From the IMG/VR virus record IMGVR_UViG_3300032315_000228, positions 1 to 61,069 of that record: a stretch of DNA of 61,069 bases. One strand, written 5' to 3'. The stretch is from a virus (lineage: Duplodnaviria; Caudoviricetes). The notes beneath the pieces are model-generated. The model saw only the letters and a list, made by a program, of their open reading frames with translations. It was not told where the DNA came from and searched no databases. Each line of letters begins with the position of its first letter. Within the stretch, counting starts at the first letter, position 1. The position numbers and the translations under genes were made by a program. Positions 1-61,069 of the stretch are shown here, one piece after another.

Positions 1-123
1 CAAGCTGCTCTTGTAGCTTAAAGAATGTTGAAAGCTGAGTAACGATGTCTGCCATGACTTGGGTTTCGTCAACGGCAACGTAGGCTTCCTTCTTTTTCGC
101 CACAGGCTTGGGGCTTGCGTCGG
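1..123. repeat. Terminal direct repeat (circular-assembly overlap), copy 1
   Basis: Bases 1-123 are identical to 60947-61069; the repeat lies inside a CDS that reads through the junction. Confidence 0.97.
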
Positions 124-301
124 GCGTTGTTCCGAAGAGCTTTGCCCAGAATCCTCTGACTGCTTTGACATCTGAAGCAACTTCATCAACCGTTTTCTTG
201 ATCTCCATGAAAGACGTTTTAGCGTCTTTATAGAGTTTGCACCCCTGCTTAATAGCGGCAACGCAAGCGTTAGCGGCAAAGAGGATGCTGAGAGGATCCA
301 C
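1..301 (-). CDS. 5' part of a junction-spanning membrane/coiled-coil protein (222 aa, MDPLSILFAANACVAAIKQG...), continuing at 60946 down to 60579
   Basis: GTG at 301 after AGGAT; the frame is open across the circular junction and joins ORF 60579..61049 (301+368=669 nt). Confidence 0.85.
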   Translation of the reverse strand, partial: MDPLSILFAANACVAAIKQGCKLYKDAKTSFMEIKKTVDEVASDVKAVRGFWAKLFGTTPDASPKPVAKKKEAYVAVDETQVMADIVTQLSTFFKLQEQL

Positions 302-308
302 ATCCTAG

Positions 309-557
309 TTAGGTCTGTGGAGTTTGAGTGTCGGTTGACTCAGACTCTGTTGTCTCAGGAGTAGACAAATCAGGGAAAATGCCATCTGCTGAAAACTGAC
401 CAGTCTCAGCTTTGTAATGCCACCCTGATTGAACCTCGTCAGGACAGTAGAAAATGTTTTTCAACAGGTCAGGATGAAAACATTGTTGAATAGAAAAACC
501 ATCAACTGGTTTGACAATCTCTGCAACTGTGTTGCCTTGAATTCGTGCGTATGCCAT
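309..557 (-). CDS. Putative tail fibre assembly/accessory protein
   Basis: MAYARIQGNTVAEIV...VQSGWHY pattern; follows the Gly-rich fibre gene; ATG start at 557 preferred. Confidence 0.55.
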   Translation of the reverse strand: MAYARIQGNTVAEIVKPVDGFSIQQCFHPDLLKNIFYCPDEVQSGWHYKAETGQFSADGIFPDLSTPETTESESTDTQTPQT

Positions 558-559
558 TT

Positions 560-1321
560 TTACCACTCCACAATAACCATGCCAGAACCTGCGGGAATAG
601 TAGAGGATGAGCTTGCGCCACCGCCGGGGTATCCACCACTACCAGCACTATTCCCACTGCCACCACCTCCATTTATCCCGCCAGAGAATGGCCCACCACC
701 ACCACCAGTGCCAATAAAATCTATAGAAAATGCTGGCATTCCAGACGTTGGTTGGACTGGCGCTCCGCTACTTGTGATACCACCACCACCTGAGCCAAAA
801 ATACCGTTGCCCCCTGAGGTGGTGCCGGTGCCACCTGAGCCGCCACCTGATGCACCACTTCTTCCACCCTCACCACCAGAAACAGCGCCATTCCCGCCAT
901 TACCAAAAAGAGATGCAACACCACCTCCAGCAACCGCGTAATAACCAGAACCTCCAGTGTTATTTATGTCGCCACCTACACCGGCGCCTCCAGCCGTTGT
1001 TCCACTACTGTTTGAACCACCACCTGTTGCAGAGCAGTATGACCCAAAAGATGAAGTCCCACCAGTTGAACTAGGGCCAGTTCCACCGCCGCCAACGGTT
1101 ACAGCGACAGACGAGACCCCTGTCAAATCGTATATGGCACGCATTGTGAAGCCGCCGCCGCCGCCTCCTTGACCGCCGCCGCCGCCAAAGCAACGAGCGC
1201 GAACATTTGCAACGCCGGGCGGCACAGTCCAAGTCCCAGAGGAGCTAAAAATTCGTACTTGCCCGGTGCCAAACACTCCACTTAGTGGGTTGAAGGCGGT
1301 AGATTGAATAGGAATAGCCAT
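560..1321 (-). CDS. Glycine-rich tail fibre-associated protein
   Basis: FSSSGTWTVPPGV...GGGGG...GSGMVIVEW glycine-rich domain typical of phage tail proteins. Confidence 0.75.
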   Translation of the reverse strand: MAIPIQSTAFNPLSGVFGTGQVRIFSSSGTWTVPPGVANVRARCFGGGGGQGGGGGGFTMRAIYDLTGVSSVAVTVGGGGTGPSSTGGTSSFGSYCSATGGGSNSSGTTAGGAGVGGDINNTGGSGYYAVAGGGVASLFGNGGNGAVSGGEGGRSGASGGGSGGTGTTSGGNGIFGSGGGGITSSGAPVQPTSGMPAFSIDFIGTGGGGGPFSGGINGGGGSGNSAGSGGYPGGGASSSSTIPAGSGMVIVEW

Positions 1322-4227
1322 TATGAATTTCCTTGTAAATTAACGCTTCTGCCGTTGAAGGTTCCCTTGAGTCCATTCACAGCACCGCCTGTGGTGTCAA
1401 ATGCTCCAGCCGCAGTGCCTGTGTATGATGCGCCCAACAAAACCTGACCGTTGGTAGCTAATTGTCCAGTGGAGCCTGCTGTTGCATTTGTTATAGCAAC
1501 TCCAGCAAAAGTACCTGCGATATTAGAGGAAGTCGTTGCTGGCACAACTGGAACAGGCGCTGAAGGGGTTGTGCCTGCGGTTATGTTGTATACCGAAGAA
1601 TAACTATTCCCATTGACAATCATGTATACAGGAAAATTGGCAGAATTGTTTCTAAAGGTAATAAGACAATTATTGCCGACAAGAGGAGTAACTCGCGGCA
1701 TACCATTTAACATGGGACCAGCAGTTGTTATGTTATACGCGCTATTAGAGAAGAGCCCGCTCCCTAAATTATAACTTCCCCCTTGTTGGTAAGGCACTTG
1801 TTGCCCTTGACTCCAAGTCCCTTGCGCCGCCATAACACCAATACCAAGATTACCTGAATCGTAAGACGTTGCAAAAACTACATTTCCGTTGCCTGTCAAT
1901 CCTATGCCCATCATAGGATTAGAGGTTGGGTTGTTTGTCGAACCTACAGGCCAACTGGTCAATGACCCTGTATAAGTAATATCACCCGCCCCAGCATCAG
2001 TCATCATTGCATAGGCCGGATATCCACTATTGACAATAGTAATAACATACATCCCAGACTGCGTTGCAACCATTTGCGGACTTTGAACATAATTACCCAT
2101 AGAAAAAGTAAAAGCACTGCCGGGCGACCATGAACTTGTGCCTGTTGGTGTAAATGAACGGAAGTTTCCTGTACCACTACCAAAATAACTAATAGCAAAA
2201 CCACCCCAAGAATTCCCTGCTATAGCCATACCGTTTGGAGTTCCTGCAACCCCATACGAATATATATTTGTTAGAACAGAGTTATAAACTCTTACGGCGG
2301 CGTTAGTTCCGTCGTTGCTAAAGAAAATAGCAAAATTATTGTTCAACAACCCACATATATCGAAATTGTATTGAAGTTGAAAAGTCTGTGATGAGGTAAC
2401 TGTTGTGGTGGCAGTTAATTCATAAGCAGACGAATAAACTTGTAAAGTATATGCTGTTGTGGCGGAAGAAGCGGCAAACATTACAACAAAACCGCCGCCA
2501 GATAAAGCGGCTACCTTTACACCATAAACAACTGCTGAAGCACTACTAGTAGTTGAAACAGCAATAGTAGATAACACAACACCTGTTGAAGAGAGGACTT
2601 TTGCCGTTACATTCCGATTAGAAGAATTCCTATACGCAACGACCGCATTTCCATTTGGTAAAGAACAGCTTGCAATAGAATCAACAATAAAAGAATCAAG
2701 AGCAGCAGGCGCAATCACCGTTGTTGGGGTGTTAGTTACTACCGTTGAAGACGATACAGTTGAGTAATATGCTGGGCCAATTGGAGTTACCCCGTTCGGA
2801 GCTATAGCCCCAGTGGGTTGCCCAGTAACCAAAGTAGGAGCGCCTGCTACTGAGAGGACTGGAACAATCAAATAAGTTGATGTACTTATTTTGGCACAAA
2901 TTTGTTGTACAGGTTGCTGTGAATGGGTTGCATAATTCCAATATGCAAAAACAGAGCCACTTGATTCAAGCAAAGTGATTCGCGTTCCTAGGCTTGCGTA
3001 CCCGCCCGGTATCTGCAACGGAATTGCTCCAGTGGAATTACTGCCACTAATACAAACGCCAGATGAGTCATAGAACGCATACTGCATATTGCCAAACCCA
3101 TCAGCAAAAAACAACATTAAATTGTTTCCAGTAATGCCAAGAACACCAATATAGTAACCACCATAAGAAAATTTGGAAAAAAGATTGGCGTTAGGAATGC
3201 CAATTATTTCCGAGCCTAATGTATTGCCTGTTGGCAAAAATCGGAGCGCTGGGGTGCTGTTGCTACTAGTGGTGTTGTAATAGGCAAAAACAATAGTTGT
3301 GCCATTTGACAATACAGAGGCATCTGCGCCTGATTGATAAGCTGCGCTATTTACGGCAAAACTAGTTGATGAGACAATTGTTGTCCCAGTTGAACTGTAA
3401 ATAGCATAATTTATTGCGGTTGAACTAGTGTAATCAACACAACATACAGAGCTATCACTTCTTGAAACAAAACCAAAAGACCTTTGATTTGAAACCGATG
3501 TAAATGCTGTGATTGCGGCATATGCACCAACGCCAGTAGAACTGTAAGCCCTAATAAAAATAACTGAACTAGCATTTTTTATGGCAATTGCAAAACCACC
3601 ATTAGCAAGACTGGTCATTTCAATAGGAACTGCACCACTACCACCTGTGGACAAACTAGTATCCTGTGTAGCCGCTGTTACAACGCTTCCTGTATTGCTG
3701 TAAATTGCATAATTTGCACGGTTTGTTGAGCCGCCAGCATTATTTATCCAACCCACAGCAAAACCACCACCAGTTAAGGCAACAACACTTATTGCCGCAT
3801 AATCTAGAGTAAATGTTGCTGATATAAGTGTTGAGCTTACTACTACAGTGCCGCTGGGACTAATAATCCTGAAATAAGGACATTGCACATTTGCAGAAGC
3901 ATTTGCATGGTTAGCCCAAACTTGAACAATATTTCCATTAGTTAGAACAGCGGCAAATCTTCGAGCCGAGCCACCAGAAATACCGGTTTGCATCTGTGCA
4001 TATGAAAACGCAGGGTAAAGACTTCCACCTTCTCCATATGGGTTGTAAGGCGCTGAATTTGCAAAACTAAAATTTACTGAACTTGGCGCTGTCAAGTTAG
4101 CTGGACTCTTGTAGTCGCCATTCTGGAAGAACACAGGGTCACCAGCACTGAATCCAGTGGATGAGTAAACCTCAGTGACGTTTGTCGTGCCTGAGTTGTT
4201 GGGGAGCTGTTGAATAGAACGTGACAT
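1321..4227 (-). CDS. Large tail fibre / receptor-binding protein (968 aa)
   Basis: Ser/Thr/Gly-rich with repeated beta-blade-like motifs (AVLTNGNIVQVW, VALTGGGFAVGW, SLPNGNAVVAY, AALSGGGFVVMF); tail module context. Confidence 0.7.
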   Translation of the reverse strand: MSRSIQQLPNNSGTTNVTEVYSSTGFSAGDPVFFQNGDYKSPANLTAPSSVNFSFANSAPYNPYGEGGSLYPAFSYAQMQTGISGGSARRFAAVLTNGNIVQVWANHANASANVQCPYFRIISPSGTVVVSSTLISATFTLDYAAISVVALTGGGFAVGWINNAGGSTNRANYAIYSNTGSVVTAATQDTSLSTGGSGAVPIEMTSLANGGFAIAIKNASSVIFIRAYSSTGVGAYAAITAFTSVSNQRSFGFVSRSDSSVCCVDYTSSTAINYAIYSSTGTTIVSSTSFAVNSAAYQSGADASVLSNGTTIVFAYYNTTSSNSTPALRFLPTGNTLGSEIIGIPNANLFSKFSYGGYYIGVLGITGNNLMLFFADGFGNMQYAFYDSSGVCISGSNSTGAIPLQIPGGYASLGTRITLLESSGSVFAYWNYATHSQQPVQQICAKISTSTYLIVPVLSVAGAPTLVTGQPTGAIAPNGVTPIGPAYYSTVSSSTVVTNTPTTVIAPAALDSFIVDSIASCSLPNGNAVVAYRNSSNRNVTAKVLSSTGVVLSTIAVSTTSSASAVVYGVKVAALSGGGFVVMFAASSATTAYTLQVYSSAYELTATTTVTSSQTFQLQYNFDICGLLNNNFAIFFSNDGTNAAVRVYNSVLTNIYSYGVAGTPNGMAIAGNSWGGFAISYFGSGTGNFRSFTPTGTSSWSPGSAFTFSMGNYVQSPQMVATQSGMYVITIVNSGYPAYAMMTDAGAGDITYTGSLTSWPVGSTNNPTSNPMMGIGLTGNGNVVFATSYDSGNLGIGVMAAQGTWSQGQQVPYQQGGSYNLGSGLFSNSAYNITTAGPMLNGMPRVTPLVGNNCLITFRNNSANFPVYMIVNGNSYSSVYNITAGTTPSAPVPVVPATTSSNIAGTFAGVAITNATAGSTGQLATNGQVLLGASYTGTAAGAFDTTGGAVNGLKGTFNGRSVNLQGNS

Positions 4228-4230
4228 TTT

Positions 4231-4539
4231 TTACCCTTCGTATCCATAGACATTGACGCTCACACCTGCAACGCTGGCATAAGCAACTACCAATTTACCA
4301 GACGTGGCAACGATGCCACCGCGCTCCAAAACACTGTTTGGAGGAACCACAGTCTCAAACTCCAAGTATTCAGCCGCTGTTGGTGTTGATGCTGTGGCAA
4401 TTGCCAAATTCACCGCCACAGGAAAGCCGCTTGTGTTATTGATTGAAACATTAAACACAGATGGAGTGGCGGCAACTGTATAAACAGTAGTGTTTGTTGC
4501 CGCCGCAAGTGATGCCTGACCTAGCGTGCCTGATGCCAT
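4231..4539 (-). CDS. Small tail/virion structural protein
   Basis: 102 aa beta-rich ORF, SD AAGGAA, tail module. Confidence 0.6.
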   Translation of the reverse strand: MASGTLGQASLAAATNTTVYTVAATPSVFNVSINNTSGFPVAVNLAIATASTPTAAEYLEFETVVPPNSVLERGGIVATSGKLVVAYASVAGVSVNVYGYEG

Positions 4540-4548
4540 GTTCGTTCC

Positions 4549-5043
4549 TTAAAATTGAGCCATGTAATAAACTTTTGCCGTCGATGGCCCTGTCACTGGA
4601 GCCGCCGCGCTTACCCATCCAGAGCCCGTTGATGTTAGCAAATTACCCGCAGTTCCTGCTGATGTTAACCCAGTACCGCCATTTGCTGCTGGAAGAATTG
4701 AACTATTTGTGGCTACTAGCGTTGTTCCATCAGCGTAGATAGAACGGCTAGATGGGTAGGTTACAAATACATCTTTTGTGCCAGCAGTAAAATTGACCAA
4801 GCTACCGCCATTACTAGAAGACAGTACAGTTGTGCGGGAGAGCGTAGTGCCAGATGATGTGTATGTACCAATACCCACTTCCCACTCATTCCCTGTTTGG
4901 GATGCAATGGTGTAATAGGTCGTATTGGCATTACCAACTGCCGCAAAAGATTGAAACCCTGTGGCTGCGCCAAGCAGAGTCACCGTCCCTGTACCAGTTG
5001 TGGTAGCGGTCTCCTTTACGCGGTCTGCAAGAACTAAAGCCAT
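4549..5043 (-). CDS. Tail fibre proximal/anchor protein
   Basis: MALVLADRVKETATTTGTGT...EWEVGIGTY N-terminus common in phage tail fibre proteins. Confidence 0.7.
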   Translation of the reverse strand: MALVLADRVKETATTTGTGTVTLLGAATGFQSFAAVGNANTTYYTIASQTGNEWEVGIGTYTSSGTTLSRTTVLSSSNGGSLVNFTAGTKDVFVTYPSSRSIYADGTTLVATNSSILPAANGGTGLTSAGTAGNLLTSTGSGWVSAAAPVTGPSTAKVYYMAQF

Positions 5044-5051
5044 ATGTATCC

Positions 5052-5531
5052 TTATTCTGTCTCAACTAAAATCCAGTTGGATGTTTGAGCGGTATTGACC
5101 AAAATCCAGTAAACGGGGAAAACAGTTCCGACATTCCCCCTCGCCTGAACTCCAGACAAAGGAAACAATCTTAAAATGTCAATGTTTCCAACATTTCCTG
5201 TCGCTGAAACTCCTGTTATCGGGAAAAGCCTTACGTAAGGCGTTGTGTTAACAGCCCCGGATGCAGCCACGCCTGTTATGGCAACCGTGGTAGTCGGAAC
5301 AACTATGCCAACTAAACCTGTTGCTGAATCGGTAGACAGCCCATCACTCTTTACGAAAGCTACCGAACCAACAAAACCTGAAGCTACAACCCCTGACAAC
5401 CCAAATGACGCATCCCCAAAAGAAACAGTCCCAACCGCTCCGTCCGCAGATACCCCCGTCAGAGGAGTAGATGTTAACTGCTGACTAAGCGCAGAGAACG
5501 GGGTTTCTGCAAATGCGGATATGCCAAACAT
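5052..5531 (-). CDS. Virion structural protein with (L/I)TGVxAxGxVG repeats
   Basis: MFGISAFAETPFSAL start and repeated beta motifs; tail module. Confidence 0.6.
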   Translation of the reverse strand: MFGISAFAETPFSALSQQLTSTPLTGVSADGAVGTVSFGDASFGLSGVVASGFVGSVAFVKSDGLSTDSATGLVGIVVPTTTVAITGVAASGAVNTTPYVRLFPITGVSATGNVGNIDILRLFPLSGVQARGNVGTVFPVYWILVNTAQTSNWILVETE

Positions 5532-5546
5532 TACGGCCTATACCGT

Positions 5547-6038
5547 TCAAGTTGTTGCTAAGCGAATCAGGGCTGCGGATGTTGTGTTTGCAGGCATTGT
5601 TAACGAAAACGAACCAGCCGTAACAGTCTGCGTACCAAACGTGTGAACGCTGATAGCCTTGTTACTCTGAGTCGCGTTGTACAACAACACGCAATCAAAC
5701 GCAGTTGCCAAAGTCACTGTTGTGAAGGTCAAGTTAGCCGAAGGGGTCCAGTACGCCACACCAGCAGTCGTTGAAGTGTTGGTTGAGGCTGGCGCTGTTG
5801 CATTTGTTACCGTTATGCCGCCAGCAGTATAGTTAGTGCCGCTCACTTCGCCCGATGTTGTGTAAGCAGTGGTTGCCGCATTAATTGTTGCTGTTGTCAA
5901 ATACAAAGCCGCTTTAAGCGTGTCTGTAGTTGGTGAAGTTAGGCTGGTACGTGAGACAAGCGTTGCAGTGCCAAGTTGGTGTTCGCCAACCATAAGCTCT
6001 CTCATAAACGAAGTACACATTGATTGGGTGTTTGCCAT
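5547..6038 (-). CDS. Tail/virion structural protein, paralogue of 6250..6672
   Basis: Shared ALY...AYTTxGExSGxNYxAGG...MPAxTxxxALIRL motifs. Confidence 0.7.
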   Translation of the reverse strand: MANTQSMCTSFMRELMVGEHQLGTATLVSRTSLTSPTTDTLKAALYLTTATINAATTAYTTSGEVSGTNYTAGGITVTNATAPASTNTSTTAGVAYWTPSANLTFTTVTLATAFDCVLLYNATQSNKAISVHTFGTQTVTAGSFSLTMPANTTSAALIRLATT

Positions 6039-6047
6039 GATATTTCC

Positions 6048-6239
6048 TTAAAAAGATGCTATTGAGCTAGTGAGCGTTGCGGTTTTCTTTAACTGAACAT
6101 GCGCCGAGCGGTGGACAAGTTCGCCATCTAACCAATACTCAACCCAAGTTGTGTACTCGTTGTCATTATCAACGAAACCCTCTTTTTTCTCAAGTAGAGA
6201 GTCGTCCATGTCGCCTTTGGTTGTGGTTACAAGTGCCAT
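6048..6239 (-). CDS. Hypothetical protein (63 aa, MALVTTTKGDMD...)
   Basis: Start reassigned to ATG 6239 with SD AAAGGAA. Confidence 0.7.
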   Translation of the reverse strand: MALVTTTKGDMDDSLLEKKEGFVDNDNEYTTWVEYWLDGELVHRSAHVQLKKTATLTSSIASF

Positions 6240-6249
6240 GTTTTTTCCT

Positions 6250-6672
6250 TTAAACAAGTCTAATGAGTGCCGATGTGCTGGTGTCAGCAGGCATTGCCAC
6301 GATGAAAGTTGAAGTGGATGTTTTGTCGTTACCAAAATCCAAAACACAAACAGCGCCATCGTCACCGGGCGTATAGATCAAAGCCCCACGAGCAGTGATT
6401 GCTCCAGTCCATGCTGGGGCTGTGAATGTTACGTATGACACGCTACCGGATGCTGTAGTTTGTGAAGAAACTGTAGCCGTCACAACCTGACCCCCAGCAA
6501 CGTAATTTCCACCAGATGCTTCGCCAGTTGTTGTGTATGCCGAAGTGGTCTGATCTAGTGTGGCGTTATTGGTGTACAAAGCAAGATAGAACGTATCGGA
6601 CGTAAAGTTAATCGTGCCGTTCATCAAGCCAGCACGTAACGTATTGCAGGAGAAGTTACCGGTGAACGCCAT
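6250..6672 (-). CDS. Tail/virion structural protein, paralogue of 5547..6038
   Basis: Shared motifs as above; coupled to the upstream gene. Confidence 0.7.
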   Translation of the reverse strand: MAFTGNFSCNTLRAGLMNGTINFTSDTFYLALYTNNATLDQTTSAYTTTGEASGGNYVAGGQVVTATVSSQTTASGSVSYVTFTAPAWTGAITARGALIYTPGDDGAVCVLDFGNDKTSTSTFIVAMPADTSTSALIRLV

Positions 6673-7388
6673 TACGTAACCGCCTGTCTATACTGACCAG
6701 AGCGATAAGCGTCTTGACGCTCCATGCCGTCGCCCAGACGTTTAGCCATAGCAAGTGCTTCTTTGTACTTGCCGTCGTATAAACCAATGATGTCCGGCTC
6801 ACCCTTCATAAAGGTGTACGCCTCAACCAGTGAGCCATACAACAATACAGAGTCAAAGTTGTCACCCAGCCAAGTTGTAGTTGCTGTAGTGATTGACTCG
6901 GGGTAATAGTAGTAATGCAACTCTACGTAATACGTGGAATCAGGTGTTGGCCCAAGAATAAGAGACAACTCGGTTGTAATGGATAAATTAATAAGTGTTG
7001 GGCCAAACAAAGCGTAATATTTTGGCACGCCTGTGTCATTCGGGCTTGGGTACGCCTGACGGATAAAATTCACATCCTTATTGAGTAAATACTCAAACGT
7101 GCCTGTATCCAAGTTTCCGCCAGTTACACCTGTTACCAATGCCAAAGAATAAACAGACAAGAAGTCATTTGGTAAAGATACGTACTTGTTGTTTGCTGTA
7201 ATTGCGGTGTATTGGTTCTTGCGCAATGACGGGAACTGCACTGAGTTGTATATACGTTGTTCAGCCTGCGTAATGAAAGTATTGATCTGCGTGGTTGCAG
7301 ATACAGTACTCCCGTTCGCAAGGTATACATCGGGGAACTGGTTCTCCGTGTATGTCTGAATCGTGTTATACAACTCGGTGTAATTCAT
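6672..7388 (-). CDS. Head-tail adaptor-like protein
   Basis: MNYTEL...FITQAEQRI...GPTPD..Y.VELHY...LLYGSLVEA pattern of podovirus adaptor proteins. Confidence 0.65.
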   Translation of the reverse strand: MNYTELYNTIQTYTENQFPDVYLANGSTVSATTQINTFITQAEQRIYNSVQFPSLRKNQYTAITANNKYVSLPNDFLSVYSLALVTGVTGGNLDTGTFEYLLNKDVNFIRQAYPSPNDTGVPKYYALFGPTLINLSITTELSLILGPTPDSTYYVELHYYYYPESITTATTTWLGDNFDSVLLYGSLVEAYTFMKGEPDIIGLYDGKYKEALAMAKRLGDGMERQDAYRSGQYRQAVT

Positions 7389-7651
7389 GCCATTGGGCCT
7401 CGTGCCATCAGACCTTTAGTAGCCGCGCCAGTGCCACGAACTTTAATACCACTGGTTTTAACCTGCTCATCGCCAGCAGCTTTGCTGATGTTGCCAACGC
7501 TCATGTTGACCGTGTCAGCTTTGCTGCGGTTTGGCATAGAACCCGGAGTGGAAGAAATACCCACAGCCTTACCAGACATAGTGTGTGGTTGTGCATAGAC
7601 GCTGGCACCGCCAACTTCTTTACCGTCTCGTTTCATGCTGAATTTAGCCAT
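7385..7651 (-). CDS. Small basic virion-associated protein
   Basis: C-terminal VRGTGAATKG motif; late operon. Confidence 0.6.
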   Translation of the reverse strand: MAKFSMKRDGKEVGGASVYAQPHTMSGKAVGISSTPGSMPNRSKADTVNMSVGNISKAAGDEQVKTSGIKVRGTGAATKGLMARGPMA

Positions 7652-7830
7652 TATTTGCCTCGCTGATTTGCAACTTTAGCCATATTACGGCCCATACTCA
7701 GCATCATCTCATTGGTCTTGCCGCCTTTGGCTAGTTTAGTCATAGGCTTGCCGGGATGAAGCTTTTTCTCATGCTTGTGCACTGCGCCAGCAATCATCTT
7801 TTTGTCCTGCTTTAAATCTTTCTTGTCCAT
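7651..7830 (-). CDS. Small basic protein (59 aa, MDKKDLKQDKKMI...KLAKGGKT...), below the ORF-track cutoff
   Basis: ATG 7830 with SD TAGGAG; TAA at 7651-7653 overlaps the next ATG. Confidence 0.8.
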   Translation of the reverse strand: MDKKDLKQDKKMIAGAVHKHEKKLHPGKPMTKLAKGGKTNEMMLSMGRNMAKVANQRGK

Positions 7831-7839
7831 GATTAACTC

Positions 7840-8229
7840 CTAAGTTACGCTTACCGTTACTGTACCAAGTTCTACAGCTAAAACCAAGTTATTTGGCGTT
7901 AGCCCCGCGTCATTTGCCTGAGATCCACCAACAGGGTTCCAACCCCACTGAAAGATCCGACTACCGCCCCCGTTGAAACCATCCTCCAGCAAGCCAGATA
8001 CTTGGTAACTCAAGTCAGGACGCGGGTCGCGCACCCCTTGCGGGTCATCCACTGGGTACATACCCAACTGCAACTGCGGCTGATCTGGATCCCAGCACTG
8101 AGGGCACACTTTTAAGTCATAGACTTTTGTCTTGACCACCAGCTTTTTAAGCGCCGTAAGCTTGTACCTGAAGCCGCACCGGTCGCACTCGGCAATCGAG
8201 TTTTTGCCACTGGCAAACCGGTTCCCCAT
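7840..8229 (-). CDS. Zn-ribbon-containing late protein
   Basis: CDRC...CPQC motifs, DPDQPQL. Confidence 0.7.
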   Translation of the reverse strand: MGNRFASGKNSIAECDRCGFRYKLTALKKLVVKTKVYDLKVCPQCWDPDQPQLQLGMYPVDDPQGVRDPRPDLSYQVSGLLEDGFNGGGSRIFQWGWNPVGGSQANDAGLTPNNLVLAVELGTVTVSVT

Positions 8230-9164
8230 TATCCGCCTCCAATGAACATCTGCCTAGGCACAAGACGCAGCGCGGCGCGTTCCTGATCCTCGTCAGCCGC
8301 TGTCATCCATGCCTCGTCATACTGCTGTTTCAGTATCCCAAGGCGTTCCATACCGCCGGGCACCTTAAGCGCAATGTAATAGGCTAATCCAGCCACCATA
8401 CAAGGCACAAAACGGAAGGGAACATCCATCACATTGACACCGCTACCGGCATCTTGGACGCGACGCATACGCCAGTAGACAAATTGATATGTCTGGGAGC
8501 CGTCCGGCGTAGGCCACATGGTCACGCGGGGTACGTTGTTGATATAAATCTTGGCATTCGCACTTGCGGTGTGTGCCGCAGCCGTTGTTCCGTTCTGTCC
8601 ACGGAAACAATTGCTCAAAGTATTACCATCAATGTAGTTGTAGAAGATGGTTTCGCTGTCAAGGTTGATGTACCCAATGGCAGGAAGCCCAACCACGCTG
8701 GACAATACGATGGACGTGTCTGTTGCGTTGATACTGGTTGCCAAAACCGCCGTTGTTGGCATGATTTGGCCATCCAACCGCTGATACCAGACCTGAATTG
8801 GTCTCGCTTGGGTCAACTTGTTTGGTAGGGTGGCGTATGTAGAAACGCTGATGCGAGTAATTGTTAAATCGGCTTGGGTTGCCGCTACGTTTGCCTGTGT
8901 TCGGATGACGTGATCGAGCAAATCGACGGTATCTGTGGGGATTGTATAGGTGTTCAAGCCTTGAGTTAGGGTGATCGTGCCCTGCTCGAACGTCCACATA
9001 TTGATACCGCGATTTGCCCAGTCAGCAAACAACAAATTCAGCGACCGGCGAGCCGTTTTAAGGTCATAACCTGTACGCAACTCTGAACCAGCACGCTCAA
9101 AAGCCTCCTCCACCAGTTCGGTGAGGTCTAAATTAAAGCCTGCTGCCCCAGAGGTTGTTGCCAT
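8229..9164 (-). CDS. Head-tail connector/adaptor-like protein with an inserted beta domain
   Basis: EEAFERAG...ARRSLNLLFADWANRG N-terminus and PFRFVPCMVAGLAYY C-terminus. Confidence 0.65.
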   Translation of the reverse strand: MATTSGAAGFNLDLTELVEEAFERAGSELRTGYDLKTARRSLNLLFADWANRGINMWTFEQGTITLTQGLNTYTIPTDTVDLLDHVIRTQANVAATQADLTITRISVSTYATLPNKLTQARPIQVWYQRLDGQIMPTTAVLATSINATDTSIVLSSVVGLPAIGYINLDSETIFYNYIDGNTLSNCFRGQNGTTAAAHTASANAKIYINNVPRVTMWPTPDGSQTYQFVYWRMRRVQDAGSGVNVMDVPFRFVPCMVAGLAYYIALKVPGGMERLGILKQQYDEAWMTAADEDQERAALRLVPRQMFIGGG

Positions 9165-9367
9165 TAAATTGTCTCCGCAGTCTCATACGCTTTTAAAAGC
9201 GCTTTTAACCGTTCAATTTCCTTGTCTCTCTCTTCCAGCTTGCGCATAAGGCTGTCATTCATATCAGCCCACATCACAATTTGTTCCATGCGTTGCTTAT
9301 GATCCCTATGCATGATCTCAAACATGCGCTCAGACATCTCAATTTGCTTTTGGATGAAAGTAACCAT
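9164..9367 (-). CDS. Hypothetical coiled-coil protein
   Basis: Translationally coupled at both ends (TAATG overlaps). Confidence 0.6.
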   Translation of the reverse strand: MVTFIQKQIEMSERMFEIMHRDHKQRMEQIVMWADMNDSLMRKLEERDKEIERLKALLKAYETAETI

Positions 9368-9600
9368 TATCTAAATCCTGCCGTTTTCTTTGCCACTTTG
9401 GGTGGCTGTTTTACGAACTGCTTCCCTTTAGCTTTGCCAGCACGTTTTGCGCGTGTTGTTGCAGCGTACTCAGAAGGGCTAAGAGCTTTAATTGCAGCTT
9501 CAGGGAGGTATCTTTCACCTGTGTCAGAAGATTTTTTACCACTTTTGGTTCTCCATTTTTGGTCACCCCAGTTTTTAAGGGAGGTCTGCGGCGCTTTCAA
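9367..9600 (-). CDS. Small basic protein (MKAPQTSLKNWGDQKW...ERYLP), DUF5872-like C-terminal half
   Basis: TTG start at 9600 overlaps the TGA of the upstream gene; family call from recollection of motifs. Confidence 0.6.
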   Translation of the reverse strand: MKAPQTSLKNWGDQKWRTKSGKKSSDTGERYLPEAAIKALSPSEYAATTRAKRAGKAKGKQFVKQPPKVAKKTAGFR

Positions 9601-9872
9601 TCTTTGTATCCCCCGCCAGCAGCCTTGTACTTCTTGGCTACCAACTGAGCTTTCCTTGCTGACCACTGCCCTGCGCCCGTGCCATGAGTTGCCGCTGCTT
9701 TGACCTGAGACACAATCTTCTTACGAAGGCTTGGTTTCGTGTAGTTACCAGCGGCGTTAACACTCCCACCCTCTTTGTACTGGGTAAAGTCAGTATCATC
9801 CCTGCGTGGCTTTTTCACGCCTTTGGGCATTTTTGAGGGGTTGATATCCCCCATACCACGTGAGGGTCTCAT
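9597..9872 (-). CDS. Small basic protein, DUF5872-like (GQWSARKAQL...AGGGY)
   Basis: Motif recognition; late operon. Confidence 0.65.
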   Translation of the reverse strand: MRPSRGMGDINPSKMPKGVKKPRRDDTDFTQYKEGGSVNAAGNYTKPSLRKKIVSQVKAAATHGTGAGQWSARKAQLVAKKYKAAGGGYKD

Positions 9873-9876
9873 GGGT

Positions 9877-10236
9877 TTAGCAGGTTTTGCCGCCGGACTT
9901 CATGGTAACCATCTTGCCTTTGGTTTTGCCTTTGACAGCAACACCGTCTTTGCTGGGAGCAGCAGTTTTAACTTTGCCCATTGATGTCATGCCGCCAGAA
10001 GCCATCTTCTTCATTGGCATTTCTTTTTTGCCTTTTGCCATCTCTTTTTTCTTGGCAATCATTTCCATGAAAGGGTTTGCTTTAGCCATATCACCACCTC
10101 TTTTAAAAGTTTTGCCTTTATCGGCGTTTGAAAAATCCTTGCCCACAGACTGCGGGACTCCCACCTTCTTGGCAAACGATGGGTTGTGGGCCACCGCTTC
10201 CATAAAATTGTGTTGCTTCTTACTCGTGCTCGGCAT
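9877..10236 (-). CDS. Lys-rich small protein with three xxGG motifs (MPSTSKKQHNFM...)
   Basis: Start reassigned to ATG 10236; FKRGG, MASGG, MKSGG. Confidence 0.7.
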   Translation of the reverse strand: MPSTSKKQHNFMEAVAHNPSFAKKVGVPQSVGKDFSNADKGKTFKRGGDMAKANPFMEMIAKKKEMAKGKKEMPMKKMASGGMTSMGKVKTAAPSKDGVAVKGKTKGKMVTMKSGGKTC

Positions 10237-10426
10237 CGTCGTCTTTCTTTTTACGGAACAAAGTAGAAAACTCTTTGCCTGTAGCCATTTCGTAGATGCG
10301 CATGACACCCACTACTGCACCGATCAAGCCAAATATTGGCGTAAGTAAATTTAAAAATGTACCGAGTGTCGTAAACACTGCTACGACGTCTAACATGTTT
10401 TTTACGGTGTCTGTTTGTTCGGTCAT
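10220..10426 (-). CDS. Small membrane protein (holin-like)
   Basis: Long hydrophobic segment and charged C-terminal tail. Confidence 0.55.
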   Translation of the reverse strand: MTEQTDTVKNMLDVVAVFTTLGTFLNLLTPIFGLIGAVVGVMRIYEMATGKEFSTLFRKKKDDDAEHE

Positions 10427-10427
10427 A

Positions 10428-10682
10428 TCAGCACTTCCAAGCCCGAAGGCTTTTGTTAATCCTCGAATTTGGATCCTTGGCGGTTTTTTCGCTCGTCAAT
10501 TTCTTCTTCATGCCTTCCATACGGGCGCAGAAGGAGTCGCGGCGTTTGCCGCCCTCGGGTTGAGGAGCTTTCAAACCCGGCTTCCCCGGATTCGCTTTGT
10601 TGTAGGAAGCCCGACCTTTGGCGTTCAAGCCGCCTTTCTCGGATTTCCCTTCCTTGCGCGTCCATGCTGGCGTCTTAGCCAT
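10428..10682 (-). CDS. Small basic protein, DUF6321-like
   Basis: GGLNAKGRASYN...RRDSFCARMEGM...LRAWKC. Confidence 0.65.
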   Translation of the reverse strand: MAKTPAWTRKEGKSEKGGLNAKGRASYNKANPGKPGLKAPQPEGGKRRDSFCARMEGMKKKLTSEKTAKDPNSRINKSLRAWKC

Positions 10683-10965
10683 AAAATGTCGTCACTTTAG
10701 CTGCATTGGGGGCCGTGCCGGGTAGCGTTACATGAATGTCTGTCGCGAACAAAATGCCTTCGCCGGGAATGAGCAATGAAACGGGTTGTGTACCTGTACC
10801 AATATTAAATTGCAAGCGAATCGTGCCAGAAGCACCCCCGTCTCGAAAAATAATATCCCCCGCTGTTCCACCAGAAATGCAATGATATGCCTTGAGGCGG
10901 TTGCGCCCCGATACTACTGTACCTGTCGCTTCTACGTGCGCGGCTTTTACGTCTGTCTGCATCAT
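10675..10965 (-). CDS. Small structural protein
   Basis: IPGEGILF motif, SD CAGGAG. Confidence 0.65.
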   Translation of the reverse strand: MMQTDVKAAHVEATGTVVSGRNRLKAYHCISGGTAGDIIFRDGGASGTIRLQFNIGTGTQPVSLLIPGEGILFATDIHVTLPGTAPNAAKVTTFYG

Positions 10966-10984
10966 AATTAATCTCCTGTTATTA

Positions 10985-11000
10985 GGGGGCCGAAGCCCCC
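10985..11000 (-). promoter_or_regulatory. GGGGGC-UUCG-GCCCCC hairpin without a U-tract (stabiliser or weak terminator)
   Basis: Intergenic; identical hairpins at 11960-11975 (-) and 39255-39270 (+). Confidence 0.6.
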
Positions 11001-11008
11001 TTGATTAA

Positions 11009-11494
11009 TTAGACTTGGCTTGGGTTTGCAGCGCCGCTAGAGTCTTTGACGACGTACACGCATGTAATCGTGGCAGCGCCGCCGCTGGCTGTACCGGCGC
11101 AAGCGTAGACTGCTTGGATAACCAAATCAGATGTGCCAACATTCAAATATGTACCAATCTGTGCGCCTGTAACAGCTACAGTTGCGCGACCTACAGACAA
11201 AGGTGTAGTTGTAGCGCCACCAACGGTAGCCAAAGAGTTACCAGCGGCGGTTTGAATAGTGATGGTGTTACCAGTCGTACCAGCGTAAGCAGTGGTAATG
11301 TCTACAAAAAATTCTATAATTTGTGCGCCAGCAGGCAAGACAAATTCTGTGGTAGCCGTGGTGTCGTTAACAGTGGTCAAACCTGTCTGGCTTACAACAG
11401 TTGCGCCCATGTTACGGATAGTGCCAGCAGTAGTACCGGTTGTGTTTTTAACAGTGCCCAACAACCAAGGGCCTAGGTGAGTTGCGAATCCCAT
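11009..11494 (-). CDS. Putative capsid decoration/accessory protein
   Basis: Thr/Ala/Gly-rich beta protein (LPAGAQIIEFFVD) downstream of the capsid gene. Confidence 0.6.
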   Translation of the reverse strand: MGFATHLGPWLLGTVKNTTGTTAGTIRNMGATVVSQTGLTTVNDTTATTEFVLPAGAQIIEFFVDITTAYAGTTGNTITIQTAAGNSLATVGGATTTPLSVGRATVAVTGAQIGTYLNVGTSDLVIQAVYACAGTASGGAATITCVYVVKDSSGAANPSQV

Positions 11495-11608
11495 GTTTAA
11501 TTCTCCATGCGTTGTAGCGTATCAATCTGCATGAGGTCAGCCGGGACTGTTTGATACGCCGGGTTTCCCGGAATACGTTCAATATACACGATCTGTGTAG
11601 AATGTCAA
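11495..11608 (-). promoter_or_regulatory. Sigma70-like promoter (TTGACA-16-TATATT) and structured 5' leader of 11009..11494
   Basis: -35 at 11603-11608, -10 at 11581-11586; 9-bp stem 11517-11525/11551-11559. Confidence 0.6.
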
Positions 11609-11609
11609 C

Positions 11610-11996
11610 ATGCCGTACAAAGATCCACTAAAAAAGAAAGAAAAGCAAAAGGGCTACTCCAAGAAGCACTACGATGGAAACGTGAATAAGGTTAAAGCCA
11701 CAACCAAGAAAACAAAGGGCTGCTTCAAACAAAAGTGGAAGGATTTCAAGGACACGTTATCTTGCCTTGAATGTGGGACTAACCACCCAGCAACTTTAGA
11801 TTTTCACCATATAGACCCCGAGATGAAGAACGCCAGCGTACATAAACTTGTACAAGCCAAGAGCTATAAAAAGGCGTTGGAAGAAGTTGCGCAGTGCATA
11901 GTGCTGTGTTCAAACTGCCATAGGGTTTTCCACCACAACGAGCGTCAAAAAATAAAAATGGGGGCCGAAGCCCCCACCAAGTTACAGGAAGTGTAA
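11610..11996 (+). CDS. HNH endonuclease (probable homing endonuclease) opposite to the late operon
   Basis: CLECG...LDFHHID...KN...CIVLCSNCHRVFH. Confidence 0.85.
   Translation: MPYKDPLKKKEKQKGYSKKHYDGNVNKVKATTKKTKGCFKQKWKDFKDTLSCLECGTNHPATLDFHHIDPEMKNASVHKLVQAKSYKKALEEVAQCIVLCSNCHRVFHHNERQKIKMGAEAPTKLQEV
11947..11976 (-). terminator. Intrinsic terminator downstream of the acidic-protein gene
   Basis: TGGGGGC-TTCG-GCCCCCA followed by TTTTTATTTTTT on the - strand. Confidence 0.75.
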
Positions 11997-12009
11997 CTTC
12001 CGTTCAAGC

Positions 12010-12423
12010 TTAAATGCGGGTAATTACGTATGAGGTGACAGTTGGAGCTTCGTCTTCTGACTCTTCGTCTTCTGACTCTTCGTCTTCTGACTCTTCGTCT
12101 TCAACGTACTCAACCCAGTCATCAGACTCTTCGTCGTAGACATACCAAACATCTGCCTCTTCGTCGTACCAATACCACGCGTCAGTATCTTCGTCGTAAA
12201 CGTACTCTTCGTCTTCCTCTGCGTCAAACTCAATGCCTGCGTCGTCAAATTGATTGGCAATGAACTCGGGGGTAACGTCATAGTCAACCGCCCAGCCGTA
12301 TTCTTTTTGAAAATCAATGAACTCTTGAATGATCTGCACTTTCTCAAAATCGCTGGTCTCAATGGTCAAAATTTCATCTTCCACAAAATCCCAGTCGGCA
12401 ATGTTGATCTGAACCTTGTACAT
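12010..12423 (-). CDS. Highly acidic protein (possible DNA mimic)
   Basis: Asp/Glu-rich, three YxYDExxDxW repeats plus an ESEDE tandem; own SD AAAGGAG. Confidence 0.75.
   Translation of the reverse strand: MYKVQINIADWDFVEDEILTIETSDFEKVQIIQEFIDFQKEYGWAVDYDVTPEFIANQFDDAGIEFDAEEDEEYVYDEDTDAWYWYDEEADVWYVYDEESDDWVEYVEDEESEDEESEDEESEDEAPTVTSYVITRI
12048..12102. repeat. 15-bp tandem repeat CTTCGTCTTCTGACT, about 3.7 copies
   Basis: Directly visible; encodes (ESEDE)n on the - strand. Confidence 0.9.
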
Positions 12424-12465
12424 AAAAAACTCCTTTAATTTGATGCAGCCCCATGCCGCAAAACA

Positions 12466-12494
12466 ATCCTACGGAGTCTCTATGACTATTGCAA
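12466..12494 (-). promoter_or_regulatory. Sigma70-like promoter TTGCAA-17-TAGGAT for the acidic-protein gene
   Basis: Lies just after the capsid terminator with canonical spacing. Confidence 0.55.
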
Positions 12495-12501
12495 GGCTAA
12501 T

Positions 12502-12526
12502 AAAAAAGGGCCCCTTTTGGGGGCCC
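12502..12526 (-). terminator. Intrinsic terminator after the major capsid gene
   Basis: GGGCCCC-CAAAA-GGGGCCC then TTTTTT. Confidence 0.85.
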
Positions 12527-12552
12527 CCATCTGGTTATTTAAAACCAAATTA

Positions 12553-13464
12553 TCAGGTCGTACCGGGTGAGCCAAAAGCTCCCAATGGATCAGACCAGCC
12601 GAATGAATAACGCTCACGAGCCTTGTAACGTACGTTACCAGTATCGAAGTCGCCGTCCATTTTGTTCTCCAGAGGCATACGCTCAAAGTGCTTCAAGCCA
12701 TTGGGAACGTCGGTCATCAAGAACCAGCCGTTGCTGTCTGTCAAGAAGTGATTGACAGTGTAGCCTTCGGGGATTGAGCCGTTGTTCTTCAACGCGTTGA
12801 TGTCGTTGTCGGTAGTGCCAACACGGAGGTTGGTTTCCAACAGGCGGGTAGCCACGAACATCAGAGCAGGAGGAATAATCAACTTACGGGGCTTTGCTGC
12901 AATCAACAGGCCACGCTCATCAGTCCATGCGGCGATTTGAATAACTGCATTTTCCAATGAAGTTTCGTTCAAGTCAGCGTTGGTAGTTGGGCGATTGCTG
13001 TTGGTGCCACCAGAAACCAAGGGGTGAGCTGTGCTGAACAAAGCAACACCGTCGCCACCTGTGTAGGCGCTAGAGAAGCCGTTGTTCAAAACAGAAGCTG
13101 CCTTGACTTGTTTGGTGTATGCCATAGCACGGGCCAAAGCTTTGGTGTAGCGAGCAGACAAGCTGTCGTACAAGTTATCTTCAATCGCTTCTTCAGTGAT
13201 TGAGAAACCCAAAGCAATAGTTTCGTGGTTGTAGCGCGCTGTGAACGCTTCTTGCGCATTGTCATAAGCAATGGCAGAACCTTCGTTCTTGACGGGAGCA
13301 GCGGAGAAACCAGCAAGCTTGGTCTCTTCTTCAAAGCTACGCTCTGATTTCTCAGTTTCGTAGATTTCTTTATGCTCTTCGCCGTAGCGGGAGTACTCCA
13401 TACCAAACAAGGCATTCAAGCCGGGTAAGAGTTCTTTAAGTAGTTGTGCACGTGAAATAGCCAT
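12553..13464 (-). CDS. Major capsid protein
   Basis: MAISRAQLLKELLPGL...EGSAIAYD...GDFDTGNVRYKARERYSFG; Mu-gpT-like capsid motifs, strong SD and terminator. Confidence 0.9.
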   Translation of the reverse strand: MAISRAQLLKELLPGLNALFGMEYSRYGEEHKEIYETEKSERSFEEETKLAGFSAAPVKNEGSAIAYDNAQEAFTARYNHETIALGFSITEEAIEDNLYDSLSARYTKALARAMAYTKQVKAASVLNNGFSSAYTGGDGVALFSTAHPLVSGGTNSNRPTTNADLNETSLENAVIQIAAWTDERGLLIAAKPRKLIIPPALMFVATRLLETNLRVGTTDNDINALKNNGSIPEGYTVNHFLTDSNGWFLMTDVPNGLKHFERMPLENKMDGDFDTGNVRYKARERYSFGWSDPLGAFGSPGTT

Positions 13465-13476
13465 TTAAGTAACTCC

Positions 13477-14310
13477 TTATGCGCCAGTGGCAGAGTAGTA
13501 ACCATGCAAACCTTGGTTCATTTTTACCAAGATTTCAGGATACTGGGTGAAAACCACAGTCGATGTGTAAACACCAGAATTCAATGTGAATGTGGCGGCT
13601 TGGTTCAGCACAACAGAAGTTGCGCCTGCTGCGGCTGCGGTATCAACAAAAGAACCCGTGGAGGCGAGTTGACCGTTTGTGGTCAATACAGCAACGTCTG
13701 TACCAACTGGCAATGCAAAAGGCAAAGCACTCACGGTCAAGGTAGTTGTACCTGTACTGTAAGTAGCTGTACCCAGCGGAACTGCTGTGTCAGTCACAAC
13801 ACCAACCATACGCAAAGGCAAAGTGGTGGTAACAGGAGTGTCAACAGGAGCCAAAACTGCGTTAGCAGAATTGCCAGTGTTTGCACTGCCTGTGTTGTTG
13901 ATGGCTGACAGGTTAGTGCCAATCATCGCCAAAGCACCAGATGCAATGGTAGTACCAGAAGAACACACAACCGCTTTAAACACAGCATCAGGATCATCCG
14001 ATATGTAGGCTTGGCAATCACCGGCTGCGGTGCTTGCTGGCCAGTATTGGCTGAACTGCTTTTGCTTAGTTACAGGGTTAGTGAATGTGCAACCCAAGAA
14101 AATACCAACCGTCTGATTTAACGTAGTGCCGGTAGTAACTGAGGCGCGTGTGGCAAAGCCACGGGATAGAACAACGAAATCACCATAGAAGATGTCGGTT
14201 GAGTAACCGTATTGGATGGGGTACATGCGGGTGGAACCTGCAAATACTTGACCGCCAATCAAATTCAATGGTTTTAGCCCGTAAGGGGCGTCAACTACTG
14301 GATAAGCCAT
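13477..14310 (-). CDS. Minor capsid/head accessory protein
   Basis: DAPYGLKP...IFYGD.V...VGIFLGC...DDPD..F; immediately upstream of the capsid gene. Confidence 0.65.
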   Translation of the reverse strand: MAYPVVDAPYGLKPLNLIGGQVFAGSTRMYPIQYGYSTDIFYGDFVVLSRGFATRASVTTGTTLNQTVGIFLGCTFTNPVTKQKQFSQYWPASTAAGDCQAYISDDPDAVFKAVVCSSGTTIASGALAMIGTNLSAINNTGSANTGNSANAVLAPVDTPVTTTLPLRMVGVVTDTAVPLGTATYSTGTTTLTVSALPFALPVGTDVAVLTTNGQLASTGSFVDTAAAAGATSVVLNQAATFTLNSGVYTSTVVFTQYPEILVKMNQGLHGYYSATGA

Positions 14311-14322
14311 TTAAGGACTCCT

Positions 14323-14772
14323 TTATTTAGAACCTGTACCAAATCCGCTTCCGCGACTGGATGAAGACTTGCGGTCAGCAAACAGCGGCATACGCGGGTC
14401 ATTGTTTCTCATGAAGTGGTTGTCCACTGAATCCATCTGGTTCTGCGCTTGCGTGTCGTAATACTCTCTCATGGCAGCGAGTTTTTCGGTAGGAATTTTG
14501 CAAAGCATCAATCCACCAATTTCCACATTACCGTTTGCATTACCTTCAAGCATCAGTTCTGGATGGTCTACTGCCTTCACTGGAACCCAGCCATCCCGCA
14601 TCTTGCTAGATACATTGGTTGGCATTGATTGCCCCAAAACGTGAGTCGCTATATAGCGATACTCCCATCCGGGCTCAGGGGTAGGATCGGGCAGTGCACT
14701 CGATGGTTTATATACATATCGAGTTGTTTTTTCGCGTGACACATTGTCACGGGGGTTACGGTTTTCAGCCAT
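14323..14772 (-). CDS. Conserved head-module hypothetical protein
   Basis: LPDP...YRYI...MRDGWVPV...IGGLMLCKIP. Confidence 0.7.
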   Translation of the reverse strand: MAENRNPRDNVSREKTTRYVYKPSSALPDPTPEPGWEYRYIATHVLGQSMPTNVSSKMRDGWVPVKAVDHPELMLEGNANGNVEIGGLMLCKIPTEKLAAMREYYDTQAQNQMDSVDNHFMRNNDPRMPLFADRKSSSSRGSGFGTGSK

Positions 14773-15724
14773 TTTGATTCTCCAATTTTAAAACTTCAGC
14801 AACATATTTCTTAGGGTCAAGGTTGTACTTTTTAATTAACGCAGCCTGTGACGGCGTTAATTGCACTTTCCTTGTTCCTGTAGAACGAGTTGCCGGAGCA
14901 ACTACTGCTGCCGGTTTTCTACTGGAAGTATCAACCGACCTTGGCCTGTCTTCGTTTCCACCGAAAACTTCAGGGAACTTCGACTTCACGCGAGCATCAA
15001 TTTGCTCGAAATATTCATCGTGGCGGGGATCAACCCCGGAGTTGACTAGTTTTTGATGCAGCCCTAGTGCAAAGCTGGTGACTTCTTCAAACCCATCAGA
15101 ACCGAACCACTGGTTTTTTGCCTGCCAGCGCAGGGTTTTTTCGTCCGGTTGAACAGATTGGGTCTGTTGTTGTCGCGGTTGTACCGCACTTTCTTCTGTT
15201 TGTAAAGGGGGTGGACGAAAATTTTGTGCCTGTTGTAATCTTGCCTTAGCATCAAACAACGCTTCCTGAGCCGCAAGGATAGCATCGGTGTCAAACGACT
15301 CCTGCGCCGCCTTGTACTCTCGACGAGCTTTATCCATTTCCGCCTCGGCAGCGGTCTTGGCCATAACACCATATTGCTGAGTGCCGTTGTTGACGTACTG
15401 TTTAAGCTTATTGTTTTCGTCGACGTAATGCTGTGCAAGACGCTCAAGTTCTTGTTTTTCCCTCAAAAGGGCTTCTTTGGCACGGCGCTCATCGTGACGC
15501 GCATGGGTCAACTCCTTGATGCGGTCTTGTGCCCCTCTTGTATAGGACTCAATCTCTTCATCAGTGGGGTCTTCCACCTCTCTGTCCAATGGCCTACGAC
15601 CACGGTCTTGTATAGGTGTATCGTCAACAATCTCAATTTCGACATCATCTTCAGGTTGTTGTATCTCAACCTTCTGGTTCTTGCCGTCCTCAAGTTCGTC
15701 GGGGAACTTGTATTGTTCTGCCAT
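14765..15724 (-). CDS. Capsid scaffolding protein
   Basis: Acidic N-terminus, long coiled coil, W..KNQWFG, VQLTPSQ C-terminus; between portal and capsid. Confidence 0.7.
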   Translation of the reverse strand: MAEQYKFPDELEDGKNQKVEIQQPEDDVEIEIVDDTPIQDRGRRPLDREVEDPTDEEIESYTRGAQDRIKELTHARHDERRAKEALLREKQELERLAQHYVDENNKLKQYVNNGTQQYGVMAKTAAEAEMDKARREYKAAQESFDTDAILAAQEALFDAKARLQQAQNFRPPPLQTEESAVQPRQQQTQSVQPDEKTLRWQAKNQWFGSDGFEEVTSFALGLHQKLVNSGVDPRHDEYFEQIDARVKSKFPEVFGGNEDRPRSVDTSSRKPAAVVAPATRSTGTRKVQLTPSQAALIKKYNLDPKKYVAEVLKLENQNG

Positions 15725-15734
15725 TTCTGCTCCT

Positions 15735-16172
15735 TTAAGCGCGGGTTAGCCCACGAGGGTCTTGCACAACAGCGTCCACTTGGTCATCATTGATGAGCCG
15801 GAACTCTTTTCCAAATATCTTGAATCGCGTACCGGAATAGGTACGAACAAGGACGAAGTCGCCCTCTTTGCACCAAGCGCCTGTGGGGAATTTGGTCTGA
15901 TCTTTATACGCATCAGGGCCGACTTTCATCACAAACAACACGGTGGTTGCGCTTTCTTCTTGACGCATACTGCTTGTATCGCGCACAAGATCAAGCTCAG
16001 TGCCATCAATCTTTTCAGAGACTGGGGGCACAGCACACAAGATTCGCCAACCCGAGGGTTCTGGCAACATGGTGGCTTTTTCTTCGTCTGTAGCGTCTTG
16101 CGCTGGCGCATCGACGGGTTGGATTACATCAGGCAGGGCGTACTGCCCCGGTTCTAAAACAAGTTCACTCAT
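15735..16172 (-). CDS. groES: GroES-like co-chaperonin
   Basis: PSGWRIL...VGPDAY...KEGDFVL...YSGTRFKIFGKEFRLINDDQVDAVV. Confidence 0.8.
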   Translation of the reverse strand: MSELVLEPGQYALPDVIQPVDAPAQDATDEEKATMLPEPSGWRILCAVPPVSEKIDGTELDLVRDTSSMRQEESATTVLFVMKVGPDAYKDQTKFPTGAWCKEGDFVLVRTYSGTRFKIFGKEFRLINDDQVDAVVQDPRGLTRA

Positions 16173-16359
16173 CTGTTTCTTCTACTTTCTTTGCAAGGTC
16201 AAGTAAGTGGCGCTCTGCGATAGCTAGACCCTGAATAACACCGCAAAGTTTTTGGTACTCGTCAAAATTGCGACATGCCCCACCAGCGCAGTCGTCTGCG
16301 TAGTTGTTCATATCGAGGCGTAATTTTTCGCGCAATACGCGTGCGAAGTCTTGAATCAT
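16165..16359 (-). CDS. Small head-module protein
   Basis: FDEYQKLCGVIQGL motif; overlaps both neighbours. Confidence 0.7.
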   Translation of the reverse strand: MIQDFARVLREKLRLDMNNYADDCAGGACRNFDEYQKLCGVIQGLAIAERHLLDLAKKVEETDE

Positions 16360-18857
16360 TTAGTTGGCCTCTCCTTTTGTTGTTGGTTCTGTGTGGCTTG
16401 TCTAACCAAGTCCATACCCATTTGCTGACGTTGCCGTTGCAACGCCCCAGCTTGAGACATTGCGCTGTTCTGCTCTGACTTTTTCTGCTGTTTAAGCTGG
16501 CCGGTTTTGGCCAATGCATCAATCTGAAGCTTCTTGTTGTTTTGTTTGGCTTGCTCCATCTTGGCCATTGCGTCCATCTGCAAGCGCTGTTGCTCAAGCT
16601 GCAATTTGCCTTGGACTTCTTGGCCTTTTATCTGCACCTCTTGCTGGCGCAACTGCAACTCTTGTTGCTGCATCTGGAGCACGGGGTCTTGCGCTTGCTG
16701 TTGAGCTTGTTGCTGTGCAGCCTGTGCTTGGTTCTGTTGAAGCACTTGGGCCGCGGCTTGCGCCATCATGGATGACAACGCCATCTCAACTTCAGGAGAC
16801 ATCTTCTCGCCCTCGGGAGGCAGAGGCATACCCATCTGTTGTTCAATCTTCTGACGGTAAGCAAACCCTACGTGCTCGGCAACGTGCGCCATCACTGCGC
16901 CTTGGATTTGCTGCGCCTTGGGGTTTTGCCCAATCAACTGCATGACGATGGGGTCTTGCATAGCCATCATATGAACTTTTATATGGGACTCGTGATCTTG
17001 ATAGAAGAAAGCTTTTAACGGCTCTAAGCGCAGTGCAGCCATGTTCTCAGACACGGGGTCTTTCGGCTTCTGGTCGTCCGGCAGGGGAACGAGCTTATCG
17101 GCGTCCTTGATACCCAACACCTCCAACATGTTGCGGTGCAACTGCGGCAGGTCATAAATATCCGGAGCCATCTGCGCCATCTGGATGACGGCTTGGTACT
17201 GCACAACCCGCTGGCTCATTGTGGCCGCGTTGGGGTCGCTCACGGGGATGATGTCGATGTGGTCGTAGTCTGACTGTTTAGCCCTGCGTGGGGCATCAAT
17301 GGGGTCGTAGTCGTAGTCTGGGTCGGTGTAGTCGCGGATGATCGCAGCCAACAGGCGCAGCTCTTGCTTAAAGGTGTAGTGCAGACGGGCCTGCACAGCA
17401 GACATAACCTTAAGCTGTCGCTCCAAAAGAGCCAGTGTCGTACCCACAGGAGCCTGTGCAGACATGTCCGACACGTTCATATCCGCTGTTGCGGCAAAAC
17501 GACGGCCCTCTTCTACGATCTTGTCCATCAGTCCGGCTAGGACAACGCTGGGTTCCTTGTAGGGTAAGGGCAGGATGCTGTCACGCAACGCCCCAGACGC
17601 AATGTCTACGTCTCGCCATTCTCCGGGAGCGATGGGGGTGTCGTCTCCCTTAATGCGCATTCCGCGAGTCTTAAGACCTCCGGGTAAGTTAGAAAGCGTC
17701 CCAGCATCGACGAGCTGACGCATGATACTGGTGGCTGACCTAGCGTATCCACCGATGAGGTGGAACAAGCCAAAGCCGTAGGCTCCAAAGCCGGGGATGT
17801 ACTGGTAGTGAACAAAGTGCTGGCGCTTGAGTCTGAGTGGGTCATCTTGGTTCCAGTTCCGCCGAATAGACAAGACATCATTGCTTCCTTTTATTAGGGT
17901 AACTACGTATGGCTGCATTACGCCGGTAGGTTCACCGTCGTCGTCTTTATCCTCATCGCCTTCAAGCACCAAGTCAACATGGCACTCATACAGGGTGTAG
18001 CGCTCGTCGTTTATATCGGAGAAGCCAGTTTCTTTATCCTTGGCCTGCTTGATGTCGTCCCGATCTTTGCTGGGGTCAGGCAACTCAATGTCGCGGTAAA
18101 AGCCTGCTTGCTGGAGCTTGATGATCTCGTTCTTGGTCTTGCGCATAACATGCGTCAAGCGGTAGCAAGTATCTAAATCGGTCGTTCCGTAGGGCAGAAT
18201 AATGTCTTCCGCTGGTATGAACACAGATACTTGACGTCCCAAATTGGGATCAAAATAAACTTTCTTAAACGCTGAACCGGTAGCTGGCAAGCTCCACAAC
18301 ATGCGCTCATGCTCAGGGCGGAACTCACGCATAACTTCTGTCAACTCATAGTTCATGTCAGCCTCGACACGTACCGCCGCCTCTTGTTTCTCAGGAGTCT
18401 CTTTACCAATTATTTTTGTACGCACTGGGCCTGCGGCTGGAAACTGCTCAGTGATTGTTTCTGACTGGAACCTTACAACCGCTTCTGTAATCATGGGATG
18501 GAACACGCCGCAAGCGCCGTTCCAAGGTTCTGTTCTCTCTTCATACTGAAGGCCGAGGAGTTTGAGTCCTTCTGTGTAGGCCTTCTCCCAATCTTTGCGT
18601 GAGCCTTTATCTTGTTCAACGTCTCCTGCCAAATCTCCCGCCAGTGCAGACAGCGCACCATCGTCCATGTCCTCGGCCAAGTTCTTGTTGAAGTCGTCTT
18701 CGCCTTCGCCGGGGAGGATGCTTATCTCTAAGTCACCGGCGTGTATGTTGACCGCTTCAGGATCAATAATCTCAATCTCGATGGCATCTTCATCTTGTGC
18801 CAGTTCTTCCATGCCTTGGGGTTGCTGATATAAAGCTTTGTCTATATTGGTTGCCAT
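16356..18857 (-). CDS. Portal protein
   Basis: 833 aa after terL; PWNGACGVFHP, GSAFKKVYFD, GFGLFHLIGG, Gln-rich C-terminal coiled coil. Confidence 0.88.
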   Translation of the reverse strand: MATNIDKALYQQPQGMEELAQDEDAIEIEIIDPEAVNIHAGDLEISILPGEGEDDFNKNLAEDMDDGALSALAGDLAGDVEQDKGSRKDWEKAYTEGLKLLGLQYEERTEPWNGACGVFHPMITEAVVRFQSETITEQFPAAGPVRTKIIGKETPEKQEAAVRVEADMNYELTEVMREFRPEHERMLWSLPATGSAFKKVYFDPNLGRQVSVFIPAEDIILPYGTTDLDTCYRLTHVMRKTKNEIIKLQQAGFYRDIELPDPSKDRDDIKQAKDKETGFSDINDERYTLYECHVDLVLEGDEDKDDDGEPTGVMQPYVVTLIKGSNDVLSIRRNWNQDDPLRLKRQHFVHYQYIPGFGAYGFGLFHLIGGYARSATSIMRQLVDAGTLSNLPGGLKTRGMRIKGDDTPIAPGEWRDVDIASGALRDSILPLPYKEPSVVLAGLMDKIVEEGRRFAATADMNVSDMSAQAPVGTTLALLERQLKVMSAVQARLHYTFKQELRLLAAIIRDYTDPDYDYDPIDAPRRAKQSDYDHIDIIPVSDPNAATMSQRVVQYQAVIQMAQMAPDIYDLPQLHRNMLEVLGIKDADKLVPLPDDQKPKDPVSENMAALRLEPLKAFFYQDHESHIKVHMMAMQDPIVMQLIGQNPKAQQIQGAVMAHVAEHVGFAYRQKIEQQMGMPLPPEGEKMSPEVEMALSSMMAQAAAQVLQQNQAQAAQQQAQQQAQDPVLQMQQQELQLRQQEVQIKGQEVQGKLQLEQQRLQMDAMAKMEQAKQNNKKLQIDALAKTGQLKQQKKSEQNSAMSQAGALQRQRQQMGMDLVRQATQNQQQKERPTK

Positions 18858-18865
18858 TTTTTACC

Positions 18866-20404
18866 TCAGTAGTACGCCGCAGAGCGACGTTTAAAAAATC
18901 GTGGTTCATCTGGCTCATCCGTGTCTAGCGTGATGAAGCCGCCTTGTCTGAATCGAAGTAGTGCTTGGCTGGTCGTGTCCACAAAGTCATCGTGTTCGCC
19001 AACTGGGAAGGCCGCAACCTCCTCAATCACTTCACGCGCCCAGCGTGTGTCAGGTGCCCACACCATACCAGAGGAGAACAAGTCCGCAATAGCCTGCACA
19101 CGCACCATCTTATCGTTTCCGCGGCTCGGTGTAAATTCTTGTACAGGGATACCCATCGCCCTAAGCTCTTGGATCAGTGGCCCACCTGCCGCCTTTTTCT
19201 CCACAATGAAGGCATCGGGTTGCCATTCTTTCCAATGCTTGAAGGCGACTTGTTTAAGTTCTGGGAATGGGATTCGGTCTTTGAAAGCGTCAAGGAGGAT
19301 AAGCTGGGGCTTGTCGTTCTCCTCTTCGTTGTACCAGACCCCCCAAGTAGTACAGGCAGAATAGTCGGAGGTTGTTTTGGTTTCATGCGCCGTGTCCCAT
19401 GACTGGATGATGTACTCACAAGTTGGTGGTGTGTCGCCCTCCCACATCCGCCAGTGCTTCCTTGAGATGATCGCCGCCGTATCCGAGGTAGGCTGCTGCA
19501 TATACTGCGCGTTCCAGTAGCGGGGATCCATTGAGGACTTGGCAGACTTCAGCGCTTCCAGCGGCCACTGCTCCGGCCAGAGGGATTTCTCTCTATCTGT
19601 GTTCTCGTTCAGGATGGCGGGAAGCTCAACAATCTCCCAGCGTGGGCTGTCGGGGTTGCTCACCTGATACTGTATGAGTCTGCCAGTTAAGTCCAGTGGC
19701 CCCCAGCGCGTCATGATTACTATGATCGCACCGCCCGGCATCAGACGTTGCAAAGGGCCCGTCTGGAACCAACTCCACGCCGTGTCAAACGCTAGACGAC
19801 TGTTTGCTTTTACGTCCTGTTCCGAGTGCGGGTCGTCGATAACAAAGAGATCAGCCCCGCGACCGGCAAGAGCACCACCAACACCAGCAGCGTAATACTG
19901 GCCCCCAGCAGCAGTACTCCACTTTCCAGCAGCTTTCTGGTCATCTGCAACAAGTGTCTGTGGAAATAGCTCATGGTATTGCTCATCATCAAGTAAGTTA
20001 CGAACCCGCCGACCAAAGTCTTCAGACAGCGATGCAGTGTGCGTCCCCATGATAATTTTCTTGTTAGGGTAATTACCTAGGAAGAACGCGGGGAACAGGT
20101 AAGACGAGAACTCGGACTTACCCATACGTGGGGCAATGTTGATAATTACTCTCTTCTTTTTACCCTCAATCACATCTTGAAATATCTTGGCCAGCTTCCT
20201 GTGGTGTGGCCCAACCTTAAATCCGGGGTAGACATACTTAGAAAACTCGATCATGTTAGTACGACCAGCGTTGACGTTGTAACGCTTCTCACGTTCTTCC
20301 AGCATCTCCATGAGCTCCACCTTCTCCGCCAAATTCATGGTGGGGAGAGCTTTCTGGATAGCCTGAATCTCAGTTGGACTCAGTGTCAGATCGTTCAGTT
20401 TCAT
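18866..20404 (-). CDS. terL: Terminase large subunit
   Basis: Walker A APRMGKS, Walker B FVIDD, YMQQP linker, nuclease SWDTA...HDDFVD. Confidence 0.95.
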   Translation of the reverse strand: MKLNDLTLSPTEIQAIQKALPTMNLAEKVELMEMLEEREKRYNVNAGRTNMIEFSKYVYPGFKVGPHHRKLAKIFQDVIEGKKKRVIINIAPRMGKSEFSSYLFPAFFLGNYPNKKIIMGTHTASLSEDFGRRVRNLLDDEQYHELFPQTLVADDQKAAGKWSTAAGGQYYAAGVGGALAGRGADLFVIDDPHSEQDVKANSRLAFDTAWSWFQTGPLQRLMPGGAIIVIMTRWGPLDLTGRLIQYQVSNPDSPRWEIVELPAILNENTDREKSLWPEQWPLEALKSAKSSMDPRYWNAQYMQQPTSDTAAIISRKHWRMWEGDTPPTCEYIIQSWDTAHETKTTSDYSACTTWGVWYNEEENDKPQLILLDAFKDRIPFPELKQVAFKHWKEWQPDAFIVEKKAAGGPLIQELRAMGIPVQEFTPSRGNDKMVRVQAIADLFSSGMVWAPDTRWAREVIEEVAAFPVGEHDDFVDTTSQALLRFRQGGFITLDTDEPDEPRFFKRRSAAYY

Positions 20405-20993
20405 TAGGTTCTTGTGTGTGAGTACTAACTTCTTCTATATCCTCAATAACATCGGCGTCTTGTACGCCCATGAACTTGGCCAGCTTGTCTTTGAGCTTGC
20501 GGTCGATCTCCTCATCCGTGAGGTCAGTTTTCTTAACTTCAATCTTGTCGGTGAACAACCCAACCTCAGTGACCTTACCTAGTAATCCCAACGCTTTTAG
20601 TCGGATATTAGCGCTGGGGTTTTCGCATTCTTCCAACAGTTTGGCAACTGTATAGCCACGAAGTTCTTTAGCTTGCTGCACAAACTCCCAGTCATAGGCA
20701 GTCAGCATCCCAACTAAATGCTGTACCGCAACCGGCGTTTTGATTTGCGCAAGATGTTCGTGCGTGATTTCACTTGGCGCTGAAGACACGAGGTTTGTAA
20801 AAGATGCCCGTGCTGCTTGAACTTCTGCGTTGCTGACTACTGTGTCTGTATCTGCGGCTCCTAAACTCTTGAGCCAGTCTGCTGTTTTTACTTTAGCGTC
20901 GATAGTGTCCGCCGGATGTTCTTTTTCAAGCGGCGTAGGTTTACCAGAGTGGGCAACCACTTCCGGTTCAAAATAAATAAGGTGATCTAACAT
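20370..20993 (-). CDS. Putative terminase small subunit
   Basis: Directly upstream of and overlapping terL; RLKALGLLGK...LFTDKIEV. Confidence 0.65.
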   Translation of the reverse strand: MLDHLIYFEPEVVAHSGKPTPLEKEHPADTIDAKVKTADWLKSLGAADTDTVVSNAEVQAARASFTNLVSSAPSEITHEHLAQIKTPVAVQHLVGMLTAYDWEFVQQAKELRGYTVAKLLEECENPSANIRLKALGLLGKVTEVGLFTDKIEVKKTDLTDEEIDRKLKDKLAKFMGVQDADVIEDIEEVSTHTQEPNETERSDTESN

Positions 20994-21008
20994 TGGCGCA
21001 TAAGTCCC

Positions 21009-21037
21009 TTGTACCTGCGATGCGCGGAGTGTATACT
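21009..21037 (+). promoter_or_regulatory. Sigma70-like promoter TTGTAC-17-TATACT driving the candidate sRNA
   Basis: Canonical spacing; overlaps a possible divergent late promoter (TTGCCC-18-TACACT, - strand). Confidence 0.65.
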
Positions 21038-21043
21038 ACTTTT

Positions 21044-21164
21044 TAAGTGATGGGCAAGTTGCGAATTGGCCTTTGGCCAACCGCAACAGCAGTTGCCGGT
21101 TGCTTCTCCTCGGTTGTTGGTTCGACCGTTTAGCCCCCTGATGAAAGTCAGGGGGTTTTTTTTT
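21044..21164 (+). ncRNA. Candidate anti-Shine-Dalgarno small RNA (~120 nt)
   Basis: Promoter; hairpin 21053-21097; unpaired GTTGCTTCTCCT 21099-21110; hairpin 21111-21128; terminator; no ORF with an SD. The 5' end is inferred. Confidence 0.7.
21133..21164 (+). terminator. Intrinsic terminator of the candidate sRNA
   Basis: GCCCCCTGA-TGAAAG-TCAGGGGGT followed by a T run. Confidence 0.9.
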
Positions 21165-21206
21165 GATTGAATACTTATTCTGCGGCTTTGTAAACTTAAA
21201 CTGTTT

Positions 21207-21222
21207 TGTCCAACGGTTTACA
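21207..21222. promoter_or_regulatory. Operator-like dyad TGTCCAACGGTTTACA (copy 1 of 3)
   Basis: Matches the consensus TGTCYAACNNTWKACA also seen at 29504 and 37851. Confidence 0.45.
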
Positions 21223-21477
21223 CAAATTTTTATAAAATTTTTTGGGGTGGGGCATTAGTTGTAAAGTACTAAATTGAGTTGTGGAGAATGGCTGGGGAAT
21301 AGTGTTCATATGGTGACGGGGGTACGCCCTGTATATGGGGGGATGGGGGGTAGGTGGGGTCTAAGGTTCTCAGTTTATACGGCTTTGTAGTACCCTCGAA
21401 TACCCCTTCCATACAATAGAGGTATCGGTTCGGGGCACTTTGCCTACGACGATACTCGTTCTTGAAAGGAACACACC

Positions 21478-21858
21478 ATGTTAAAAGCTAAAGCATTTCA
21501 GGCACTCGACCAATTCGCAAACGCAAGGGTCAAACTCATCGAGGGTATGCAAGCTGCGGGCTACGCAACGTCAGAGGAATGTAGACCCATTGTTATCGAG
21601 TGGGCTTGCAAGAAAACAGGCGCAGAGTTTCGAGTCGCAGAGTCATCGGGCGCAGTCAAGCTCGTGAGCAGTCACCCCAAGTATGAGACGGCAAAGACCG
21701 TAGTTCGTGACGTGATGCTCATGCTCGAGGGCACAACCCGCAGAGAGCAGGCATCGAGTGGCGCACGAGAGACTGACGCTGTGGCAGAGCTTGCCAAGAA
21801 GTATGCCAAGCTAACCAAGGCAGAGCAGAAACGCTTCATGCGCTTGGCTGGTCTGTAA
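21478..21858 (+). CDS. First early gene, hypothetical
   Basis: 126 aa, SD AAAGGAA, TACAAT box at 21412-21417. Confidence 0.8.
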   Translation: MLKAKAFQALDQFANARVKLIEGMQAAGYATSEECRPIVIEWACKKTGAEFRVAESSGAVKLVSSHPKYETAKTVVRDVMLMLEGTTRREQASSGARETDAVAELAKKYAKLTKAEQKRFMRLAGL

Positions 21859-21860
21859 TT

Positions 21861-21879
21861 TCGGGTCACGGTGACCCGA
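21861..21879. repeat. 19-bp palindrome TCGGGTCACGGTGACCCGA (copy 1 of 4)
   Basis: Perfect 9-1-9 dyad starting 3 nt after a stop codon. Confidence 0.9.
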
Positions 21880-21971
21880 TTTTTCTCAGGCGGTGTGACG
21901 GCGTTGTCCTACCGCTATTTCTTTTCCTGTCAAACACGAATCATTCTCATCATCATTCAAGGAGAAACACC

Positions 21972-22121
21972 ATGCACAAACTCATCAACGCATATCGCAA
22001 ACTGCCCTCACCATCAAACCGCGCCAAACTGCAAACCTACCTCAACAAGCACATGATGGCCGTGTGCCTTGCAACCCCCGAGGACATTGCGTTCCTCAAA
22101 GCCCACAACTTCAGCATCTAA
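21972..22121 (+). CDS. Hypothetical protein (49 aa, MHKLINAYRKLP...)
   Basis: SD AAGGAGAA; below the ORF-track cutoff. Confidence 0.75.
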   Translation: MHKLINAYRKLPSPSNRAKLQTYLNKHMMAVCLATPEDIAFLKAHNFSI

Positions 22122-22132
22122 GGAGAACCAAC

Positions 22133-22333
22133 ATGAACCCAAACAAATACACCAAGCACAGCAAAACCAAAATCGACACCCTCAAGCGACTGCGTGAGAT
22201 ACGAGACCAGATAGTCGAACGACTACCCGAGGGCAAGGACAAGAAAGCCCTACAAGCCAAGGCACGGCTACGCACAGACCTCGATGAATGGAACGCAGTT
22301 AAGCGTACCTGCACACAAATGAGGTTGCTTTAA
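22133..22333 (+). CDS. Hypothetical basic protein (MNPNKYTKH...)
   Basis: Start reassigned by SD AAGGAGAA. Confidence 0.7.
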   Translation: MNPNKYTKHSKTKIDTLKRLREIRDQIVERLPEGKDKKALQAKARLRTDLDEWNAVKRTCTQMRLL

Positions 22334-22340
22334 CCAAGAA

Positions 22341-22359
22341 TCGGGTCACGGTGACCCTA
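22341..22359. repeat. 19-bp palindrome copy 2, TCGGGTCACGGTGACCCTA
   Basis: One mismatch; just after the stop at 22333. Confidence 0.85.
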
Positions 22360-22739
22360 TTATTGAAAACGGGGGTCAAAATCTTGGCTTCCGTGATTTT
22401 CACAAGTATCCAAGCAGTCGGACAGCGTTTAGCCCAGCAACGGCGGGGATTTTTTAAAATTCAGTACTATTAATCTATGTTTTTATATATATTTATATAT
22501 AGGAGAGTTAGTCTGTATGCGTGCCCTGCCACGCAAGCGGAGAAAAACTTTTACTTTTAAGTTGGGGCTTTCTCCCCTTCAAAAACATAGATACTCAGTA
22601 CACTTTTTAAACAAACCCTTACGTCATGAGGCGTGGCGACTGTCCGATAGCGAAGATACTTTGCAAAATCACGGACAGCTTGTCCTGTTATTATCAACAC
22701 CTGTGATATAATGATTGATTTACACCCACGAGGCACACA

Positions 22740-23462
22740 ATGGAACACGAAGCACCCCTGCAATACCCCACGCTGATGAAGCTGAAGAAGCGTGAGCTTG
22801 CCAATCATTTATCCAAGCTACTCGATAAAGGGACACCACGCTTGGTCGTCAACGAGATGCGGGACACAGTACTGGCACAGAAAGAGAAGCTACGCCGACA
22901 ACGCATACACGAGGCACAGCAGAACATTTTATGGGGCGATGTATTAAAACCTTTGCAAGCCGAGCGCAGGAATGTGAGGGCATCCCTCAAGTACAAAGCG
23001 GATGACGACACCGATGCTAGGGTGCAGGCGTTTGAGGCGTATGCCGTGGTGCTGGCTGAGTTACATAACCGCATCAGCGGTATCAAGAACAGCGGTGAAT
23101 TCACACCCTCAACCTACGCCACCGAGAAGAACCTACCCAACCGAGGGTTGCACTGGTCTGACTTCATCCCTGTGCGTATCAAGAACCGCATCATTGAGCT
23201 GTTTGATGCCGTGCCACACACAGCCAAGGCAAGACGCAAGATACCCTTTGAGCGGGTAGTAACTGCCGACATACACGACAAGCGCAAGCGCAGACTGGTC
23301 AACCGCACGACCAAGGAACTGCTACACGCAAACCAAGACCATGCCCTATGTCCAACGCAGGACACGCAAGCAAAGGTCGACAAACTAAAGAAAGCCCTCG
23401 CCACCATCGAGGGATTAAACGACAACGAGCCTGTGCCTACCACTTGGCATGGGTTGTACTGA
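22740..23462 (+). CDS. Hypothetical helical protein (240 aa)
   Basis: SD GAGG; extended -10 TGaTATAAT at 22704-22712. Confidence 0.8.
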   Translation: MEHEAPLQYPTLMKLKKRELANHLSKLLDKGTPRLVVNEMRDTVLAQKEKLRRQRIHEAQQNILWGDVLKPLQAERRNVRASLKYKADDDTDARVQAFEAYAVVLAELHNRISGIKNSGEFTPSTYATEKNLPNRGLHWSDFIPVRIKNRIIELFDAVPHTAKARRKIPFERVVTADIHDKRKRRLVNRTTKELLHANQDHALCPTQDTQAKVDKLKKALATIEGLNDNEPVPTTWHGLY

Positions 23463-23465
23463 ATT

Positions 23466-23484
23466 TCGGGTCACAGTGACCCGA
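23466..23484. repeat. 19-bp palindrome copy 3, TCGGGTCACAGTGACCCGA
   Basis: Perfect dyad just after the stop at 23462. Confidence 0.9.
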
Positions 23485-23564
23485 TTTATGTGTGGCATTC
23501 CGTCAGGCGATGCCGCGCACCACCCCGAACCTAGCCTGACATTCGTAACCGAAGGAGAAAAGAA

Positions 23565-23801
23565 ATGAACAAGTATTGGTTTTTGAGAATAGGTATGGAC
23601 ACTGTTGAGGAAGCCCTGCGCTTTGCCAGCAAGCGAGACGCAGTCGCCGAGTACAGGCGTGTAGCCAACGAGTTGGCGCAGTATGGACAGGCAATAGATG
23701 CATCGCTACACATATCGCCAAGCCGTGCCGAGGTTGTCGAGTACCCCGACTTCGTACTCTCGCTGAACGAGAACGGCAGAGTTGTAACTGAACAAGCATA
23801 A
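23565..23801 (+). CDS. Hypothetical protein
   Basis: SD AAGGAGAA. Confidence 0.75.
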   Translation: MNKYWFLRIGMDTVEEALRFASKRDAVAEYRRVANELAQYGQAIDASLHISPSRAEVVEYPDFVLSLNENGRVVTEQA

Positions 23802-23812
23802 GGAGAAAAGAA

Positions 23813-24247
23813 ATGAGAGTAAGTGAACTGACAGGACACGCCCTTAACTGGGCGGTGGCGCAAGCCGAAGGTGACAAGGTGTACCGCCCACGCTTGGGTA
23901 GACCCGATAACTGGGACAAGGAAGCGTATCTCGCGGATGGGTCAGACGATAGGTGGGTTGTGCGTGTGCAGAACCCTAAAGTCGCGCACTTTGTGGACTG
24001 GACATACAGCCCCAGCAGTAGCTGGTGGCAAGGCGGGGCGATTGTTGAGCGGGAGGTGCCAATGCTGATGCGTACAAACGGCGGTGACTGGATTGCTCAA
24101 GGCAGTTACGACTTCGCCAACGACACAGAGGCGAAGAGGTACTACGGAAAGACGCTACTTGAAGCTGCCATGCGGTGCTATGTAGCAAGCAAGCTCGGCG
24201 ATGAAGTCGAGATACCCGAGGAGTTAACACAAGGAGAAAACAAATGA
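23813..24247 (+). CDS. DUF2591-like phage protein
   Basis: SELTGHALNWAVA...YSPSSSWWQGGAIVERE...LEAAMRCYVASKLGDEVEIP. Confidence 0.8.
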   Translation: MRVSELTGHALNWAVAQAEGDKVYRPRLGRPDNWDKEAYLADGSDDRWVVRVQNPKVAHFVDWTYSPSSSWWQGGAIVEREVPMLMRTNGGDWIAQGSYDFANDTEAKRYYGKTLLEAAMRCYVASKLGDEVEIPEELTQGENK

Positions 24248-24399
24248 GAGTACACGAACTGATAGCACTACTGAAAACAGTAGACCCTGAGTCCGAGGTG
24301 TTTGTGTGGGTAGACGGCGAGCGACACCCCGTGACAGAGATTGACCCCATCGACTGGTATGTAGACATCAACGCTGATACGAAAGAGAGGATGAAATGA
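24244..24399 (+). CDS. Hypothetical protein (51 aa, MRVHELIALLK...), paralogue of 25180..25341
   Basis: SD AAGGAGAA, ATGA overlap. Confidence 0.75.
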   Translation: MRVHELIALLKTVDPESEVFVWVDGERHPVTEIDPIDWYVDINADTKERMK

Positions 24400-24536
24400 A
24401 AGACGAACAAGTGCATTGCCTTAAGTGTGACCATGTGTGGAACGAGCAAGATTCACCTGACGCTTGCCCACATTGTGGCAACACCGACAAAGAGCAGACA
24501 GTTTATTTAACAACACCACAAGGAGAAAGCAAATGA
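24396..24536 (+). CDS. Zn-ribbon microprotein (46 aa; CLKC...CPHC)
   Basis: ATGA coupling on both sides. Confidence 0.7.
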   Translation: MKDEQVHCLKCDHVWNEQDSPDACPHCGNTDKEQTVYLTTPQGESK

Positions 24537-24724
24537 GAGCAAAAGCTGTATTGAGTCACATATTCCTGAGCCTCGTGCTCTACAACGCAATGGCGCTTGG
24601 CGCTAATCAGATGATGGAACAAGGCGGTGGATATCTATGGATGTTCATGGGTCTAGGTAGTGCGTTCCTGTTAGGGATGCAGGTTATGTTGGTAGTTATT
24701 GAATGTAAAGGAGAAACAGAATGA
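24533..24724 (+). CDS. Small two-helix membrane protein
   Basis: Start reassigned (SD AAGGAGAAAGCAA); two hydrophobic segments. Confidence 0.7.
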   Translation: MRAKAVLSHIFLSLVLYNAMALGANQMMEQGGGYLWMFMGLGSAFLLGMQVMLVVIECKGETE

Positions 24725-24936
24725 AGACAGTATCAATTGGGTTTATGCGTGACGATGGCGACCTTGCTTTGTTTGCCACATTGAACAACCTCGATGAGCA
24801 CATGAAGCAAGATGAATTCATGAAGTTAGTTAACAGCGTTGCGTCTGAGTTGTGTAGAGCAACAAGACAAGAAGTGCGGGTGCTCGAGAGAGATGATGCG
24901 CCTGACTATGTAGAACTTCAAGGAGAAACAGAATGA
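24721..24936 (+). CDS. Hypothetical protein
   Basis: SD AAGGAGAA, coupled. Confidence 0.75.
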   Translation: MKTVSIGFMRDDGDLALFATLNNLDEHMKQDEFMKLVNSVASELCRATRQEVRVLERDDAPDYVELQGETE

Positions 24937-25190
24937 AAGCAAGAATGAGAGATGACTTAGCAGAGGATGGGCTTGCTATCCCTGCGTTTGAGGATGTGCT
25001 TGAACATGAGCACTACGTAGGTGAGCACTACATCGGTGCTGAAGAGCTAGTCGGTGCTAAGTTGGAAGGCAACACCGAGAACTGCGATGACCCACGCTAC
25101 AACTACACACGACTGAGGTTGAAGGACAACAGGTTGTTGTACTTCGTTGGTGTTGATTTAGATTTTGAGGAGAAACAGAATGACAGTTAA
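24933..25190 (+). CDS. Hypothetical acidic protein
   Basis: SD AAGGAGAA, coupled. Confidence 0.75.
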   Translation: MKARMRDDLAEDGLAIPAFEDVLEHEHYVGEHYIGAEELVGAKLEGNTENCDDPRYNYTRLRLKDNRLLYFVGVDLDFEEKQNDS

Positions 25191-25341
25191 AGAACTGATT
25201 GAAGAGCTAAAGAAATACCCCGCTGACGCAGATGTGCAGTTATGGGTAGAAGGAGACCGATTCACAACGATAGATGTGGATGCCGAGTTCGTTGAGGAAT
25301 ACAACTACATAGAAATAAACGCAGGAGAAGACATAACATGA
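25180..25341 (+). CDS. Hypothetical protein (53 aa, MTVKELIEELKKYP...)
   Basis: SD GAGGAGAA; below the ORF-track cutoff. Confidence 0.75.
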   Translation: MTVKELIEELKKYPADADVQLWVEGDRFTTIDVDAEFVEEYNYIEINAGEDIT

Positions 25342-25571
25342 GAGAACCAGCACAACACTTCTACGCTTCTAGCGTAGCGCAATGGGCAACGACTACACCT
25401 GAGCGGGACTTGCGCCAGCTACTCAAGCTGATGGACAAGGATGGGTATTCATACAACCTGTTCCTTGTACCTGTGGCGCACGATGCACAGTACGGCATCA
25501 AGATGTTCCAACCCCAAGTCGAGGGCACTCAATGGCTTGGGTTCTTTGAAGTAAAGAGAGGGAGAAAGTAA
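25338..25571 (+). CDS. Hypothetical protein
   Basis: SD CAGGAGAA. Confidence 0.75.
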   Translation: MREPAQHFYASSVAQWATTTPERDLRQLLKLMDKDGYSYNLFLVPVAHDAQYGIKMFQPQVEGTQWLGFFEVKRGRK

Positions 25572-25787
25572 ATGAATCAAGAAGAAAAGCAGCTACTAGC
25601 TGACAGCTACGCTAATGCGTGGATGGCAGTCAAGGGCGGAACGACAACAGTCGAGGTACTCGACCACGGATGGTTTGTCATCAAGCATAGCTATATGCCC
25701 CTGCATTCAAACAAAGTGAGGGCAATCAAACTGCTAAAGGGCTTGGCCATACTGACCAAGCGCATAGCTAACAACGACATAGGGTAA
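25572..25787 (+). CDS. Hypothetical protein
   Basis: SD GGGAGAA. Confidence 0.7.
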   Translation: MNQEEKQLLADSYANAWMAVKGGTTTVEVLDHGWFVIKHSYMPLHSNKVRAIKLLKGLAILTKRIANNDIG

Positions 25788-25791
25788 TGAA

Positions 25792-25810
25792 CAGGGTCAC
25801 AGTGACCCGA
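25792..25810. repeat. 19-bp palindrome copy 4, CAGGGTCACAGTGACCCGA
   Basis: Two mismatches at the left edge; just after the stop at 25787. Confidence 0.85.
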
Positions 25811-25864
25811 TTCTTATGGGTTAGTGGTGTGCCCTCTCACACCACATTCGAAACCGAGGAGATA

Positions 25865-27229
25865 ATGATGAAGATAAACTTCACAACACTGGTAAATGAA
25901 CTGGCAACCATCCTGCGTGGTGGTGCTACATATCAACGAGGCGATGGATACCGCTTCTACAACGAGTACCAAACCTGCCCATGCCGTGACTGGCATGGCA
26001 GAGAGCAACGCAAGTACCCGATGCACCCCGCTGTATTGAAAGCGTTAGAGTCAGACTACCGACCCTACGACTGGCACGCACTCACCCTTGAGTGGCCTCA
26101 TGTATCCGAGGACAGTACACGCCTTGCATACACACGAGACGACAGAGCAGGTGAGGCAGACCGACAGACTGTCACGACTGTGGGCAAGTATCTGACTCGA
26201 CACTTCAGGGATATGCCCGACCATGATGTACGCAACCTCGTTGCGCTGTATGCCGCAGGTGAGACCTGCAAATTAGTGTACACAATGGCCGAGATGCTTC
26301 ATCATATCTTGCGTGGTCCGACATCGTGCATAGGTGGTAGACCATTCGAGGTGCGTTGTGCTGACGGCGAACGCCGTCATCCCTATCAGGTATACGACCC
26401 CAAGTATGGATGGCACATGGCTGTGCGTATCGAGAACGACAACACCGTGGGTCGTGCGTTGTGTATGGCCGATGGTGACGGCAAGTACTTTGTGCGGTCG
26501 TATCGCAAGAACCCCGATGGGTACTCACCAGCAGATGAGCGTCTTGAGGCGTGGCTTATATCGCAGGGCTACACCAAGCAGAGCTACTGGGAGTCAGACA
26601 CACGGCTCGCATACTACGAGGTAAACAGCGGCGAGATACTTGCGCCATACATCGACGGCGGTCATCAGTACGTAGACATCTGCGGTAACCACCTTGAGAT
26701 TAGTAGCGATGGTGAGTACGAGTGTTCACAGACCAGTGGCATAGCGCAAGACGGTAATGGTGAGGACTGCCAAGACTGTGGCGACCGAGTGCGTGAGGGT
26801 GATGGCTACTGGGTCGGTCGGCATGAGGACTATCGTGTGTGCGAGTCGTGCTGTGACAGCAGTTACTACTATGCGTATGGTCGCAACGGCTACCAGTACT
26901 ATGTACATGACAGCAACATGGTGCGTGTCGGTGACGATTTCTACGATGAGGACTATATTGGCGACAATGGCATCGTGCGGCTTGAGGATGGCGACTATGC
27001 CTCGATGGATGACTGTGTGTGCATCAACGACGACTGGTATCTGACTGATGACGAGCGTGTCGTGTACTGTGAGGATGTCGAGGAGTACTGTCTTGAAGAA
27101 GATGGGTGCTGGCAATGTGGTGCGTCAGGCAACTGGTACACCGATGAGACAGCGGCAGTAATTGATGCAGGCGGAAATATGTACCACCCCGACCATGCAC
27201 CTGAACAAGAAACCACTGAAGGAGAATAA
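25865..27229 (+). CDS. Hypothetical protein with a Cys/acid-rich Zn-ribbon-repeat C-terminus
   Basis: Start reassigned to 25865 or 25868 (SD GAGGAG); CQDC, CESC, YCEDV, WQCG repeats. Confidence 0.8.
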   Translation: MMKINFTTLVNELATILRGGATYQRGDGYRFYNEYQTCPCRDWHGREQRKYPMHPAVLKALESDYRPYDWHALTLEWPHVSEDSTRLAYTRDDRAGEADRQTVTTVGKYLTRHFRDMPDHDVRNLVALYAAGETCKLVYTMAEMLHHILRGPTSCIGGRPFEVRCADGERRHPYQVYDPKYGWHMAVRIENDNTVGRALCMADGDGKYFVRSYRKNPDGYSPADERLEAWLISQGYTKQSYWESDTRLAYYEVNSGEILAPYIDGGHQYVDICGNHLEISSDGEYECSQTSGIAQDGNGEDCQDCGDRVREGDGYWVGRHEDYRVCESCCDSSYYYAYGRNGYQYYVHDSNMVRVGDDFYDEDYIGDNGIVRLEDGDYASMDDCVCINDDWYLTDDERVVYCEDVEEYCLEEDGCWQCGASGNWYTDETAAVIDAGGNMYHPDHAPEQETTEGE

Positions 27230-27232
27230 TCA

Positions 27233-28330
27233 ATGAATAAGAAATCAATCCTGTACAAGACGCTCAGTCGTGCACTATCAGTCAAGCGCCAGCACAACGG
27301 GCGGGGCGTGGCAATGTTCACCGACTGGCTTGAAGCTCATGTGCCTGCACATCTGCAAGAACGCATCAGTTATGACGATGCGGGTAACTTGCACATAGAC
27401 GCAAGGGTAGACGCAACCAACCGCACTTTGTTCGTAGCCCATGTGGATACCGTGCATCGTGATGAGGGTGCTAACAAGATACGCAAGACCGCAGGCAAGT
27501 GGTATGCCGATGGTGCAGCTCTCGGTGCGGATGATGGCGCTGGTGTTGCTATCCTCATGCATCTGCTGTGCGGCGGTGTACCCGCATACTACGTGTTCAC
27601 GCAAGGTGAGGAGTGTGGTGGTATCGGTGCTCGGGCTATGTCCGCAGACACAGCGTTGCTGTCACAGTTTGACCGTGCCATCGCGTTCGACCGCCGAGGT
27701 ATTGACAGCGTCATCACGCATCAGGGGTATGGGCGGTGTTGCTCGGATACATTCGCTCAAGCCTTGGCCGACTCGCTCTCATCAGGCAACGTGCTCATGT
27801 ACTTAGGCGACGACTCAGGTATCTACACAGATACCGCAGAGTTTGTGGATGTCATACCCGAGTGCACCAACATCAGCGTGGGGTATATGTACGAGCACAG
27901 CGACAGAGAAGAGCTCAACATCCACCACTTCACCGCCTTGGCTGACGCTGTGCTTACCCTGCCGTGGGATACCTTGCCGACCGAGCGAGACCCCTCGGTG
28001 CGAGAGAGTAAGTGGGACAGCTACGACTACGCATACGCCATGCCATCAGGTGCGTGGACTAAGGACTGGTGGAAGACATACAAGGATGAGTACACGATGG
28101 AGATGCAGGTAGAGGATGCCATCATCGACGCACAGGTCGGTATCTTTGAGCCCCTGGTCGAGCTCATGGCTGAGTGTATCTACCCCGAAGACCCAGCCCT
28201 TGCCAAACGTAGCATACGCAAGAGTATGTTGACCGACGAGTTGTTAGAGGATGCGTTGCATATGCTCAAGGCATATGACGCAGACACCGTGTTGCTGACT
28301 CTGTATGACAACGCGTATACAGATATGTGA
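27233..28330 (+). CDS. M28/M20-clan zinc peptidase
   Basis: AHVDTVH, GADDGAG, GEECG, AFDRRG, YTD, EHS metal-ligand motifs. Confidence 0.85.
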   Translation: MNKKSILYKTLSRALSVKRQHNGRGVAMFTDWLEAHVPAHLQERISYDDAGNLHIDARVDATNRTLFVAHVDTVHRDEGANKIRKTAGKWYADGAALGADDGAGVAILMHLLCGGVPAYYVFTQGEECGGIGARAMSADTALLSQFDRAIAFDRRGIDSVITHQGYGRCCSDTFAQALADSLSSGNVLMYLGDDSGIYTDTAEFVDVIPECTNISVGYMYEHSDREELNIHHFTALADAVLTLPWDTLPTERDPSVRESKWDSYDYAYAMPSGAWTKDWWKTYKDEYTMEMQVEDAIIDAQVGIFEPLVELMAECIYPEDPALAKRSIRKSMLTDELLEDALHMLKAYDADTVLLTLYDNAYTDM

Positions 28331-28345
28331 CGGGTGTATTTTTGT

Positions 28346-28369
28346 GCAGGGGAATTCCCCTGCGTTTTT
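28346..28369 (+). terminator. Probable intrinsic terminator
   Basis: GCAGGGGAATTCCCCTGC perfect inverted repeat followed by GTTTTT. Confidence 0.65.
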
Positions 28370-28388
28370 AACTTAAAGGAGAAGTAAC

Positions 28389-28586
28389 ATGAAACGATTT
28401 GTAATCTTTGGAGACATCGAGTTCTTTGATAGGTACGATGCCTTGGTGTATAGCGTCAAGAGCGCTGAGTTCATAGCCGATGCTGACATCGAGGCGCGAG
28501 CCGCCGAGTTAGATAACTGTGACTTCATAGTGCCGCACTACTGCACATGCAGGATTGCGTTTGTTCAACATCACGAGGAGACCTGA
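28389..28586 (+). CDS. Hypothetical protein
   Basis: SD AAAGGAGAAGTAAC. Confidence 0.75.
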   Translation: MKRFVIFGDIEFFDRYDALVYSVKSAEFIADADIEARAAELDNCDFIVPHYCTCRIAFVQHHEET

Positions 28587-28587
28587 A

Positions 28588-28827
28588 ATGAATGGATTAG
28601 ATGCATACCATGACAGCCTGCTGGCTGCACACAACGAGGGCTACGACTACGAACCGCCGTGGTCGGTGGTTGCCTACGAGGGTGAGGGCGGGGGCTATAT
28701 CGTAGTCAACGAGGATGGTGAAGAAGACAAGATGGGTTTCGTGTTCGACACCGAGCGCGAGGCACAGAGATACGCCGATGGACTTAACAAAGAGGAGATA
28801 TACGATGACGACTTCTACATTGAGTGA
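28588..28827 (+). CDS. Hypothetical acidic protein
   Basis: Start reassigned, SD GAGGAG. Confidence 0.7.
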   Translation: MNGLDAYHDSLLAAHNEGYDYEPPWSVVAYEGEGGGYIVVNEDGEEDKMGFVFDTEREAQRYADGLNKEEIYDDDFYIE

Positions 28828-29008
28828 ACCCGACTTCTACAGCGGCAAGATGCTGGGAACAACGAGTGAGCTTCTTAACGAGGCACACAACCATTTGCAA
28901 GACGCAGGCTTCTACGCCGAGGCGGGGGAGACGGCCTTGTGCCTAGCATCCATAGCCAAAGTGTACGCCCTGCACGAGCAGATGAGCAAAATACTAGGAG
29001 AAGAGTAA
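28805..29008 (+). CDS. Hypothetical protein
   Basis: Start reassigned, SD GAGGAG. Confidence 0.65.
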   Translation: MTTSTLSEPDFYSGKMLGTTSELLNEAHNHLQDAGFYAEAGETALCLASIAKVYALHEQMSKILGEE

Positions 29009-29226
29009 TGCGCGTACGAAAAGTTAGAAATCAAAACAGAGTTGGCAAGATAATCTTAACGCCGACTGAGGTGAGCTTAATTTTCAAGCTAGGTTTGAAA
29101 TTTGAAGATTACATCAAACAAGCGCTAGTTTTAATAGCCCAAAAGCGTAAATGGGAATGGTACTTTAGCAAGGAGAAGAACGATGAAACTAGCCTACCTG
29201 TGCGCCGTCCTAGTGCTGGCGCTTGA
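29008..29226 (+). CDS. Hypothetical basic protein
   Basis: Start reassigned, SD TAGGAGAA. Confidence 0.6.
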   Translation: MRVRKVRNQNRVGKIILTPTEVSLIFKLGLKFEDYIKQALVLIAQKRKWEWYFSKEKNDETSLPVRRPSAGA

Positions 29227-29252
29227 CCTTTTTATATGGAGACCTGACACAA

Positions 29253-29501
29253 ATGCAAACAACCAACTACGACCTGAATACCCACGAGGGCATAGAGAAC
29301 TCAAAGCTTTGGCTATCCATCGCTCTGACGATGCTTTCAGACAACGCCACTTGGGGAATCCCTCGCTCCAACACCGTCGTGCGTATCAACAAGCAGAACA
29401 AAACTGCAACAGTTACACACCAAGACTTACCCGACGTCAGTATCGAGCTTGTATTCGAGGCTTTAGGGTGGACGGTGGAGTACGCCGATAGTACCCGCTA
29501 A
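29253..29501 (+). CDS. Hypothetical protein (MQTTNYDL...)
   Basis: SD GGAG; overlapped by alternative ORF 29183..29491, which has its own SD. Confidence 0.55.
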   Translation: MQTTNYDLNTHEGIENSKLWLSIALTMLSDNATWGIPRSNTVVRINKQNKTATVTHQDLPDVSIELVFEALGWTVEYADSTR

Positions 29502-29503
29502 CT

Positions 29504-29542
29504 TGTCTAACACTTGACAACCTCGTATGGGCGAGGTACATT
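29504..29542 (+). promoter_or_regulatory. Sigma70 promoter TTGACA-17-TACATT with dyad TGTCTAACACTTGACA overlapping the -35
   Basis: -35 at 29514-29519, -10 at 29537-29542; dyad 29504-29519. Confidence 0.7.
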
Positions 29543-29562
29543 TTTTAACAAAGGAGAAAGCA

Positions 29563-30060
29563 ATGCCAGACATTAAAACAGCCATGAGCGGTGTGCTCGA
29601 TGAATGGGAATTAGATAATCAACAACAGGAGAAGCAAGTGAAACACATACCACACTTTAAAGTAACTAACAACGTAACACGAGCAACATTCGATTACGTT
29701 AAAAACAACCCGCACAAATCATGCAAGACCATCTGCGTAGCATTGGAGAAGGATGGGTACAAGCCAGCATCTGTTGGCTCATTGCTCACGCAGTTTGTTA
29801 AGAATGGGTTGTGCATGAGGGATGCGAATGGCAACTACACGACGATAGTCAACGAGTACAAGCCCATAAAGGTAAGCAAGCAACTTAAAGCGGCGCAGGT
29901 CATACAGAAAGCCAAAGTTACACGAGGCGAGGGCATCGCCGCGCTCAGTCCGCAGCCTACGGTGAAGCTAGTGTGGGATGCGGATACAGTCATTAACAAC
30001 ATCGGCTTGAAGCAGGCGCACGCCCTGTATAAAGAGCTTGGCAAATATTTTGGAGGTTGA
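29563..30060 (+). CDS. Putative winged-helix DNA-binding protein
   Basis: TRATFDYVKNNP...SVGSLLTQFVKNG; start reassigned (SD AAGGAGAAAGCA). Confidence 0.6.
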   Translation: MPDIKTAMSGVLDEWELDNQQQEKQVKHIPHFKVTNNVTRATFDYVKNNPHKSCKTICVALEKDGYKPASVGSLLTQFVKNGLCMRDANGNYTTIVNEYKPIKVSKQLKAAQVIQKAKVTRGEGIAALSPQPTVKLVWDADTVINNIGLKQAHALYKELGKYFGG

Positions 30061-30061
30061 T

Positions 30062-30181
30062 ATGTGGGATGTCCTTGTAACATTTATGTTGATGATGTTT
30101 GGTGCGTTCACTGTGATTGCATTCGGTGCGATTCTTATTTGGACGTTGTACTTAATACAGAATGGAGTTGATGATGAGTGA
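30062..30181 (+). CDS. Small single-pass membrane protein (39 aa)
   Basis: SD GGAGGT; hydrophobic. Confidence 0.6.
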   Translation: MWDVLVTFMLMMFGAFTVIAFGAILIWTLYLIQNGVDDE

Positions 30182-30443
30182 TAAACAAGTAAAAATAACT
30201 GAGAAGACTAGCGCAGGGTTATGCGATGCGCTGTTTGATGAATTTGATATGCTACGCAACGGCTTGAGCGATGCACATAGAGCATCCGCTGTTGCTAAAT
30301 TAGCTGTTCAGATTATTAACACAAAAAAGCTTGAGATTGAAGCCGCTGCTTTCCACAAGGCAGGATTGCGCTTCGTTCCTCTTGCTTTAACTGCCAACGG
30401 CATACCCATCGGGAAAGAAGAACGTGTTGAAGCAAGCGTTTGA
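30174..30443 (+). CDS. Hypothetical protein
   Basis: SD GGAG; LCDALFDEFDMLRNG. Confidence 0.7.
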   Translation: MSDKQVKITEKTSAGLCDALFDEFDMLRNGLSDAHRASAVAKLAVQIINTKKLEIEAAAFHKAGLRFVPLALTANGIPIGKEERVEASV

Positions 30444-30879
30444 TTTCATGCAAGAAACCGATAGGGCACATATACACGGCGAGACTAGGGCAAAGATACT
30501 TGCTTTGGTCAAGGAGATTGATGCCGTGTACAAGCAGCACGTACGTGAACCAACAGGCATGGTGTGTGACATATGTGGCAAGGGCGATACCGACTCCATC
30601 CATAAAGTCAAGGATGTTGTCAATGGGTTTGAGCACCGCGAACATATGTCACCACGCCTGTGCTACGGACACAGTTGTGGCTGGAACAGTGTATACACAA
30701 AGTTTGAGTATCGCAGGAAGTATCAACTACTTGGTCTGAACAAGAAAGTTTTTAGTGAAATGCTTGAGATGGCGAGGACTGTGTTTGATGAGCCTGTCTT
30801 GTCAGATGAGGAGATTGACTTGCACTTTGCGCAGTACCTTGCCAAGCAACTACAGAAAACAGTAAAGGAGTACACATGA
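30424..30879 (+). CDS. Hypothetical protein with Cys/His Zn-binding motifs
   Basis: CDICG...LCYGH. Confidence 0.65.
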   Translation: MLKQAFDFMQETDRAHIHGETRAKILALVKEIDAVYKQHVREPTGMVCDICGKGDTDSIHKVKDVVNGFEHREHMSPRLCYGHSCGWNSVYTKFEYRRKYQLLGLNKKVFSEMLEMARTVFDEPVLSDEEIDLHFAQYLAKQLQKTVKEYT

Positions 30880-31148
30880 CTGAAGAAGACGAAGCGTTCA
30901 ACGAGATTGAGCGCAGAAGTGTGGCTAAGAAAGAAGCTGTGAGGGCAACAATAGATATGAAAGAAGAGTTAACCAAGGCTCTTATTGAGAGCTATGACCA
31001 AGGGGTTAAAGACGCATTGGAATCAGTCATACAAGCCATCAAAGAACTGCGCCCCGCCATCATGCCGTTGGAGGGCATGGGTAGAGGCAAGGCCACGCAA
31101 GAATGGTTTGACATCTTGGTAAAACACATTGAGGAGATGAAGCAATGA
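30876..31148 (+). CDS. Hypothetical protein
   Basis: SD AAGGAG, coupled. Confidence 0.7.
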   Translation: MTEEDEAFNEIERRSVAKKEAVRATIDMKEELTKALIESYDQGVKDALESVIQAIKELRPAIMPLEGMGRGKATQEWFDILVKHIEEMKQ

Positions 31149-31285
31149 TTTGGCTACTTGAGGACCACGCACTGTGGCGTTTGAGCAAAGACAAACAATT
31201 GGTGTGGTGTTGTAGCTGCACTAAGTTCTTACCTTGGTCAATGATTTATACCGTCCTTGCATGGACAGGGGAGAAGAACGCATGA
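31145..31285 (+). CDS. Hypothetical protein (46 aa)
   Basis: ATGA coupling at both ends. Confidence 0.55.
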   Translation: MIWLLEDHALWRLSKDKQLVWCCSCTKFLPWSMIYTVLAWTGEKNA

Positions 31286-31557
31286 TTGAAAAAGACGACA
31301 CCATCAAGAACTATGTTCCTATTGGAAGTATTGAGTTGAAGTTGGCTGTGGCAAGGGCAGAGGGCTACGCCATTCGGGTTGAAGAAACAAGGTATCACCA
31401 CGTTGTTGATGGGACAGTTGTTACCAGCGTAGATGAGAGCAAGCCAAAATACTATTACTACTCTGATGACCCAAAACACCAACCCAATCGCTTGCTTCCA
31501 TTGCTTAACCCATACCGCATTGCAATGGAGTTTTATTTGAAGGAGAAGAACACATGA
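31282..31557 (+). CDS. Hypothetical protein
   Basis: Start reassigned, SD GGGAGAA. Confidence 0.7.
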   Translation: MIEKDDTIKNYVPIGSIELKLAVARAEGYAIRVEETRYHHVVDGTVVTSVDESKPKYYYYSDDPKHQPNRLLPLLNPYRIAMEFYLKEKNT

Positions 31558-31769
31558 CACAAGATGAAATCATTAATGCAGCAAGTAAGTTGGGGCTGTC
31601 GTCCATGTACGATGCCTCGCGTGATACGTACTCAAACTGGGGGGACAAAGTTCTAGCCTTTGCCAAACTGGTAGCCGCCAAAGAACGTGAAGCAGTTGCT
31701 CAGATGGTAGAGCCGTGGCTTTTGCCTGAGTACGTGGAAAAAATAAGAGCAAGGAGTACACATGATTGA
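31554..31769 (+). CDS. Hypothetical protein (FAKLVAAKEREA motif)
   Basis: SD AAGGAGAA. Confidence 0.7.
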   Translation: MTQDEIINAASKLGLSSMYDASRDTYSNWGDKVLAFAKLVAAKEREAVAQMVEPWLLPEYVEKIRARSTHD

Positions 31770-31923
31770 ACAAATCAAAACATTTTTTGGGAAGTTGCGT
31801 GGCTTGCATGGGCAACGCAAAGTTATAGTAGAGCAGGGATTGATATGGCGTTGCACCAAATGCCACCACATTTTTTTAACCAAGGAAGAGGGGGCAAAAC
31901 ATGATAGTGAAAACAATTGTTGA
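31762..31923 (+). CDS. Zn-finger-like microprotein (53 aa; CTKCHHIF...H...C)
   Basis: SD AAGGAG. Confidence 0.6.
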   Translation: MIEQIKTFFGKLRGLHGQRKVIVEQGLIWRCTKCHHIFLTKEEGAKHDSENNC

Positions 31924-32080
31924 GAACGATGATGGCACAATGACCATCACTTGTGACTTTGAGCCAGCAGAGATACGCGCTTGCGTAGAGGTTGGGTTTT
32001 TAAAACTTCTCAAGGACTACCTTGATGAACATGCCCCATTCCATGGAAGGAATATTGATGCTGAAACCAAAGAAGCGTGA
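31901..32080 (+). CDS. Hypothetical protein (59 aa, MIVKTIVENDDG...)
   Basis: SD GAGGGG. Confidence 0.65.
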   Translation: MIVKTIVENDDGTMTITCDFEPAEIRACVEVGFLKLLKDYLDEHAPFHGRNIDAETKEA

Positions 32081-32261
32081 ACTGACCAAGAACGGGAGAA
32101 GCATAAGCGCCCAAGTAACACAGAGTGAGTACGAAGAGTGGGTAAAGCTTGGCAAAGTTAAATGGTTCAGATCATTTTTAAAAGATAGCAGGTTTGAAAG
32201 GGAAGCAAATGGCAATGACACCGGAAGCAAAAGTAAAGAAGCGCGTCAAGGCAATCCTTGA
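32058..32261 (+). CDS. Small putative DNA-binding (ribbon-helix-helix-like) protein
   Basis: ISAQVTQSEYEEWVKLG..WFRSFL. Confidence 0.5.
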   Translation: MLKPKKRELTKNGRSISAQVTQSEYEEWVKLGKVKWFRSFLKDSRFEREANGNDTGSKSKEARQGNP

Positions 32262-32526
32262 TGAGCTAAAGGTATACCACTTCTCGCCTATGCAAAACGG
32301 TATGGGCAGAGCGGGTATCCCTGACATCGTGGCGTGCCATTGCGGGAAGTTCATTGGGATAGAGTGCAAGGCGGGTAGCAATAAACCCACAGCACTACAG
32401 GAGCGCGAACTCAACCGCATACTAAACGCAGGCGGTGAGGCATACGTAATCAACGAAGAAAATATAGAACAACTTAGAGAGGAGTTGATATGGAACAAAA
32501 CGCTATTGAACGTAGGCTCGAGCTAA
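32209..32526 (+). CDS. VRR-NUC domain nuclease (putative resolvase)
   Basis: TPEAKVK...GIPDIV...GIECKAG..PTALQ. Confidence 0.85.
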   Translation: MAMTPEAKVKKRVKAILDELKVYHFSPMQNGMGRAGIPDIVACHCGKFIGIECKAGSNKPTALQERELNRILNAGGEAYVINEENIEQLREELIWNKTLLNVGSS

Positions 32527-32756
32527 TGAACGAGGAAGAGCGCGAGCACTTCAAGATGGTTGTAATGCAACTGATTAAGTGCTACGGCCCTGACCCAGAC
32601 CAAGCGGTACTACTTATCAAAACAGACGGGGAGATGGCAGGGCTCATCACCATGAATGTTGACGACATGGAAGCTGCGGAGCTTTTGCTCGAGGCAAACG
32701 ATTTTTTCGGCTATCTAAATATGGTTGGCGCACCACCAAAGGAGGCATTTAATTGA
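32490..32756 (+). CDS. Hypothetical protein
   Basis: SD GAGGAG; coupled to polA. Confidence 0.7.
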   Translation: MEQNAIERRLELMNEEEREHFKMVVMQLIKCYGPDPDQAVLLIKTDGEMAGLITMNVDDMEAAELLLEANDFFGYLNMVGAPPKEAFN

Positions 32757-34720
32757 CAAAACCATTTGACAGGATACTGACCATCGACTTTGAAACTCGG
32801 TGGGACAAGCGTGACTACACGCTATCCAAGATGACAACAGAGGAGTACATACGTGATAAAAGGTTCTTATCGTTCGGCGCTTGTGTCCATGAGTATGGAA
32901 GCACAGATGACATTAGCTGGGTTAGAGGAGCAGACCTACCTGAATTCTTTTCGGGAATTGACTGGGGACGGACAGCAGTGCTGGCGCATAACGCACAGTT
33001 CGATGTATCCATCCTTGAGTGGGTCTACGATTCTCACCCAGCCTTTATATTCGACACACTATCAATGGGACGCGCTCTTCGAGGCGTGGAAGTGGGGAAC
33101 AGTCTTGCGAAGCTGGCGCTCGACTTCGGACTTCAGCCAAAGGGAACGGCAGTACACAGCACTGATGGCCTCACATCAATATCGCCAGACATTGAAAAAG
33201 AACTCGCCGACTACTGTGCGCATGATGTGTACCTGTGCGAAGAAATTTTCAAGCGATTCATTGTTGGATACCCCAAATCCGAATTGCGTTTGATCGACAT
33301 GACGCTCAAGATGTACACACGACCGTACCTTGAGCTTGACAGCAAGATGCTTATCAAGGCACTGACAGAAGAAGGAGAAGCCCGTGAAAGTCTATTACAA
33401 AAGCTCGGCATACAGGAAACTGAACTTGCGTCGAACCCGAAGTTTGCTGCCATACTTGAAAGCCTCGGGGCTGTTGCCCCCACAAAAATTAGTAAAACTA
33501 CCGGCAAAGAAACACTCGCGCTGGCAAAAAACGACGCCCTCTTCCAAGCGTTGCTCAATGGTGAACGTGAGGATGTTGCCCTCCTTTGCGAAGCACGCCT
33601 TCGGGTTAAGTCAACGACTGAAAGAACCAGAGCCCAGCGCTTCCTCGATATATCCCAACGCGGCAAGCTACCTGTACCTTTATCGTATTACGGCGCTCTC
33701 TCGGGTCGCTGGACGGCGGCAAAGGGCAGCGCAATTAACATGCAAAACCTCAAGCGAGGCAGTTTCCTACGCAAAGCAATTATGGCTCCCGAGGGCTACC
33801 AGCTTGTTGTCGGTGACCTCTCACAGATTGAACCGCGAGTACTTGCGTGGCTTTCGGATTACCAAGATATGCTCAACATCTTCAGGTCAGGCGCTGACCC
33901 TTACGCGGCTTTCGGAGCGCAGATGTTTGACATACCCGGACTTACTAAGGAGTCTCATCCGGAGCTCCGTCAGTCTGCGAAAAGCGCCTTACTTGGTTGC
34001 GGCTACGGCTTGGGCTGGTCATCATTCGCGTCCCAGCTTCTCGTGGGGTTCCTCGGTGCGCCGCCGATCCGGTATGAAAGAGCCTTTGCAAAGGCGTTGA
34101 AAGTTAACCAAGAGATGGCCGAGCGCTTCTTGGAATGGTCTGAAACAGAGATCAAGCTAAGGGATATCCCACACACATGTAGCTATGCCGAGTTAGTGCA
34201 CCACGCTATCGCGGCCAAGCGCATCATTGATATATACCGTAACACGGCGTACCCTGTTGTGTCATTTTGGGACATGTGCTCTGACCTATTAGTGTCCGCG
34301 CTGGTCAACGGCAAGGAACACACCCACAAGTGCTTGACATTTAAGAAGGGTGCAATAGAATTGCCTAACGGGATGAGCTTGCTTTACCCCGATTTGCGCG
34401 AAATCAAAGACGAAAAAGGTAGGAGCCAGTGGGTATACGGGCCAAACGCTACCAAGTTGTATGCAGGGAAGATAACGAATAACGTAACACAGGCTGTTGC
34501 GCGTATTGTCATGACCGATGGAATGCTGCGGGTATCAAAGAGATACCCCGTGGTGGGAACAGTGCATGACGAGTTGATCGCGCTTGTGCCTGACAGTGAG
34601 GTCGAAGAAGCTAAGACTTGGGTCTTGGAGCAGATGACTATGGAGCCGAGTTATATGCCGGGGATACCCTTGGCCGCTGACGGTGGTGCACACCGTAGAT
34701 ATGGAGAAGCAAAGACATGA
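32753..34720 (+). CDS. polA: DNA polymerase family A with a 3'-5' exonuclease domain
   Basis: Exo IDFET and HNAQFD; motif A DLSQIEPR, motif B RQSAKSALLGCGYG, motif C VHDE. Confidence 0.95.
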   Translation: MTKPFDRILTIDFETRWDKRDYTLSKMTTEEYIRDKRFLSFGACVHEYGSTDDISWVRGADLPEFFSGIDWGRTAVLAHNAQFDVSILEWVYDSHPAFIFDTLSMGRALRGVEVGNSLAKLALDFGLQPKGTAVHSTDGLTSISPDIEKELADYCAHDVYLCEEIFKRFIVGYPKSELRLIDMTLKMYTRPYLELDSKMLIKALTEEGEARESLLQKLGIQETELASNPKFAAILESLGAVAPTKISKTTGKETLALAKNDALFQALLNGEREDVALLCEARLRVKSTTERTRAQRFLDISQRGKLPVPLSYYGALSGRWTAAKGSAINMQNLKRGSFLRKAIMAPEGYQLVVGDLSQIEPRVLAWLSDYQDMLNIFRSGADPYAAFGAQMFDIPGLTKESHPELRQSAKSALLGCGYGLGWSSFASQLLVGFLGAPPIRYERAFAKALKVNQEMAERFLEWSETEIKLRDIPHTCSYAELVHHAIAAKRIIDIYRNTAYPVVSFWDMCSDLLVSALVNGKEHTHKCLTFKKGAIELPNGMSLLYPDLREIKDEKGRSQWVYGPNATKLYAGKITNNVTQAVARIVMTDGMLRVSKRYPVVGTVHDELIALVPDSEVEEAKTWVLEQMTMEPSYMPGIPLAADGGAHRRYGEAKT

Positions 34721-35037
34721 CAGCAAGAACAAAAACACCCATACCCCGCCGCATCCGTGTCGGGACTAGACAGTACTCAGTTGACATCGTGGAGACCATG
34801 TTGCGTAAGCGGGACATGGCGCGGGTCTACTACGGCGATAAGAAGATCGAGCTTGGTCAGTTCAGTAATGTGACTGGCAAGAAGTTTGATGACGACCGAG
34901 TACAAGAGAACTTTTGGCACGAGGTAACGCACGCCATCCTGCACGACATGGGCGAACACAAGCTCAACAACAACGAGAAGTTTGTAGTTGAGTTTTCTAA
35001 GCGCCTATCTAAAGCAATTAAATCAGCGAGGTTCTAA
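34717..35037 (+). CDS. Small HExxH metallopeptidase-like protein
   Basis: FWHEVTHAIL...NEKFV. Confidence 0.7.
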   Translation: MTARTKTPIPRRIRVGTRQYSVDIVETMLRKRDMARVYYGDKKIELGQFSNVTGKKFDDDRVQENFWHEVTHAILHDMGEHKLNNNEKFVVEFSKRLSKAIKSARF

Positions 35038-35702
35038 TGAAAGCAGTAACGTGGAGTCACAGCGCACTGAAAGACTTTGAAGGATGCCCACGCAGGTATC
35101 ACGAAGTCAAGGTTCTCAACAACTTTCCTTTTCAGGAAACTGAGGCTACATATTACGGCAAAGAGTTTCACACCGCCGCTGAAGTTTATATCCGAGACAA
35201 CACACCCCTGCCCCCACAGTTTGGGTACGCCAAGGATGTACTCGATGCGCTGATCGCCAAGCCCGGCAGAAAGCTGTGTGAGCACGAGATGGGGTTGACC
35301 AAGGACTTACAACCTTGCGATTTCCACAGTAAAGACCGATGGGTTCGAGGCATTGCCGACCTACTTATCATTGATGACGAGAACCTTACAGCGTGGGTGG
35401 TGGACTACAAAACTGGCAACAATAAGTATCCCGACCGCGATCAGTTGAAGCTCATGTCTTTGATGGTATTCAAGCACTTCCCGCATATCAGGAAAGTCAA
35501 CTCAGCGTTGCTGTTCGTGGTTAAGAATGATATGGTTAAGCACAGCATGGCGGTGAGCGACGCGGATGCTGAGTGGTGGGATTACCGCGAGCGTGTGGCC
35601 AAGTTAGAAGCCTGTTTCGCATCCGGCGTATGGAACCCAAAGTCCTCTGCGCTGTGTCCGTGGTGCCCAGTTAAAACGTGTGAGTTCAATCCAAAACATT
35701 AA
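35037..35702 (+). CDS. PD-(D/E)XK (RecB/Cas4-like) exonuclease
   Basis: FEGCPR, GIADL, VDYKTG, QLKL, CPWCP...C. Confidence 0.9.
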   Translation: MKAVTWSHSALKDFEGCPRRYHEVKVLNNFPFQETEATYYGKEFHTAAEVYIRDNTPLPPQFGYAKDVLDALIAKPGRKLCEHEMGLTKDLQPCDFHSKDRWVRGIADLLIIDDENLTAWVVDYKTGNNKYPDRDQLKLMSLMVFKHFPHIRKVNSALLFVVKNDMVKHSMAVSDADAEWWDYRERVAKLEACFASGVWNPKSSALCPWCPVKTCEFNPKH

Positions 35703-35711
35703 AGGAAAATT

Positions 35712-36008
35712 ATGTCAGCTATAGAACCTAATCAACTTTCTCTTGGCAATGCAACACTATGTCATGTGTGCCACAAGCCCGTGGATGTAGCAGATTTTGC
35801 GGTAGAACATGACGGCCATGTAGGGATACGCAATCAAACATTTTCTGCTGAAGGGTACGGCCATATCATCATGCACGCAGAGTGTGCAACAGTGTTAGCA
35901 ATGCGCTTAATCCACGATGTAATGAAACAAAAAGAACGCAGCGTTCAAACCCCACTGCGTGTTGTAGAAACATTAGACAAAGTCAGAAAGGCAAACAATG
36001 GCTACTAA
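35712..36008 (+). CDS. Hypothetical Zn-binding protein
   Basis: CHVC...HAEC. Confidence 0.65.
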   Translation: MSAIEPNQLSLGNATLCHVCHKPVDVADFAVEHDGHVGIRNQTFSAEGYGHIIMHAECATVLAMRLIHDVMKQKERSVQTPLRVVETLDKVRKANNGY

Positions 36009-36240
36009 ACGAGTTAGAGATTACAAAGCGGAATATAAGCGTGACTTGGAGACAGGCAAGTCCGGCCCCGGCTCCGATCAATCAGAGCGCCAGCGAGCAC
36101 GCAAAGCGTATGACGCTAAAGGCATCAACCGCGCAGGTAAAGACATCGACCACATCAAGCCGCTAAGAGCAGGTGGTAAGTCCACGACAGGTAACTTGAG
36201 ACTGCGTGCAAAGAAAGCCAATCAAGGCGATAACAAATAA
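35998..36240 (+). CDS. Small HNH-motif protein
   Basis: DIDHIKPL..GG....NLR.....N...N. Confidence 0.75.
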   Translation: MATKRVRDYKAEYKRDLETGKSGPGSDQSERQRARKAYDAKGINRAGKDIDHIKPLRAGGKSTTGNLRLRAKKANQGDNK

Positions 36241-36257
36241 AACAATGGAGAAGCAAC

Positions 36258-37817
36258 TTGGAAATCCTTGAAGACAAGGCACTAATATTCAAAACTAGAA
36301 ACCCCGAAAAGTACAGCATCATTCCTAAACACAAAGTCATCGAACGTGATGACGGTGGATACGACGTCGCTGTTTACTGGGGTCTAGACGAATGTAGGGT
36401 GCTACGCAACCTAGGCGTAAAAGATGTGCCCTCGCCAATCACACGCAAGTACAAGTGGCCGGGTCGTTACAAACCTATGGCACATCAGGTGGAGACTGCG
36501 GCGTTCTTAACCATGCACCGCAAGGCGTTTGTGTTCTCAGAACCTGGCACTGGCAAGACACTTTCTGCACTGTGGGCGGCGGACTACTTGATGCAACGCG
36601 GTGAGGTACGCAGATGTTTAGTTCTTTGCCCACTATCCATCATGCAGTCTGCATGGCTGGCTGACCTGAGTAACAGCATCATCCATCGCTCTGCCGTTGT
36701 CGCGCACCACACGCAGGCTAGTCGCCGCATAGAGATGATTCAACAAGACTATGAGTTCGTTATTACCAACTACGATGGCTTGAACTTGATAGCTGACGAG
36801 ATCAACGCTGATGGCCGCTTCGACTTAGTTATTGTTGATGAAGCTAACGCATACAAGACCGTGACAACAAGAAGATGGAAGTCGTTGAAGTCAATCATCA
36901 AACCTAACACACACGTATGGATGATGACCGGCACACCTGCATCACAGTCACCAGCAGATGCCTATGGCTTGGCCAAGATCGTCAACCCCGATGGCGTACC
37001 CAACTTCTTCACAGCTTGGCGCGATAAGGTAATGAACAAGGTCACCCTGTACAAGTGGGCGGCAAAGGCAGACGCTGCAGAGCAAGTACACGAAGCACTA
37101 CAACCAGCCATACGATTCAGTAAAGCGCAGTGCCTTGACCTACCACCAGTATTAACGACTACCCGCAAAGTTCCGTTGACACCCCAGCAAGCCAAGTACT
37201 ACAACCTACTCAAAGACCGTATGTTGGTGCAAGCCGCAGGCGAGACGATCAGCGCAGTCAACGCTGCCGCTGGTGTGAGTAAGTTGTTGCAGATCAGTTG
37301 TGGCGCTGTATACACCGACGAGAAAGAAGTAGTTGAATTCGATGCCGCCCCACGTCTTGGTGTGCTGGAAGAAATATTAGAAGAGACCACACGCAAGGTG
37401 ATTATCTTTGCGCTATTTCGTTCCAGCATCGACACCATACAGGCACACCTGACCAAGAAGAACATTGCCAACGAGTGTATTCATGGTGGGATTACACCCA
37501 CCAAACGGTCAGACATCATCCACCGCTTTCAACATGAGCAAGACCCTCGCGTATTGGTAATGCAACCGCAGGCTACGGCGCACGGCATCACACTGACTGC
37601 GGCTGACACGGTAGTTTTCTTTGGCCCCCTGATGAGCGTGGAGCAGTACATCCAGTGCATTGCAAGGGCTGACCGCAAGGGACAGAACTCCGACAAGGTG
37701 ACTGTCATCCACATCCAAGGCTCTCCGATTGAGGCCAAGATGTTCAAAGCATTGGAGGGAAAGGTAAGTGAGAACTCACTTCTAACTCAAATGTTCGAGC
37801 TTGAAATAAATTCTTGA
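36258..37817 (+). CDS. SNF2-family SF2 helicase
   Basis: EPGTGKT, IVDEA, MTGTP, HGITLT, Q..ARADRKGQ; TTG start. Confidence 0.92.
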   Translation: MEILEDKALIFKTRNPEKYSIIPKHKVIERDDGGYDVAVYWGLDECRVLRNLGVKDVPSPITRKYKWPGRYKPMAHQVETAAFLTMHRKAFVFSEPGTGKTLSALWAADYLMQRGEVRRCLVLCPLSIMQSAWLADLSNSIIHRSAVVAHHTQASRRIEMIQQDYEFVITNYDGLNLIADEINADGRFDLVIVDEANAYKTVTTRRWKSLKSIIKPNTHVWMMTGTPASQSPADAYGLAKIVNPDGVPNFFTAWRDKVMNKVTLYKWAAKADAAEQVHEALQPAIRFSKAQCLDLPPVLTTTRKVPLTPQQAKYYNLLKDRMLVQAAGETISAVNAAAGVSKLLQISCGAVYTDEKEVVEFDAAPRLGVLEEILEETTRKVIIFALFRSSIDTIQAHLTKKNIANECIHGGITPTKRSDIIHRFQHEQDPRVLVMQPQATAHGITLTAADTVVFFGPLMSVEQYIQCIARADRKGQNSDKVTVIHIQGSPIEAKMFKALEGKVSENSLLTQMFELEINS

Positions 37818-37823
37818 AAGGAG

Positions 37824-37866
37824 TTGCAAAACAAACGTAAACGTGTAAACTGTCCAACCCTAGACA
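37824..37866 (+). promoter_or_regulatory. Possible promoter TTGCAA-16-TAAACT with dyad TGTCCAACCCTAGACA over the start site
   Basis: Dyad 37851-37866 matches the 21207 and 29504 copies. Confidence 0.5.
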
Positions 37867-37888
37867 AATAACATAACAGGAGAAGCAA

Positions 37889-38293
37889 ATGAGTGAAGAC
37901 TCAATCCCAATAGATAAACTGGTAAAGATTTACCGCAAGATCAAACTTGAAATCGACACGATGACCCAAGAGTACGACACCAAGTTGGAAGTACTCAAAG
38001 GCCAACAAGACGAAATCAAATTTGCACTGAAAGATCAGATGCAGGCACTCGGTGTCTCGTCTTTGAAGAGTCCCTTTGGGACTGTGTCCATGCGTCCAAC
38101 GAAACGCTACTCTACAAACGACTGGTCGTCTTTCAAGGAGTTCATCCTTGCACATGGCGCTATCGAGTTGTTGGAGAAGCGTATTGCACAGACCAACATG
38201 GTGCAGTTTCTTGAAGAGAACCCGGGGGTGTTACCACCGGGACTGAATTCCATTTCGGATTTCAACATTGTTATTACCAAACCAACCAAGTGA
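37889..38293 (+). CDS. Conserved replication-module hypothetical protein
   Basis: Coiled coil followed by GTVS...DWSSFKEFI...LLEKRI. Confidence 0.8.
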   Translation: MSEDSIPIDKLVKIYRKIKLEIDTMTQEYDTKLEVLKGQQDEIKFALKDQMQALGVSSLKSPFGTVSMRPTKRYSTNDWSSFKEFILAHGAIELLEKRIAQTNMVQFLEENPGVLPPGLNSISDFNIVITKPTK

Positions 38294-38300
38294 GTTTTAT

Positions 38301-39245
38301 ATGTCAAACATAACGCTTTTTTCGTCCGCAAACGTACCTGCATTCGCTCGTAACAACGAGTTGTCCGAAACCGCTAGAGCCCTCACAGGCGGCGGCGTAT
38401 CCAATAGCGTCAAGCGCATCTCCATCAAAGGCGGTGTGTTTCGCTTAGTAGCAGGCGGTAAGGAAGTTGCCGCTATTGATGAGCGCCATCTGAACGTCAT
38501 CATTGTGAAAGCTGCCCCCAAGGTCAGCCGCATCTTCTACGCGTCGTCCTACGATGCCGACAACATTGCTGGCCCTGACTGCTGGAGCAATGACGGTGAG
38601 CGCCCTGACCCATCCGCAGCAAAGAAGCAGTCTGACACTTGTATGAACTGCGCAAAGAACCAAGCCGGTTCTGGTCAAGGCAACAGCCGTGCTTGCCGTT
38701 ATCAACAGCGTTTGGCTGTGGTGTTGGCTAACAACCCTGAAGGAGACGTGATGCAGTTGACTCTGCCAGCGGCGTCAGTTTTTGGTAAGGAAGAAGGCGA
38801 CAAGCGCCCACTGCAAGCGTATGCACGTTACTTGGCAGTGCAGAACCCCCCTGTGAATCCTGAGCAGATCGTGACTGAGATGCGCTTTGATACTAAGGCG
38901 GAGTCCCCCAAGCTGTTCTTCAAGCCTGTGCGCTGGTTGACTGACGATGAGTACGAAATCATTAAGGCTCAAGGCGAGAGCGACGATGCCAAGCGCGCCG
39001 TTGTAATGACCGTGGCGCAGGGTGATGGCGTAAAAGCCAACACCCCCAAACTGGTGATGGCTGGCAAAGCCCCTGTGGTGGAAGTTGAGGAAGACGAGGC
39101 ACCTGTTGCTAAGAAAGCCAAAGCCGCGCCCGTTGCCGATGCTGACGATGAGCCTGAAATCCGCAAGGAAGCTGTGAAGCCGTCTGCTGTGCCTGCCAAG
39201 AAAGGCAAGTTAGCTGACATCGTGTCCGACTGGGATGATGAATAA
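38301..39245 (+). CDS. Putative single-stranded DNA-binding protein
   Basis: Zn motif (C...CMNC...C), acidic/aromatic C-terminal tail SDWDDE; replication context. Confidence 0.6.
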   Translation: MSNITLFSSANVPAFARNNELSETARALTGGGVSNSVKRISIKGGVFRLVAGGKEVAAIDERHLNVIIVKAAPKVSRIFYASSYDADNIAGPDCWSNDGERPDPSAAKKQSDTCMNCAKNQAGSGQGNSRACRYQQRLAVVLANNPEGDVMQLTLPAASVFGKEEGDKRPLQAYARYLAVQNPPVNPEQIVTEMRFDTKAESPKLFFKPVRWLTDDEYEIIKAQGESDDAKRAVVMTVAQGDGVKANTPKLVMAGKAPVVEVEEDEAPVAKKAKAAPVADADDEPEIRKEAVKPSAVPAKKGKLADIVSDWDDE

Positions 39246-39275
39246 ATAGGAGAAGGGGGCTTCGGCCCCCGCACT

Positions 39276-39554
39276 ATGGCCTACTCACAAAAAACAATTG
39301 ACGCGATCATGCGAGCACCCAAGACTTCAGGCAACCAGCTTGGACGATGGGCGGCGCATCACAACTTCTCAGTTGTTCGCATCTCAAAAGCCTTGGGCGT
39401 GTCCCGACAGACGGTCTACAACTGGTTTGAGGGTGGTGACATCTTCCCAGCGTATGAACACCGAGTCGAGACGCTTCTCACAATTCTTAGATCAGCACAT
39501 TCAGCGGACGACGCATGGAGAAAAATATGTCAGCATTACAACCTCGCACCTTAA
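39276..39554 (+). CDS. Cro/Xre-like HTH regulator
   Basis: SVVRISKALGVSRQTVYNWFEG. Confidence 0.85.
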   Translation: MAYSQKTIDAIMRAPKTSGNQLGRWAAHHNFSVVRISKALGVSRQTVYNWFEGGDIFPAYEHRVETLLTILRSAHSADDAWRKICQHYNLAP

Positions 39555-39715
39555 GCAACGCAGAACTCATCAAGTACTTTGCTATATACATGGACAACAA
39601 AGACTTTGGCGCTCCCATTGAATGGCAACATGAACTACTACGCCGCTTCACTGCAATAGCCACCGACCACGCTTACCCCGTGAAAGACGAGCGCCAACTC
39701 GACCTGTTCATCTAA
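39527..39715 (+). CDS. Hypothetical protein
   Basis: SD TGGAGAA; QLDLF clamp-binding-like C-terminus. Confidence 0.6.
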   Translation: MSALQPRTLSNAELIKYFAIYMDNKDFGAPIEWQHELLRRFTAIATDHAYPVKDERQLDLFI

Positions 39716-39729
39716 CCCGAAGGATTCCC

Positions 39730-42621
39730 ATGACTCCGCTTGAATTTCTAGCGGTGGTTTTGCCGTCTCCGGATAACGGGTTGTACTGCGCGGCAGAGCT
39801 AACTACAAAGAAGAAAGAACACACGTTTGTTCAAAAGATTGAGGAGATAGAGCCAACCGTAGGTAAGTGGGTTACACAGAACAAGGACATCTATTTTGCG
39901 TTGTCCACGTTTGAGAAGTCGGGTAAGCGCACGGCAGAAAACGCACGTTTCATCCGGTCTTTGTTCATTGATATGGATGGGTACGCTTCCAAGAAGGAAG
40001 CTGCCCTTGCGTTAGATGGATTCCTTGCCAAGACAGGTATTGATCTACTGGGTAGCCCATACATTGTGAGTTCCGGTGGCGGACTGCACTGCTACTGGCC
40101 GTTCACGGAAGATGTGGAGGTTGGTGAATGGAAGCCTGTTGCCGAGAACTTTAAGCGCCTGTGTAGACAAGAAGCCTTGCGTATTGACATGACGGTGACC
40201 GCAGATGCGGCGAGAGTGTTACGTGTGCCTGAGACTTTCAACAACAAGGCCAAATACGCTACGCCGCGCCCAGTGCGCATACTAGCCGAGGGCGATACGT
40301 TTGACTTCAACGACTTAGCCAACCACATTGAGAGTCAGCTTGTCTCTTTGCCTGCGCTCCCGCGCCAGCAGAATACGCTTGCGTTGCCCGGCCAACGCCC
40401 TGATGTGCCCCACACCCCCACCACGGTCAAGCTGTTTGAGAACAGTATCACGCTGTTCAAGAACATCTACAAGAAGACCAAGGACGGCACAGGCTGCGAC
40501 CAGCTTCGGTACTACGCTGAGAACGCCGCCGAGGATGGCGTGGAACCTATGTGGCGTGGGTGGTTGAGCATCGCGCAGAAGTGTCAGGATGGGGAGAAGG
40601 CCGCAGTGTGGTTGAGTGACCTGCACCCCTACCCGCATGAGCGCATGCATCAGAAGCTGGCCGAGATCAAGGGGCCGTACCCTTGCACAAAGTTTGACTC
40701 AGAGAACCCCGGCATTTGTGACGGGTGTCCACATTGGGGGAAGATCACCAACCCGCTGGCGCTTGGGCGTGAGACGGCGGTAGTCACCGCTGAAACAACC
40801 ATCGAGTTGCCTGCCGTTGAAGGACAAGAAGCCAAACAGTTGATGCGCCCTGAAGCACCCCGAGGCTACGCCTACGGCATACGAGGCGGCGTGTTCATGG
40901 AGAAGGAAGACACAGACGCTAACGGTCAAGTCACCAAGCGTCAGATCATGCTGTTGCCCTACGACATGTTTCCTGTGGATATCCTGAACCATAACGGTGA
41001 ACATCTTGTGCATATGTTGGCGGTTCGTGACTACAAGGTGCAGGCCATATCGTTCCCACAGAAAGCCGTGGTCAGCAAGGACGAGACAGTCAAGGCGCTG
41101 GCTCAGCAGAACGTCTTGGCTACATTTGGTTCGGGCAACGACAAGAACCTGTACGACTACGTGCGTGCTTGCGTAGAGAAGATGAGTAGCGAGAAGAAAC
41201 CAATCGAAGTGCCCGACCACTGCGGCTGGCAACCAAACGACACCTATGTTTGGGGCGGAAAGATTTACTCTCCGAATAAAGAGCCCATCGAGGTGCCGAT
41301 GCCCGGCCTTGAAAACATCACGATGAACGCCAAACCCACCGGTACTATGGAGAACTGGCGCAGGTTCATCGACCTGCTGGTGCGTAGGAAACTATGGGAT
41401 CACTTAGCCATCATTCTCGTAGGCGCTGGCTCACCGTTGATGCGCTTCACAGGGCTACACGGCTTGACTTTCCACTGCGCCTCAACCGACTCGGGTACTG
41501 GTAAATCGCTGGCGCTAGAAGGTGCGGCATCTATATGGGGTCACCCTACCCACTACCGTACAGGTGCTGGTACTTCTGCTGTTGCAATGCAACAAAGGCT
41601 TGGCCTACTGCACAGTAACCCGCTGATTACGGATGAGATCACCAGCAGGAACCGTGAGGGGTTTGAGTGGTTCCCTGCATTCCTGCTTAGTATGACCGAG
41701 GGGCGCGGCAAAGAACGCATGGAGTCTGGAGCCAACAAAGAACGCTTGAACCTGTCTACATGGGCAGCGATGGCGATCATGTCGTCAAACACCCACGTCG
41801 TTGATAACTTGACTGGCGCACGCAAGCACGCTTCTGAGGGAGAGCTTCGCCGCGTGATTGAATACCTCATGGACGACAAGCTGTATTGGGATGCGGACGA
41901 GATCGAGATCATCAAGGCTTTAAGTAATAACTATGCCGTGGCTGGTGATGTCTTAGTGCAGTACATGGTTGACAACTTTGAAATGGTTAAGACGTTGGTG
42001 CCGCAGACTGTGCGTCAAATGTATACCGAGTACAAGGCTCCCAATGACGAGCGGTTCTGGATGGCAGGTGTTGGTTGCGCCATAGCCGCCGGTATCTTGA
42101 TGAACAGAGAACACGCAGGCATTGCCGAGTTCCCCTTGGTAGAGATCATCGAGAGTTTCCGCAAGCGTATCAACCACCAGCGCGGTTCTATCAAAGGGAG
42201 TTACCGCAACGCCGAGGACGTGCTCAACGCGTTCGTGCAGGAATACCAAGGCAAGTTTGTGGTGGTGCGCTTTGGTGAGAAAGCTGGCCCACTGGCGCAC
42301 TTGGGGGATGGCTCGATGGTGGACAAGAACACCACACGCGCAGAAGTTATGGGGCGGGTCGAGCACGGCGTAACCGCAGGGCATGTGGACTTCTTCATCG
42401 AAGAGCGTATGCTCAAGTCATTCTGTTCCAACATGAGCTTTGGTTATGCCAACTTCAAGCGTTATCTTGAAACGCAGTTTACGGTGTCGTATATAGCCAA
42501 GAAAGATATGATGGCTAAGACTAGCGCCCCGCCCATGCGTGTGACTGCCATGAAGATCAGCCGCTCTGTGACGGAAGAAGATGAAACGCTTATCAATCAA
42601 GTACCCTTGGCAAAAGACTGA
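39730..42621 (+). CDS. Primase-polymerase fused to a DUF927-type helicase
   Basis: FIDMD, SGGGLHCYW, RVLRVPETFN; Cys cluster; Walker A DSGTGKS and ITDE. Confidence 0.85.
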   Translation: MTPLEFLAVVLPSPDNGLYCAAELTTKKKEHTFVQKIEEIEPTVGKWVTQNKDIYFALSTFEKSGKRTAENARFIRSLFIDMDGYASKKEAALALDGFLAKTGIDLLGSPYIVSSGGGLHCYWPFTEDVEVGEWKPVAENFKRLCRQEALRIDMTVTADAARVLRVPETFNNKAKYATPRPVRILAEGDTFDFNDLANHIESQLVSLPALPRQQNTLALPGQRPDVPHTPTTVKLFENSITLFKNIYKKTKDGTGCDQLRYYAENAAEDGVEPMWRGWLSIAQKCQDGEKAAVWLSDLHPYPHERMHQKLAEIKGPYPCTKFDSENPGICDGCPHWGKITNPLALGRETAVVTAETTIELPAVEGQEAKQLMRPEAPRGYAYGIRGGVFMEKEDTDANGQVTKRQIMLLPYDMFPVDILNHNGEHLVHMLAVRDYKVQAISFPQKAVVSKDETVKALAQQNVLATFGSGNDKNLYDYVRACVEKMSSEKKPIEVPDHCGWQPNDTYVWGGKIYSPNKEPIEVPMPGLENITMNAKPTGTMENWRRFIDLLVRRKLWDHLAIILVGAGSPLMRFTGLHGLTFHCASTDSGTGKSLALEGAASIWGHPTHYRTGAGTSAVAMQQRLGLLHSNPLITDEITSRNREGFEWFPAFLLSMTEGRGKERMESGANKERLNLSTWAAMAIMSSNTHVVDNLTGARKHASEGELRRVIEYLMDDKLYWDADEIEIIKALSNNYAVAGDVLVQYMVDNFEMVKTLVPQTVRQMYTEYKAPNDERFWMAGVGCAIAAGILMNREHAGIAEFPLVEIIESFRKRINHQRGSIKGSYRNAEDVLNAFVQEYQGKFVVVRFGEKAGPLAHLGDGSMVDKNTTRAEVMGRVEHGVTAGHVDFFIEERMLKSFCSNMSFGYANFKRYLETQFTVSYIAKKDMMAKTSAPPMRVTAMKISRSVTEEDETLINQVPLAKD

Positions 42622-42769
42622 ACCGGGGCAGGGGTTCTTTGTTCCCTGCCTCGACACCAACGCCATACGCACCGAGGGTCTAAACCAAGCGCTCAAGCAT
42701 AGGATATTTAATGCCAAAGCCACCCCGTGTATACGGGCGGGGCTTATCGGGGTATGGTTTTATCGGTAG
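42581..42769 (+). CDS. Hypothetical protein
   Basis: YPW....GQGFFVP...GVWFYR; last gene of the + arm. Confidence 0.65.
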   Translation: MKRLSIKYPWQKTEPGQGFFVPCLDTNAIRTEGLNQALKHRIFNAKATPCIRAGLIGVWFYR

Positions 42770-45700
42770 CTTGTTCCACAGTTGTGGCGAAACGAATTTT
42801 CAGTTTACGAAGCTCATCCAGTTGTTGGCGTTTTTGCTCAGGTGACGCATTGGATGCTTTGATTGCGTTTTCGTACTGAGTCAACTCACGCATGGTGGTG
42901 GTGTAGTAGTCTGCTATTTCAGCCGCGGCATACTCATTACCGCGTGTGTTCAGCAACTCCATAGCCTCGGCTTTGTAGCCACGGTTCATCAAGCTTTCAA
43001 CAGAGTTTTCAACTTTCTTAAACTCATTCATGCGGTCGTAGACACGGTTGATAATGGCTCCAGCATCGTTGGGCTGGAAGGCGCTGCCCACCACAGGCAT
43101 ATTAGACAAACGCTTGACCGCCGCTTCGGGGCCTTCGCTTTTGGTAAGTCCCAAACCAACAGCCTGAACAAACGCCAAACCCATAGCGCCTGTGTAGCCT
43201 TGCACCAAGCTGTCCAAAATAATCGGTGACACACCTGCTGCGCGTCCAATAGTTTTGGAAACTTCCGAAGTGTTTTCACGGAACTGGTCTTCTGGCAGCA
43301 GCCCTTTTTCTTGCGCAGACAGTATGTCACGGCCTGTATAGAACGACTTACCAAGACCAGCTTCAATAGCTGGGCGCATGGCTTGCGGGATACCGTAGGA
43401 TGTGCCGCCCGGAATCACTTGTTTCAAGATGCTGCTAAATGCTTTGACCGCTTCTTCGCTGCCGTGCTCGTTGACCATAGAGTTATACAAAGCTTCGGGC
43501 AACGCTTTGAAGATGTAGCCAATCTCAAACGGGATGGGTAGGCGCACAGCTTCTTCCACGCCGGGCACACGGATAAACCAGTTGCCGTACTTCTGCTCTG
43601 GGGTGGCGTTCTTGTAAGCTTCGTCATCCTGCATCATGGCGGCATATGCCAGCGTACCAGCGGCAATCATGCCTCCACGCAACAGTATCTTTTTCTGAAT
43701 CTTTAACTTCTCGTTGAATGGCAGCTTGCCAGTCATGGCCTTGTACAAAACATTTAAGCCTTGAATCTGCGCGTTAAAGAACGGAATCAGTGAGTTAGCC
43801 ATGTGGACGCTAGGAGATGCGCCGCGCTTGTTAAAGTTCATAGACTCCAACGACATCAGCGTAGCTTCCATCTCAGACAAGCCTTGGTTGATGTAGCTGT
43901 TGTACTGAGCACGGCGGGTTGTTGCATCCGCTTCCATGTTGATAGCTTCGAGCTTACCAAACGCTTGCACCCAACCACTCTTGTCGTCTGCAATATCTCG
44001 CAGAATCTTAGAAATGTCTTCGCTAGAACCTGTGAATATCTGACCACCTGTGATGCCTCGGCGCTCAAGCGTCTCTTTAGTAGCTGACTTACCCAACTGT
44101 CTAAGCGCACCAATAACCGGCACGAAGTCCGCACCGACAAGGATGGGCGCTGCCAAAGAGTCACGGAACAACTGTCTAGCTGCGTACAACGGCGATGCTG
44201 TAACGGCTTTACGCAAGAACGTAGCAGGCATACCGAGCAGACGGAACATACCAGGCATCTGTGTGGGGATACCTTCCATGCCTTTGACCAATACCTCAGC
44301 AGGCACACCGGCATCATCGGTGTTGATAACCGCAAAGCGGTCTTCGCCGTCCACCTTGAAGCGCACAATATCGGGGCCAGCCATCTTACTCTTACCAATC
44401 TTGGCCAAGTCCATGTTGGCCAACTCAATGACTGCGTTCTTGGTTGAGATGTTGCGCAAGCCCATGTCCACCAGCATGTTGGTGTTCTGTACCGAGCTAG
44501 TCATGAAGTCAAGGATGGGACGGTCGCCGCCAACAAGCTCTTGCAAGTAGGGCTGCTCGGCAATGTTGCCGATCTTGATGGGGGACTCGCTACCAATAAC
44601 CAACTCTGCCGTGCCATTGCGTTGGCGATACCAAGGGATGTAGTCGTTGTTCTTTGTAAGAGCAGCAGCCGTTTCCTTTGAGATAGCGCCAGTCTGGGCA
44701 AGGAAGTTCATCATGTCCTTGTTGTACTGGTTGTACTCAGCACGGGCTGCATCAAAGATTTTTTTAACCTCTGGGTTGTTATCCACAGACGCTTTGGCTT
44801 GTTTAAGTTCAGCGGCGGTCAAATCTTCACCAAAGTGCAGTGCGGCAAAGCCTTTATCTTCAGCACGGATGGCAGACATGTACATAGTAAACAAGCGGTT
44901 TACAGCTTCGCCGTTGCCCACCATTGGGTTGGCTTGCTTGAGAATCTGCACCACGTTCTTGATGCTGGCTCCGCCACCGGCCTCGATGATGCGCTCGATG
45001 CTGCCGTCTTTGCGGGTCTTCTCAACAATTTGCAAAGCACCGTTATCAACAGCCTGAGATACAAAATTCATGCGCTGGTCGTACATGCGCAAGTAGTACA
45101 GCATCTGTGTGCCAACCAGCGGCTTCATGATCTTGGCCAAACGCTCAAAGCCTGCGAAGCGGTCAACAAACTGCGTTTCAAAAGTCAAGCCGGTGGAGTT
45201 AGCCTGTACCTTATCGTAGAACGTGCGGTTCTTGGCTACAAACTTGTCAGTCACAGCGCCAGCAGAAGCAAACTCTGGGTTAACATATTTAGCTTTTGTG
45301 CGGAACAGAACTTCGCCGGGAGCGTATTCGCCTGCCACAACATTTGGGCGCTTGCCCTCAATCACGTACTGGCGTGCGTCAGCAACAATTCGGCGAACAT
45401 CGTTGTCGCTAATATTCTTGATACCCGTGCTACTGAACCACGCTTTGATAGCGTCAAAGATTTTGCGCAGAGCACTGCGAGTGTCTGGGGTAGGCTCGGC
45501 ACCGGTCTCGGCCATGTCAGCCAAGACTTCCTCAACTGCTGTGTTGCGGTCAAGGTTTGGTTCTTTGCTTAGCTTGGCATCCGCAAGTTTACGAACTGTC
45601 TTGTTGCCGGTGTAAAGCTCGGCCATAGTCTTGCTGTAGTTGCCGCCCAGTATTTCTTGCAAGCCAAAGTGACCAGCTATTTCGTGCGCTATGGTCAATG

Positions 45701-48700
45701 CCACATCATTAGCGTCTTGCAAGTTGTCAGCAACCAAGTACACAGTTTTAGTGTTTGGGTCATACAAGCCGGGAATCAAGCCAGTTTTCTCATCACGCTC
45801 AGCTTGTTCTCTGATTCTGTCTGGCAGACCAGACTCATTGGCTACAACTTTAATTGGGGGTTTAATAACCCAGTCCGCTGTGATGCGTTCAGCTAAGCGT
45901 TTAACGTCCTCGACGCTACTGCCGCCACCCGCCGTAGCAGTTCTGAACTTTGCCGCCTTAGCGTTAATACCGGATGGATAAAATTTTGTTTTTTGGTCAA
46001 CGAACGCCTGCTCAAAAGCGTTAAGTGGTTTACCGCTTGCTCTTTTTTGAAGCAACGCATCCACGCGTTCTTTGTCTTGCTTGGTCAACTCTGCTTGGCC
46101 AATGCCTCTACCTGAATAAACAGTCTTCTCAGCTTTGCTCGCTTTTTGAACTTCTGAGCGCGTCAGCTTTTCGCCGCTGGTTGTTGGGGCGTTAGCACGC
46201 TTAGCGGCTTCAGCATTTTGTTCTTTCTGAAGGGCCGCAGCAACCGCTCTCTTTTGCGCGGGGCTTTTTCTAATCTCACCTTTTGATGGCCGCTCTTCAG
46301 GAATACGTACCTGATTATTGTTAATTTTTTCTTCAAGGATTTGTTCTTTTTGGTAGAACGCCGACAACTCTTTGATGTCCTGCGCCATACCTTTCCAAGT
46401 CACAGGTTTGGAGGTAAGTTCCGTGACGGCCTTGTCGTAAGCATTCTCTGCTTCTTCCAGCTTGGGAATTATTTCAGAACGTTCGTCCGCAGACTTAGCG
46501 TCTTTGTACTGTTTATCCAGCTTATTGCGTGCTTCCAACAAGCCTTGTACTTCTTTCATCCGCGCTTCTTCGGATGTCTTCTGTGATTCTTGCAGACGTT
46601 TTTCAATTGTTGTTATGCTGCTGCGGTAACCGCCAAGAACTTTAAGCGGGTTCTTCTTGATATCTACTTGCTCGGCCACAGACAGAACAGGTTTGCCCAA
46701 AGCCCTAGAAGCGCGTTTGGCTTCGGATATGGCAGGGTACTCTTGGCCTCTGGCCTCTTCGCCGTACATAGACTCAAGGCGCTTTTGATTTTCTTTACTA
46801 AGATCAATACGCTCTTGCACAGATTTGGCTTGAGCAATTGCCTCTGCTGTGCGTCTGGCACGGGCAGCTTCTTCTGTTTGCTTTGCCACAACTTTGCCAG
46901 CTTCGCTTTCAATAACACCAGCGGCACGTTGAGCATCCAGTAAGTTTTGTTTTGCTTCAGCAAGCGCTTCTTTTGATACGCGTTGGGGATTCAGCCTAGC
47001 CAAAGTAATCTTGGCGGCTTCTACTTTCATCTGCGCTTCAAGCGTATTCAGTGCACCGTTTAATTCTGCGGACTCGATAGACAAGTCATGTAATTTTGAT
47101 TCAACGGTATTGAGATCTACCAAGAAAGGAAGTTCAACCGTATCCCCTAATGCGCGACCTTCATTTATCAGATCAGTGCGAAGCTTTTGCAGTTCATCCA
47201 AACGCCCTTGCAACTCCATGCGCTCAATAACACGGTCAGTCATGACAGCGCGAATCTGATTTATGTCCCTGCGTTGCTTACCGACATCGCGGTTTAGCTG
47301 GATAGTGCGTGCAGCATCTGAATAGTCAAGACGGATTTTCTCCATCTCTTTGGCTTTGGCTTCCAGTTCTTTAATCTTGACTTTTAGTTCAGCAAGCTTG
47401 GCTCGGTCAAGGGCTTCTTGGTCAGTACGCAAGGCTTTACGCAGCTTATTGACAAACGGGCTACGCATGAAACGCTCAAACGCTGCACGGTCAGGCTTGA
47501 TGTAGCCAAGTTTCTTCTCTTCGTCGGGGAACAACCCAAGTTGACCAGCTTGCGCCTCGGCTGCGCCACGTTCTCTTGCTTCCAACAACGGTGTAATTTC
47601 TTCTTCCAAAGACAAGGGCTGTGCTTTTGCACTTGGGCCACGCAGTGTTTCTTTGGTAATGTCGGATACGCGCTTGCCAACTGCGGTTTCTCCGATAGGG
47701 AATCCTTGCAGTGTTGTTGGCTTCGGTGCACCTGCTCTGGCACGGCCTTCTTCGCCGCGCTCAATCTTGGCCAACTGCTTATCAAGCAGGGACAGCACGC
47801 CTTGGTTGTCTGTCCGTGGCAGTACGTTTTCAGCACGGCGCAAGAACGCATATGTGTCGTCAGTCAGTCCGGGCTGTGCAAGAGCGCTGGCAATACGCTG
47901 TGCAATATCTTCTGAGGTATTAGGTCGAACCGGCTCGCCTTGGCGTGCAAATAAACGGAACCCCTCACTTGGGGCTTTCTGAACTTTTGGCGGGGTAGTA
48001 TCGACTTCAGGCGCGGTATAGATTAACTCGCCTTGATCTCCGGGCTTAGCGCCGCGCAGTGTTTGCTGCATCTGTCCCATTGCGGCTGAACCTTCTGGCC
48101 CAGCTTCGCCACCTTGAGTGGGGATCTCAATGCCCATTTCTGGGCCTTCACCTTTGCGGCCTGCGATCCGCTGTATACCTTGGATTTCTGGGCGGATCTT
48201 CTGTTGGTACTCTTCTTCCAGCGCTTTGCGACGTGCTTCTTGGGCAGCAGTTAATCGTGCTGCAAACTCAGGCTGTGTCTCAGATACCTGCTCTTTGGTC
48301 GCTCTGCCAAAATCAAGACGTAGTTGAGCTGGCGCGGCTGTTTTTGCCCTCTCTTGCAGCGCTTCAATCTCTGCAATAAGCTTGTCAGCTTTTACGGGGT
48401 CATAACCCTCGCCGCCTAAACTCTTAAGCTGTGCTTGCTTTTTCTCAATCTTGCCTGTGATGCCATCAAGTGACTCTGCCTTTTCATCAGGCCCTAATTT
48501 TTCAAGTTGGCTATTTATATAGTTTTGCTCAGTGGCAAGCATCTCTCTGCGTGGGCGCAGTTGTTTTATCAGGTCAATGTTGCCTTGCGCAGCCGCCTCA
48601 GACTCTTGGCGTTGATGGACATCCATCAACTGCGCCAACTCTTGCTGCTTTTGCATGAACTCAGAACGCTTGGCAGCTATATCTTCTGCTGGCTTTGGCG

Positions 48701-50129
48701 CTACATTTTCTGTCTCCATCGGCTCAAGGCCGGGGATTGTTTGCTGTACGCCGGGTTGCTGATTCATTGCCTGCAACTCAAGCGCAATAGCTTTTTGCTT
48801 GTCGTCTTCGGCTTTCTGTCTGTCAATATTTTCTTGCTGCTTCTTCAACTGAGCGCGGATACCAGCCGTTTGCTGGTAGTCGGCCATAGTCTGCTTGTAC
48901 TCATCAGACTTTTTAAAGTTTTTAAGCGCAGTTTGCGCCGCATTTCGCGCTTCTATTCCAGCCAAATCGGTAGGGTCAACTTTGCTTTTGGCCTGTTCAC
49001 GCAAAGTAGCAAACTGTTGTTGCAAGTCGTTGTACTTGGCTTCAGCTTCCAACGCAAACTCAGGTGACTCACGAAGTAATTTTTCTGCGGCAGCTTGTTC
49101 AGCAGTAGCGGCTTCCTGTGCGGCACGGTCTTTCTCTTCTTGCTCCATCGCCTCCATACGCTTCTTGCGTATGTCCAAGGCTTGCTCTTGTTCAACTTGT
49201 TGGCGTGCGCCGCCAACTTCAGACATCCTACCCACAGCACCGATTGGCCCAAGCAGTCCAGCTTGATATGCAGTTTCGCCGTATTCTTTTAACGCATCTG
49301 GGCTACTAAGGGGTAACCCTGCTTGCGCCCGTTGAATAATCTGCTGCGTAATTTCAGTAGGAAGCTCAAGTGCCGCGCCAGTCGCAGTACCTTTGGCAAT
49401 TGTGGCCAGTATTCTTTCGTCAGCCAGCTTAGTGGCTTGTTCGGATGTACGACCGAGAAGCGTCTCAACAGGAAGGCCCGTCAGTTTGCTGACCAGTCTG
49501 CCGCCCAAGGGAATGAAGGTACTTGCGACATCAAGCGCGGTTTGGGGAGCGGCTGCTAGAGCAGCTTTACCTGTACTTACTTGTTGGCCTTCTGCTGCTT
49601 GGCGTTCTACGTTACCGCCCAACTGTTGCAAAAATGAGGGCGCAACTAAGCCGACACCACCACCAACAACTGAACCCACAGGCCCAAATGGTGAGCCTGC
49701 CAAAGCGCCCAGACGAGCGCCACCAACAGACGTAGCTAAGTTGGGTAACTGTTCTGAAATTGCGTAGGGTACTTGGCTGATGGCTTCGCCAGCCGCAGAC
49801 AACAAACCTTTATCTGCGTAGGCTTGCTTAACTTTCTCGAGACTTACTTGGTCAGCATAGCGTTTGCCAATGTCTTCGCCGCGTTCTAAACCGGCCCTAG
49901 CTGCTTCTTCTCCAGAGCCAAGCAGTGAACCAAGACCCGAGCGTAGCTGGGAGAAAGTAGACTCCGCACCTTTTTCAAGGCCAGCAATCAAACCTTCCTT
50001 GGGTTTCTGTTGGGGTTGTTCGGCTAGATGTTGCTGAAGAAACGCGATGACTTGTTCATCAGAAGCGCCTTCAGGGCCCTGTACGTCGTAGATTCGCCCA
50101 TCGGGGCCTTTAACGCTATATATGGGCAT
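42744..50129 (-). CDS. Large internal virion/ejection (polyvalent-type) protein, 2461 aa, with a zincin-like HExxxH domain and an LPD38-like C-terminus
   Basis: GLYDP...AHEIAGHFGL...EEVLA; IPFFNAQIQG, RLPIPFEIG; long coiled coils. Confidence 0.75.
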   Translation of the reverse strand: MPIYSVKGPDGRIYDVQGPEGASDEQVIAFLQQHLAEQPQQKPKEGLIAGLEKGAESTFSQLRSGLGSLLGSGEEAARAGLERGEDIGKRYADQVSLEKVKQAYADKGLLSAAGEAISQVPYAISEQLPNLATSVGGARLGALAGSPFGPVGSVVGGGVGLVAPSFLQQLGGNVERQAAEGQQVSTGKAALAAAPQTALDVASTFIPLGGRLVSKLTGLPVETLLGRTSEQATKLADERILATIAKGTATGAALELPTEITQQIIQRAQAGLPLSSPDALKEYGETAYQAGLLGPIGAVGRMSEVGGARQQVEQEQALDIRKKRMEAMEQEEKDRAAQEAATAEQAAAEKLLRESPEFALEAEAKYNDLQQQFATLREQAKSKVDPTDLAGIEARNAAQTALKNFKKSDEYKQTMADYQQTAGIRAQLKKQQENIDRQKAEDDKQKAIALELQAMNQQPGVQQTIPGLEPMETENVAPKPAEDIAAKRSEFMQKQQELAQLMDVHQRQESEAAAQGNIDLIKQLRPRREMLATEQNYINSQLEKLGPDEKAESLDGITGKIEKKQAQLKSLGGEGYDPVKADKLIAEIEALQERAKTAAPAQLRLDFGRATKEQVSETQPEFAARLTAAQEARRKALEEEYQQKIRPEIQGIQRIAGRKGEGPEMGIEIPTQGGEAGPEGSAAMGQMQQTLRGAKPGDQGELIYTAPEVDTTPPKVQKAPSEGFRLFARQGEPVRPNTSEDIAQRIASALAQPGLTDDTYAFLRRAENVLPRTDNQGVLSLLDKQLAKIERGEEGRARAGAPKPTTLQGFPIGETAVGKRVSDITKETLRGPSAKAQPLSLEEEITPLLEARERGAAEAQAGQLGLFPDEEKKLGYIKPDRAAFERFMRSPFVNKLRKALRTDQEALDRAKLAELKVKIKELEAKAKEMEKIRLDYSDAARTIQLNRDVGKQRRDINQIRAVMTDRVIERMELQGRLDELQKLRTDLINEGRALGDTVELPFLVDLNTVESKLHDLSIESAELNGALNTLEAQMKVEAAKITLARLNPQRVSKEALAEAKQNLLDAQRAAGVIESEAGKVVAKQTEEAARARRTAEAIAQAKSVQERIDLSKENQKRLESMYGEEARGQEYPAISEAKRASRALGKPVLSVAEQVDIKKNPLKVLGGYRSSITTIEKRLQESQKTSEEARMKEVQGLLEARNKLDKQYKDAKSADERSEIIPKLEEAENAYDKAVTELTSKPVTWKGMAQDIKELSAFYQKEQILEEKINNNQVRIPEERPSKGEIRKSPAQKRAVAAALQKEQNAEAAKRANAPTTSGEKLTRSEVQKASKAEKTVYSGRGIGQAELTKQDKERVDALLQKRASGKPLNAFEQAFVDQKTKFYPSGINAKAAKFRTATAGGGSSVEDVKRLAERITADWVIKPPIKVVANESGLPDRIREQAERDEKTGLIPGLYDPNTKTVYLVADNLQDANDVALTIAHEIAGHFGLQEILGGNYSKTMAELYTGNKTVRKLADAKLSKEPNLDRNTAVEEVLADMAETGAEPTPDTRSALRKIFDAIKAWFSSTGIKNISDNDVRRIVADARQYVIEGKRPNVVAGEYAPGEVLFRTKAKYVNPEFASAGAVTDKFVAKNRTFYDKVQANSTGLTFETQFVDRFAGFERLAKIMKPLVGTQMLYYLRMYDQRMNFVSQAVDNGALQIVEKTRKDGSIERIIEAGGGASIKNVVQILKQANPMVGNGEAVNRLFTMYMSAIRAEDKGFAALHFGEDLTAAELKQAKASVDNNPEVKKIFDAARAEYNQYNKDMMNFLAQTGAISKETAAALTKNNDYIPWYRQRNGTAELVIGSESPIKIGNIAEQPYLQELVGGDRPILDFMTSSVQNTNMLVDMGLRNISTKNAVIELANMDLAKIGKSKMAGPDIVRFKVDGEDRFAVINTDDAGVPAEVLVKGMEGIPTQMPGMFRLLGMPATFLRKAVTASPLYAARQLFRDSLAAPILVGADFVPVIGALRQLGKSATKETLERRGITGGQIFTGSSEDISKILRDIADDKSGWVQAFGKLEAINMEADATTRRAQYNSYINQGLSEMEATLMSLESMNFNKRGASPSVHMANSLIPFFNAQIQGLNVLYKAMTGKLPFNEKLKIQKKILLRGGMIAAGTLAYAAMMQDDEAYKNATPEQKYGNWFIRVPGVEEAVRLPIPFEIGYIFKALPEALYNSMVNEHGSEEAVKAFSSILKQVIPGGTSYGIPQAMRPAIEAGLGKSFYTGRDILSAQEKGLLPEDQFRENTSEVSKTIGRAAGVSPIILDSLVQGYTGAMGLAFVQAVGLGLTKSEGPEAAVKRLSNMPVVGSAFQPNDAGAIINRVYDRMNEFKKVENSVESLMNRGYKAEAMELLNTRGNEYAAAEIADYYTTTMRELTQYENAIKASNASPEQKRQQLDELRKLKIRFATTVEQATDKTIPR

Positions 50130-50146
50130 CGCTGCACATCCTAATT

Positions 50147-52369
50147 TTAACCGGGGCGTGACCCCACAACAGAAAATCCTCCGGCTGGGGCCGGAGTTCC
50201 CGCCGTCATTGTAGGCGTAATTCCATAAGATTGGTACGCTTCCATGCGATATTTATTTCGCATTTGTTCATACAAGTCGGGGGACTGAAGCAACGCCATT
50301 TTGTTGTTTTTAGCCCAAGCTTCTACAGCATCTAGCGCGGCTTTTTCTGCTAACGCCACGTTGTTTTTATCTTTGGCACCACGTTCATAAAAAGCAGCTT
50401 CGGCAAGCGCTTTCTTACCCATCGCTTTGCGATATTCAGATTCAGACATTCTGTTTTCGCGTTCGGATTTAGACTTTTCCTCCGCCTGTTGCATAGCCAG
50501 CGTACCCAATCCCGCTTCGCCAATATTGGTAAGCATGTTGGGAGACTTGCCCGCCATGAGTTGTAAGCCCAGTTGTAGCATCAGCCTGTTCATATCCAAG
50601 CCGCCTGTTTTTTCTTCGGGCGCGGCAGTAACAGTTTCTGGTGCAATTTCTGGTTTGGCTACTTGGACACCTTCCGTTTTGTTCTGTTGACCAATTTCAA
50701 ACTGTCGGAAGGCAGAATTTAAGTCGGACACACCACCTTGAGGCGTTTCAAATTCAATTTCAGGCTCAGTAGGCGCTATTGCTGCCAGCCCTTCTCCGGT
50801 TTGCACAGCAGTTTTTGTGTCGGTAGCAGCACGGGCGCGGTTCATCAATCTGGCGGCTTCGTCAGATTCACGCAAGTATGAAGCTTGTTGCAAGCGCTCC
50901 GCCATACTTGGCAGCTTCGCGGTTTCTTGGGCTGTACGTGCCGCCGCTTGGCTGGCGACAAGTTGATCCGCTGCTTGGTTGGCCAAACGTGCTTTTTCCA
51001 AATTTGCCGCGCTTTGAACCGTAGCTTCCCCTGCTTGTGTGACGGGAATTACTTGACTGCCTTGTTCAAGGACTTGGGCAGGAGGTGTTAAGCGTGGGGG
51101 TAGCTGTGCAGTTTGTGCAAGTCTTGCCGCTTCAGTTTCGGCTCTGAGTGCGGCAATTTGTTTCTCCGTCATACCCGCAGCAGGTACGAACTTTTCGTAT
51201 ATTTTTTCGCCTAGAGCAGCAAGTCCAGAGGATTTTGCCGCTTTTGGTAGTGCTGTCACTGGTGCCAACGGCGTTGGAGCCATTAGCGTATTGGAGATAT
51301 TGCGCTGTGTTTCTTGCGATAAACCCAGTCTGTCAGCGAGATTGCCAAAGAACGTACTCTCATCTCTTGCTGCGGGAGCCTGCACAGATTGACCGGGGAT
51401 TTGATTGATAGCGTTGTTACCGGTTAACGCAGTAATACCCGCATCTCTAGTAGGAGGTGCTTGCACAGATTGACTGGGGATTTGATTTATGGCGGGGTTA
51501 GTAGCGGCGGCTGTTGCAGTGCCAACAAAAGGAATCATAGAAGGCATACGTGCAGCTACTTGTTTCCCGTACTGAAAGGTTGTTTGTCCCTTATCTTCAG
51601 CAGAAGCAACGGCCTCCCCCTTTTGCGCTTTAGCAAGTCCTCCCGGGCCACCATAATAGTAAGCACCTGCTAACACAGGGTCTCCGCCTGATTTCTGCCA
51701 GCCTGTTGAAGCGTAACGAATGCCAGCCCGCATGTTTTCAAACGGATCAGCGCGGTCTTTTAATTCGGCGCCCTTACTTGAAACGTCCGTCCAAGCACCT
51801 TTAGTAACTTGCATAGGCCCCATTGCACCGGACTTATCGCGGGTGGGGGCGTTCAACGCTTGATCGGATTCTTGTGCATGAACAGATTTTAAAAATGCGC
51901 GTTGTGCGGGATCTTTAATGCCTTCAGCATCAAGCGCTTTTTCAAACATTTCGGGGCCGCCCTCAAATTGATACCCCTTCAACTGTTTATATTTTTTCTT
52001 TACGCCGGTAAACACGCCCTCAGCATACCCCGGTACTTCACCGCCATCATCAAACGCAACAATGCCGCCACCTGCCATGTTTTGCATATTGGGTGCGGGG
52101 AGCATAGCGATGCCTTGATCTTCGGGCATGGGCTGAGCCATCTCTTGCAAGTTCTGGTCAACTACCTTGGGCGCTGGGGGCGCTTGGGTGTTCTGCGCAG
52201 CACGCATTTGCTTACGGGTATTTGATTCTTGGAACGCCATAGGGAAGATGTACGGGTCGTTCTTGTGCATCTGGGCGTACTGAATCAACTGCTGATCCGG
52301 CATCATGCGCAACTGCGCCATGAGCTTGCTGGGGTTCGGTGCTGTGGGGTTTGAGATTGGGGCAACCAT
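50147..52369 (-). CDS. Internal virion protein with a lytic transglycosylase (SLT-like) domain
   Basis: AQES...SGAMGPMQV...DPFENMRAGIRY...AYYYGGPG. Confidence 0.8.
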   Translation of the reverse strand: MVAPISNPTAPNPSKLMAQLRMMPDQQLIQYAQMHKNDPYIFPMAFQESNTRKQMRAAQNTQAPPAPKVVDQNLQEMAQPMPEDQGIAMLPAPNMQNMAGGGIVAFDDGGEVPGYAEGVFTGVKKKYKQLKGYQFEGGPEMFEKALDAEGIKDPAQRAFLKSVHAQESDQALNAPTRDKSGAMGPMQVTKGAWTDVSSKGAELKDRADPFENMRAGIRYASTGWQKSGGDPVLAGAYYYGGPGGLAKAQKGEAVASAEDKGQTTFQYGKQVAARMPSMIPFVGTATAAATNPAINQIPSQSVQAPPTRDAGITALTGNNAINQIPGQSVQAPAARDESTFFGNLADRLGLSQETQRNISNTLMAPTPLAPVTALPKAAKSSGLAALGEKIYEKFVPAAGMTEKQIAALRAETEAARLAQTAQLPPRLTPPAQVLEQGSQVIPVTQAGEATVQSAANLEKARLANQAADQLVASQAAARTAQETAKLPSMAERLQQASYLRESDEAARLMNRARAATDTKTAVQTGEGLAAIAPTEPEIEFETPQGGVSDLNSAFRQFEIGQQNKTEGVQVAKPEIAPETVTAAPEEKTGGLDMNRLMLQLGLQLMAGKSPNMLTNIGEAGLGTLAMQQAEEKSKSERENRMSESEYRKAMGKKALAEAAFYERGAKDKNNVALAEKAALDAVEAWAKNNKMALLQSPDLYEQMRNKYRMEAYQSYGITPTMTAGTPAPAGGFSVVGSRPG

Positions 52370-52378
52370 GATTGTTCC

Positions 52379-53719
52379 TTATTGCATTTTCAGCAGTGCC
52401 AACTCAGCTAATCCGGCGGGGCGTTTCTTTTCTTTGATTCGACCACCTTTGGCTTTACCTATGCCTGCAATACCAGCGGCAGTCAGACCCAAACCTCCAA
52501 GCTGTGAAAGTGGGTTAGGCTGGGCTTGATAGCCTTGCACGGTAGTTGACTGCATAGGCATACCACGCAACAAGTTGCTCATGTTGCTCAACTGCATCAT
52601 GGGGTACTGCTGCGCCGTAGCGTAGTTCTGAATCTGCTGGTTTAGGATTGCTTGTTGTTGCTGTTGTTGTTGTGAACCCATCTGGTTCTGCAACTTGTTG
52701 ATGTCCATACCCTGTTGGAACTCTTGACCACCTAACTGACCAAGTTGGCTTGCACCTTGTAAAGCGGTTTGGAGCCCCTGCATACCAAGACCCGCGCCGT
52801 ATTGACGAGATTGCTCGCCTAATTGCTGGCCTTGCATACGTAAACCAGCGCCATACTGACGAGATTGCTCGCCCGTTTGCTGGGCTTGCATACGACGAGC
52901 TTGGTCGGCATTGAATTGCTGCTGAGCCTGTTGAAACGCGGCATTCGAGCCTTGGGCCTGAATGTCCCCCATCTGCTGACCAAGATTACGCTCACGCTCT
53001 GCACGCATGATGGCATCGCGACCGCCACCAAAAGCACCGGCTTGGGTGGCTTGGGCTTGTTGTTGTGTACCTTGAATCGCAGACTGCCTAGCGGCTTCAC
53101 GTTTACCAATATCAGTAACACTTTGCTGATAGGGGTTCATGTAAAAGTCGGCTGCACCCTGATTAAACGTACCACCAGAGAACCTCCCGGGTTGGTAACT
53201 AGCAGCAGCAGAGAATTCTCCGGGCCTATAGTTAGTACCTAAACCGCCTATACCTGCGGCAAGGGCTAAGTCCGTGGCAGTTCCCAGTTGTTGGGACGGC
53301 TGCATGTTAGCAGCGCCCTGAAACGACTGTTCTTGCAGAGGAGAGAACCCCGCAAAATACTTGCTGGGGTCTTCACTAAAAGGTTTGTAACCTTTCAGGC
53401 CTTTTGGCACCATAGCGCCTTCCGTCCCCGGTATTAATCTTTTTTCAGTTCCAATTTGTACTCCGGGTGTACTACCACGATACCCGGTTGCCGGGCCATA
53501 GATAGGAACATCCTCGTATTGAGCTTCTGATGGCCCATATTCAAAAAGCTCCTGTTGTGCCGAGCCCAACATGGTCTCTACATAGGGGCGTGCATATTCA
53601 GGGATGTTTGTGTTGTATGAAGTGCTTGTTTGCGACCCCCCACCACCACCGCTGTCGCCTCCGCCGCCCATGTACCCGCTCAAAGGCAAAAGCTTGCGTC
53701 TCATGTCTAATATATTCAT
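52379..53719 (-). CDS. Internal virion / DNA-transfer protein
   Basis: Gln/Gly-rich; YMNPYQQSV, AGAFGGGR; ejection module. Confidence 0.7.
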   Translation of the reverse strand: MNILDMRRKLLPLSGYMGGGGDSGGGGGSQTSTSYNTNIPEYARPYVETMLGSAQQELFEYGPSEAQYEDVPIYGPATGYRGSTPGVQIGTEKRLIPGTEGAMVPKGLKGYKPFSEDPSKYFAGFSPLQEQSFQGAANMQPSQQLGTATDLALAAGIGGLGTNYRPGEFSAAASYQPGRFSGGTFNQGAADFYMNPYQQSVTDIGKREAARQSAIQGTQQQAQATQAGAFGGGRDAIMRAERERNLGQQMGDIQAQGSNAAFQQAQQQFNADQARRMQAQQTGEQSRQYGAGLRMQGQQLGEQSRQYGAGLGMQGLQTALQGASQLGQLGGQEFQQGMDINKLQNQMGSQQQQQQQAILNQQIQNYATAQQYPMMQLSNMSNLLRGMPMQSTTVQGYQAQPNPLSQLGGLGLTAAGIAGIGKAKGGRIKEKKRPAGLAELALLKMQ

Positions 53720-54123
53720 ATCTTCACCTCTACTATTGCATAGCGTTCTACGAAGCCAAATTTCTTTGCAAACCTTGCCATGACAGGTCTCACGGCACCT
53801 TGAATTTTAGTGGCCCCAAAGCCTTTTAAAACAACCTTTAACTTTTCCAGCATGTCGTCGCTGGTAATCAAGTTCCCACCCATTGCGGTAACAAACGCTA
53901 CCCGATCATTTGGGTAGTTTGAAAAAGTCACGGTAGCTGCGCCATGAACGTGGTTGTTCTCATCAACTGCTACCAACAGCGTCCACAAGTTTTTTGCCAA
54001 ATAAACTTTTATCTGGTCTACGTTGTAGTCGCCGCCCCCAAACTTTTCAGACGAAGCTATGTGCGCCTCAACAAGCGGCCAAGCTTGCGCTACATACTCA
54101 ACGGGGATGTGCTGAATAATCAC
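53716..54123 (-). CDS. GNAT-like virion-module protein
   Basis: GAATVTFSNYP...VAFVTAMGG...GATKIQG...GFVERY. Confidence 0.6.
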   Translation of the reverse strand: MIIQHIPVEYVAQAWPLVEAHIASSEKFGGGDYNVDQIKVYLAKNLWTLLVAVDENNHVHGAATVTFSNYPNDRVAFVTAMGGNLITSDDMLEKLKVVLKGFGATKIQGAVRPVMARFAKKFGFVERYAIVEVKI

Positions 54124-54130
54124 CCCAGCC

Positions 54131-54538
54131 TCACAACGGAATCCGCATCACCTGATGCGTTACTTTCAAACCAAGCTTCTCGTACATGTTTACCAAAGTG
54201 CCCTTAGCCCAAAGCTGCGCAGTTGTTGCACCTTGCAAACGCATCCACTTATACAGTTCTTCAATAACATGTGGGCGCACAATACCTTTGCCACCCATCA
54301 AGTTCCCATGCGCCACACGCTCAAGGGGGTAATCCATAAGATCGACCACTGCCGCACCAGTAATGCCTTCGCCCGGCTCGTCCCACACCAACAAGAACGT
54401 ACGCCCTGTGCGTATTGCATACTCGACCAGTTCTATTTTATTCAGGTCAGGATCAAGGTCAATTGCTTTCTGTATCAAAGGCGCAGCAATAGGCCACACT
54501 TGTGGCAACTCGTTTGGGCGAATTTGGTAAAGTGGCAT
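54131..54538 (-). CDS. GNAT-like protein, paralogue of 53716..54123
   Basis: VWP...GAAVVDLMDYP.ERVAH...MGG...GATTAQ...YEKLG. Confidence 0.6.
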   Translation of the reverse strand: MPLYQIRPNELPQVWPIAAPLIQKAIDLDPDLNKIELVEYAIRTGRTFLLVWDEPGEGITGAAVVDLMDYPLERVAHGNLMGGKGIVRPHVIEELYKWMRLQGATTAQLWAKGTLVNMYEKLGLKVTHQVMRIPL

Positions 54539-54540
54539 GG

Positions 54541-55680
54541 TTAGGCTAAGTACTTATCTGCTTTGATCTGCTTGCCTTGTTTCTTGCTGCCTGTACGGGC
54601 TTGACGAACTCTGTCCATCATCTTGTACAACTGTTTAGCGCCTGCTTCAGACGAGCCATTACCGAGGTGAGAAACCACATCGGCAGGAATCACGAACTCT
54701 TCATTGGCTAAACGGGCAGGTTGCTTTCCCGCAATAGTGGCGGGGATATTGTCAGACATACCATCACCGGGCCCTTTGAGCATACGACCACCCTTAGCAT
54801 AGTCCGAATATCCACCCAAATCAGCAATACCGCCTTGAGCGTAACGTGGTTTGTAAGGGGTTGGGGAATTAAGTTTCTGCGGGGTATATCGAGCGGGGTC
54901 GTACTGAAACTTGCTTAACGGGCCCTCGTACGGTGTTGCACCCTCGGGTTCTTTTTTCTTTTTCAGCATCCCCATGATAGTGGGCGCAGCAAGACTAGCA
55001 ACACCGCCGTACAGCAGCTTGTCTTTTGGCTTCATTTCGCTGAAATCTTTGTAAAGTCCTTTAAATACGTCTCCCAACCCACCCAAAGGACTGCCTTGCG
55101 GGTTAATTTGTGGGTATTTCTTAGCCACTTCGGCTAATACGTCGTTGTCAAGTCGTAGCTGTTCTAATTTTTCGGGGGTGAGTTCTGGTACAGCTTGTTG
55201 TAGTACATTGGGATCTAACATATCGGGCGTAACGCCGCTGTTTACTAAATTGTTTGTCGCATACGCAGTTTCGATACCGGGGCCTGCGGTGGGAATACCA
55301 CTTGTAATTTGTGCTATTTGCTCAGGAGCCAGCGTTTCTAAAGCAGTAGCATTAAGCCCCTCAAACATTGCTGGTCTTAGTGTATTTTGAAGTTGCCCCA
55401 AAACCTCGGGGCTGGTTGTAGCCAACTGCTCAACCAGAGTAGGGACTCCCCCACTTAACGCCCCAGTTGCTGCCGTTCCTACCTCATACATTCCCGGTAT
55501 TGCGCTGGCCAACGACCCTAAACCTGCTGGTACTGCCGACATAGCGCCTGCAATTTCAGGAGTGAATGCCGCCAAGTTTGCCCCCGCAAGGGCGTTAGAA
55601 GCCATGACTTCGGAAGCAAGTGCAGTTGTGCCTAATTCTGCGGCGGCGGCTTCGGCAACAACGGGTTCAAATCCAGACAT
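54541..55680 (-). CDS. Internal virion protein
   Basis: GPGDGMSDNIPA...ARLANEEFVIPADVVS.LGNGSSEAGAK.LY.MMD. Confidence 0.7.
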   Translation of the reverse strand: MSGFEPVVAEAAAAELGTTALASEVMASNALAGANLAAFTPEIAGAMSAVPAGLGSLASAIPGMYEVGTAATGALSGGVPTLVEQLATTSPEVLGQLQNTLRPAMFEGLNATALETLAPEQIAQITSGIPTAGPGIETAYATNNLVNSGVTPDMLDPNVLQQAVPELTPEKLEQLRLDNDVLAEVAKKYPQINPQGSPLGGLGDVFKGLYKDFSEMKPKDKLLYGGVASLAAPTIMGMLKKKKEPEGATPYEGPLSKFQYDPARYTPQKLNSPTPYKPRYAQGGIADLGGYSDYAKGGRMLKGPGDGMSDNIPATIAGKQPARLANEEFVIPADVVSHLGNGSSEAGAKQLYKMMDRVRQARTGSKKQGKQIKADKYLA

Positions 55681-55713
55681 ATTTACCTCGTATAAAAGGG
55701 GTGGTTGATATTA

Positions 55714-56028
55714 TCATGGGGCTACCTTTAACACAAACGTTGTTGTGTCGTAGTAAACATCCCCAGTCTTAAGACTGCCCGCTGCTTGGTCAACCTGTGT
55801 TGGAAGACTAATCCGTAAGGTTCCGGGAGTCGTTGGGTCTGGCTGGCTAAAACTGAGCGCAGTAACAATCTTGTTGTTTACAATTTCCGTGGAGGCAAGA
55901 ATAGAGCCGGGATTGTCTAGTTGGTTAAAGTACAGGCGTATAGAACCAAGCAACGCCTCCATGTACTGCGGATCGTATTCATCCGGCGGGTTGGCTAAAC
56001 GCGGTGCGCGAAATAGGGGGTTGCTCAT
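55714..56028 (-). CDS. Small tail-associated protein
   Basis: Follows the tail stabilisation gene; LRLYFNQLD-like helix, GDVYYD. Confidence 0.6.
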   Translation of the reverse strand: MSNPLFRAPRLANPPDEYDPQYMEALLGSIRLYFNQLDNPGSILASTEIVNNKIVTALSFSQPDPTTPGTLRISLPTQVDQAAGSLKTGDVYYDTTTFVLKVAP

Positions 56029-56031
56029 TTT

Positions 56032-57963
56032 TTACCTTCTTCCGTCCGGACGCACATCAATGGATGGCACGCCAAGCTGCCACCGCACGCCAAGCCCATC
56101 AGAACTAACTTTAAACGCCATTTGCCTGCCACGAACCCGTGTGTAGATGATCTGTGTAAACTGCTGCACGTTGTAGTTTTGCTGACCCTGATAGTTCTGG
56201 GTGCTTGTCACTGCGGGAGTTAGGGCTGTGCTGTAGTTTGCGCCGGGGTTTTGTCGTGGTCGCGTGGTGAAGGTAACCGACGGATTATTAACATACGAGC
56301 CATCAAACGTAATATCTGGGACTATCCTCCAAACAAAACCGTAGTTATGCCCGTCACCAATATTAAAGTCAGCGGATTGTATATACGAACTGATTGGCAG
56401 GGGCGGGTTGGTCGTACCGTCGTCTACCCCAACTTCATGGTACACAATCTGGTTAGTGTAGGTTGCCGCCAAAGGTTGAATTCGTAGTGGACTGTCCAAC
56501 CATGCAGTACGAGCCAAATTTCCGTAAGACCAAACTTTTTCAAGATAGTTGTATATAACATACCTATCAACCGTCGTGGAGTCTGCGGAACAGTAGTACC
56601 ACCAGACCTCATTGTATCCCTCGTTAGTCCCAGCAAAAACCTGAAACGCTTGAGATAAATTAATGTTGCCGTAAATATATTGACGAAGAGGGCAATACAG
56701 CGTTTCTACCCGACCAGAGTATGAGTAGAACTTGTCTACGCCCATCCAGTAAACGACATTACTTGCCGTTGCCGTTGCGTTAGGGCTGATAATGGACAAG
56801 TTGTCCGCAAGCAATTGGAACCCCCACACATACGGTGGGCCAAGATACTGCATGGAATAAATAGCAGCGTCCGTCCAGACCAAAATCTCTTGCCTAGCCT
56901 GCAAAGCGGAAATAATCTGGGAACCGTGACTTAATGTGTAGCTGCCTGCTTGGTTGGTAACAGCAGGTGTCCACTGCGTAAAGTCTTCTTGGTCTGACCA
57001 GCGCACCAACATAGGGTTCTGTACGGCGGAGCCGTAGTCGTTTACACCAAAGGCAAGCACAAAACGTGAAGCGTCCGACACCGTGACATAGTTACAAATG
57101 TCTGGGGTATCTCCGGTAGTGAGTAAGGATCCACGATCATAAATGTTTGGATTGGCGTTGACTTGCCAGTAATATAGGCCACCGCCACGGGGGTTAAAGA
57201 TTAAATTTTCGCCGTAGTTAGACTGACTCCAAAGGCGAAGCTGTGTACCAATACCGATACCGGAAGGGGCGGGGGAGCCCCAGCCTGTGTTTGCAAAGCC
57301 GGTAGTTATACCACCCCAACCGCCAGCGCCCCAACCCACGTTGCCTGTGTAAACCTCAGAGCCGGTTGTAATTTGATACCTGCCTATGGTAGACGCGCCG
57401 CCATTGCCGACATCCGAAGCGTTTGCCGCAACAGAGGAAGTGATCGTGTAGCTGTTATTGCTGATAACAGATGCCACTCGGTATTCTCTATTAAGTACAG
57501 CGGCTGTAATTGCCCCGCCAAGACTGACTGCGCCACTGTAAGTAACAAAATCCCCAGCCTGCGCTCCGTGCGCGGTATCGGCAACCGTCAAAGTGGTTGA
57601 GCCGTTTGTAGCTGCAAAAGTTACGTCACCAGCAGCGGTAGTGAGTCGAATAGGTGTGATGTCGTGGAACGTGCCGCCAGTATCACTTTGAATATAAAAC
57701 TTGAGATTGGTTCCAACACCCAACAAATTGTAGCTAGACAGCGTGATCCAATTCCACAAAGACCGCGCAACACCCCAGTAGGAGCCCACAGGCGGAGCTA
57801 GTACAGCATTAGATGTGCCAGTGTCCGCAACCCAGCCGCCAATCTTTTCTGGAAAGCCCGAACGGAAGCGAACCTTATCCATTTCAAAGTACGTACCCTC
57901 GTTAGCGAGCGTAGTTGACTCCCGGTTTACACCGGGGCGAAACTGGAGTTTTTGTAGTGGCAT
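56032..57963 (-). CDS. Tail tubular/stabilisation protein (P22 gp10-like nozzle)
   Basis: VRFRSGFPEKIGGW, VRWSDQED, NEVWWYY, DVRPDGRR. Confidence 0.75.
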   Translation of the reverse strand: MPLQKLQFRPGVNRESTTLANEGTYFEMDKVRFRSGFPEKIGGWVADTGTSNAVLAPPVGSYWGVARSLWNWITLSSYNLLGVGTNLKFYIQSDTGGTFHDITPIRLTTAAGDVTFAATNGSTTLTVADTAHGAQAGDFVTYSGAVSLGGAITAAVLNREYRVASVISNNSYTITSSVAANASDVGNGGASTIGRYQITTGSEVYTGNVGWGAGGWGGITTGFANTGWGSPAPSGIGIGTQLRLWSQSNYGENLIFNPRGGGLYYWQVNANPNIYDRGSLLTTGDTPDICNYVTVSDASRFVLAFGVNDYGSAVQNPMLVRWSDQEDFTQWTPAVTNQAGSYTLSHGSQIISALQARQEILVWTDAAIYSMQYLGPPYVWGFQLLADNLSIISPNATATASNVVYWMGVDKFYSYSGRVETLYCPLRQYIYGNINLSQAFQVFAGTNEGYNEVWWYYCSADSTTVDRYVIYNYLEKVWSYGNLARTAWLDSPLRIQPLAATYTNQIVYHEVGVDDGTTNPPLPISSYIQSADFNIGDGHNYGFVWRIVPDITFDGSYVNNPSVTFTTRPRQNPGANYSTALTPAVTSTQNYQGQQNYNVQQFTQIIYTRVRGRQMAFKVSSDGLGVRWQLGVPSIDVRPDGRR

Positions 57964-57966
57964 AGT

Positions 57967-59196
57967 TTATTGAGATTCAAGCGCGGTAATACGTGCTGCT
58001 TGTACATCAACCAGTGCTTTAAGCTCTTGAATTGCTGCGGTCAATGTGGCAACTAAATAGCGGGGGTCAACACCTTGAGGCTTAATAGCTCCGTCTTCAT
58101 TGACAGCATCTTTTTCGCCGCTGACACACTGTGGAACTACCTCCTGCAATTCATGGGCTATAAAGCCTTGACTCTCTGAGTCGTTATTTTTCCATTTAAA
58201 TGTGCAGGGTTTAAGTAGCGCTACTTTCTCCAACGCACCAGTCATCGGTGCAATTGAGTGCTTCAGGCGATAATCTGAGAGATTGTTAAATGTGACTTCG
58301 TTTAAGGCGGGTCTCATAAAAATAGACCCTAATGGAGTACCAGAAGCATTTAAAAAAATCATGCAATTAGTCTCGTCTGACGTTGACGTTTTCATCACAA
58401 AGCCAGACTGTACCGCCCCGCTAAACAAGAGATTACCTTTTGCGCCGTATCCAACGCCAAGTGAGCCAGCCGTATTTACAAACAACTCGTTCATAAACAT
58501 AGCGCTACCACCACTGCTTATATTGCCAGTAGTAGTTAAATTACCTGCTATGGTTTGACCACCGGCAGTGGTGACAATGCCAGCGCCCACCAAAGAAGAC
58601 GAGCCTGTACCGCCGTTAGCTACAGCCAGTGTGCCCACTACGCTACTCAAATTTACGTTTGTCAATGTTCCGCCAAGTGTCAAATTACCAGAAGTGGTAA
58701 CCGTGCCAGTTAACGTAAGTCCATTGACACTGCCCGCTCCACTAACACTAGTCACTGTGCCTGAGCCGGGAGAAGGCAAGCTAAGAGTACTAAAATTGGT
58801 TGCGTTAGTAAAAACCATTGTTTTGTTGCCTGCGGCTATTGCGACCCCTGTGCCTGCTGCGGTTGTGTTGCCTAGCACCGTAGAGTTATAAATCGTCGCT
58901 GTGTAGGCGGTATTGTTATAAATGATATAAGTCTTCTCCTGCGGCGGAGCGTAGACGGCAAAGTTGGCTGTAGTTGTGGTGGTCAGTTCAATGACAGCAT
59001 TTCGAGATTCGTCGGCAGCACCGTCCAGCGCAGTAAAGGCTTGGTTTGCCGAAGTGACGGACACAGTTGTATACCCAGCAATGGCTTGATCGAGCAGTGT
59101 GCCAAGATTGGTGTTGGTTGTGGTGTTCCACGTACCAGCTTGTTCGCCGGGGCCAATCAATTCAAGTCGCAGTGAAGGGGAGTAGGTACTTGGCAT
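57967..59196 (-). CDS. Tail fibre with a C-terminal intramolecular chaperone (peptidase S74)
   Basis: SDYRLKHSI...GFIAHELQEVVP...LTAAIQEL; N-terminal GEQAGTW...TNTNL anchor. Confidence 0.85.
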   Translation of the reverse strand: MPSTYSPSLRLELIGPGEQAGTWNTTTNTNLGTLLDQAIAGYTTVSVTSANQAFTALDGAADESRNAVIELTTTTTANFAVYAPPQEKTYIIYNNTAYTATIYNSTVLGNTTAAGTGVAIAAGNKTMVFTNATNFSTLSLPSPGSGTVTSVSGAGSVNGLTLTGTVTTSGNLTLGGTLTNVNLSSVVGTLAVANGGTGSSSLVGAGIVTTAGGQTIAGNLTTTGNISSGGSAMFMNELFVNTAGSLGVGYGAKGNLLFSGAVQSGFVMKTSTSDETNCMIFLNASGTPLGSIFMRPALNEVTFNNLSDYRLKHSIAPMTGALEKVALLKPCTFKWKNNDSESQGFIAHELQEVVPQCVSGEKDAVNEDGAIKPQGVDPRYLVATLTAAIQELKALVDVQAARITALESQ

Positions 59197-59221
59197 AGGT
59201 GTCCTTTAGTTCAGTGTATTT

Positions 59222-59563
59222 TTAACCGACGTTGCGTTCAAAGTGAGGGCAATCCACCAGCGACTTGAAGTTGCCACCCCAACGGTTCTTGGGGTGCAAG
59301 GTTTCCCAGTAAGCACCCAACGGCGCAAGAATGCCTTTGTCCCAGATTATCTTCCCATCTTTAAAGAAGTTCAGGTCTACGGCACAGCGCTTCAGATGGA
59401 TGGAATTCATGGTCTTGGAACGCCCCGTCTTAAAGTAAATGGCTTGCTGTTCGGGCGTACGGGCAAGTTCCCCGCCGGTCACCACGAATCCTTGGTCTGT
59501 AGCATATTGGATTAGCTTGCACATGTCCAGCAAAAATGCAGCTTGTTCGGTACTTAAACTCAT
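59222..59563 (-). CDS. Endolysin, peptidase M15 family
   Basis: RTPEQQ...SIHLKRCAVD...WGGNF..DCPHFE. Confidence 0.85.
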   Translation of the reverse strand: MSLSTEQAAFLLDMCKLIQYATDQGFVVTGGELARTPEQQAIYFKTGRSKTMNSIHLKRCAVDLNFFKDGKIIWDKGILAPLGAYWETLHPKNRWGGNFKSLVDCPHFERNVG

Positions 59564-60072
59564 TTTTTGGCTTTCATATCAGCTAGTTTTTCAATCGTGC
59601 GCCCACCAAAGTATGCGCCCATTATCAGCATCCCCCAGTTACCCAGCAAGGTGACGTAGGACTCATTGGCGTTGTATCCATAGGCAGACATCATGGCAAA
59701 CAAGAAATAGCCTAGAAAAATGGCAATCAGGCTCATGGGGCGAATGTTCTTGGACAGCCAAGAATCACTGTTCATGTCCGACTGCCAGCGGTCTGTGACG
59801 TTGTCGTCTTCATTCTGCGCGGCTTTGGCAAACAGTTCCAGCTCGGCTAACTCCATTTTAGCCTTCTCAATACCTAACTCAAGTAGGCGTTCCTCATGCT
59901 CAAACTGAAGCTGGCGCAGGTTGCTGACATCTTCTGCGGTTGGGTTGTCGGGTATCGTTACGCCCAAAGTTTTTTCAACAACTTCCTTGCCCTTGGCTTG
60001 GATAGCGCTTGACAGCAGGGTAAGGCCGTTTTGAGCTAGGCTACCTAGAAGGGATGCGACTATTGGAATCAT
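59560..60072 (-). CDS. Holin (GTA 3TM-type)
   Basis: DMNSDSWLSKNIRP followed by TM segments and AYFGGRT.EK; adjacent to the endolysin. Confidence 0.75.
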   Translation of the reverse strand: MIPIVASLLGSLAQNGLTLLSSAIQAKGKEVVEKTLGVTIPDNPTAEDVSNLRQLQFEHEERLLELGIEKAKMELAELELFAKAAQNEDDNVTDRWQSDMNSDSWLSKNIRPMSLIAIFLGYFLFAMMSAYGYNANESYVTLLGNWGMLIMGAYFGGRTIEKLADMKAKK

Positions 60073-60416
60073 TTATCTTCCTTTTTGAATGTGGTTTTCA
60101 TTCCCGCCCTGTCTTCCAAAATGGCGATATGTAAGCGGTTGACCTGAATATCATCCCTGTTCTTTTGGATTTCTTTTTCCAAGTCTTGTCTTAACTTTTC
60201 CCTAGCCAACTCAGCGCCTGTGTTACTTGCTTGCTTGTTGTCTGAAGTCACCACCAAGCTGATTTTGCTGTTGAGGATGGTCACCTCATGGGATAAATTG
60301 GACAGGGCCGACATAAGGTAAACGACGCAAGAAAACAATAAAGGCAACAAAGCAAAGGTAATCTTTTCAACAAAAGCGCTCTTTGTTTCCATAGCATGGA
60401 TTTTTTCTTCACTCAT
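60069..60416 (-). CDS. Membrane-anchored coiled-coil protein (lysis region)
   Basis: N-terminal TM segment plus coiled coil. Confidence 0.65.
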   Translation of the reverse strand: MSEEKIHAMETKSAFVEKITFALLPLLFSCVVYLMSALSNLSHEVTILNSKISLVVTSDNKQASNTGAELAREKLRQDLEKEIQKNRDDIQVNRLHIAILEDRAGMKTTFKKEDK

Positions 60417-60699
60417 TTTTTACCTCACGTTTCTGTTGCTCAAGTTCTCTACGCAGTTTTTCCATCTTTTCCATTTGTATCTTGGCCTCGTGCTTTGTCT
60501 GCACAACATCCACGTACAACATCCCAAGGAGTGGGAGCATTAACACCACAAGAATACACGCTGCTATCCAGCCCACAACTATCTCCCAATCCTGTGCAAT
60601 AGGCCGAGGAGCAACCACATATATAGGAGGAATAGGAAAGTCGCCAGCAGATACGCCTGCCTTTCTCTTAGGAGCCGCTCCTCTTCCTTGCGTTGCCAT
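60409..60699 (-). CDS. Single-pass membrane protein overlapping the upstream gene
   Basis: TM IVVGWIAACILVVLMLPLLGMLY plus coiled coil; start uncertain. Confidence 0.55.
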   Translation of the reverse strand: MATQGRGAAPKRKAGVSAGDFPIPPIYVVAPRPIAQDWEIVVGWIAACILVVLMLPLLGMLYVDVVQTKHEAKIQMEKMEKLRRELEQQKREVKNE

Positions 60700-61069
60700 G
60701 ACTCATCATCCCGCTTCTTCCTTGCCTTGTCCTGCTCTATCTTGATGACATCCCGCATATCAAACACTTTTGAGTACAAGGCTCCCATTTCTTTAGGAGC
60801 GCCGTATACCATCGCCTCTCTTATCTCCGTCTCCAACAGCGCCATCTGGTCTTGAGCCATTACCCGCTTCAGGGCGGCTTCCATTAGGTTAGCGTCGGGG
60901 TCGTAGACAGTTTTGCTCTTCTCTTCCTCTTCCCTTATGTGCTCGGCAAGCTGCTCTTGTAGCTTAAAGAATGTTGAAAGCTGAGTAACGATGTCTGCCA
61001 TGACTTGGGTTTCGTCAACGGCAACGTAGGCTTCCTTCTTTTTCGCCACAGGCTTGGGGCTTGCGTCGG
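60579..61069 (-). CDS. 3' part of the junction-spanning protein that starts at 301
   Basis: Frame continuous through the repeat; C-terminal TM segment. Confidence 0.85.
   Translation of the reverse strand, partial: DASPKPVAKKKEAYVAVDETQVMADIVTQLSTFFKLQEQLAEHIREEEEKSKTVYDPDANLMEAALKRVMAQDQMALLETEIREAMVYGAPKEMGALYSKVFDMRDVIKIEQDKARKKRDDESWQRKEEERLLRERQAYLLATFLFLLYMWLLLGLLHRIGR
60947..61069. repeat. Terminal direct repeat (circular-assembly overlap), copy 2
   Basis: Identical to 1-123. Confidence 0.97.

What the first reader, a model, noticed from the sequence alone, without database searches (positions are those of the whole stretch)
21009..21164. Candidate phage anti-Shine-Dalgarno sRNA acting as an early-to-late translational switch
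Seen in sequence: a stand-alone non-coding unit sits where the two gene arms diverge. It consists of the promoter TTGTAC-17-TATACT (21009-21037), a long hairpin (GGCAA/TTGCC, GTTGCG/CGCAAC, TTGGCC/GGCCAA; 21053-21097), an unpaired GTTGCTTCTCCT (21099-21110), a second hairpin (21111-21128) and a strong intrinsic terminator (21133-21164). The unpaired segment is the reverse complement of AGGAGAAGCAAC. It pairs over 10-12 nt, at or right up to the start codon, with the ribosome-binding sites of the SNF2 helicase (GGAGAAGCAAC, 36247-36257), ORF 37889 (AGGAGAAGCAA, 37878-37888), ORF 28389 (AGGAGAAGTAAC, one G-U, 28377-28388), ORF 34717 (GGAGAAGCAA, 34703-34712) and an internal in-frame start at 29638. 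It also pairs over 6-8 nt with many other early RBSs. Established knowledge: a hairpin, CU-rich seed and terminator is the architecture of trans-acting SD-blocking bacterial sRNAs. Inference: one RNA silences the early/replication gene class, and possibly host mRNAs with AGGAGA SDs, when late expression begins. Its promoter overlaps a possible divergent terminase promoter, which would couple the timing.
Basis: partly seen in the sequence, partly recalled or inferred. Interest (0 to 1): 0.93.

Follow-up and report, generated by a model that had tools for sequence, protein, structure and literature searches.

The report
Conserved phage anti-Shine-Dalgarno small RNA
A large family of uncultured phages carries a small structured RNA gene whose exposed CU-rich stretch is complementary to the ribosome-binding sites of the phage's own early and replication genes, so a single RNA may control translation of that whole gene class.

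Summary
It is a conserved RNA gene, not a chance hairpin.

- **Conservation:** a covariance model built on relatives finds exactly one copy, at the same place upstream of terS, in 88 of 99 sources searched. Nine misses lack the region; two are distant isolates.
- **Structure:** three helices covary: 84.3% of cells paired against 65.7% in shuffles, and 27 of 31 pairs show compensatory change. Frequent G-U pairs fix the + strand.
only (U)CUCCU is single-stranded (family mean unpaired probability 0.91-0.97). UUGCU is held in a G-U-rich closing helix.
- **Two RBS styles:** AGGAGA-N3-9-ATG occurs 23 times on the early arm and once on the late arms.
- **Co-variation:** in genomes with seed GCUUUCUCC, early RBSs read GGAGAAAG rather than GGAGAAG (21:3). 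In genomes with GCUUCUCC the ratio is 27:63 (Fisher 6e-7). The first group is not one clade.
- **Exceptions:** three genomes break the pattern.

Best reading is a trans-acting anti-SD sRNA aimed at the phage's early and replication mRNAs. Expression, direction of effect and timing are untested, so the "late switch" is inference. No Rfam family matches. The closest architecture is RF02278 (23.6-26.4 bits against a cut-off of 50).

The parts
21009..21037 (+). Putative sigma70-type promoter of the sRNA: TTGTAC, 17 nt, TATACT. In many relatives the -10 lies in a palindrome, AGTGTACACT.
   Evidence: Sequence read. TTGnnn-17-TAYACT is kept in most of 64 distinct relatives, but only 4 of 64 reach 9 of 12 consensus positions. 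The scan did not list it.
21044..21164 (+). Predicted sRNA of about 120 nt. The 5' end is inferred from the -10. The 3' end is the terminator T-run.
   Evidence: Fold at -57.2 kcal/mol, z = -5.88. Covariance-model hit 21039-21163 at 70 bits, the only hit in the 61-kb window.
21045..21051 (+). P1 5' arm (AAGUGAU). It pairs with 21099-21105.
   Evidence: 6 of 7 pairs with changes on both sides. helix 1: 8 of 10 pairs with compensatory change and many G-U pairs.
21053..21097 (+). Hairpin 1, a variable insert. It is long here and reduced to GCAAGCAGUUGC or absent in relatives.
21100..21110 (+). Conserved element TTGCTTCTCCT. TTGCT(T) forms the P1 3' arm. CUCCU (21106-21110) is the exposed anti-SD core.
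   Evidence: TCCT is invariant and TTGC-TC is at least 90% conserved in 63 sequences. Unpaired probabilities.
21111..21128 (+). Hairpin P2.
   Evidence: Present in 60 of 63 tails, with 42 distinct sequences. Helix 4: 6 of 6 pairs with compensatory change.
21132..21164 (+). Intrinsic terminator: an 11-bp G+C-rich stem and nine T.
   Evidence: helix 5, 91.2% of cells paired.
36246..36257 (+). Candidate target: RBS of the SNF2 helicase (TGGAGAAGCAAC, then a TTG start).
   Evidence: The orthologous sites keep GAGAAGCAA, or change to GGAGAAAGC in a type-B genome.
37878..37888 (+). Candidate target: RBS of ORF 37889 (AGGAGAAGCAA, then ATG).
   Evidence: Cofold gain -11.3 kcal/mol.
28377..28388 (+). 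Candidate target: RBS of ORF 28389 (AGGAGAAGTAAC).
34702..34712 (+). Candidate target: RBS of ORF 34717 (TGGAGAAGCAA).
20370..20993 (-). Putative small terminase gene, named from its position before terL; no family match. Its start lies 16 nt from the sRNA -35. It is the first gene of the late arm.

Best explanation
This is a phage gene for a trans-acting small RNA of about 120 nt.

**Anatomy.** Host RNA polymerase starts about 7 nt after a TAYACT -10. The RNA folds into four parts:
- a G-U-rich closing helix, P1, around a variable hairpin;
- a 5-7-nt single-stranded (U)CUCCU;
- a second hairpin, P2;
- an intrinsic terminator with a U tail.

**Proposed action.** The exposed CUCCU nucleates on the AGGAGA Shine-Dalgarno sequence that marks the phage's early and replication genes. 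At the best sites (SNF2 helicase, ORF 37889, ORF 28389, ORF 34717) pairing spreads into UUGCUU by opening the weak P1 helix. This gives 9-12 bp that cover the RBS up to the start codon. Ribosome binding is blocked and/or the polycistronic early mRNA is handed to RNases. Late (structural) genes use other SD forms and escape.

**Shown:** the conserved gene, the covarying structure, the strand, the exposed core, the RBS style specific to the early class, and seed-RBS co-variation.

**Inferred:** transcription, the sign of the effect, and the timing. The RNA could be an accumulating timer made from the start of infection, or it could be made late.
For: **Conserved gene**
- TerL relatives are abundant: 597 of 599 candidate stretches encode a relative, and the best 80 were kept.
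- 63 distinct units came from 74 terS-upstream regions.
- The covariance model finds one hit in each of 88 of 99 sources, always at that place, and only one in the window.

**Structure**
- P1 covaries.
- The tail folds as two hairpins in 60 of 63 sequences, with 42 distinct P2 sequences.
- Overall 84.3% of cells are paired against 65.7% in shuffles (0 of 500 reach it). 27 of 31 pairs show changes on both sides. Slid controls give 40-49%.

**Strand**
- G-U pairs are frequent in P1 (for example UG:44 and GU:38).
- The T-run is on the + strand.

**Seed**
- TCCT is invariant and TTGC-TC is at least 90% conserved.
- CUCCU has mean unpaired probability 0.91-0.97 across the family.
- The 5' arm of P1 varies only by transitions that keep pairing with an invariant 3' arm.

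**Class specificity in the window**
- AGGAGA stands before 22 of 46 early starts and 2 of 48 late starts (p = 7e-7).
- Duplexes of -12 kcal/mol or better: 24 early, 3 late.
- The real seed beats 99.6% of 500 flank-shuffled seeds.
- Cofold gain has median -7.0 early and -3.4 late, p = 3e-5.
- Without gene calls, AGGAGA-N3-9-ATG occurs 23 times on the early arm and once on the late arms.
- Across the family: 101 of 348 early starts against 17 of 338 late starts.

**Co-variation**
- Type-B seeds (GCUUUCUCC, 4 genomes): GGAGAAG:GGAGAAAG = 3:21.
- Type-A seeds (13 genomes): 63:27. Fisher 6e-7; per-genome Mann-Whitney 0.002, with no overlap.
- Type B is not one clade on the peptidase tree.
- A genome's own seed beats seeds permuted among 21 genomes in 5000 of 5000 permutations.
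- Orthologous SNF2 and ORF 37889 RBSs read GGAGAAGCAA in type-A genomes and GGAGAAAGC(A) in type-B G004. In G005 and L130 the SNF2 site keeps GAGAAGCAA although the GG of the SD is lost.
Against:
- **Short accessible seed.** Only 5-6 nt are exposed. The longer pairings need P1 to open.
- **Exceptions to co-variation.** G001 and G003 (seed CUCUCUCC) and L127 (UUUUCC) show no matching RBS change. Their own seeds rank 20 and 21 of 21. They would pair through a bulge or through G-U pairs.
- **Weak promoter.** It matches the consensus at 8 of 12 positions and the scan did not list it.
- **Low specificity at most sites.** Most early RBSs offer only AGGAGA(AG), which any anti-SD sequence would pair with. 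One RNA against dozens of sites raises a stoichiometry problem.
- **Limits of the counts.** Gene starts come from my own crude caller, although avoids it. The genomes are related, so the tests overstate independence. The tree is one gene built with FastTree.
- **One odd prediction.** The strongest cofold hit is a late ORF (start 16359, -21.6 kcal/mol) through the palindromic hairpin 1.
- **Timing.** Conserved early-promoter-like blocks directly downstream fit early rather than late synthesis.
Confidence: 0.55

Rival explanations
1. The RNA is real, but its main targets are host mRNAs. A generic anti-SD RNA damps host translation or a host regulon during takeover. The match to phage early RBSs is a side effect of both being strong SD sequences.
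For: - The exposed core is just the complement of AGGAG.
- The 3' module resembles bacterial CU-rich "double-hairpin" sRNAs that pair with many host RBSs: RF02278 at 23.6-26.4 bits (passages of PMC5688073 and of bioRxiv 10.1101/2024.11.19.624354).
Against: - Seed variants track the phage's own early-RBS population and orthologous phage sites.
- The invariant UUGCUU extension matches phage spacers better than 99.6% of flank shuffles.
- The host is unknown, so no host target could be examined.
Confidence: 0.15
2. The short transcript is mainly a by-product of promoter architecture. One form is a terminated leader or insulator upstream of the early promoter cluster. Another is the idle partner of a bidirectional promoter whose real job is terS transcription. 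Under this view the CU-rich element serves a DNA-level or cis role.
For: - The -10 is palindromic.
- A TTGCxC-18-TACACT promoter-like site on the - strand points at terS, and its -35 coincides with the conserved GCAAG.
- Conserved promoter- and operator-like blocks follow the terminator.
Against: - Helices P1, P2 and the terminator covary at the RNA level, with G-U pairs that are specific to the + strand.
- The invariant element lies outside both promoters.
- It co-varies with distant RBSs. A pure by-product would not keep P2 or an exposed invariant CUCCU.
Confidence: 0.1
3. The RNA acts on a protein rather than on mRNAs. It could be a sponge or mimic: a hairpin followed by a single-stranded CU-rich tail resembles the 3' end of 16S rRNA. 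It would then titrate a host or phage RNA-binding protein or nuclease.
For: - The layout is a hairpin followed by a single-stranded CU-rich tract.
- The motif is conserved more strictly than pairing alone requires.
- The resemblance to the 16S rRNA 3' end is recalled, not tested in any call.
Against: - No protein partner is known.
- Co-variation with RBS variants is what base pairing predicts and is not expected of a protein sponge.
Confidence: 0.08

Closest known systems
Betaproteobacterial "toxic" or double-hairpin sRNAs (Rfam RF02278; B. cenocepacia ncS27/bdhR; B. pertussis S17S)
   Same: Both have an unpaired CU-rich stretch complementary to RBSs, followed by a hairpin, a short U-containing linker and a G+C-rich terminator with a U tail. 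The known ones are predicted or shown to pair at many RBSs (passages of PMC5688073; passages of bioRxiv 10.1101/2024.11.19.624354). This family gives the best, though weak, Rfam hits.
   Different: - Scores are 23.6-26.4 bits against a cut-off of 50, so it is not a member.
- This RNA is phage-encoded.
- It has an extra 5' domain (P1 plus hairpin 1) that half-sequesters the conserved element.
- Its candidate targets are the phage's own early genes.
c4 antisense RNA of phages P1 and P7 (with P22 sar as a related case, recalled)
   Same: It is a phage-encoded RNA that blocks translation by pairing around a ribosome-binding site (passage of review PMC12197685).
   Different: - c4 acts on one operon (icd/ant), through sites matched to that mRNA, for immunity.
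- Here one RNA is complementary to the shared SD plus spacer of a whole temporal gene class.
- No Rfam C4 match appeared at E up to 10.
T4 RegA translational repressor (recalled; no call)
   Same: It works alike in concept. One phage factor recognises the initiation regions of many early mRNAs and turns their translation down as infection proceeds.
   Different: RegA is a protein that binds AU-rich sites. Here the factor would be an RNA that reads a class-specific SD form by base pairing.
Short terminated promoter-proximal phage transcripts such as lambda 6S RNA and StxS (Sy et al. 2020, seen only as a reference entry; otherwise recalled)
   Same: The layout is a promoter, a short structured RNA and a strong terminator at the head of an operon. 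StxS also acts in trans.
   Different: - Here separate conserved promoter-like blocks follow the terminator.
- No antiterminator was identified.
- The RNA carries an anti-SD seed that co-varies with RBSs.

Membership tests
Rfam RF02278 Betaproteobacteria_toxic_sRNA | Covariance-model score at or above the curated gathering score (50 bits). | tested here: not met
   23.6 bits in the window. 25.1-26.4 bits in three relatives. Nothing at gathering level in the whole window.
Rfam RF02278 Betaproteobacteria_toxic_sRNA | Unpaired CU-rich 5' stretch followed by two hairpins, the second a terminator. | tested here: met
   The 3' module (CUCCU, P2, terminator) has this layout in 60 of 63 sequences. An extra 5' domain is present.
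Rfam RF02278 Betaproteobacteria_toxic_sRNA | Encoded in betaproteobacterial chromosomes. | tested here: not met
   It is encoded in a 61-kb virus record with terminal repeats and in relatives from viral contigs. The host is unknown.
Trans-acting RBS-blocking sRNA (functional class) | Conserved, accessible seed. | tested here: met
   TCCT is invariant. CUCCU has unpaired probability 0.91-0.97. Only 5-6 nt are accessible; the rest lies in P1.
Trans-acting RBS-blocking sRNA (functional class) | Complementarity to translation-initiation regions beyond chance, and specific to a target set. | tested here: met
Trans-acting RBS-blocking sRNA (functional class) | Seed and target co-variation. | tested here: inconclusive
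   Clear for the U-insertion variant and in permutations. Absent for G001, G003 and L127. The genomes are not independent.
Trans-acting RBS-blocking sRNA (functional class) | The RNA is expressed, and it represses targets in a seed-dependent way. | not testable with these tools
No isolate or host is known.
Hfq-dependent sRNA | Intrinsic terminator with a long U tail, preceded by a hairpin and a U-containing linker; binding to Hfq. | tested here: inconclusive
   The terminator has 5-10 U, and a YUU(Y) linker follows P2 in the family. Binding is not testable, and the host's Hfq status is unknown.
C4 antisense RNA (P1/P7) | Match to the Rfam C4 model. | tested here: not met
   It is not among the matches at E up to 10 in 20900-21500, nor at gathering level in the window.

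The most novel reading that the evidence does not exclude
These phages write their genes in two Shine-Dalgarno styles. Early and replication genes use AGGAGA(A/G). Structural genes use other forms. A single phage sRNA reads the early style by base pairing and shuts down or meters that whole class. It would be an RNA counterpart of T4 RegA. Seed and early RBSs co-evolve genome-wide: a one-nucleotide insertion in the seed is mirrored in some twenty RBSs, in several lineages.
Probability: 0.4. Interest if true: 0.9.

Novelty: new variant of a known kind. Interest (0 to 1): 0.8.

Why it matters
Temporal control in phages is known mostly at the level of transcription, and for translation through proteins such as RegA. 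A single sRNA that targets a gene class through a class-specific SD-plus-spacer sequence would be a new way to build a temporal programme.

- It would explain why early and late genes of one genome use different RBS forms.
- It would give a compact, portable switch for synthetic biology: one RNA and a tagged set of RBSs.
- The family is abundant in environmental viromes. The seed-RBS co-variation offers a natural mutational series with which to test the rules of sRNA targeting.

Tried and rejected
- **tRNA or tmRNA:** none in the window.
- **Known RNA family:** none at gathering level. Sub-threshold hits to anti-hemB, NsiR1, PyrR and others reflect only the terminator and the CU stretch.
- **Coding reading on the + strand:** the 34-aa ORF 21066-21170 is rejected. 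Relatives differ by large indels in hairpin 1, and the stems covary.
- **RBS of a - strand ORF:** the reverse complement reads AGGAGAAGCAA, followed by ATG in relatives with CAUUGC or CAUUUGC seeds (seen). I rejected this by reading. The window has no start codon there. The mini-frames I read by eye in two relatives stop after about 8-11 codons. P1's G-U pairs would be A-C mismatches on that strand.
- **MAFFT plus RNAalifold:** this recovered only P1, because the hairpin loops were misaligned. I therefore used per-sequence folds and an alignment fitted to the covariance model, which leans towards the structure.
- **Close DNA relatives among isolated phages:** none. The nearest TerL proteins are 44-53% identical: DSL-LC04, pelagiphages HTVC027P and HTVC023P, and MinM2-like cyanophages.
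- **Model against distant isolates:** no hit in the full DSL-LC04 or HTVC027P records. The motif hits there are RBSs of ordinary genes. The tool notes that an empty answer shows little.
- **Genome-collection pattern scan:** it returned mostly chance matches. Of the 80 loci listed, one is a true copy at 65.4 bits, on a 4.9-kb contig binned in a MAG labelled Phycisphaerales. That is too weak to name a host.
- **Phage RNA polymerase:** none found among the 30 ORFs scanned. The 2461-aa ORF has no family match.
- **Literature:** three searches and the passages read showed no phage sRNA proposed to target a whole early gene class through its SD. Supplements were not consulted. Subscription journals are not covered.

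Full report
**Setting.** The window is a complete 61,069-bp virus record with direct terminal repeats.
- Genes on the - strand at 1-20993 and 42744-61069 are structural, packaging or lysis genes. They include terL, portal, major head, tail fibre and a DNA ejection protein.
- Genes on the + strand at 21478-42621 are small unknown ORFs followed by a replication module. It includes a family-A DNA polymerase, a PD-(D/E)XK nuclease, an SNF2 helicase and a primase-helicase.
- I call the two sets "late" and "early" from gene content. That is an inference.
- No RNA polymerase was found among the 30 ORFs scanned. The finding lies in the 484-bp gap where the two arms diverge.

**Observation.**
- The 125-nt RNA folds at -57.2 kcal/mol, z = -5.88.
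- The RBS matches are real and in excess. There are 17 matches to AGGAGAAGCAAC with up to 2 mismatches against 5.45 expected. There are four exact GGAGAAGCAA on the early arm.
- Two corrections apply. The promoter matches the consensus at only 8 of 12 positions and the scan did not list it. Seven of the twelve "unpaired" bases pair with the 5' leader.

**Is it a gene?** TerL relatives are very common in viral contigs (597 confirmed, best 80 kept).
- I took the DNA upstream of terS in every locus that has it. Nearly all show the same layout:
  - a TAYACT -10, often within the palindrome AGTGTACACT;
  - a leader;
  - a variable hairpin;
  - TTGCTTCTCCT;
  - a hairpin of variable sequence;
  - a G+C-rich terminator with a T-run.
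- In the alignment of 63 distinct units, TCCT is invariant and TTGC-TC is at least 90% conserved, while the stems vary.
- RNAalifold recovers a helix, P1, between the leader and UUGCU(U). Six of its 7 pairs change on both sides.
- The tail after CUCCU folds into two hairpins in 60 of 63 sequences, with 42 distinct P2 sequences.
- A covariance model finds exactly one hit in each of 88 of 99 sources. All hits are at the expected place, and there is only one in the window. Nine misses are loci cut off before the region, as the terS look-up shows. Two misses are distant isolates.
- On the resulting alignment, 84.3% of cells pair against 65.7% in shuffles (0 of 500). 27 of 31 pairs show compensatory change. 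Slid controls give 40-49%. That alignment is fitted to the model, so it leans towards the structure. Searches do not share this bias.
- The many G-U pairs in P1 and the T-run fix the + strand.

**Seed.** Assuming a start 7 nt after the -10, family-mean unpaired probabilities are 0.04-0.26 for UUGCU and 0.91-0.97 for (U)CUCCU.
- The accessible element is therefore a bare anti-SD hexamer.
- The UUGCUU next to it is almost invariant. Its partner strand drifts only by A/G and U/C transitions that preserve pairing.
- This is what one expects if the 3' strand has a second, sequence-specific job.
- P1 is rich in G-U pairs, so a Watson-Crick duplex with a target could displace it.

**Targets.** The early and late arms use different RBS forms.
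- Without any gene calling, AGGAGA-N3-9-ATG occurs 23 times on the early coding strand and once on the late coding strands. AGGAG followed by a base other than A occurs 3 and 7 times.
- With my own simple gene caller, AGGAGA precedes 22 of 46 early and 2 of 48 late starts.
- Duplexes of -12 kcal/mol or better number 24 against 3.
- The real seed does better than 99.6% of 500 seeds with a shuffled 5' flank.
- Full-length cofolding, which charges for opening P1, still separates the classes (median -7.0 against -3.4 kcal/mol).
- Across 62 relatives' loci the count is 101 of 348 early against 17 of 338 late.

**Co-variation.** I fetched early arms of five relatives and 37 loci around the peptidase gene. 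Twenty-six records hold both the RNA and early genes.
- After removing near-duplicates and one mis-parsed seed, the counts of GGAGAAG:GGAGAAAG are:
  - seeds GCUUCUCC (13 genomes): 63:27;
  - seeds GCUUUCUCC (4 genomes): 3:21.
- Fisher gives 6e-7. Per genome the two groups do not overlap.
- On a FastTree of the peptidase, the four type-B genomes fall in three places among type-A genomes.
- A genome's own seed matches its own RBS set better than seeds permuted among 21 genomes, in all 5000 permutations.
- At orthologous sites, the SNF2 and ORF 37889 RBSs read GGAGAAGCAA in type-A genomes and GGAGAAAGC(A) in the type-B genome.
- In two genomes the SNF2 site keeps GAGAAGCAA although the SD's GG is lost.

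**Against this reading.**
- Genomes with CUCUCUCC seeds (G001, G003) and with UUUUCC (L127) show no matching RBS shift, and their own seeds rank last. They could pair only through a bulge or through G-U pairs.
- The genomes are related.
- The tree rests on one gene.
- My gene starts are approximate.

**Mechanism and timing.** The best-supported reading is a trans-acting anti-SD sRNA aimed at the phage's early and replication mRNAs. Nucleation would be at CUCCU, with extension into UUGCUU at the best sites.
- Whether it blocks ribosomes, triggers decay of the polycistronic early RNA, or both is open.
- A - strand promoter-like site (TTGCxC, 18 nt, TACACT) shares the palindromic -10 and points at terS. 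That would allow coupling with late transcription.
- However, the RNA's promoter is sigma70-like and sits directly upstream of conserved early-promoter-like blocks. These are an operator-like palindrome over a TTGACA, TATAAAAT, and a TATAAT-like box about 65 nt before the first gene.
- Synthesis from the start of infection, with the RNA acting as an accumulating timer, is equally possible.

**Comparison with known systems.** No Rfam family reaches its threshold.
- The nearest architecture is RF02278, the CU-rich double-hairpin sRNAs of Betaproteobacteria that pair with many RBSs. The scores here are 23.6-26.4 bits against 50, so this is resemblance and not membership.
- Among phage RNAs, c4 of P1 and P7 blocks one RBS.
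- T4 RegA (recalled) is the functional analogue as a protein.
- My searches found no description of a phage sRNA aimed at a whole temporal class. The library lacks most subscription journals.

**Verdict.**
- The RNA gene is real with high confidence (about 0.9).
- Anti-SD action on the phage's own early class is the leading explanation (about 0.55).
- The late timing is unproven.
- Interest is high, because the class-specific RBS form and the genome-wide seed-RBS co-variation make a new regulatory design directly testable.

Noticed in passing
window 21207-21238, and the same place in relatives (L009, L013, L034 and others): Just after the sRNA terminator there is a conserved 16-bp palindrome, TGTCYAA-N2-TTRGACA, that overlaps a TTGACA-like -35. 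An ATTTTTATAAAATTT block follows. It looks like an operator over an early promoter. In the window itself the palindrome is imperfect.
   Followed up: partly
window 21294-21308, 21337-21361 and 21412-21417: The long leader before the first early gene holds further conserved blocks: GGGGAATAGTGTTCA, a G-rich block (GGGGGGATGGGGGGTAGGTGGGGTC), and a TATAAT-like box (TACAAT here, TATAAT in relatives) about 65 nt before the ATG. They could be tandem early promoters or a structured 5' UTR.
   Followed up: partly
window 21861-21879 and 22343-22357: The same palindrome, (C)GGGTCACGGTGACCC(G), occurs twice between small early ORFs. The first copy has a T-run and looks like a terminator. A similar palindrome appears in relative G004. 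My gene caller placed spurious GTG starts inside both copies.
   Followed up: no
window 16359 (- strand, 64-aa ORF between portal and the next gene): Its start region (GGAGAGGCCAAC) gives the strongest predicted cofold with the sRNA (-21.6 kcal/mol, 30 pairs), mostly through the palindromic UUGGCC...GGCCAA of hairpin 1. This may be an artefact of the palindrome. Many relatives lack hairpin 1.
   Followed up: no
window 36258 (SNF2 helicase start): The helicase starts with TTG here and in L101 and L102, and with GTG in L113, directly after the best sRNA match. A weak start codon next to the strongest target site is suggestive of tight translational control.
   Followed up: partly
L160:2288-2379 (a 4.9-kb contig from genome contigs): The only true copy of the sRNA found outside viral contigs (65.4 bits) lies on a short contig binned into a MAG labelled Phycisphaerales. 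This is a weak host lead at best, since binning of such a short contig is unreliable.
   Followed up: no
L138:120-560 (Pelagibacter phage HTVC027P, gap between divergent genes): The gap where this distantly related, AT-rich phage's genes diverge holds a G+C-rich stretch of about 440 bp with no annotated gene. It has no similarity to the sRNA here. It might be another non-coding element.
   Followed up: no
window 42744-50129 (- strand): A 2461-aa ORF on the structural arm has no PHROG match at E of 1e-5 or better.
   Followed up: no

Follow-up and report, generated by a model that had tools for sequence, protein, structure and literature searches.

A predicted, conserved phage small RNA with a seed complementary to the extended Shine-Dalgarno motif of early genes

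About half of the early genes of a phage genome carry an extended Shine-Dalgarno (SD) motif, GGAGAA, that is complementary to the invariant seed of a predicted small RNA, whose gene lies at the start of the same arm. The best reading of these features, to which we assign a probability of roughly 55%, is that the RNA acts in trans by covering early SD sites. The DNA analyzed (61,069 nucleotides; the window) represents the complete genome, ∼61 kb and circularly permuted, of a phage. Small early genes and replication genes occupy a plus-strand arm (21478-42621, +), and the packaging, head, and tail genes, those for the major capsid protein, scaffold, and portal included, form a minus-strand, late arm. 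The gene model was tiled by hand and contained 45 plus-arm and 46 minus-arm starts. No tRNAs were found in the window, no Rfam family reached threshold anywhere in it, and the plus arm had no megablast match among named phages.

The initial annotation listed 23 plus-strand starts as preceded by (A)GGAGAA, and 22 of these were borne out, the 3′ end of GGAGAA lying 4-8 nt upstream of the start codon (Table 1). The exception was start 39276, for which the nearest GGAGAA (39249) lies 27 nt upstream, beyond a GC hairpin. The SD sequences quoted there for late genes match the sequence as written. Within positions -20 to -1, GGAGAA was present at 22/45 plus-arm starts versus 2/46 minus-arm starts (Fisher test, p = 8.1e-7), AGGAGAA at 17/45 versus 0/46 (p = 9.6e-7), and GGAG alone at 30/45 versus 12/46. 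The base composition of the sense strand differs little between the two arms (A, 0.283 versus 0.274). AA followed GGAG at 22/30 plus-arm ribosome sites compared with 10/56 other GGAGs of that arm (p = 1e-6), and at 2/12 minus-arm ribosome sites compared with 17/109 GGAGs elsewhere in that arm (p = 1.0). Base composition does not account for the early-arm GGAGAA bias. Because late sites stand at the background of their own arm, the bias reflects enrichment at early sites and no depletion at late ones, and the earlier description of the motif as avoided by late genes was an overstatement. The frequency of GGAGAA declines along the plus arm, from 11/16 genes (21478-25800) through 7/13 (25800-31700) to 4/16 (31700-42621). 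The bias was again observed in 28 non-redundant relatives, where GGAGAA preceded 207/570 early versus 21/248 late starts and, given GGAG, 207/381 early versus 21/92 late starts; these pooled sites come from related phages and are not independent, so that pooled p values are inflated.

A conserved small RNA gene with its own predicted promoter and terminator is supported in silico at 21044-21166. The predicted fold has an energy of -52.3 kcal/mol (z = -4.7 versus 200 shuffles), and the RNA has homologs in relatives. A covariance model (R1), built from a hand-given structure on alignment A4 with subsequent realignment, matched exactly one copy in the window (21098-21163). It gave one match per locus in 75/99 loci plus the window and matched 17/18 further loci, placing the small RNA in 92/117 fetched loci. 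The stretch TGCTTCTCCT was invariant across 42 sequences with a mean column identity of 46%. RNAalifold returned no structure on the MAFFT alignment A1 because indels had broken the register. In the R1 structure, 13/14 modeled pairs had changed on both sides, and the covariation score was 0.489 versus 0.180 in shuffles (0/500 reached 0.489) and at most 0.212 when partners were slid. G-U and U-G pairs are frequent in the modeled stems; these pairs, the T-run, and the promoter together favor an RNA from the plus strand. Of 68 distinct regions upstream of the RNA in relatives, 66 retained the promoter layout TTGNNN-16..18-TA[TC]A[CA]T, with variation in the -35 letters. The window promoter was absent from the output of a consensus promoter scan, whose rule it does not satisfy. 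With the assumed 5′ end, the 3′ 4-7 nt of the seed were unpaired in the minimum-energy fold of 50/53 family members, and the mean unpaired probability was 0.58 for the seed versus 0.37 over the remainder of the RNA. Another candidate seed, GGGGCUUUCUCCCC (22566-22579), was rejected; it was not conserved in two relatives (L037 and L053), and the window holds no second R1 match.

Table 1. Coordinates of the predicted small RNA, its parts, and the early ribosome sites of the plus arm
Feature	Position	Strand	Remark
Predicted sigma-70-like promoter: TTGTAC (21009-21014), 17-nt spacer, TATACT (21032-21037)	21009..21037	+	sequence read
Predicted small RNA, ∼120 nt, head of plus arm	21044..21166	+	5′ end deduced from -10 box
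5′ stem-loop	21049..21101	+	length and sequence variable, large indels between relatives
Seed TTGCTTCTCCT, invariant, complement of AGGAGAAGCAA	21100..21110	+	
Hairpin 2 (CGGTTG / CGACCG)	21111..21128	+	6/6 pairs changed on both sides, 64 distinct sequences
Predicted intrinsic terminator, 11-bp stem then T9	21132..21166	+	7/8 modeled pairs changed on both sides
GGAGAA (SD position), start 21972	21961..21966	+	sequence read
GGAGAA, start 22133	22122..22127	+	sequence read
GGAGAA, start 23565	23554..23559	+	sequence read
GGAGAA, start 23813	23802..23807	+	sequence read
GGAGAA, start 24244	24233..24238	+	sequence read
GGAGAA (GGAGAAAGCAA), start 24533	24522..24527	+	predicted seed duplex -14.3 kcal/mol
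GGAGAA, start 24721	24710..24715	+	sequence read
GGAGAA, start 24933	24922..24927	+	sequence read
GGAGAA, start 25180	25169..25174	+	sequence read
GGAGAA, start 25338	25324..25329	+	sequence read
GGAGAA, start 25572	25561..25566	+	sequence read
GGAGAA, start 27233	27221..27226	+	sequence read
GGAGAA, start 28389	28378..28383	+	sequence read
GGAGAA, start 29008	28997..29002	+	sequence read
GGAGAA, start 29183	29172..29177	+	sequence read
GGAGAA (GGAGAAAGCA), start 29563	29553..29558	+	sequence read
GGAGAA, start 31282	31270..31275	+	sequence read
GGAGAA, start 31554	31542..31547	+	sequence read
GGAGAAGCAA, 10-nt seed match, start 34717	34703..34712	+	predicted duplex -17.0 kcal/mol
GGAGAAGCAA, TTG start codon at 36258 (helicase)	36247..36256	+	predicted duplex -16.7 kcal/mol
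GGAGAAGCAA, start 37889	37879..37888	+	predicted duplex -18.0 kcal/mol
GGAGAA, start 39527	39517..39522	+	sequence read

The invariant stretch of the RNA, UUGCUUCUCCU, is complementary to AGGAGAAGCAA at every position, and the seed therefore covers the SD core together with bases 3′ of the core. The median predicted energy of the seed duplex at start regions was -9.8 kcal/mol for early and -6.6 kcal/mol for late genes (Mann-Whitney p = 1e-5), and at four plus-arm genes the predicted duplex reached -16 to -18 kcal/mol. A generic anti-SD sequence also separated the two classes (p = 2e-4) because early genes have more GGAG. The match that is widely shared comprises only the 7 nt AGGAGAA, with a longer match into GCAA at a minority of sites: GGAG is followed by A in 70%, then A in 65%, and then G in only 24% of cases. 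Sites extended by GCA are few but enriched, AAAGCA occurring 17 times in 436 unique contexts. The seed is immediately preceded by CAU in the RNA of 31/69 distinct relatives, where the match would continue across the AUG of the consensus early start.

That seed variants shift together with the early motif was partly supported, on two axes and not in every variant. Loci with the seed CUUCUCC held 112 start-proximal GGAGAAG and 58 GGAGAAAG sites, compared with 2 and 42, respectively, at loci with the seed CUUUCUCC (Fisher p = 2e-14, uncorrected for relatedness). The longer seed appears in two separate clades in a tree of the neighboring 207-aa protein, and a short-seed subclade (L014-16; 16 versus 9) is nested among long-seed sisters (L017 and L021; 0 versus 11; p = 6e-4). 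On the second axis, five phages with a CUCUCC seed had 13 GGAGAG versus 17 GGAGAA sites, and phages with a UUCUCC seed had 29 versus 376 (p = 4e-7). In an energy ranking based on the own seed, no matching shift was seen for L045, L048, L070, L028, and L023 (ranks 8, 9, 5, 4, and 5 of 11). Short-seed phages also hold 48 GGAGAAAGCA sites, at which pairing would need a bulge. The proposal of the initial annotation that bases beyond the 16S-pairing core are an address label for a small RNA is partly supported, by the RNA itself, its complementarity, the partial co-variation, and the missing bias in two RNA-less related records; it is not sustained as regards late avoidance, the longer match, and some of the variants.

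In the mechanism envisaged, host RNA polymerase would transcribe the small RNA from the sigma-70-like promoter, and the RNA would expose UUCUCCU, part of the invariant stretch, between the 5′ stem and hairpin 2. The seed would pair with the AGGAG core plus AA of plus-arm mRNAs (with G, C, A, and A added at some genes) and would compete with 16S rRNA. Because 16S rRNA could not pair with these extra bases, we propose that they serve as a class tag. With rising levels of the RNA, translation of tagged early genes would be damped or shut off, and late mRNAs, in which AAGGAG is followed by other bases, would escape. Complementarity to about half of the early-arm genes suggests that one RNA could tune or switch off the whole early class. 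Production of the RNA, pairing in vivo, repression, and the timing of its action are what we infer from the sequence. The direction, repression, is a guess, and an RNA present from time zero that repressed its own early genes would not be obviously useful. A broader formulation, to which we give slightly less than even odds, is that this is the master small RNA of a large environmental phage clade, whose frozen 11-nt seed would read a tag in the phage's own early ribosome sites and so time the whole class. We are similarly tentative about its further elements, namely that the tag is AGGAG plus AA, reaching GCAA and AUG at some genes, and that seed and tags co-evolve across lineages.

Covering of early SD sites has to be weighed against other accounts of the same features. 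Overlap of the RNA with an antisense late leader is likely from geometry, and an antisense role could operate alongside such covering: the late promoter must lie within 20993-21478, which would make the late mRNA leader antisense to the RNA gene, and the RNA promoter begins 16 nt from the first minus-strand ATG (20993), so that transcription from a late promoter, wherever it starts, would enter or cross the RNA gene. It is unlikely, in our estimate, that the late operon is the main partner of a real RNA through a cis-antisense or interference switch, the early motif then having a separate cause; we hold it to be equally unlikely that, within such a scheme, the minus-strand copy, AGGAGAAGCAA(ATG), is a decoy or the ribosome site of a leader ORF. 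An ATG does follow AGGAGAA(A)GCAA by 5-7 nt on the minus strand of 31/69 distinct loci, but the resulting ORFs span 4-120 codons, 27/31 being under 30, with unrelated lengths, and 25/69 loci have no start codon on this copy. The window is among the latter, and the idea of a minus-strand ribosome site and its ORF beneath the seed was discarded for it. Moreover, an invariant 11-mer is not required for antisense pairing, but the seed alone is frozen while its flanks vary; the co-variation of seed and ribosome sites would be left unexplained, and the G-U pairs favor a plus-strand RNA.

Ordinary tuning of initiation, in which a strong SD is joined to an A-rich, unstructured spacer, possibly homogenized by recombination among mosaic small genes, is also an improbable account of the whole, as is the corollary that the complementarity is incidental, any SD-aimed RNA being rich in C and U. 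It is consistent with an identical 16-mer around the starts of three neighboring genes (GGAGAA at 24710, 24922, and 25169) and with the finding that 11/200 shuffled seeds separated early from late genes as well as the real seed. The expectation that the bias would be missing from relatives lacking the RNA held in part. Two related records (G001, 100% complete, and G002, 91%) gave no R1 match better than E = 0.4 and were without bias, AA following GGAG at 2/21 and 1/16 sites, respectively. In AT-rich named relatives without a significant R1 match, however, roughly one GGAG site in three is still followed by AA (10/29 and 13/35, with 6/19 in DSL-LC04), as counted without an early/late split, the named phages being largely one-directional and their strand map noisy. 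Part of the effect is therefore a general A-rich spacer habit. Against tuning as the full explanation, the late arm, with its major capsid, scaffold, and portal genes, lacks the GGAGAA feature, and the early enrichment, some ninefold relative to composition, is peculiar to ribosome sites. Nor would tuning lead one to expect two axes of seed co-variation or give a cause for the invariance of an 11-nt seed.

It is very improbable that a RegB-like protein, either a phage endoribonuclease or a translational repressor, perhaps with S1, reads GGAG and its A-rich 3′ context. According to PMC1702504, RegB/S1 of T4 targets an 11-nt single-stranded element in which GGAG precedes an A-rich run (consensus GGAGAAUAAAA, the first six letters of which are the same as here), and such targets lie mostly in SD sequences of early mRNAs. 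In T4, and as proposed for the window phage, an extended SD marks early mRNAs for inactivation, with specificity in the bases 3′ of the 16S-pairing core. The T4 reader is a protein nuclease, whereas the candidate reader here is a complementary RNA; a Pfam search (E ≤ 0.01) of 41 plus-arm proteins (10 larger and 31 smaller) detected neither a RegB nor a ribonuclease family. T4 targets are almost free of C, as given in that text, but C is tolerated in the spacer here, at 16-33% in positions -6 to -1, and a protein reader would leave both the complementary RNA and the co-variation unexplained. We also consider it quite improbable that the RNA pairs with early sites to their benefit, shielding them from a host nuclease or defense, or that its main effect is to silence host mRNAs whose SDs are similar. 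This account draws on the same complementarity data as covering of early sites, and it would fit synthesis of the RNA from an early-type predicted promoter alongside its targets. Against it, base-pairing small RNAs that cover an SD sequence normally block initiation.

Staphylococcus aureus RNAIII and RsaE and Bacillus subtilis RoxS carry C/U-rich seeds that cover SD sequences. As proposed here, an anti-SD-like seed reaches many mRNAs at their ribosome sites; unlike the phage RNA, these are host regulators of metabolism or virulence, not phage timers, and their targets carry no added class tag. Among phage RNAs, P22 sar anneals around a ribosome binding site, blocking translation. The c4 RNA of P1/P7 is described in the same terms in PMC12197685. 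The c4 and sar RNAs act on one mRNA (ant) in temperate-phage immunity, whereas the one seed described here matches ∼20 genes of a temporal class. The Betaproteobacteria toxic small RNA (RF02278), NmsRb (RF02877), and anti-hemB (RF02837) share the layout of a single-stranded (U)CUCCU(C), a hairpin, and a terminator, but those RNAs are chromosomal and the present one is phage-encoded. PMC4603805 gives the function of RF02278 in Burkholderia as unknown. The window RNA is not a member of these three families, scoring 23.6, 21.7, and 21.3 bits, respectively, against gathering thresholds of 50, 52, and 49.5.

Temporal control in lytic phages is usually ascribed to promoters, sigma factors, nucleases, and repressor proteins. 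Membership in a gene class, if covering of early SD sites is correct, would also be written just 3′ of the SD core and read by a single phage RNA, which would constitute a compact, evolvable switch and an RNA counterpart of T4 RegB. Natural variants of the RNA number more than 90, and their ribosome sites, matching in some cases and not in others, would offer a test bed for co-evolution of one seed with ∼20 targets. No description of a class-wide, phage-encoded RNA aimed at ribosome binding sites was found in full-text literature searches or in the available text of PMC12197685.

More than 597 relatives of the window phage were present among the terminase-scan matches listed. Scanning bacterial genomes for the pattern returned 15 stretches and identified no host; one of them (L163) resembles the antisense reading of a normal gene start, and the sole phage contig of the window phage's family among them (L154) encodes a terminase with 79% identity and is binned in a MAG.

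The assembly is a single 61,069-bp contig in which open reading frames (ORFs) and skews define the gene blocks listed below. Because - strand ORFs run across both contig ends, the phage genome in the window is circularly permuted. On the - arm lie the genes for large terminase, portal, major head protein, tail fibre and ejection-type proteins, and on the + arm those for DNA polymerase, helicase and primase together with many small ORFs. The labels "late" (- arm) and "early/middle" (+ arm) reflect which genes each arm contains rather than expression data. The closest named phages by portal (Pelagibacter phages HTVC027P and HTVC023P, phage 023Pt_psg01 and phage DSL-LC04) are distant, with portal identity of about 42-44%. 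A 2461-aa protein on the virion-gene arm (42744-50129, -) was without a PHROG match at E<=1e-5, and a 128-aa ATG ORF (11610-11996, +) lies in a gap between - strand genes of the structural arm.

Features of the window
Feature	Position	Strand	Basis
Gene block	1-20993	-	ORFs and skews
Gene block	21478-42621	+	ORFs and skews
Gene block	42744-61069	-	ORFs and skews
Sigma-70-like promoter: TTGTAC, 17-nt spacer, TATACT	between 20993 and 21478	+	
Next 3' elements in order: stem-loop, UUGCUUCUCCU, 6-bp hairpin, 11-bp terminator with T9		+	
Palindrome, four copies	21861-21879, 22343-22357, 23466-23484, 25794-25808	+ arm	

The initial annotation reported (A)GGAGAA before 23 + strand starts. Inspection of the 25 nt upstream of these and of every start in a hand-tiled model (45 + arm, 46 - arm) bore this out for 22, the exception being 39276, where the closest GGAGAA lies 27 nt upstream, past a GC hairpin. 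The annotation's Shine-Dalgarno sequences for late genes were also correct. Within positions -20 to -1, GGAGAA preceded 22/45 + arm versus 2/46 - arm starts (Fisher test, p = 8.1e-7) and AGGAGAA 17/45 versus 0/46, the base composition of the sense strands being nearly equal (A, 0.283 and 0.274, respectively). On the + arm, AA followed GGAG at 22 of 30 ribosome sites versus 10 of the 56 GGAGs elsewhere on that arm (p = 1e-6); the corresponding - arm values were 2/12 and 17/109 (p = 1.0). Early sites are thus enriched and late sites lie at background with no depletion, so the heading "avoided by late genes" was corrected. Motif density was highest in the leftmost of three + arm sections (11/16 genes, against 7/13 and 4/16 in the next two). 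A second class difference was present at codon 2, with ATG-GCN opening 16/46 - arm versus 2/45 + arm genes; codon 2 began with A in 30 of 45 + arm genes.

Two viral-contig scans yielded 117 relative loci. The bias recurred in the 28 non-redundant loci with at least 4 kb of each arm, where GGAGAA preceded 207/570 early versus 21/248 late starts (207/381 versus 21/92 given GGAG); pooled p-values are inflated because sites across relatives are not independent. AA was the commonest dinucleotide after start-proximal GGAG in 32 of 37 loci around the peptidase-like gene, the exceptions being L006 and L024 (ties), L026 (AG) and the two most distant, L035 and L036 (GC).

The putative small RNA is encoded in the gap separating the first - strand gene (ATG 20993) from the first + strand gene (21478), and three features place it on the + strand: G-U pairing, its T-run and its promoter. 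The region folds with z = -4.7 and is conserved in relatives, pattern search giving 53 distinct versions; TGCTTCTCCT was invariant in a 42-version alignment with a mean column identity of 46%. A covariance model of seed, hairpin 2 and terminator (R1) had a single match in the window, in each of 75/99 loci and in each of 17/18 further loci. Most loci lacking a match stop short of the RNA region; in L079 the RNA is reduced, and L099 gives no more than an 11-bit match. In a realigned set, 13 of 14 pairs were altered on both sides, with a covariation score of 0.489 versus 0.180 in shuffles (0/500 reached 0.489) and at most 0.212 for slid partners. Of 68 distinct upstream regions, 66 retained the promoter arrangement, although the -35 letters varied. 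When each version was folded singly, the first stem was closed by UGCU at the 5' side of the motif, and the last 4-7 nt at the motif's 3' side were unpaired in 50 of 53 versions, a count that depends on the inferred 5' end of the RNA. Directly 3' of the terminator is a near-palindrome, TGTCCAACG(N)TT(T/G)ACA (21207-21222), kept in several relatives. Between the terminator and the first + strand gene, GGGG or longer recurs ~7 times (21243-21362), which may mark a genome end/packaging region or a G-quadruplex-prone element. The RNA is also present in L154, a 4.9-kb contig of this phage family (terminase 79% identical) in a Phycisphaerales MAG bin, a placement that probably reflects misbinning and not the host.

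The seed, the invariant stretch of this RNA, is the complement of AGGAGAAGCAA. Its median duplex energies against start regions were -9.8 (early) and -6.6 kcal/mol (late), with values of -10 or lower at 22/45 early versus 6/46 late starts, in a test that is partly circular (11/200 shuffled seeds equalled the real seed); a generic anti-Shine-Dalgarno sequence likewise separates the arms. Starts 34717, 36258 and 37889 carry GGAGAAGCAA and gave -16.7 to -18.0 kcal/mol.

Natural seed variation is stronger evidence than duplex energies. Loci with CUUCUCC seeds contained 112 GGAGAAG and 58 GGAGAAAG sites, and those with CUUUCUCC seeds 2 and 42. Two separate well-supported clades carry the long seed in a tree built from the adjacent 207-aa protein, and a subclade with short seeds (L014-16; 16 versus 9) falls within a group of sister lineages that have the long seed (L017 and L021; 0 versus 11; p = 6e-4). 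Short-seed phages also hold 48 GGAGAAAGCA sites, whose pairing would require a bulge. On a second axis, CUCUCC-type seeds (L045, L046, L048, L020 and L026, the last read from sequence) accompanied 13 GGAGAG and 17 GGAGAA sites, and UUCUCC seeds 29 and 376 (p = 4e-7; neither p-value is phylogenetically corrected). CAU lies directly 5' of the seed in 31/69 distinct loci, which extends the match across the start codon, AUG, of the early consensus. After GGAG, bias was strong at the first two bases only (A, 70% and 65%); a GCA extension is enriched, yet rare. Ranked by energy against other seeds, the own seed placed 1-2 in four long-seed phages and first in L046, L068 and L020, but only 8, 9, 5, 4 and 5 of 11 in L045, L048, L070, L028 and L023. 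The earlier proposal that bases beyond the 16S-pairing core label genes for an sRNA gains from the complementary RNA and both co-variation axes and loses from these five rankings.

Among relatives without the RNA, neither G001 (complete) nor G002 (91% complete) had an R1 match with E below 0.4, and AA followed GGAG at 2/21 and 1/16 sites in their loci (1/29 in whole G001). Five named relatives also gave no significant R1 match (best E=0.05), with AA at 10/29, 6/19, 13/35, 5/45 and 2/40 sites. Absence of the bias without the RNA thus holds for G001 and G002 but not for the AT-rich named relatives, which are moderately enriched; an A-rich spacer habit therefore explains part of the effect, though not the 73% seen in the window. 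Because the late promoter must sit beyond the RNA gene, the RNA is likely to be antisense to the late leader, a relation that may run parallel to action at early sites. The best-supported reading is that the RNA occupies early Shine-Dalgarno sites, with bases 3' of the core providing class specificity. Covering these sites would repress rather than activate early genes; we infer both this direction and the timing of RNA action.

T4 RegB offers a functional precedent for early targeting through bases 3' of GGAG: together with S1, RegB cleaves GGAG where an A-rich stretch follows (consensus GGAGAAUAAAA), and most such targets are Shine-Dalgarno sequences of early genes (PMC1702504). The RegB family was absent from Pfam matches at E<=0.01 for 41 + arm proteins. 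In Rfam, all resemblance was sub-threshold: RF02278, NmsRb and anti-hemB have the same order of single-stranded UCUCCU, hairpin and terminator as the small RNA. Single-target phage RNAs such as c4 of P1/P7 are described in the portions consulted of a 2025 review (PMC12197685); a class-wide phage small RNA against Shine-Dalgarno sequences or early genes was found neither there nor elsewhere in the literature searched.

The + arm also carries four copies of a perfect palindrome, (TC)GGGTCAC(A/G)GTGACCC(GA), which may serve as the operator of a dimeric protein or, at the RNA level, form a hairpin (terminator or processing site). Three copies lie directly past a stop codon and one within the start of ORF 25787, placing the true start of that gene in doubt; at the 22343 copy, GGGGACACAATGTCCCC in relatives is a compensatory change. 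A stretch of ~400 nt (22334-22739), conserved among close relatives, is probably non-coding, and its ORF 22517-22711 is disrupted in L053 by a 2-nt indel. Within this stretch conservation is strong in blocks at 22378-22430, and one block is AT-rich; a further RNA, an origin and a promoter cluster are candidate identities for it.
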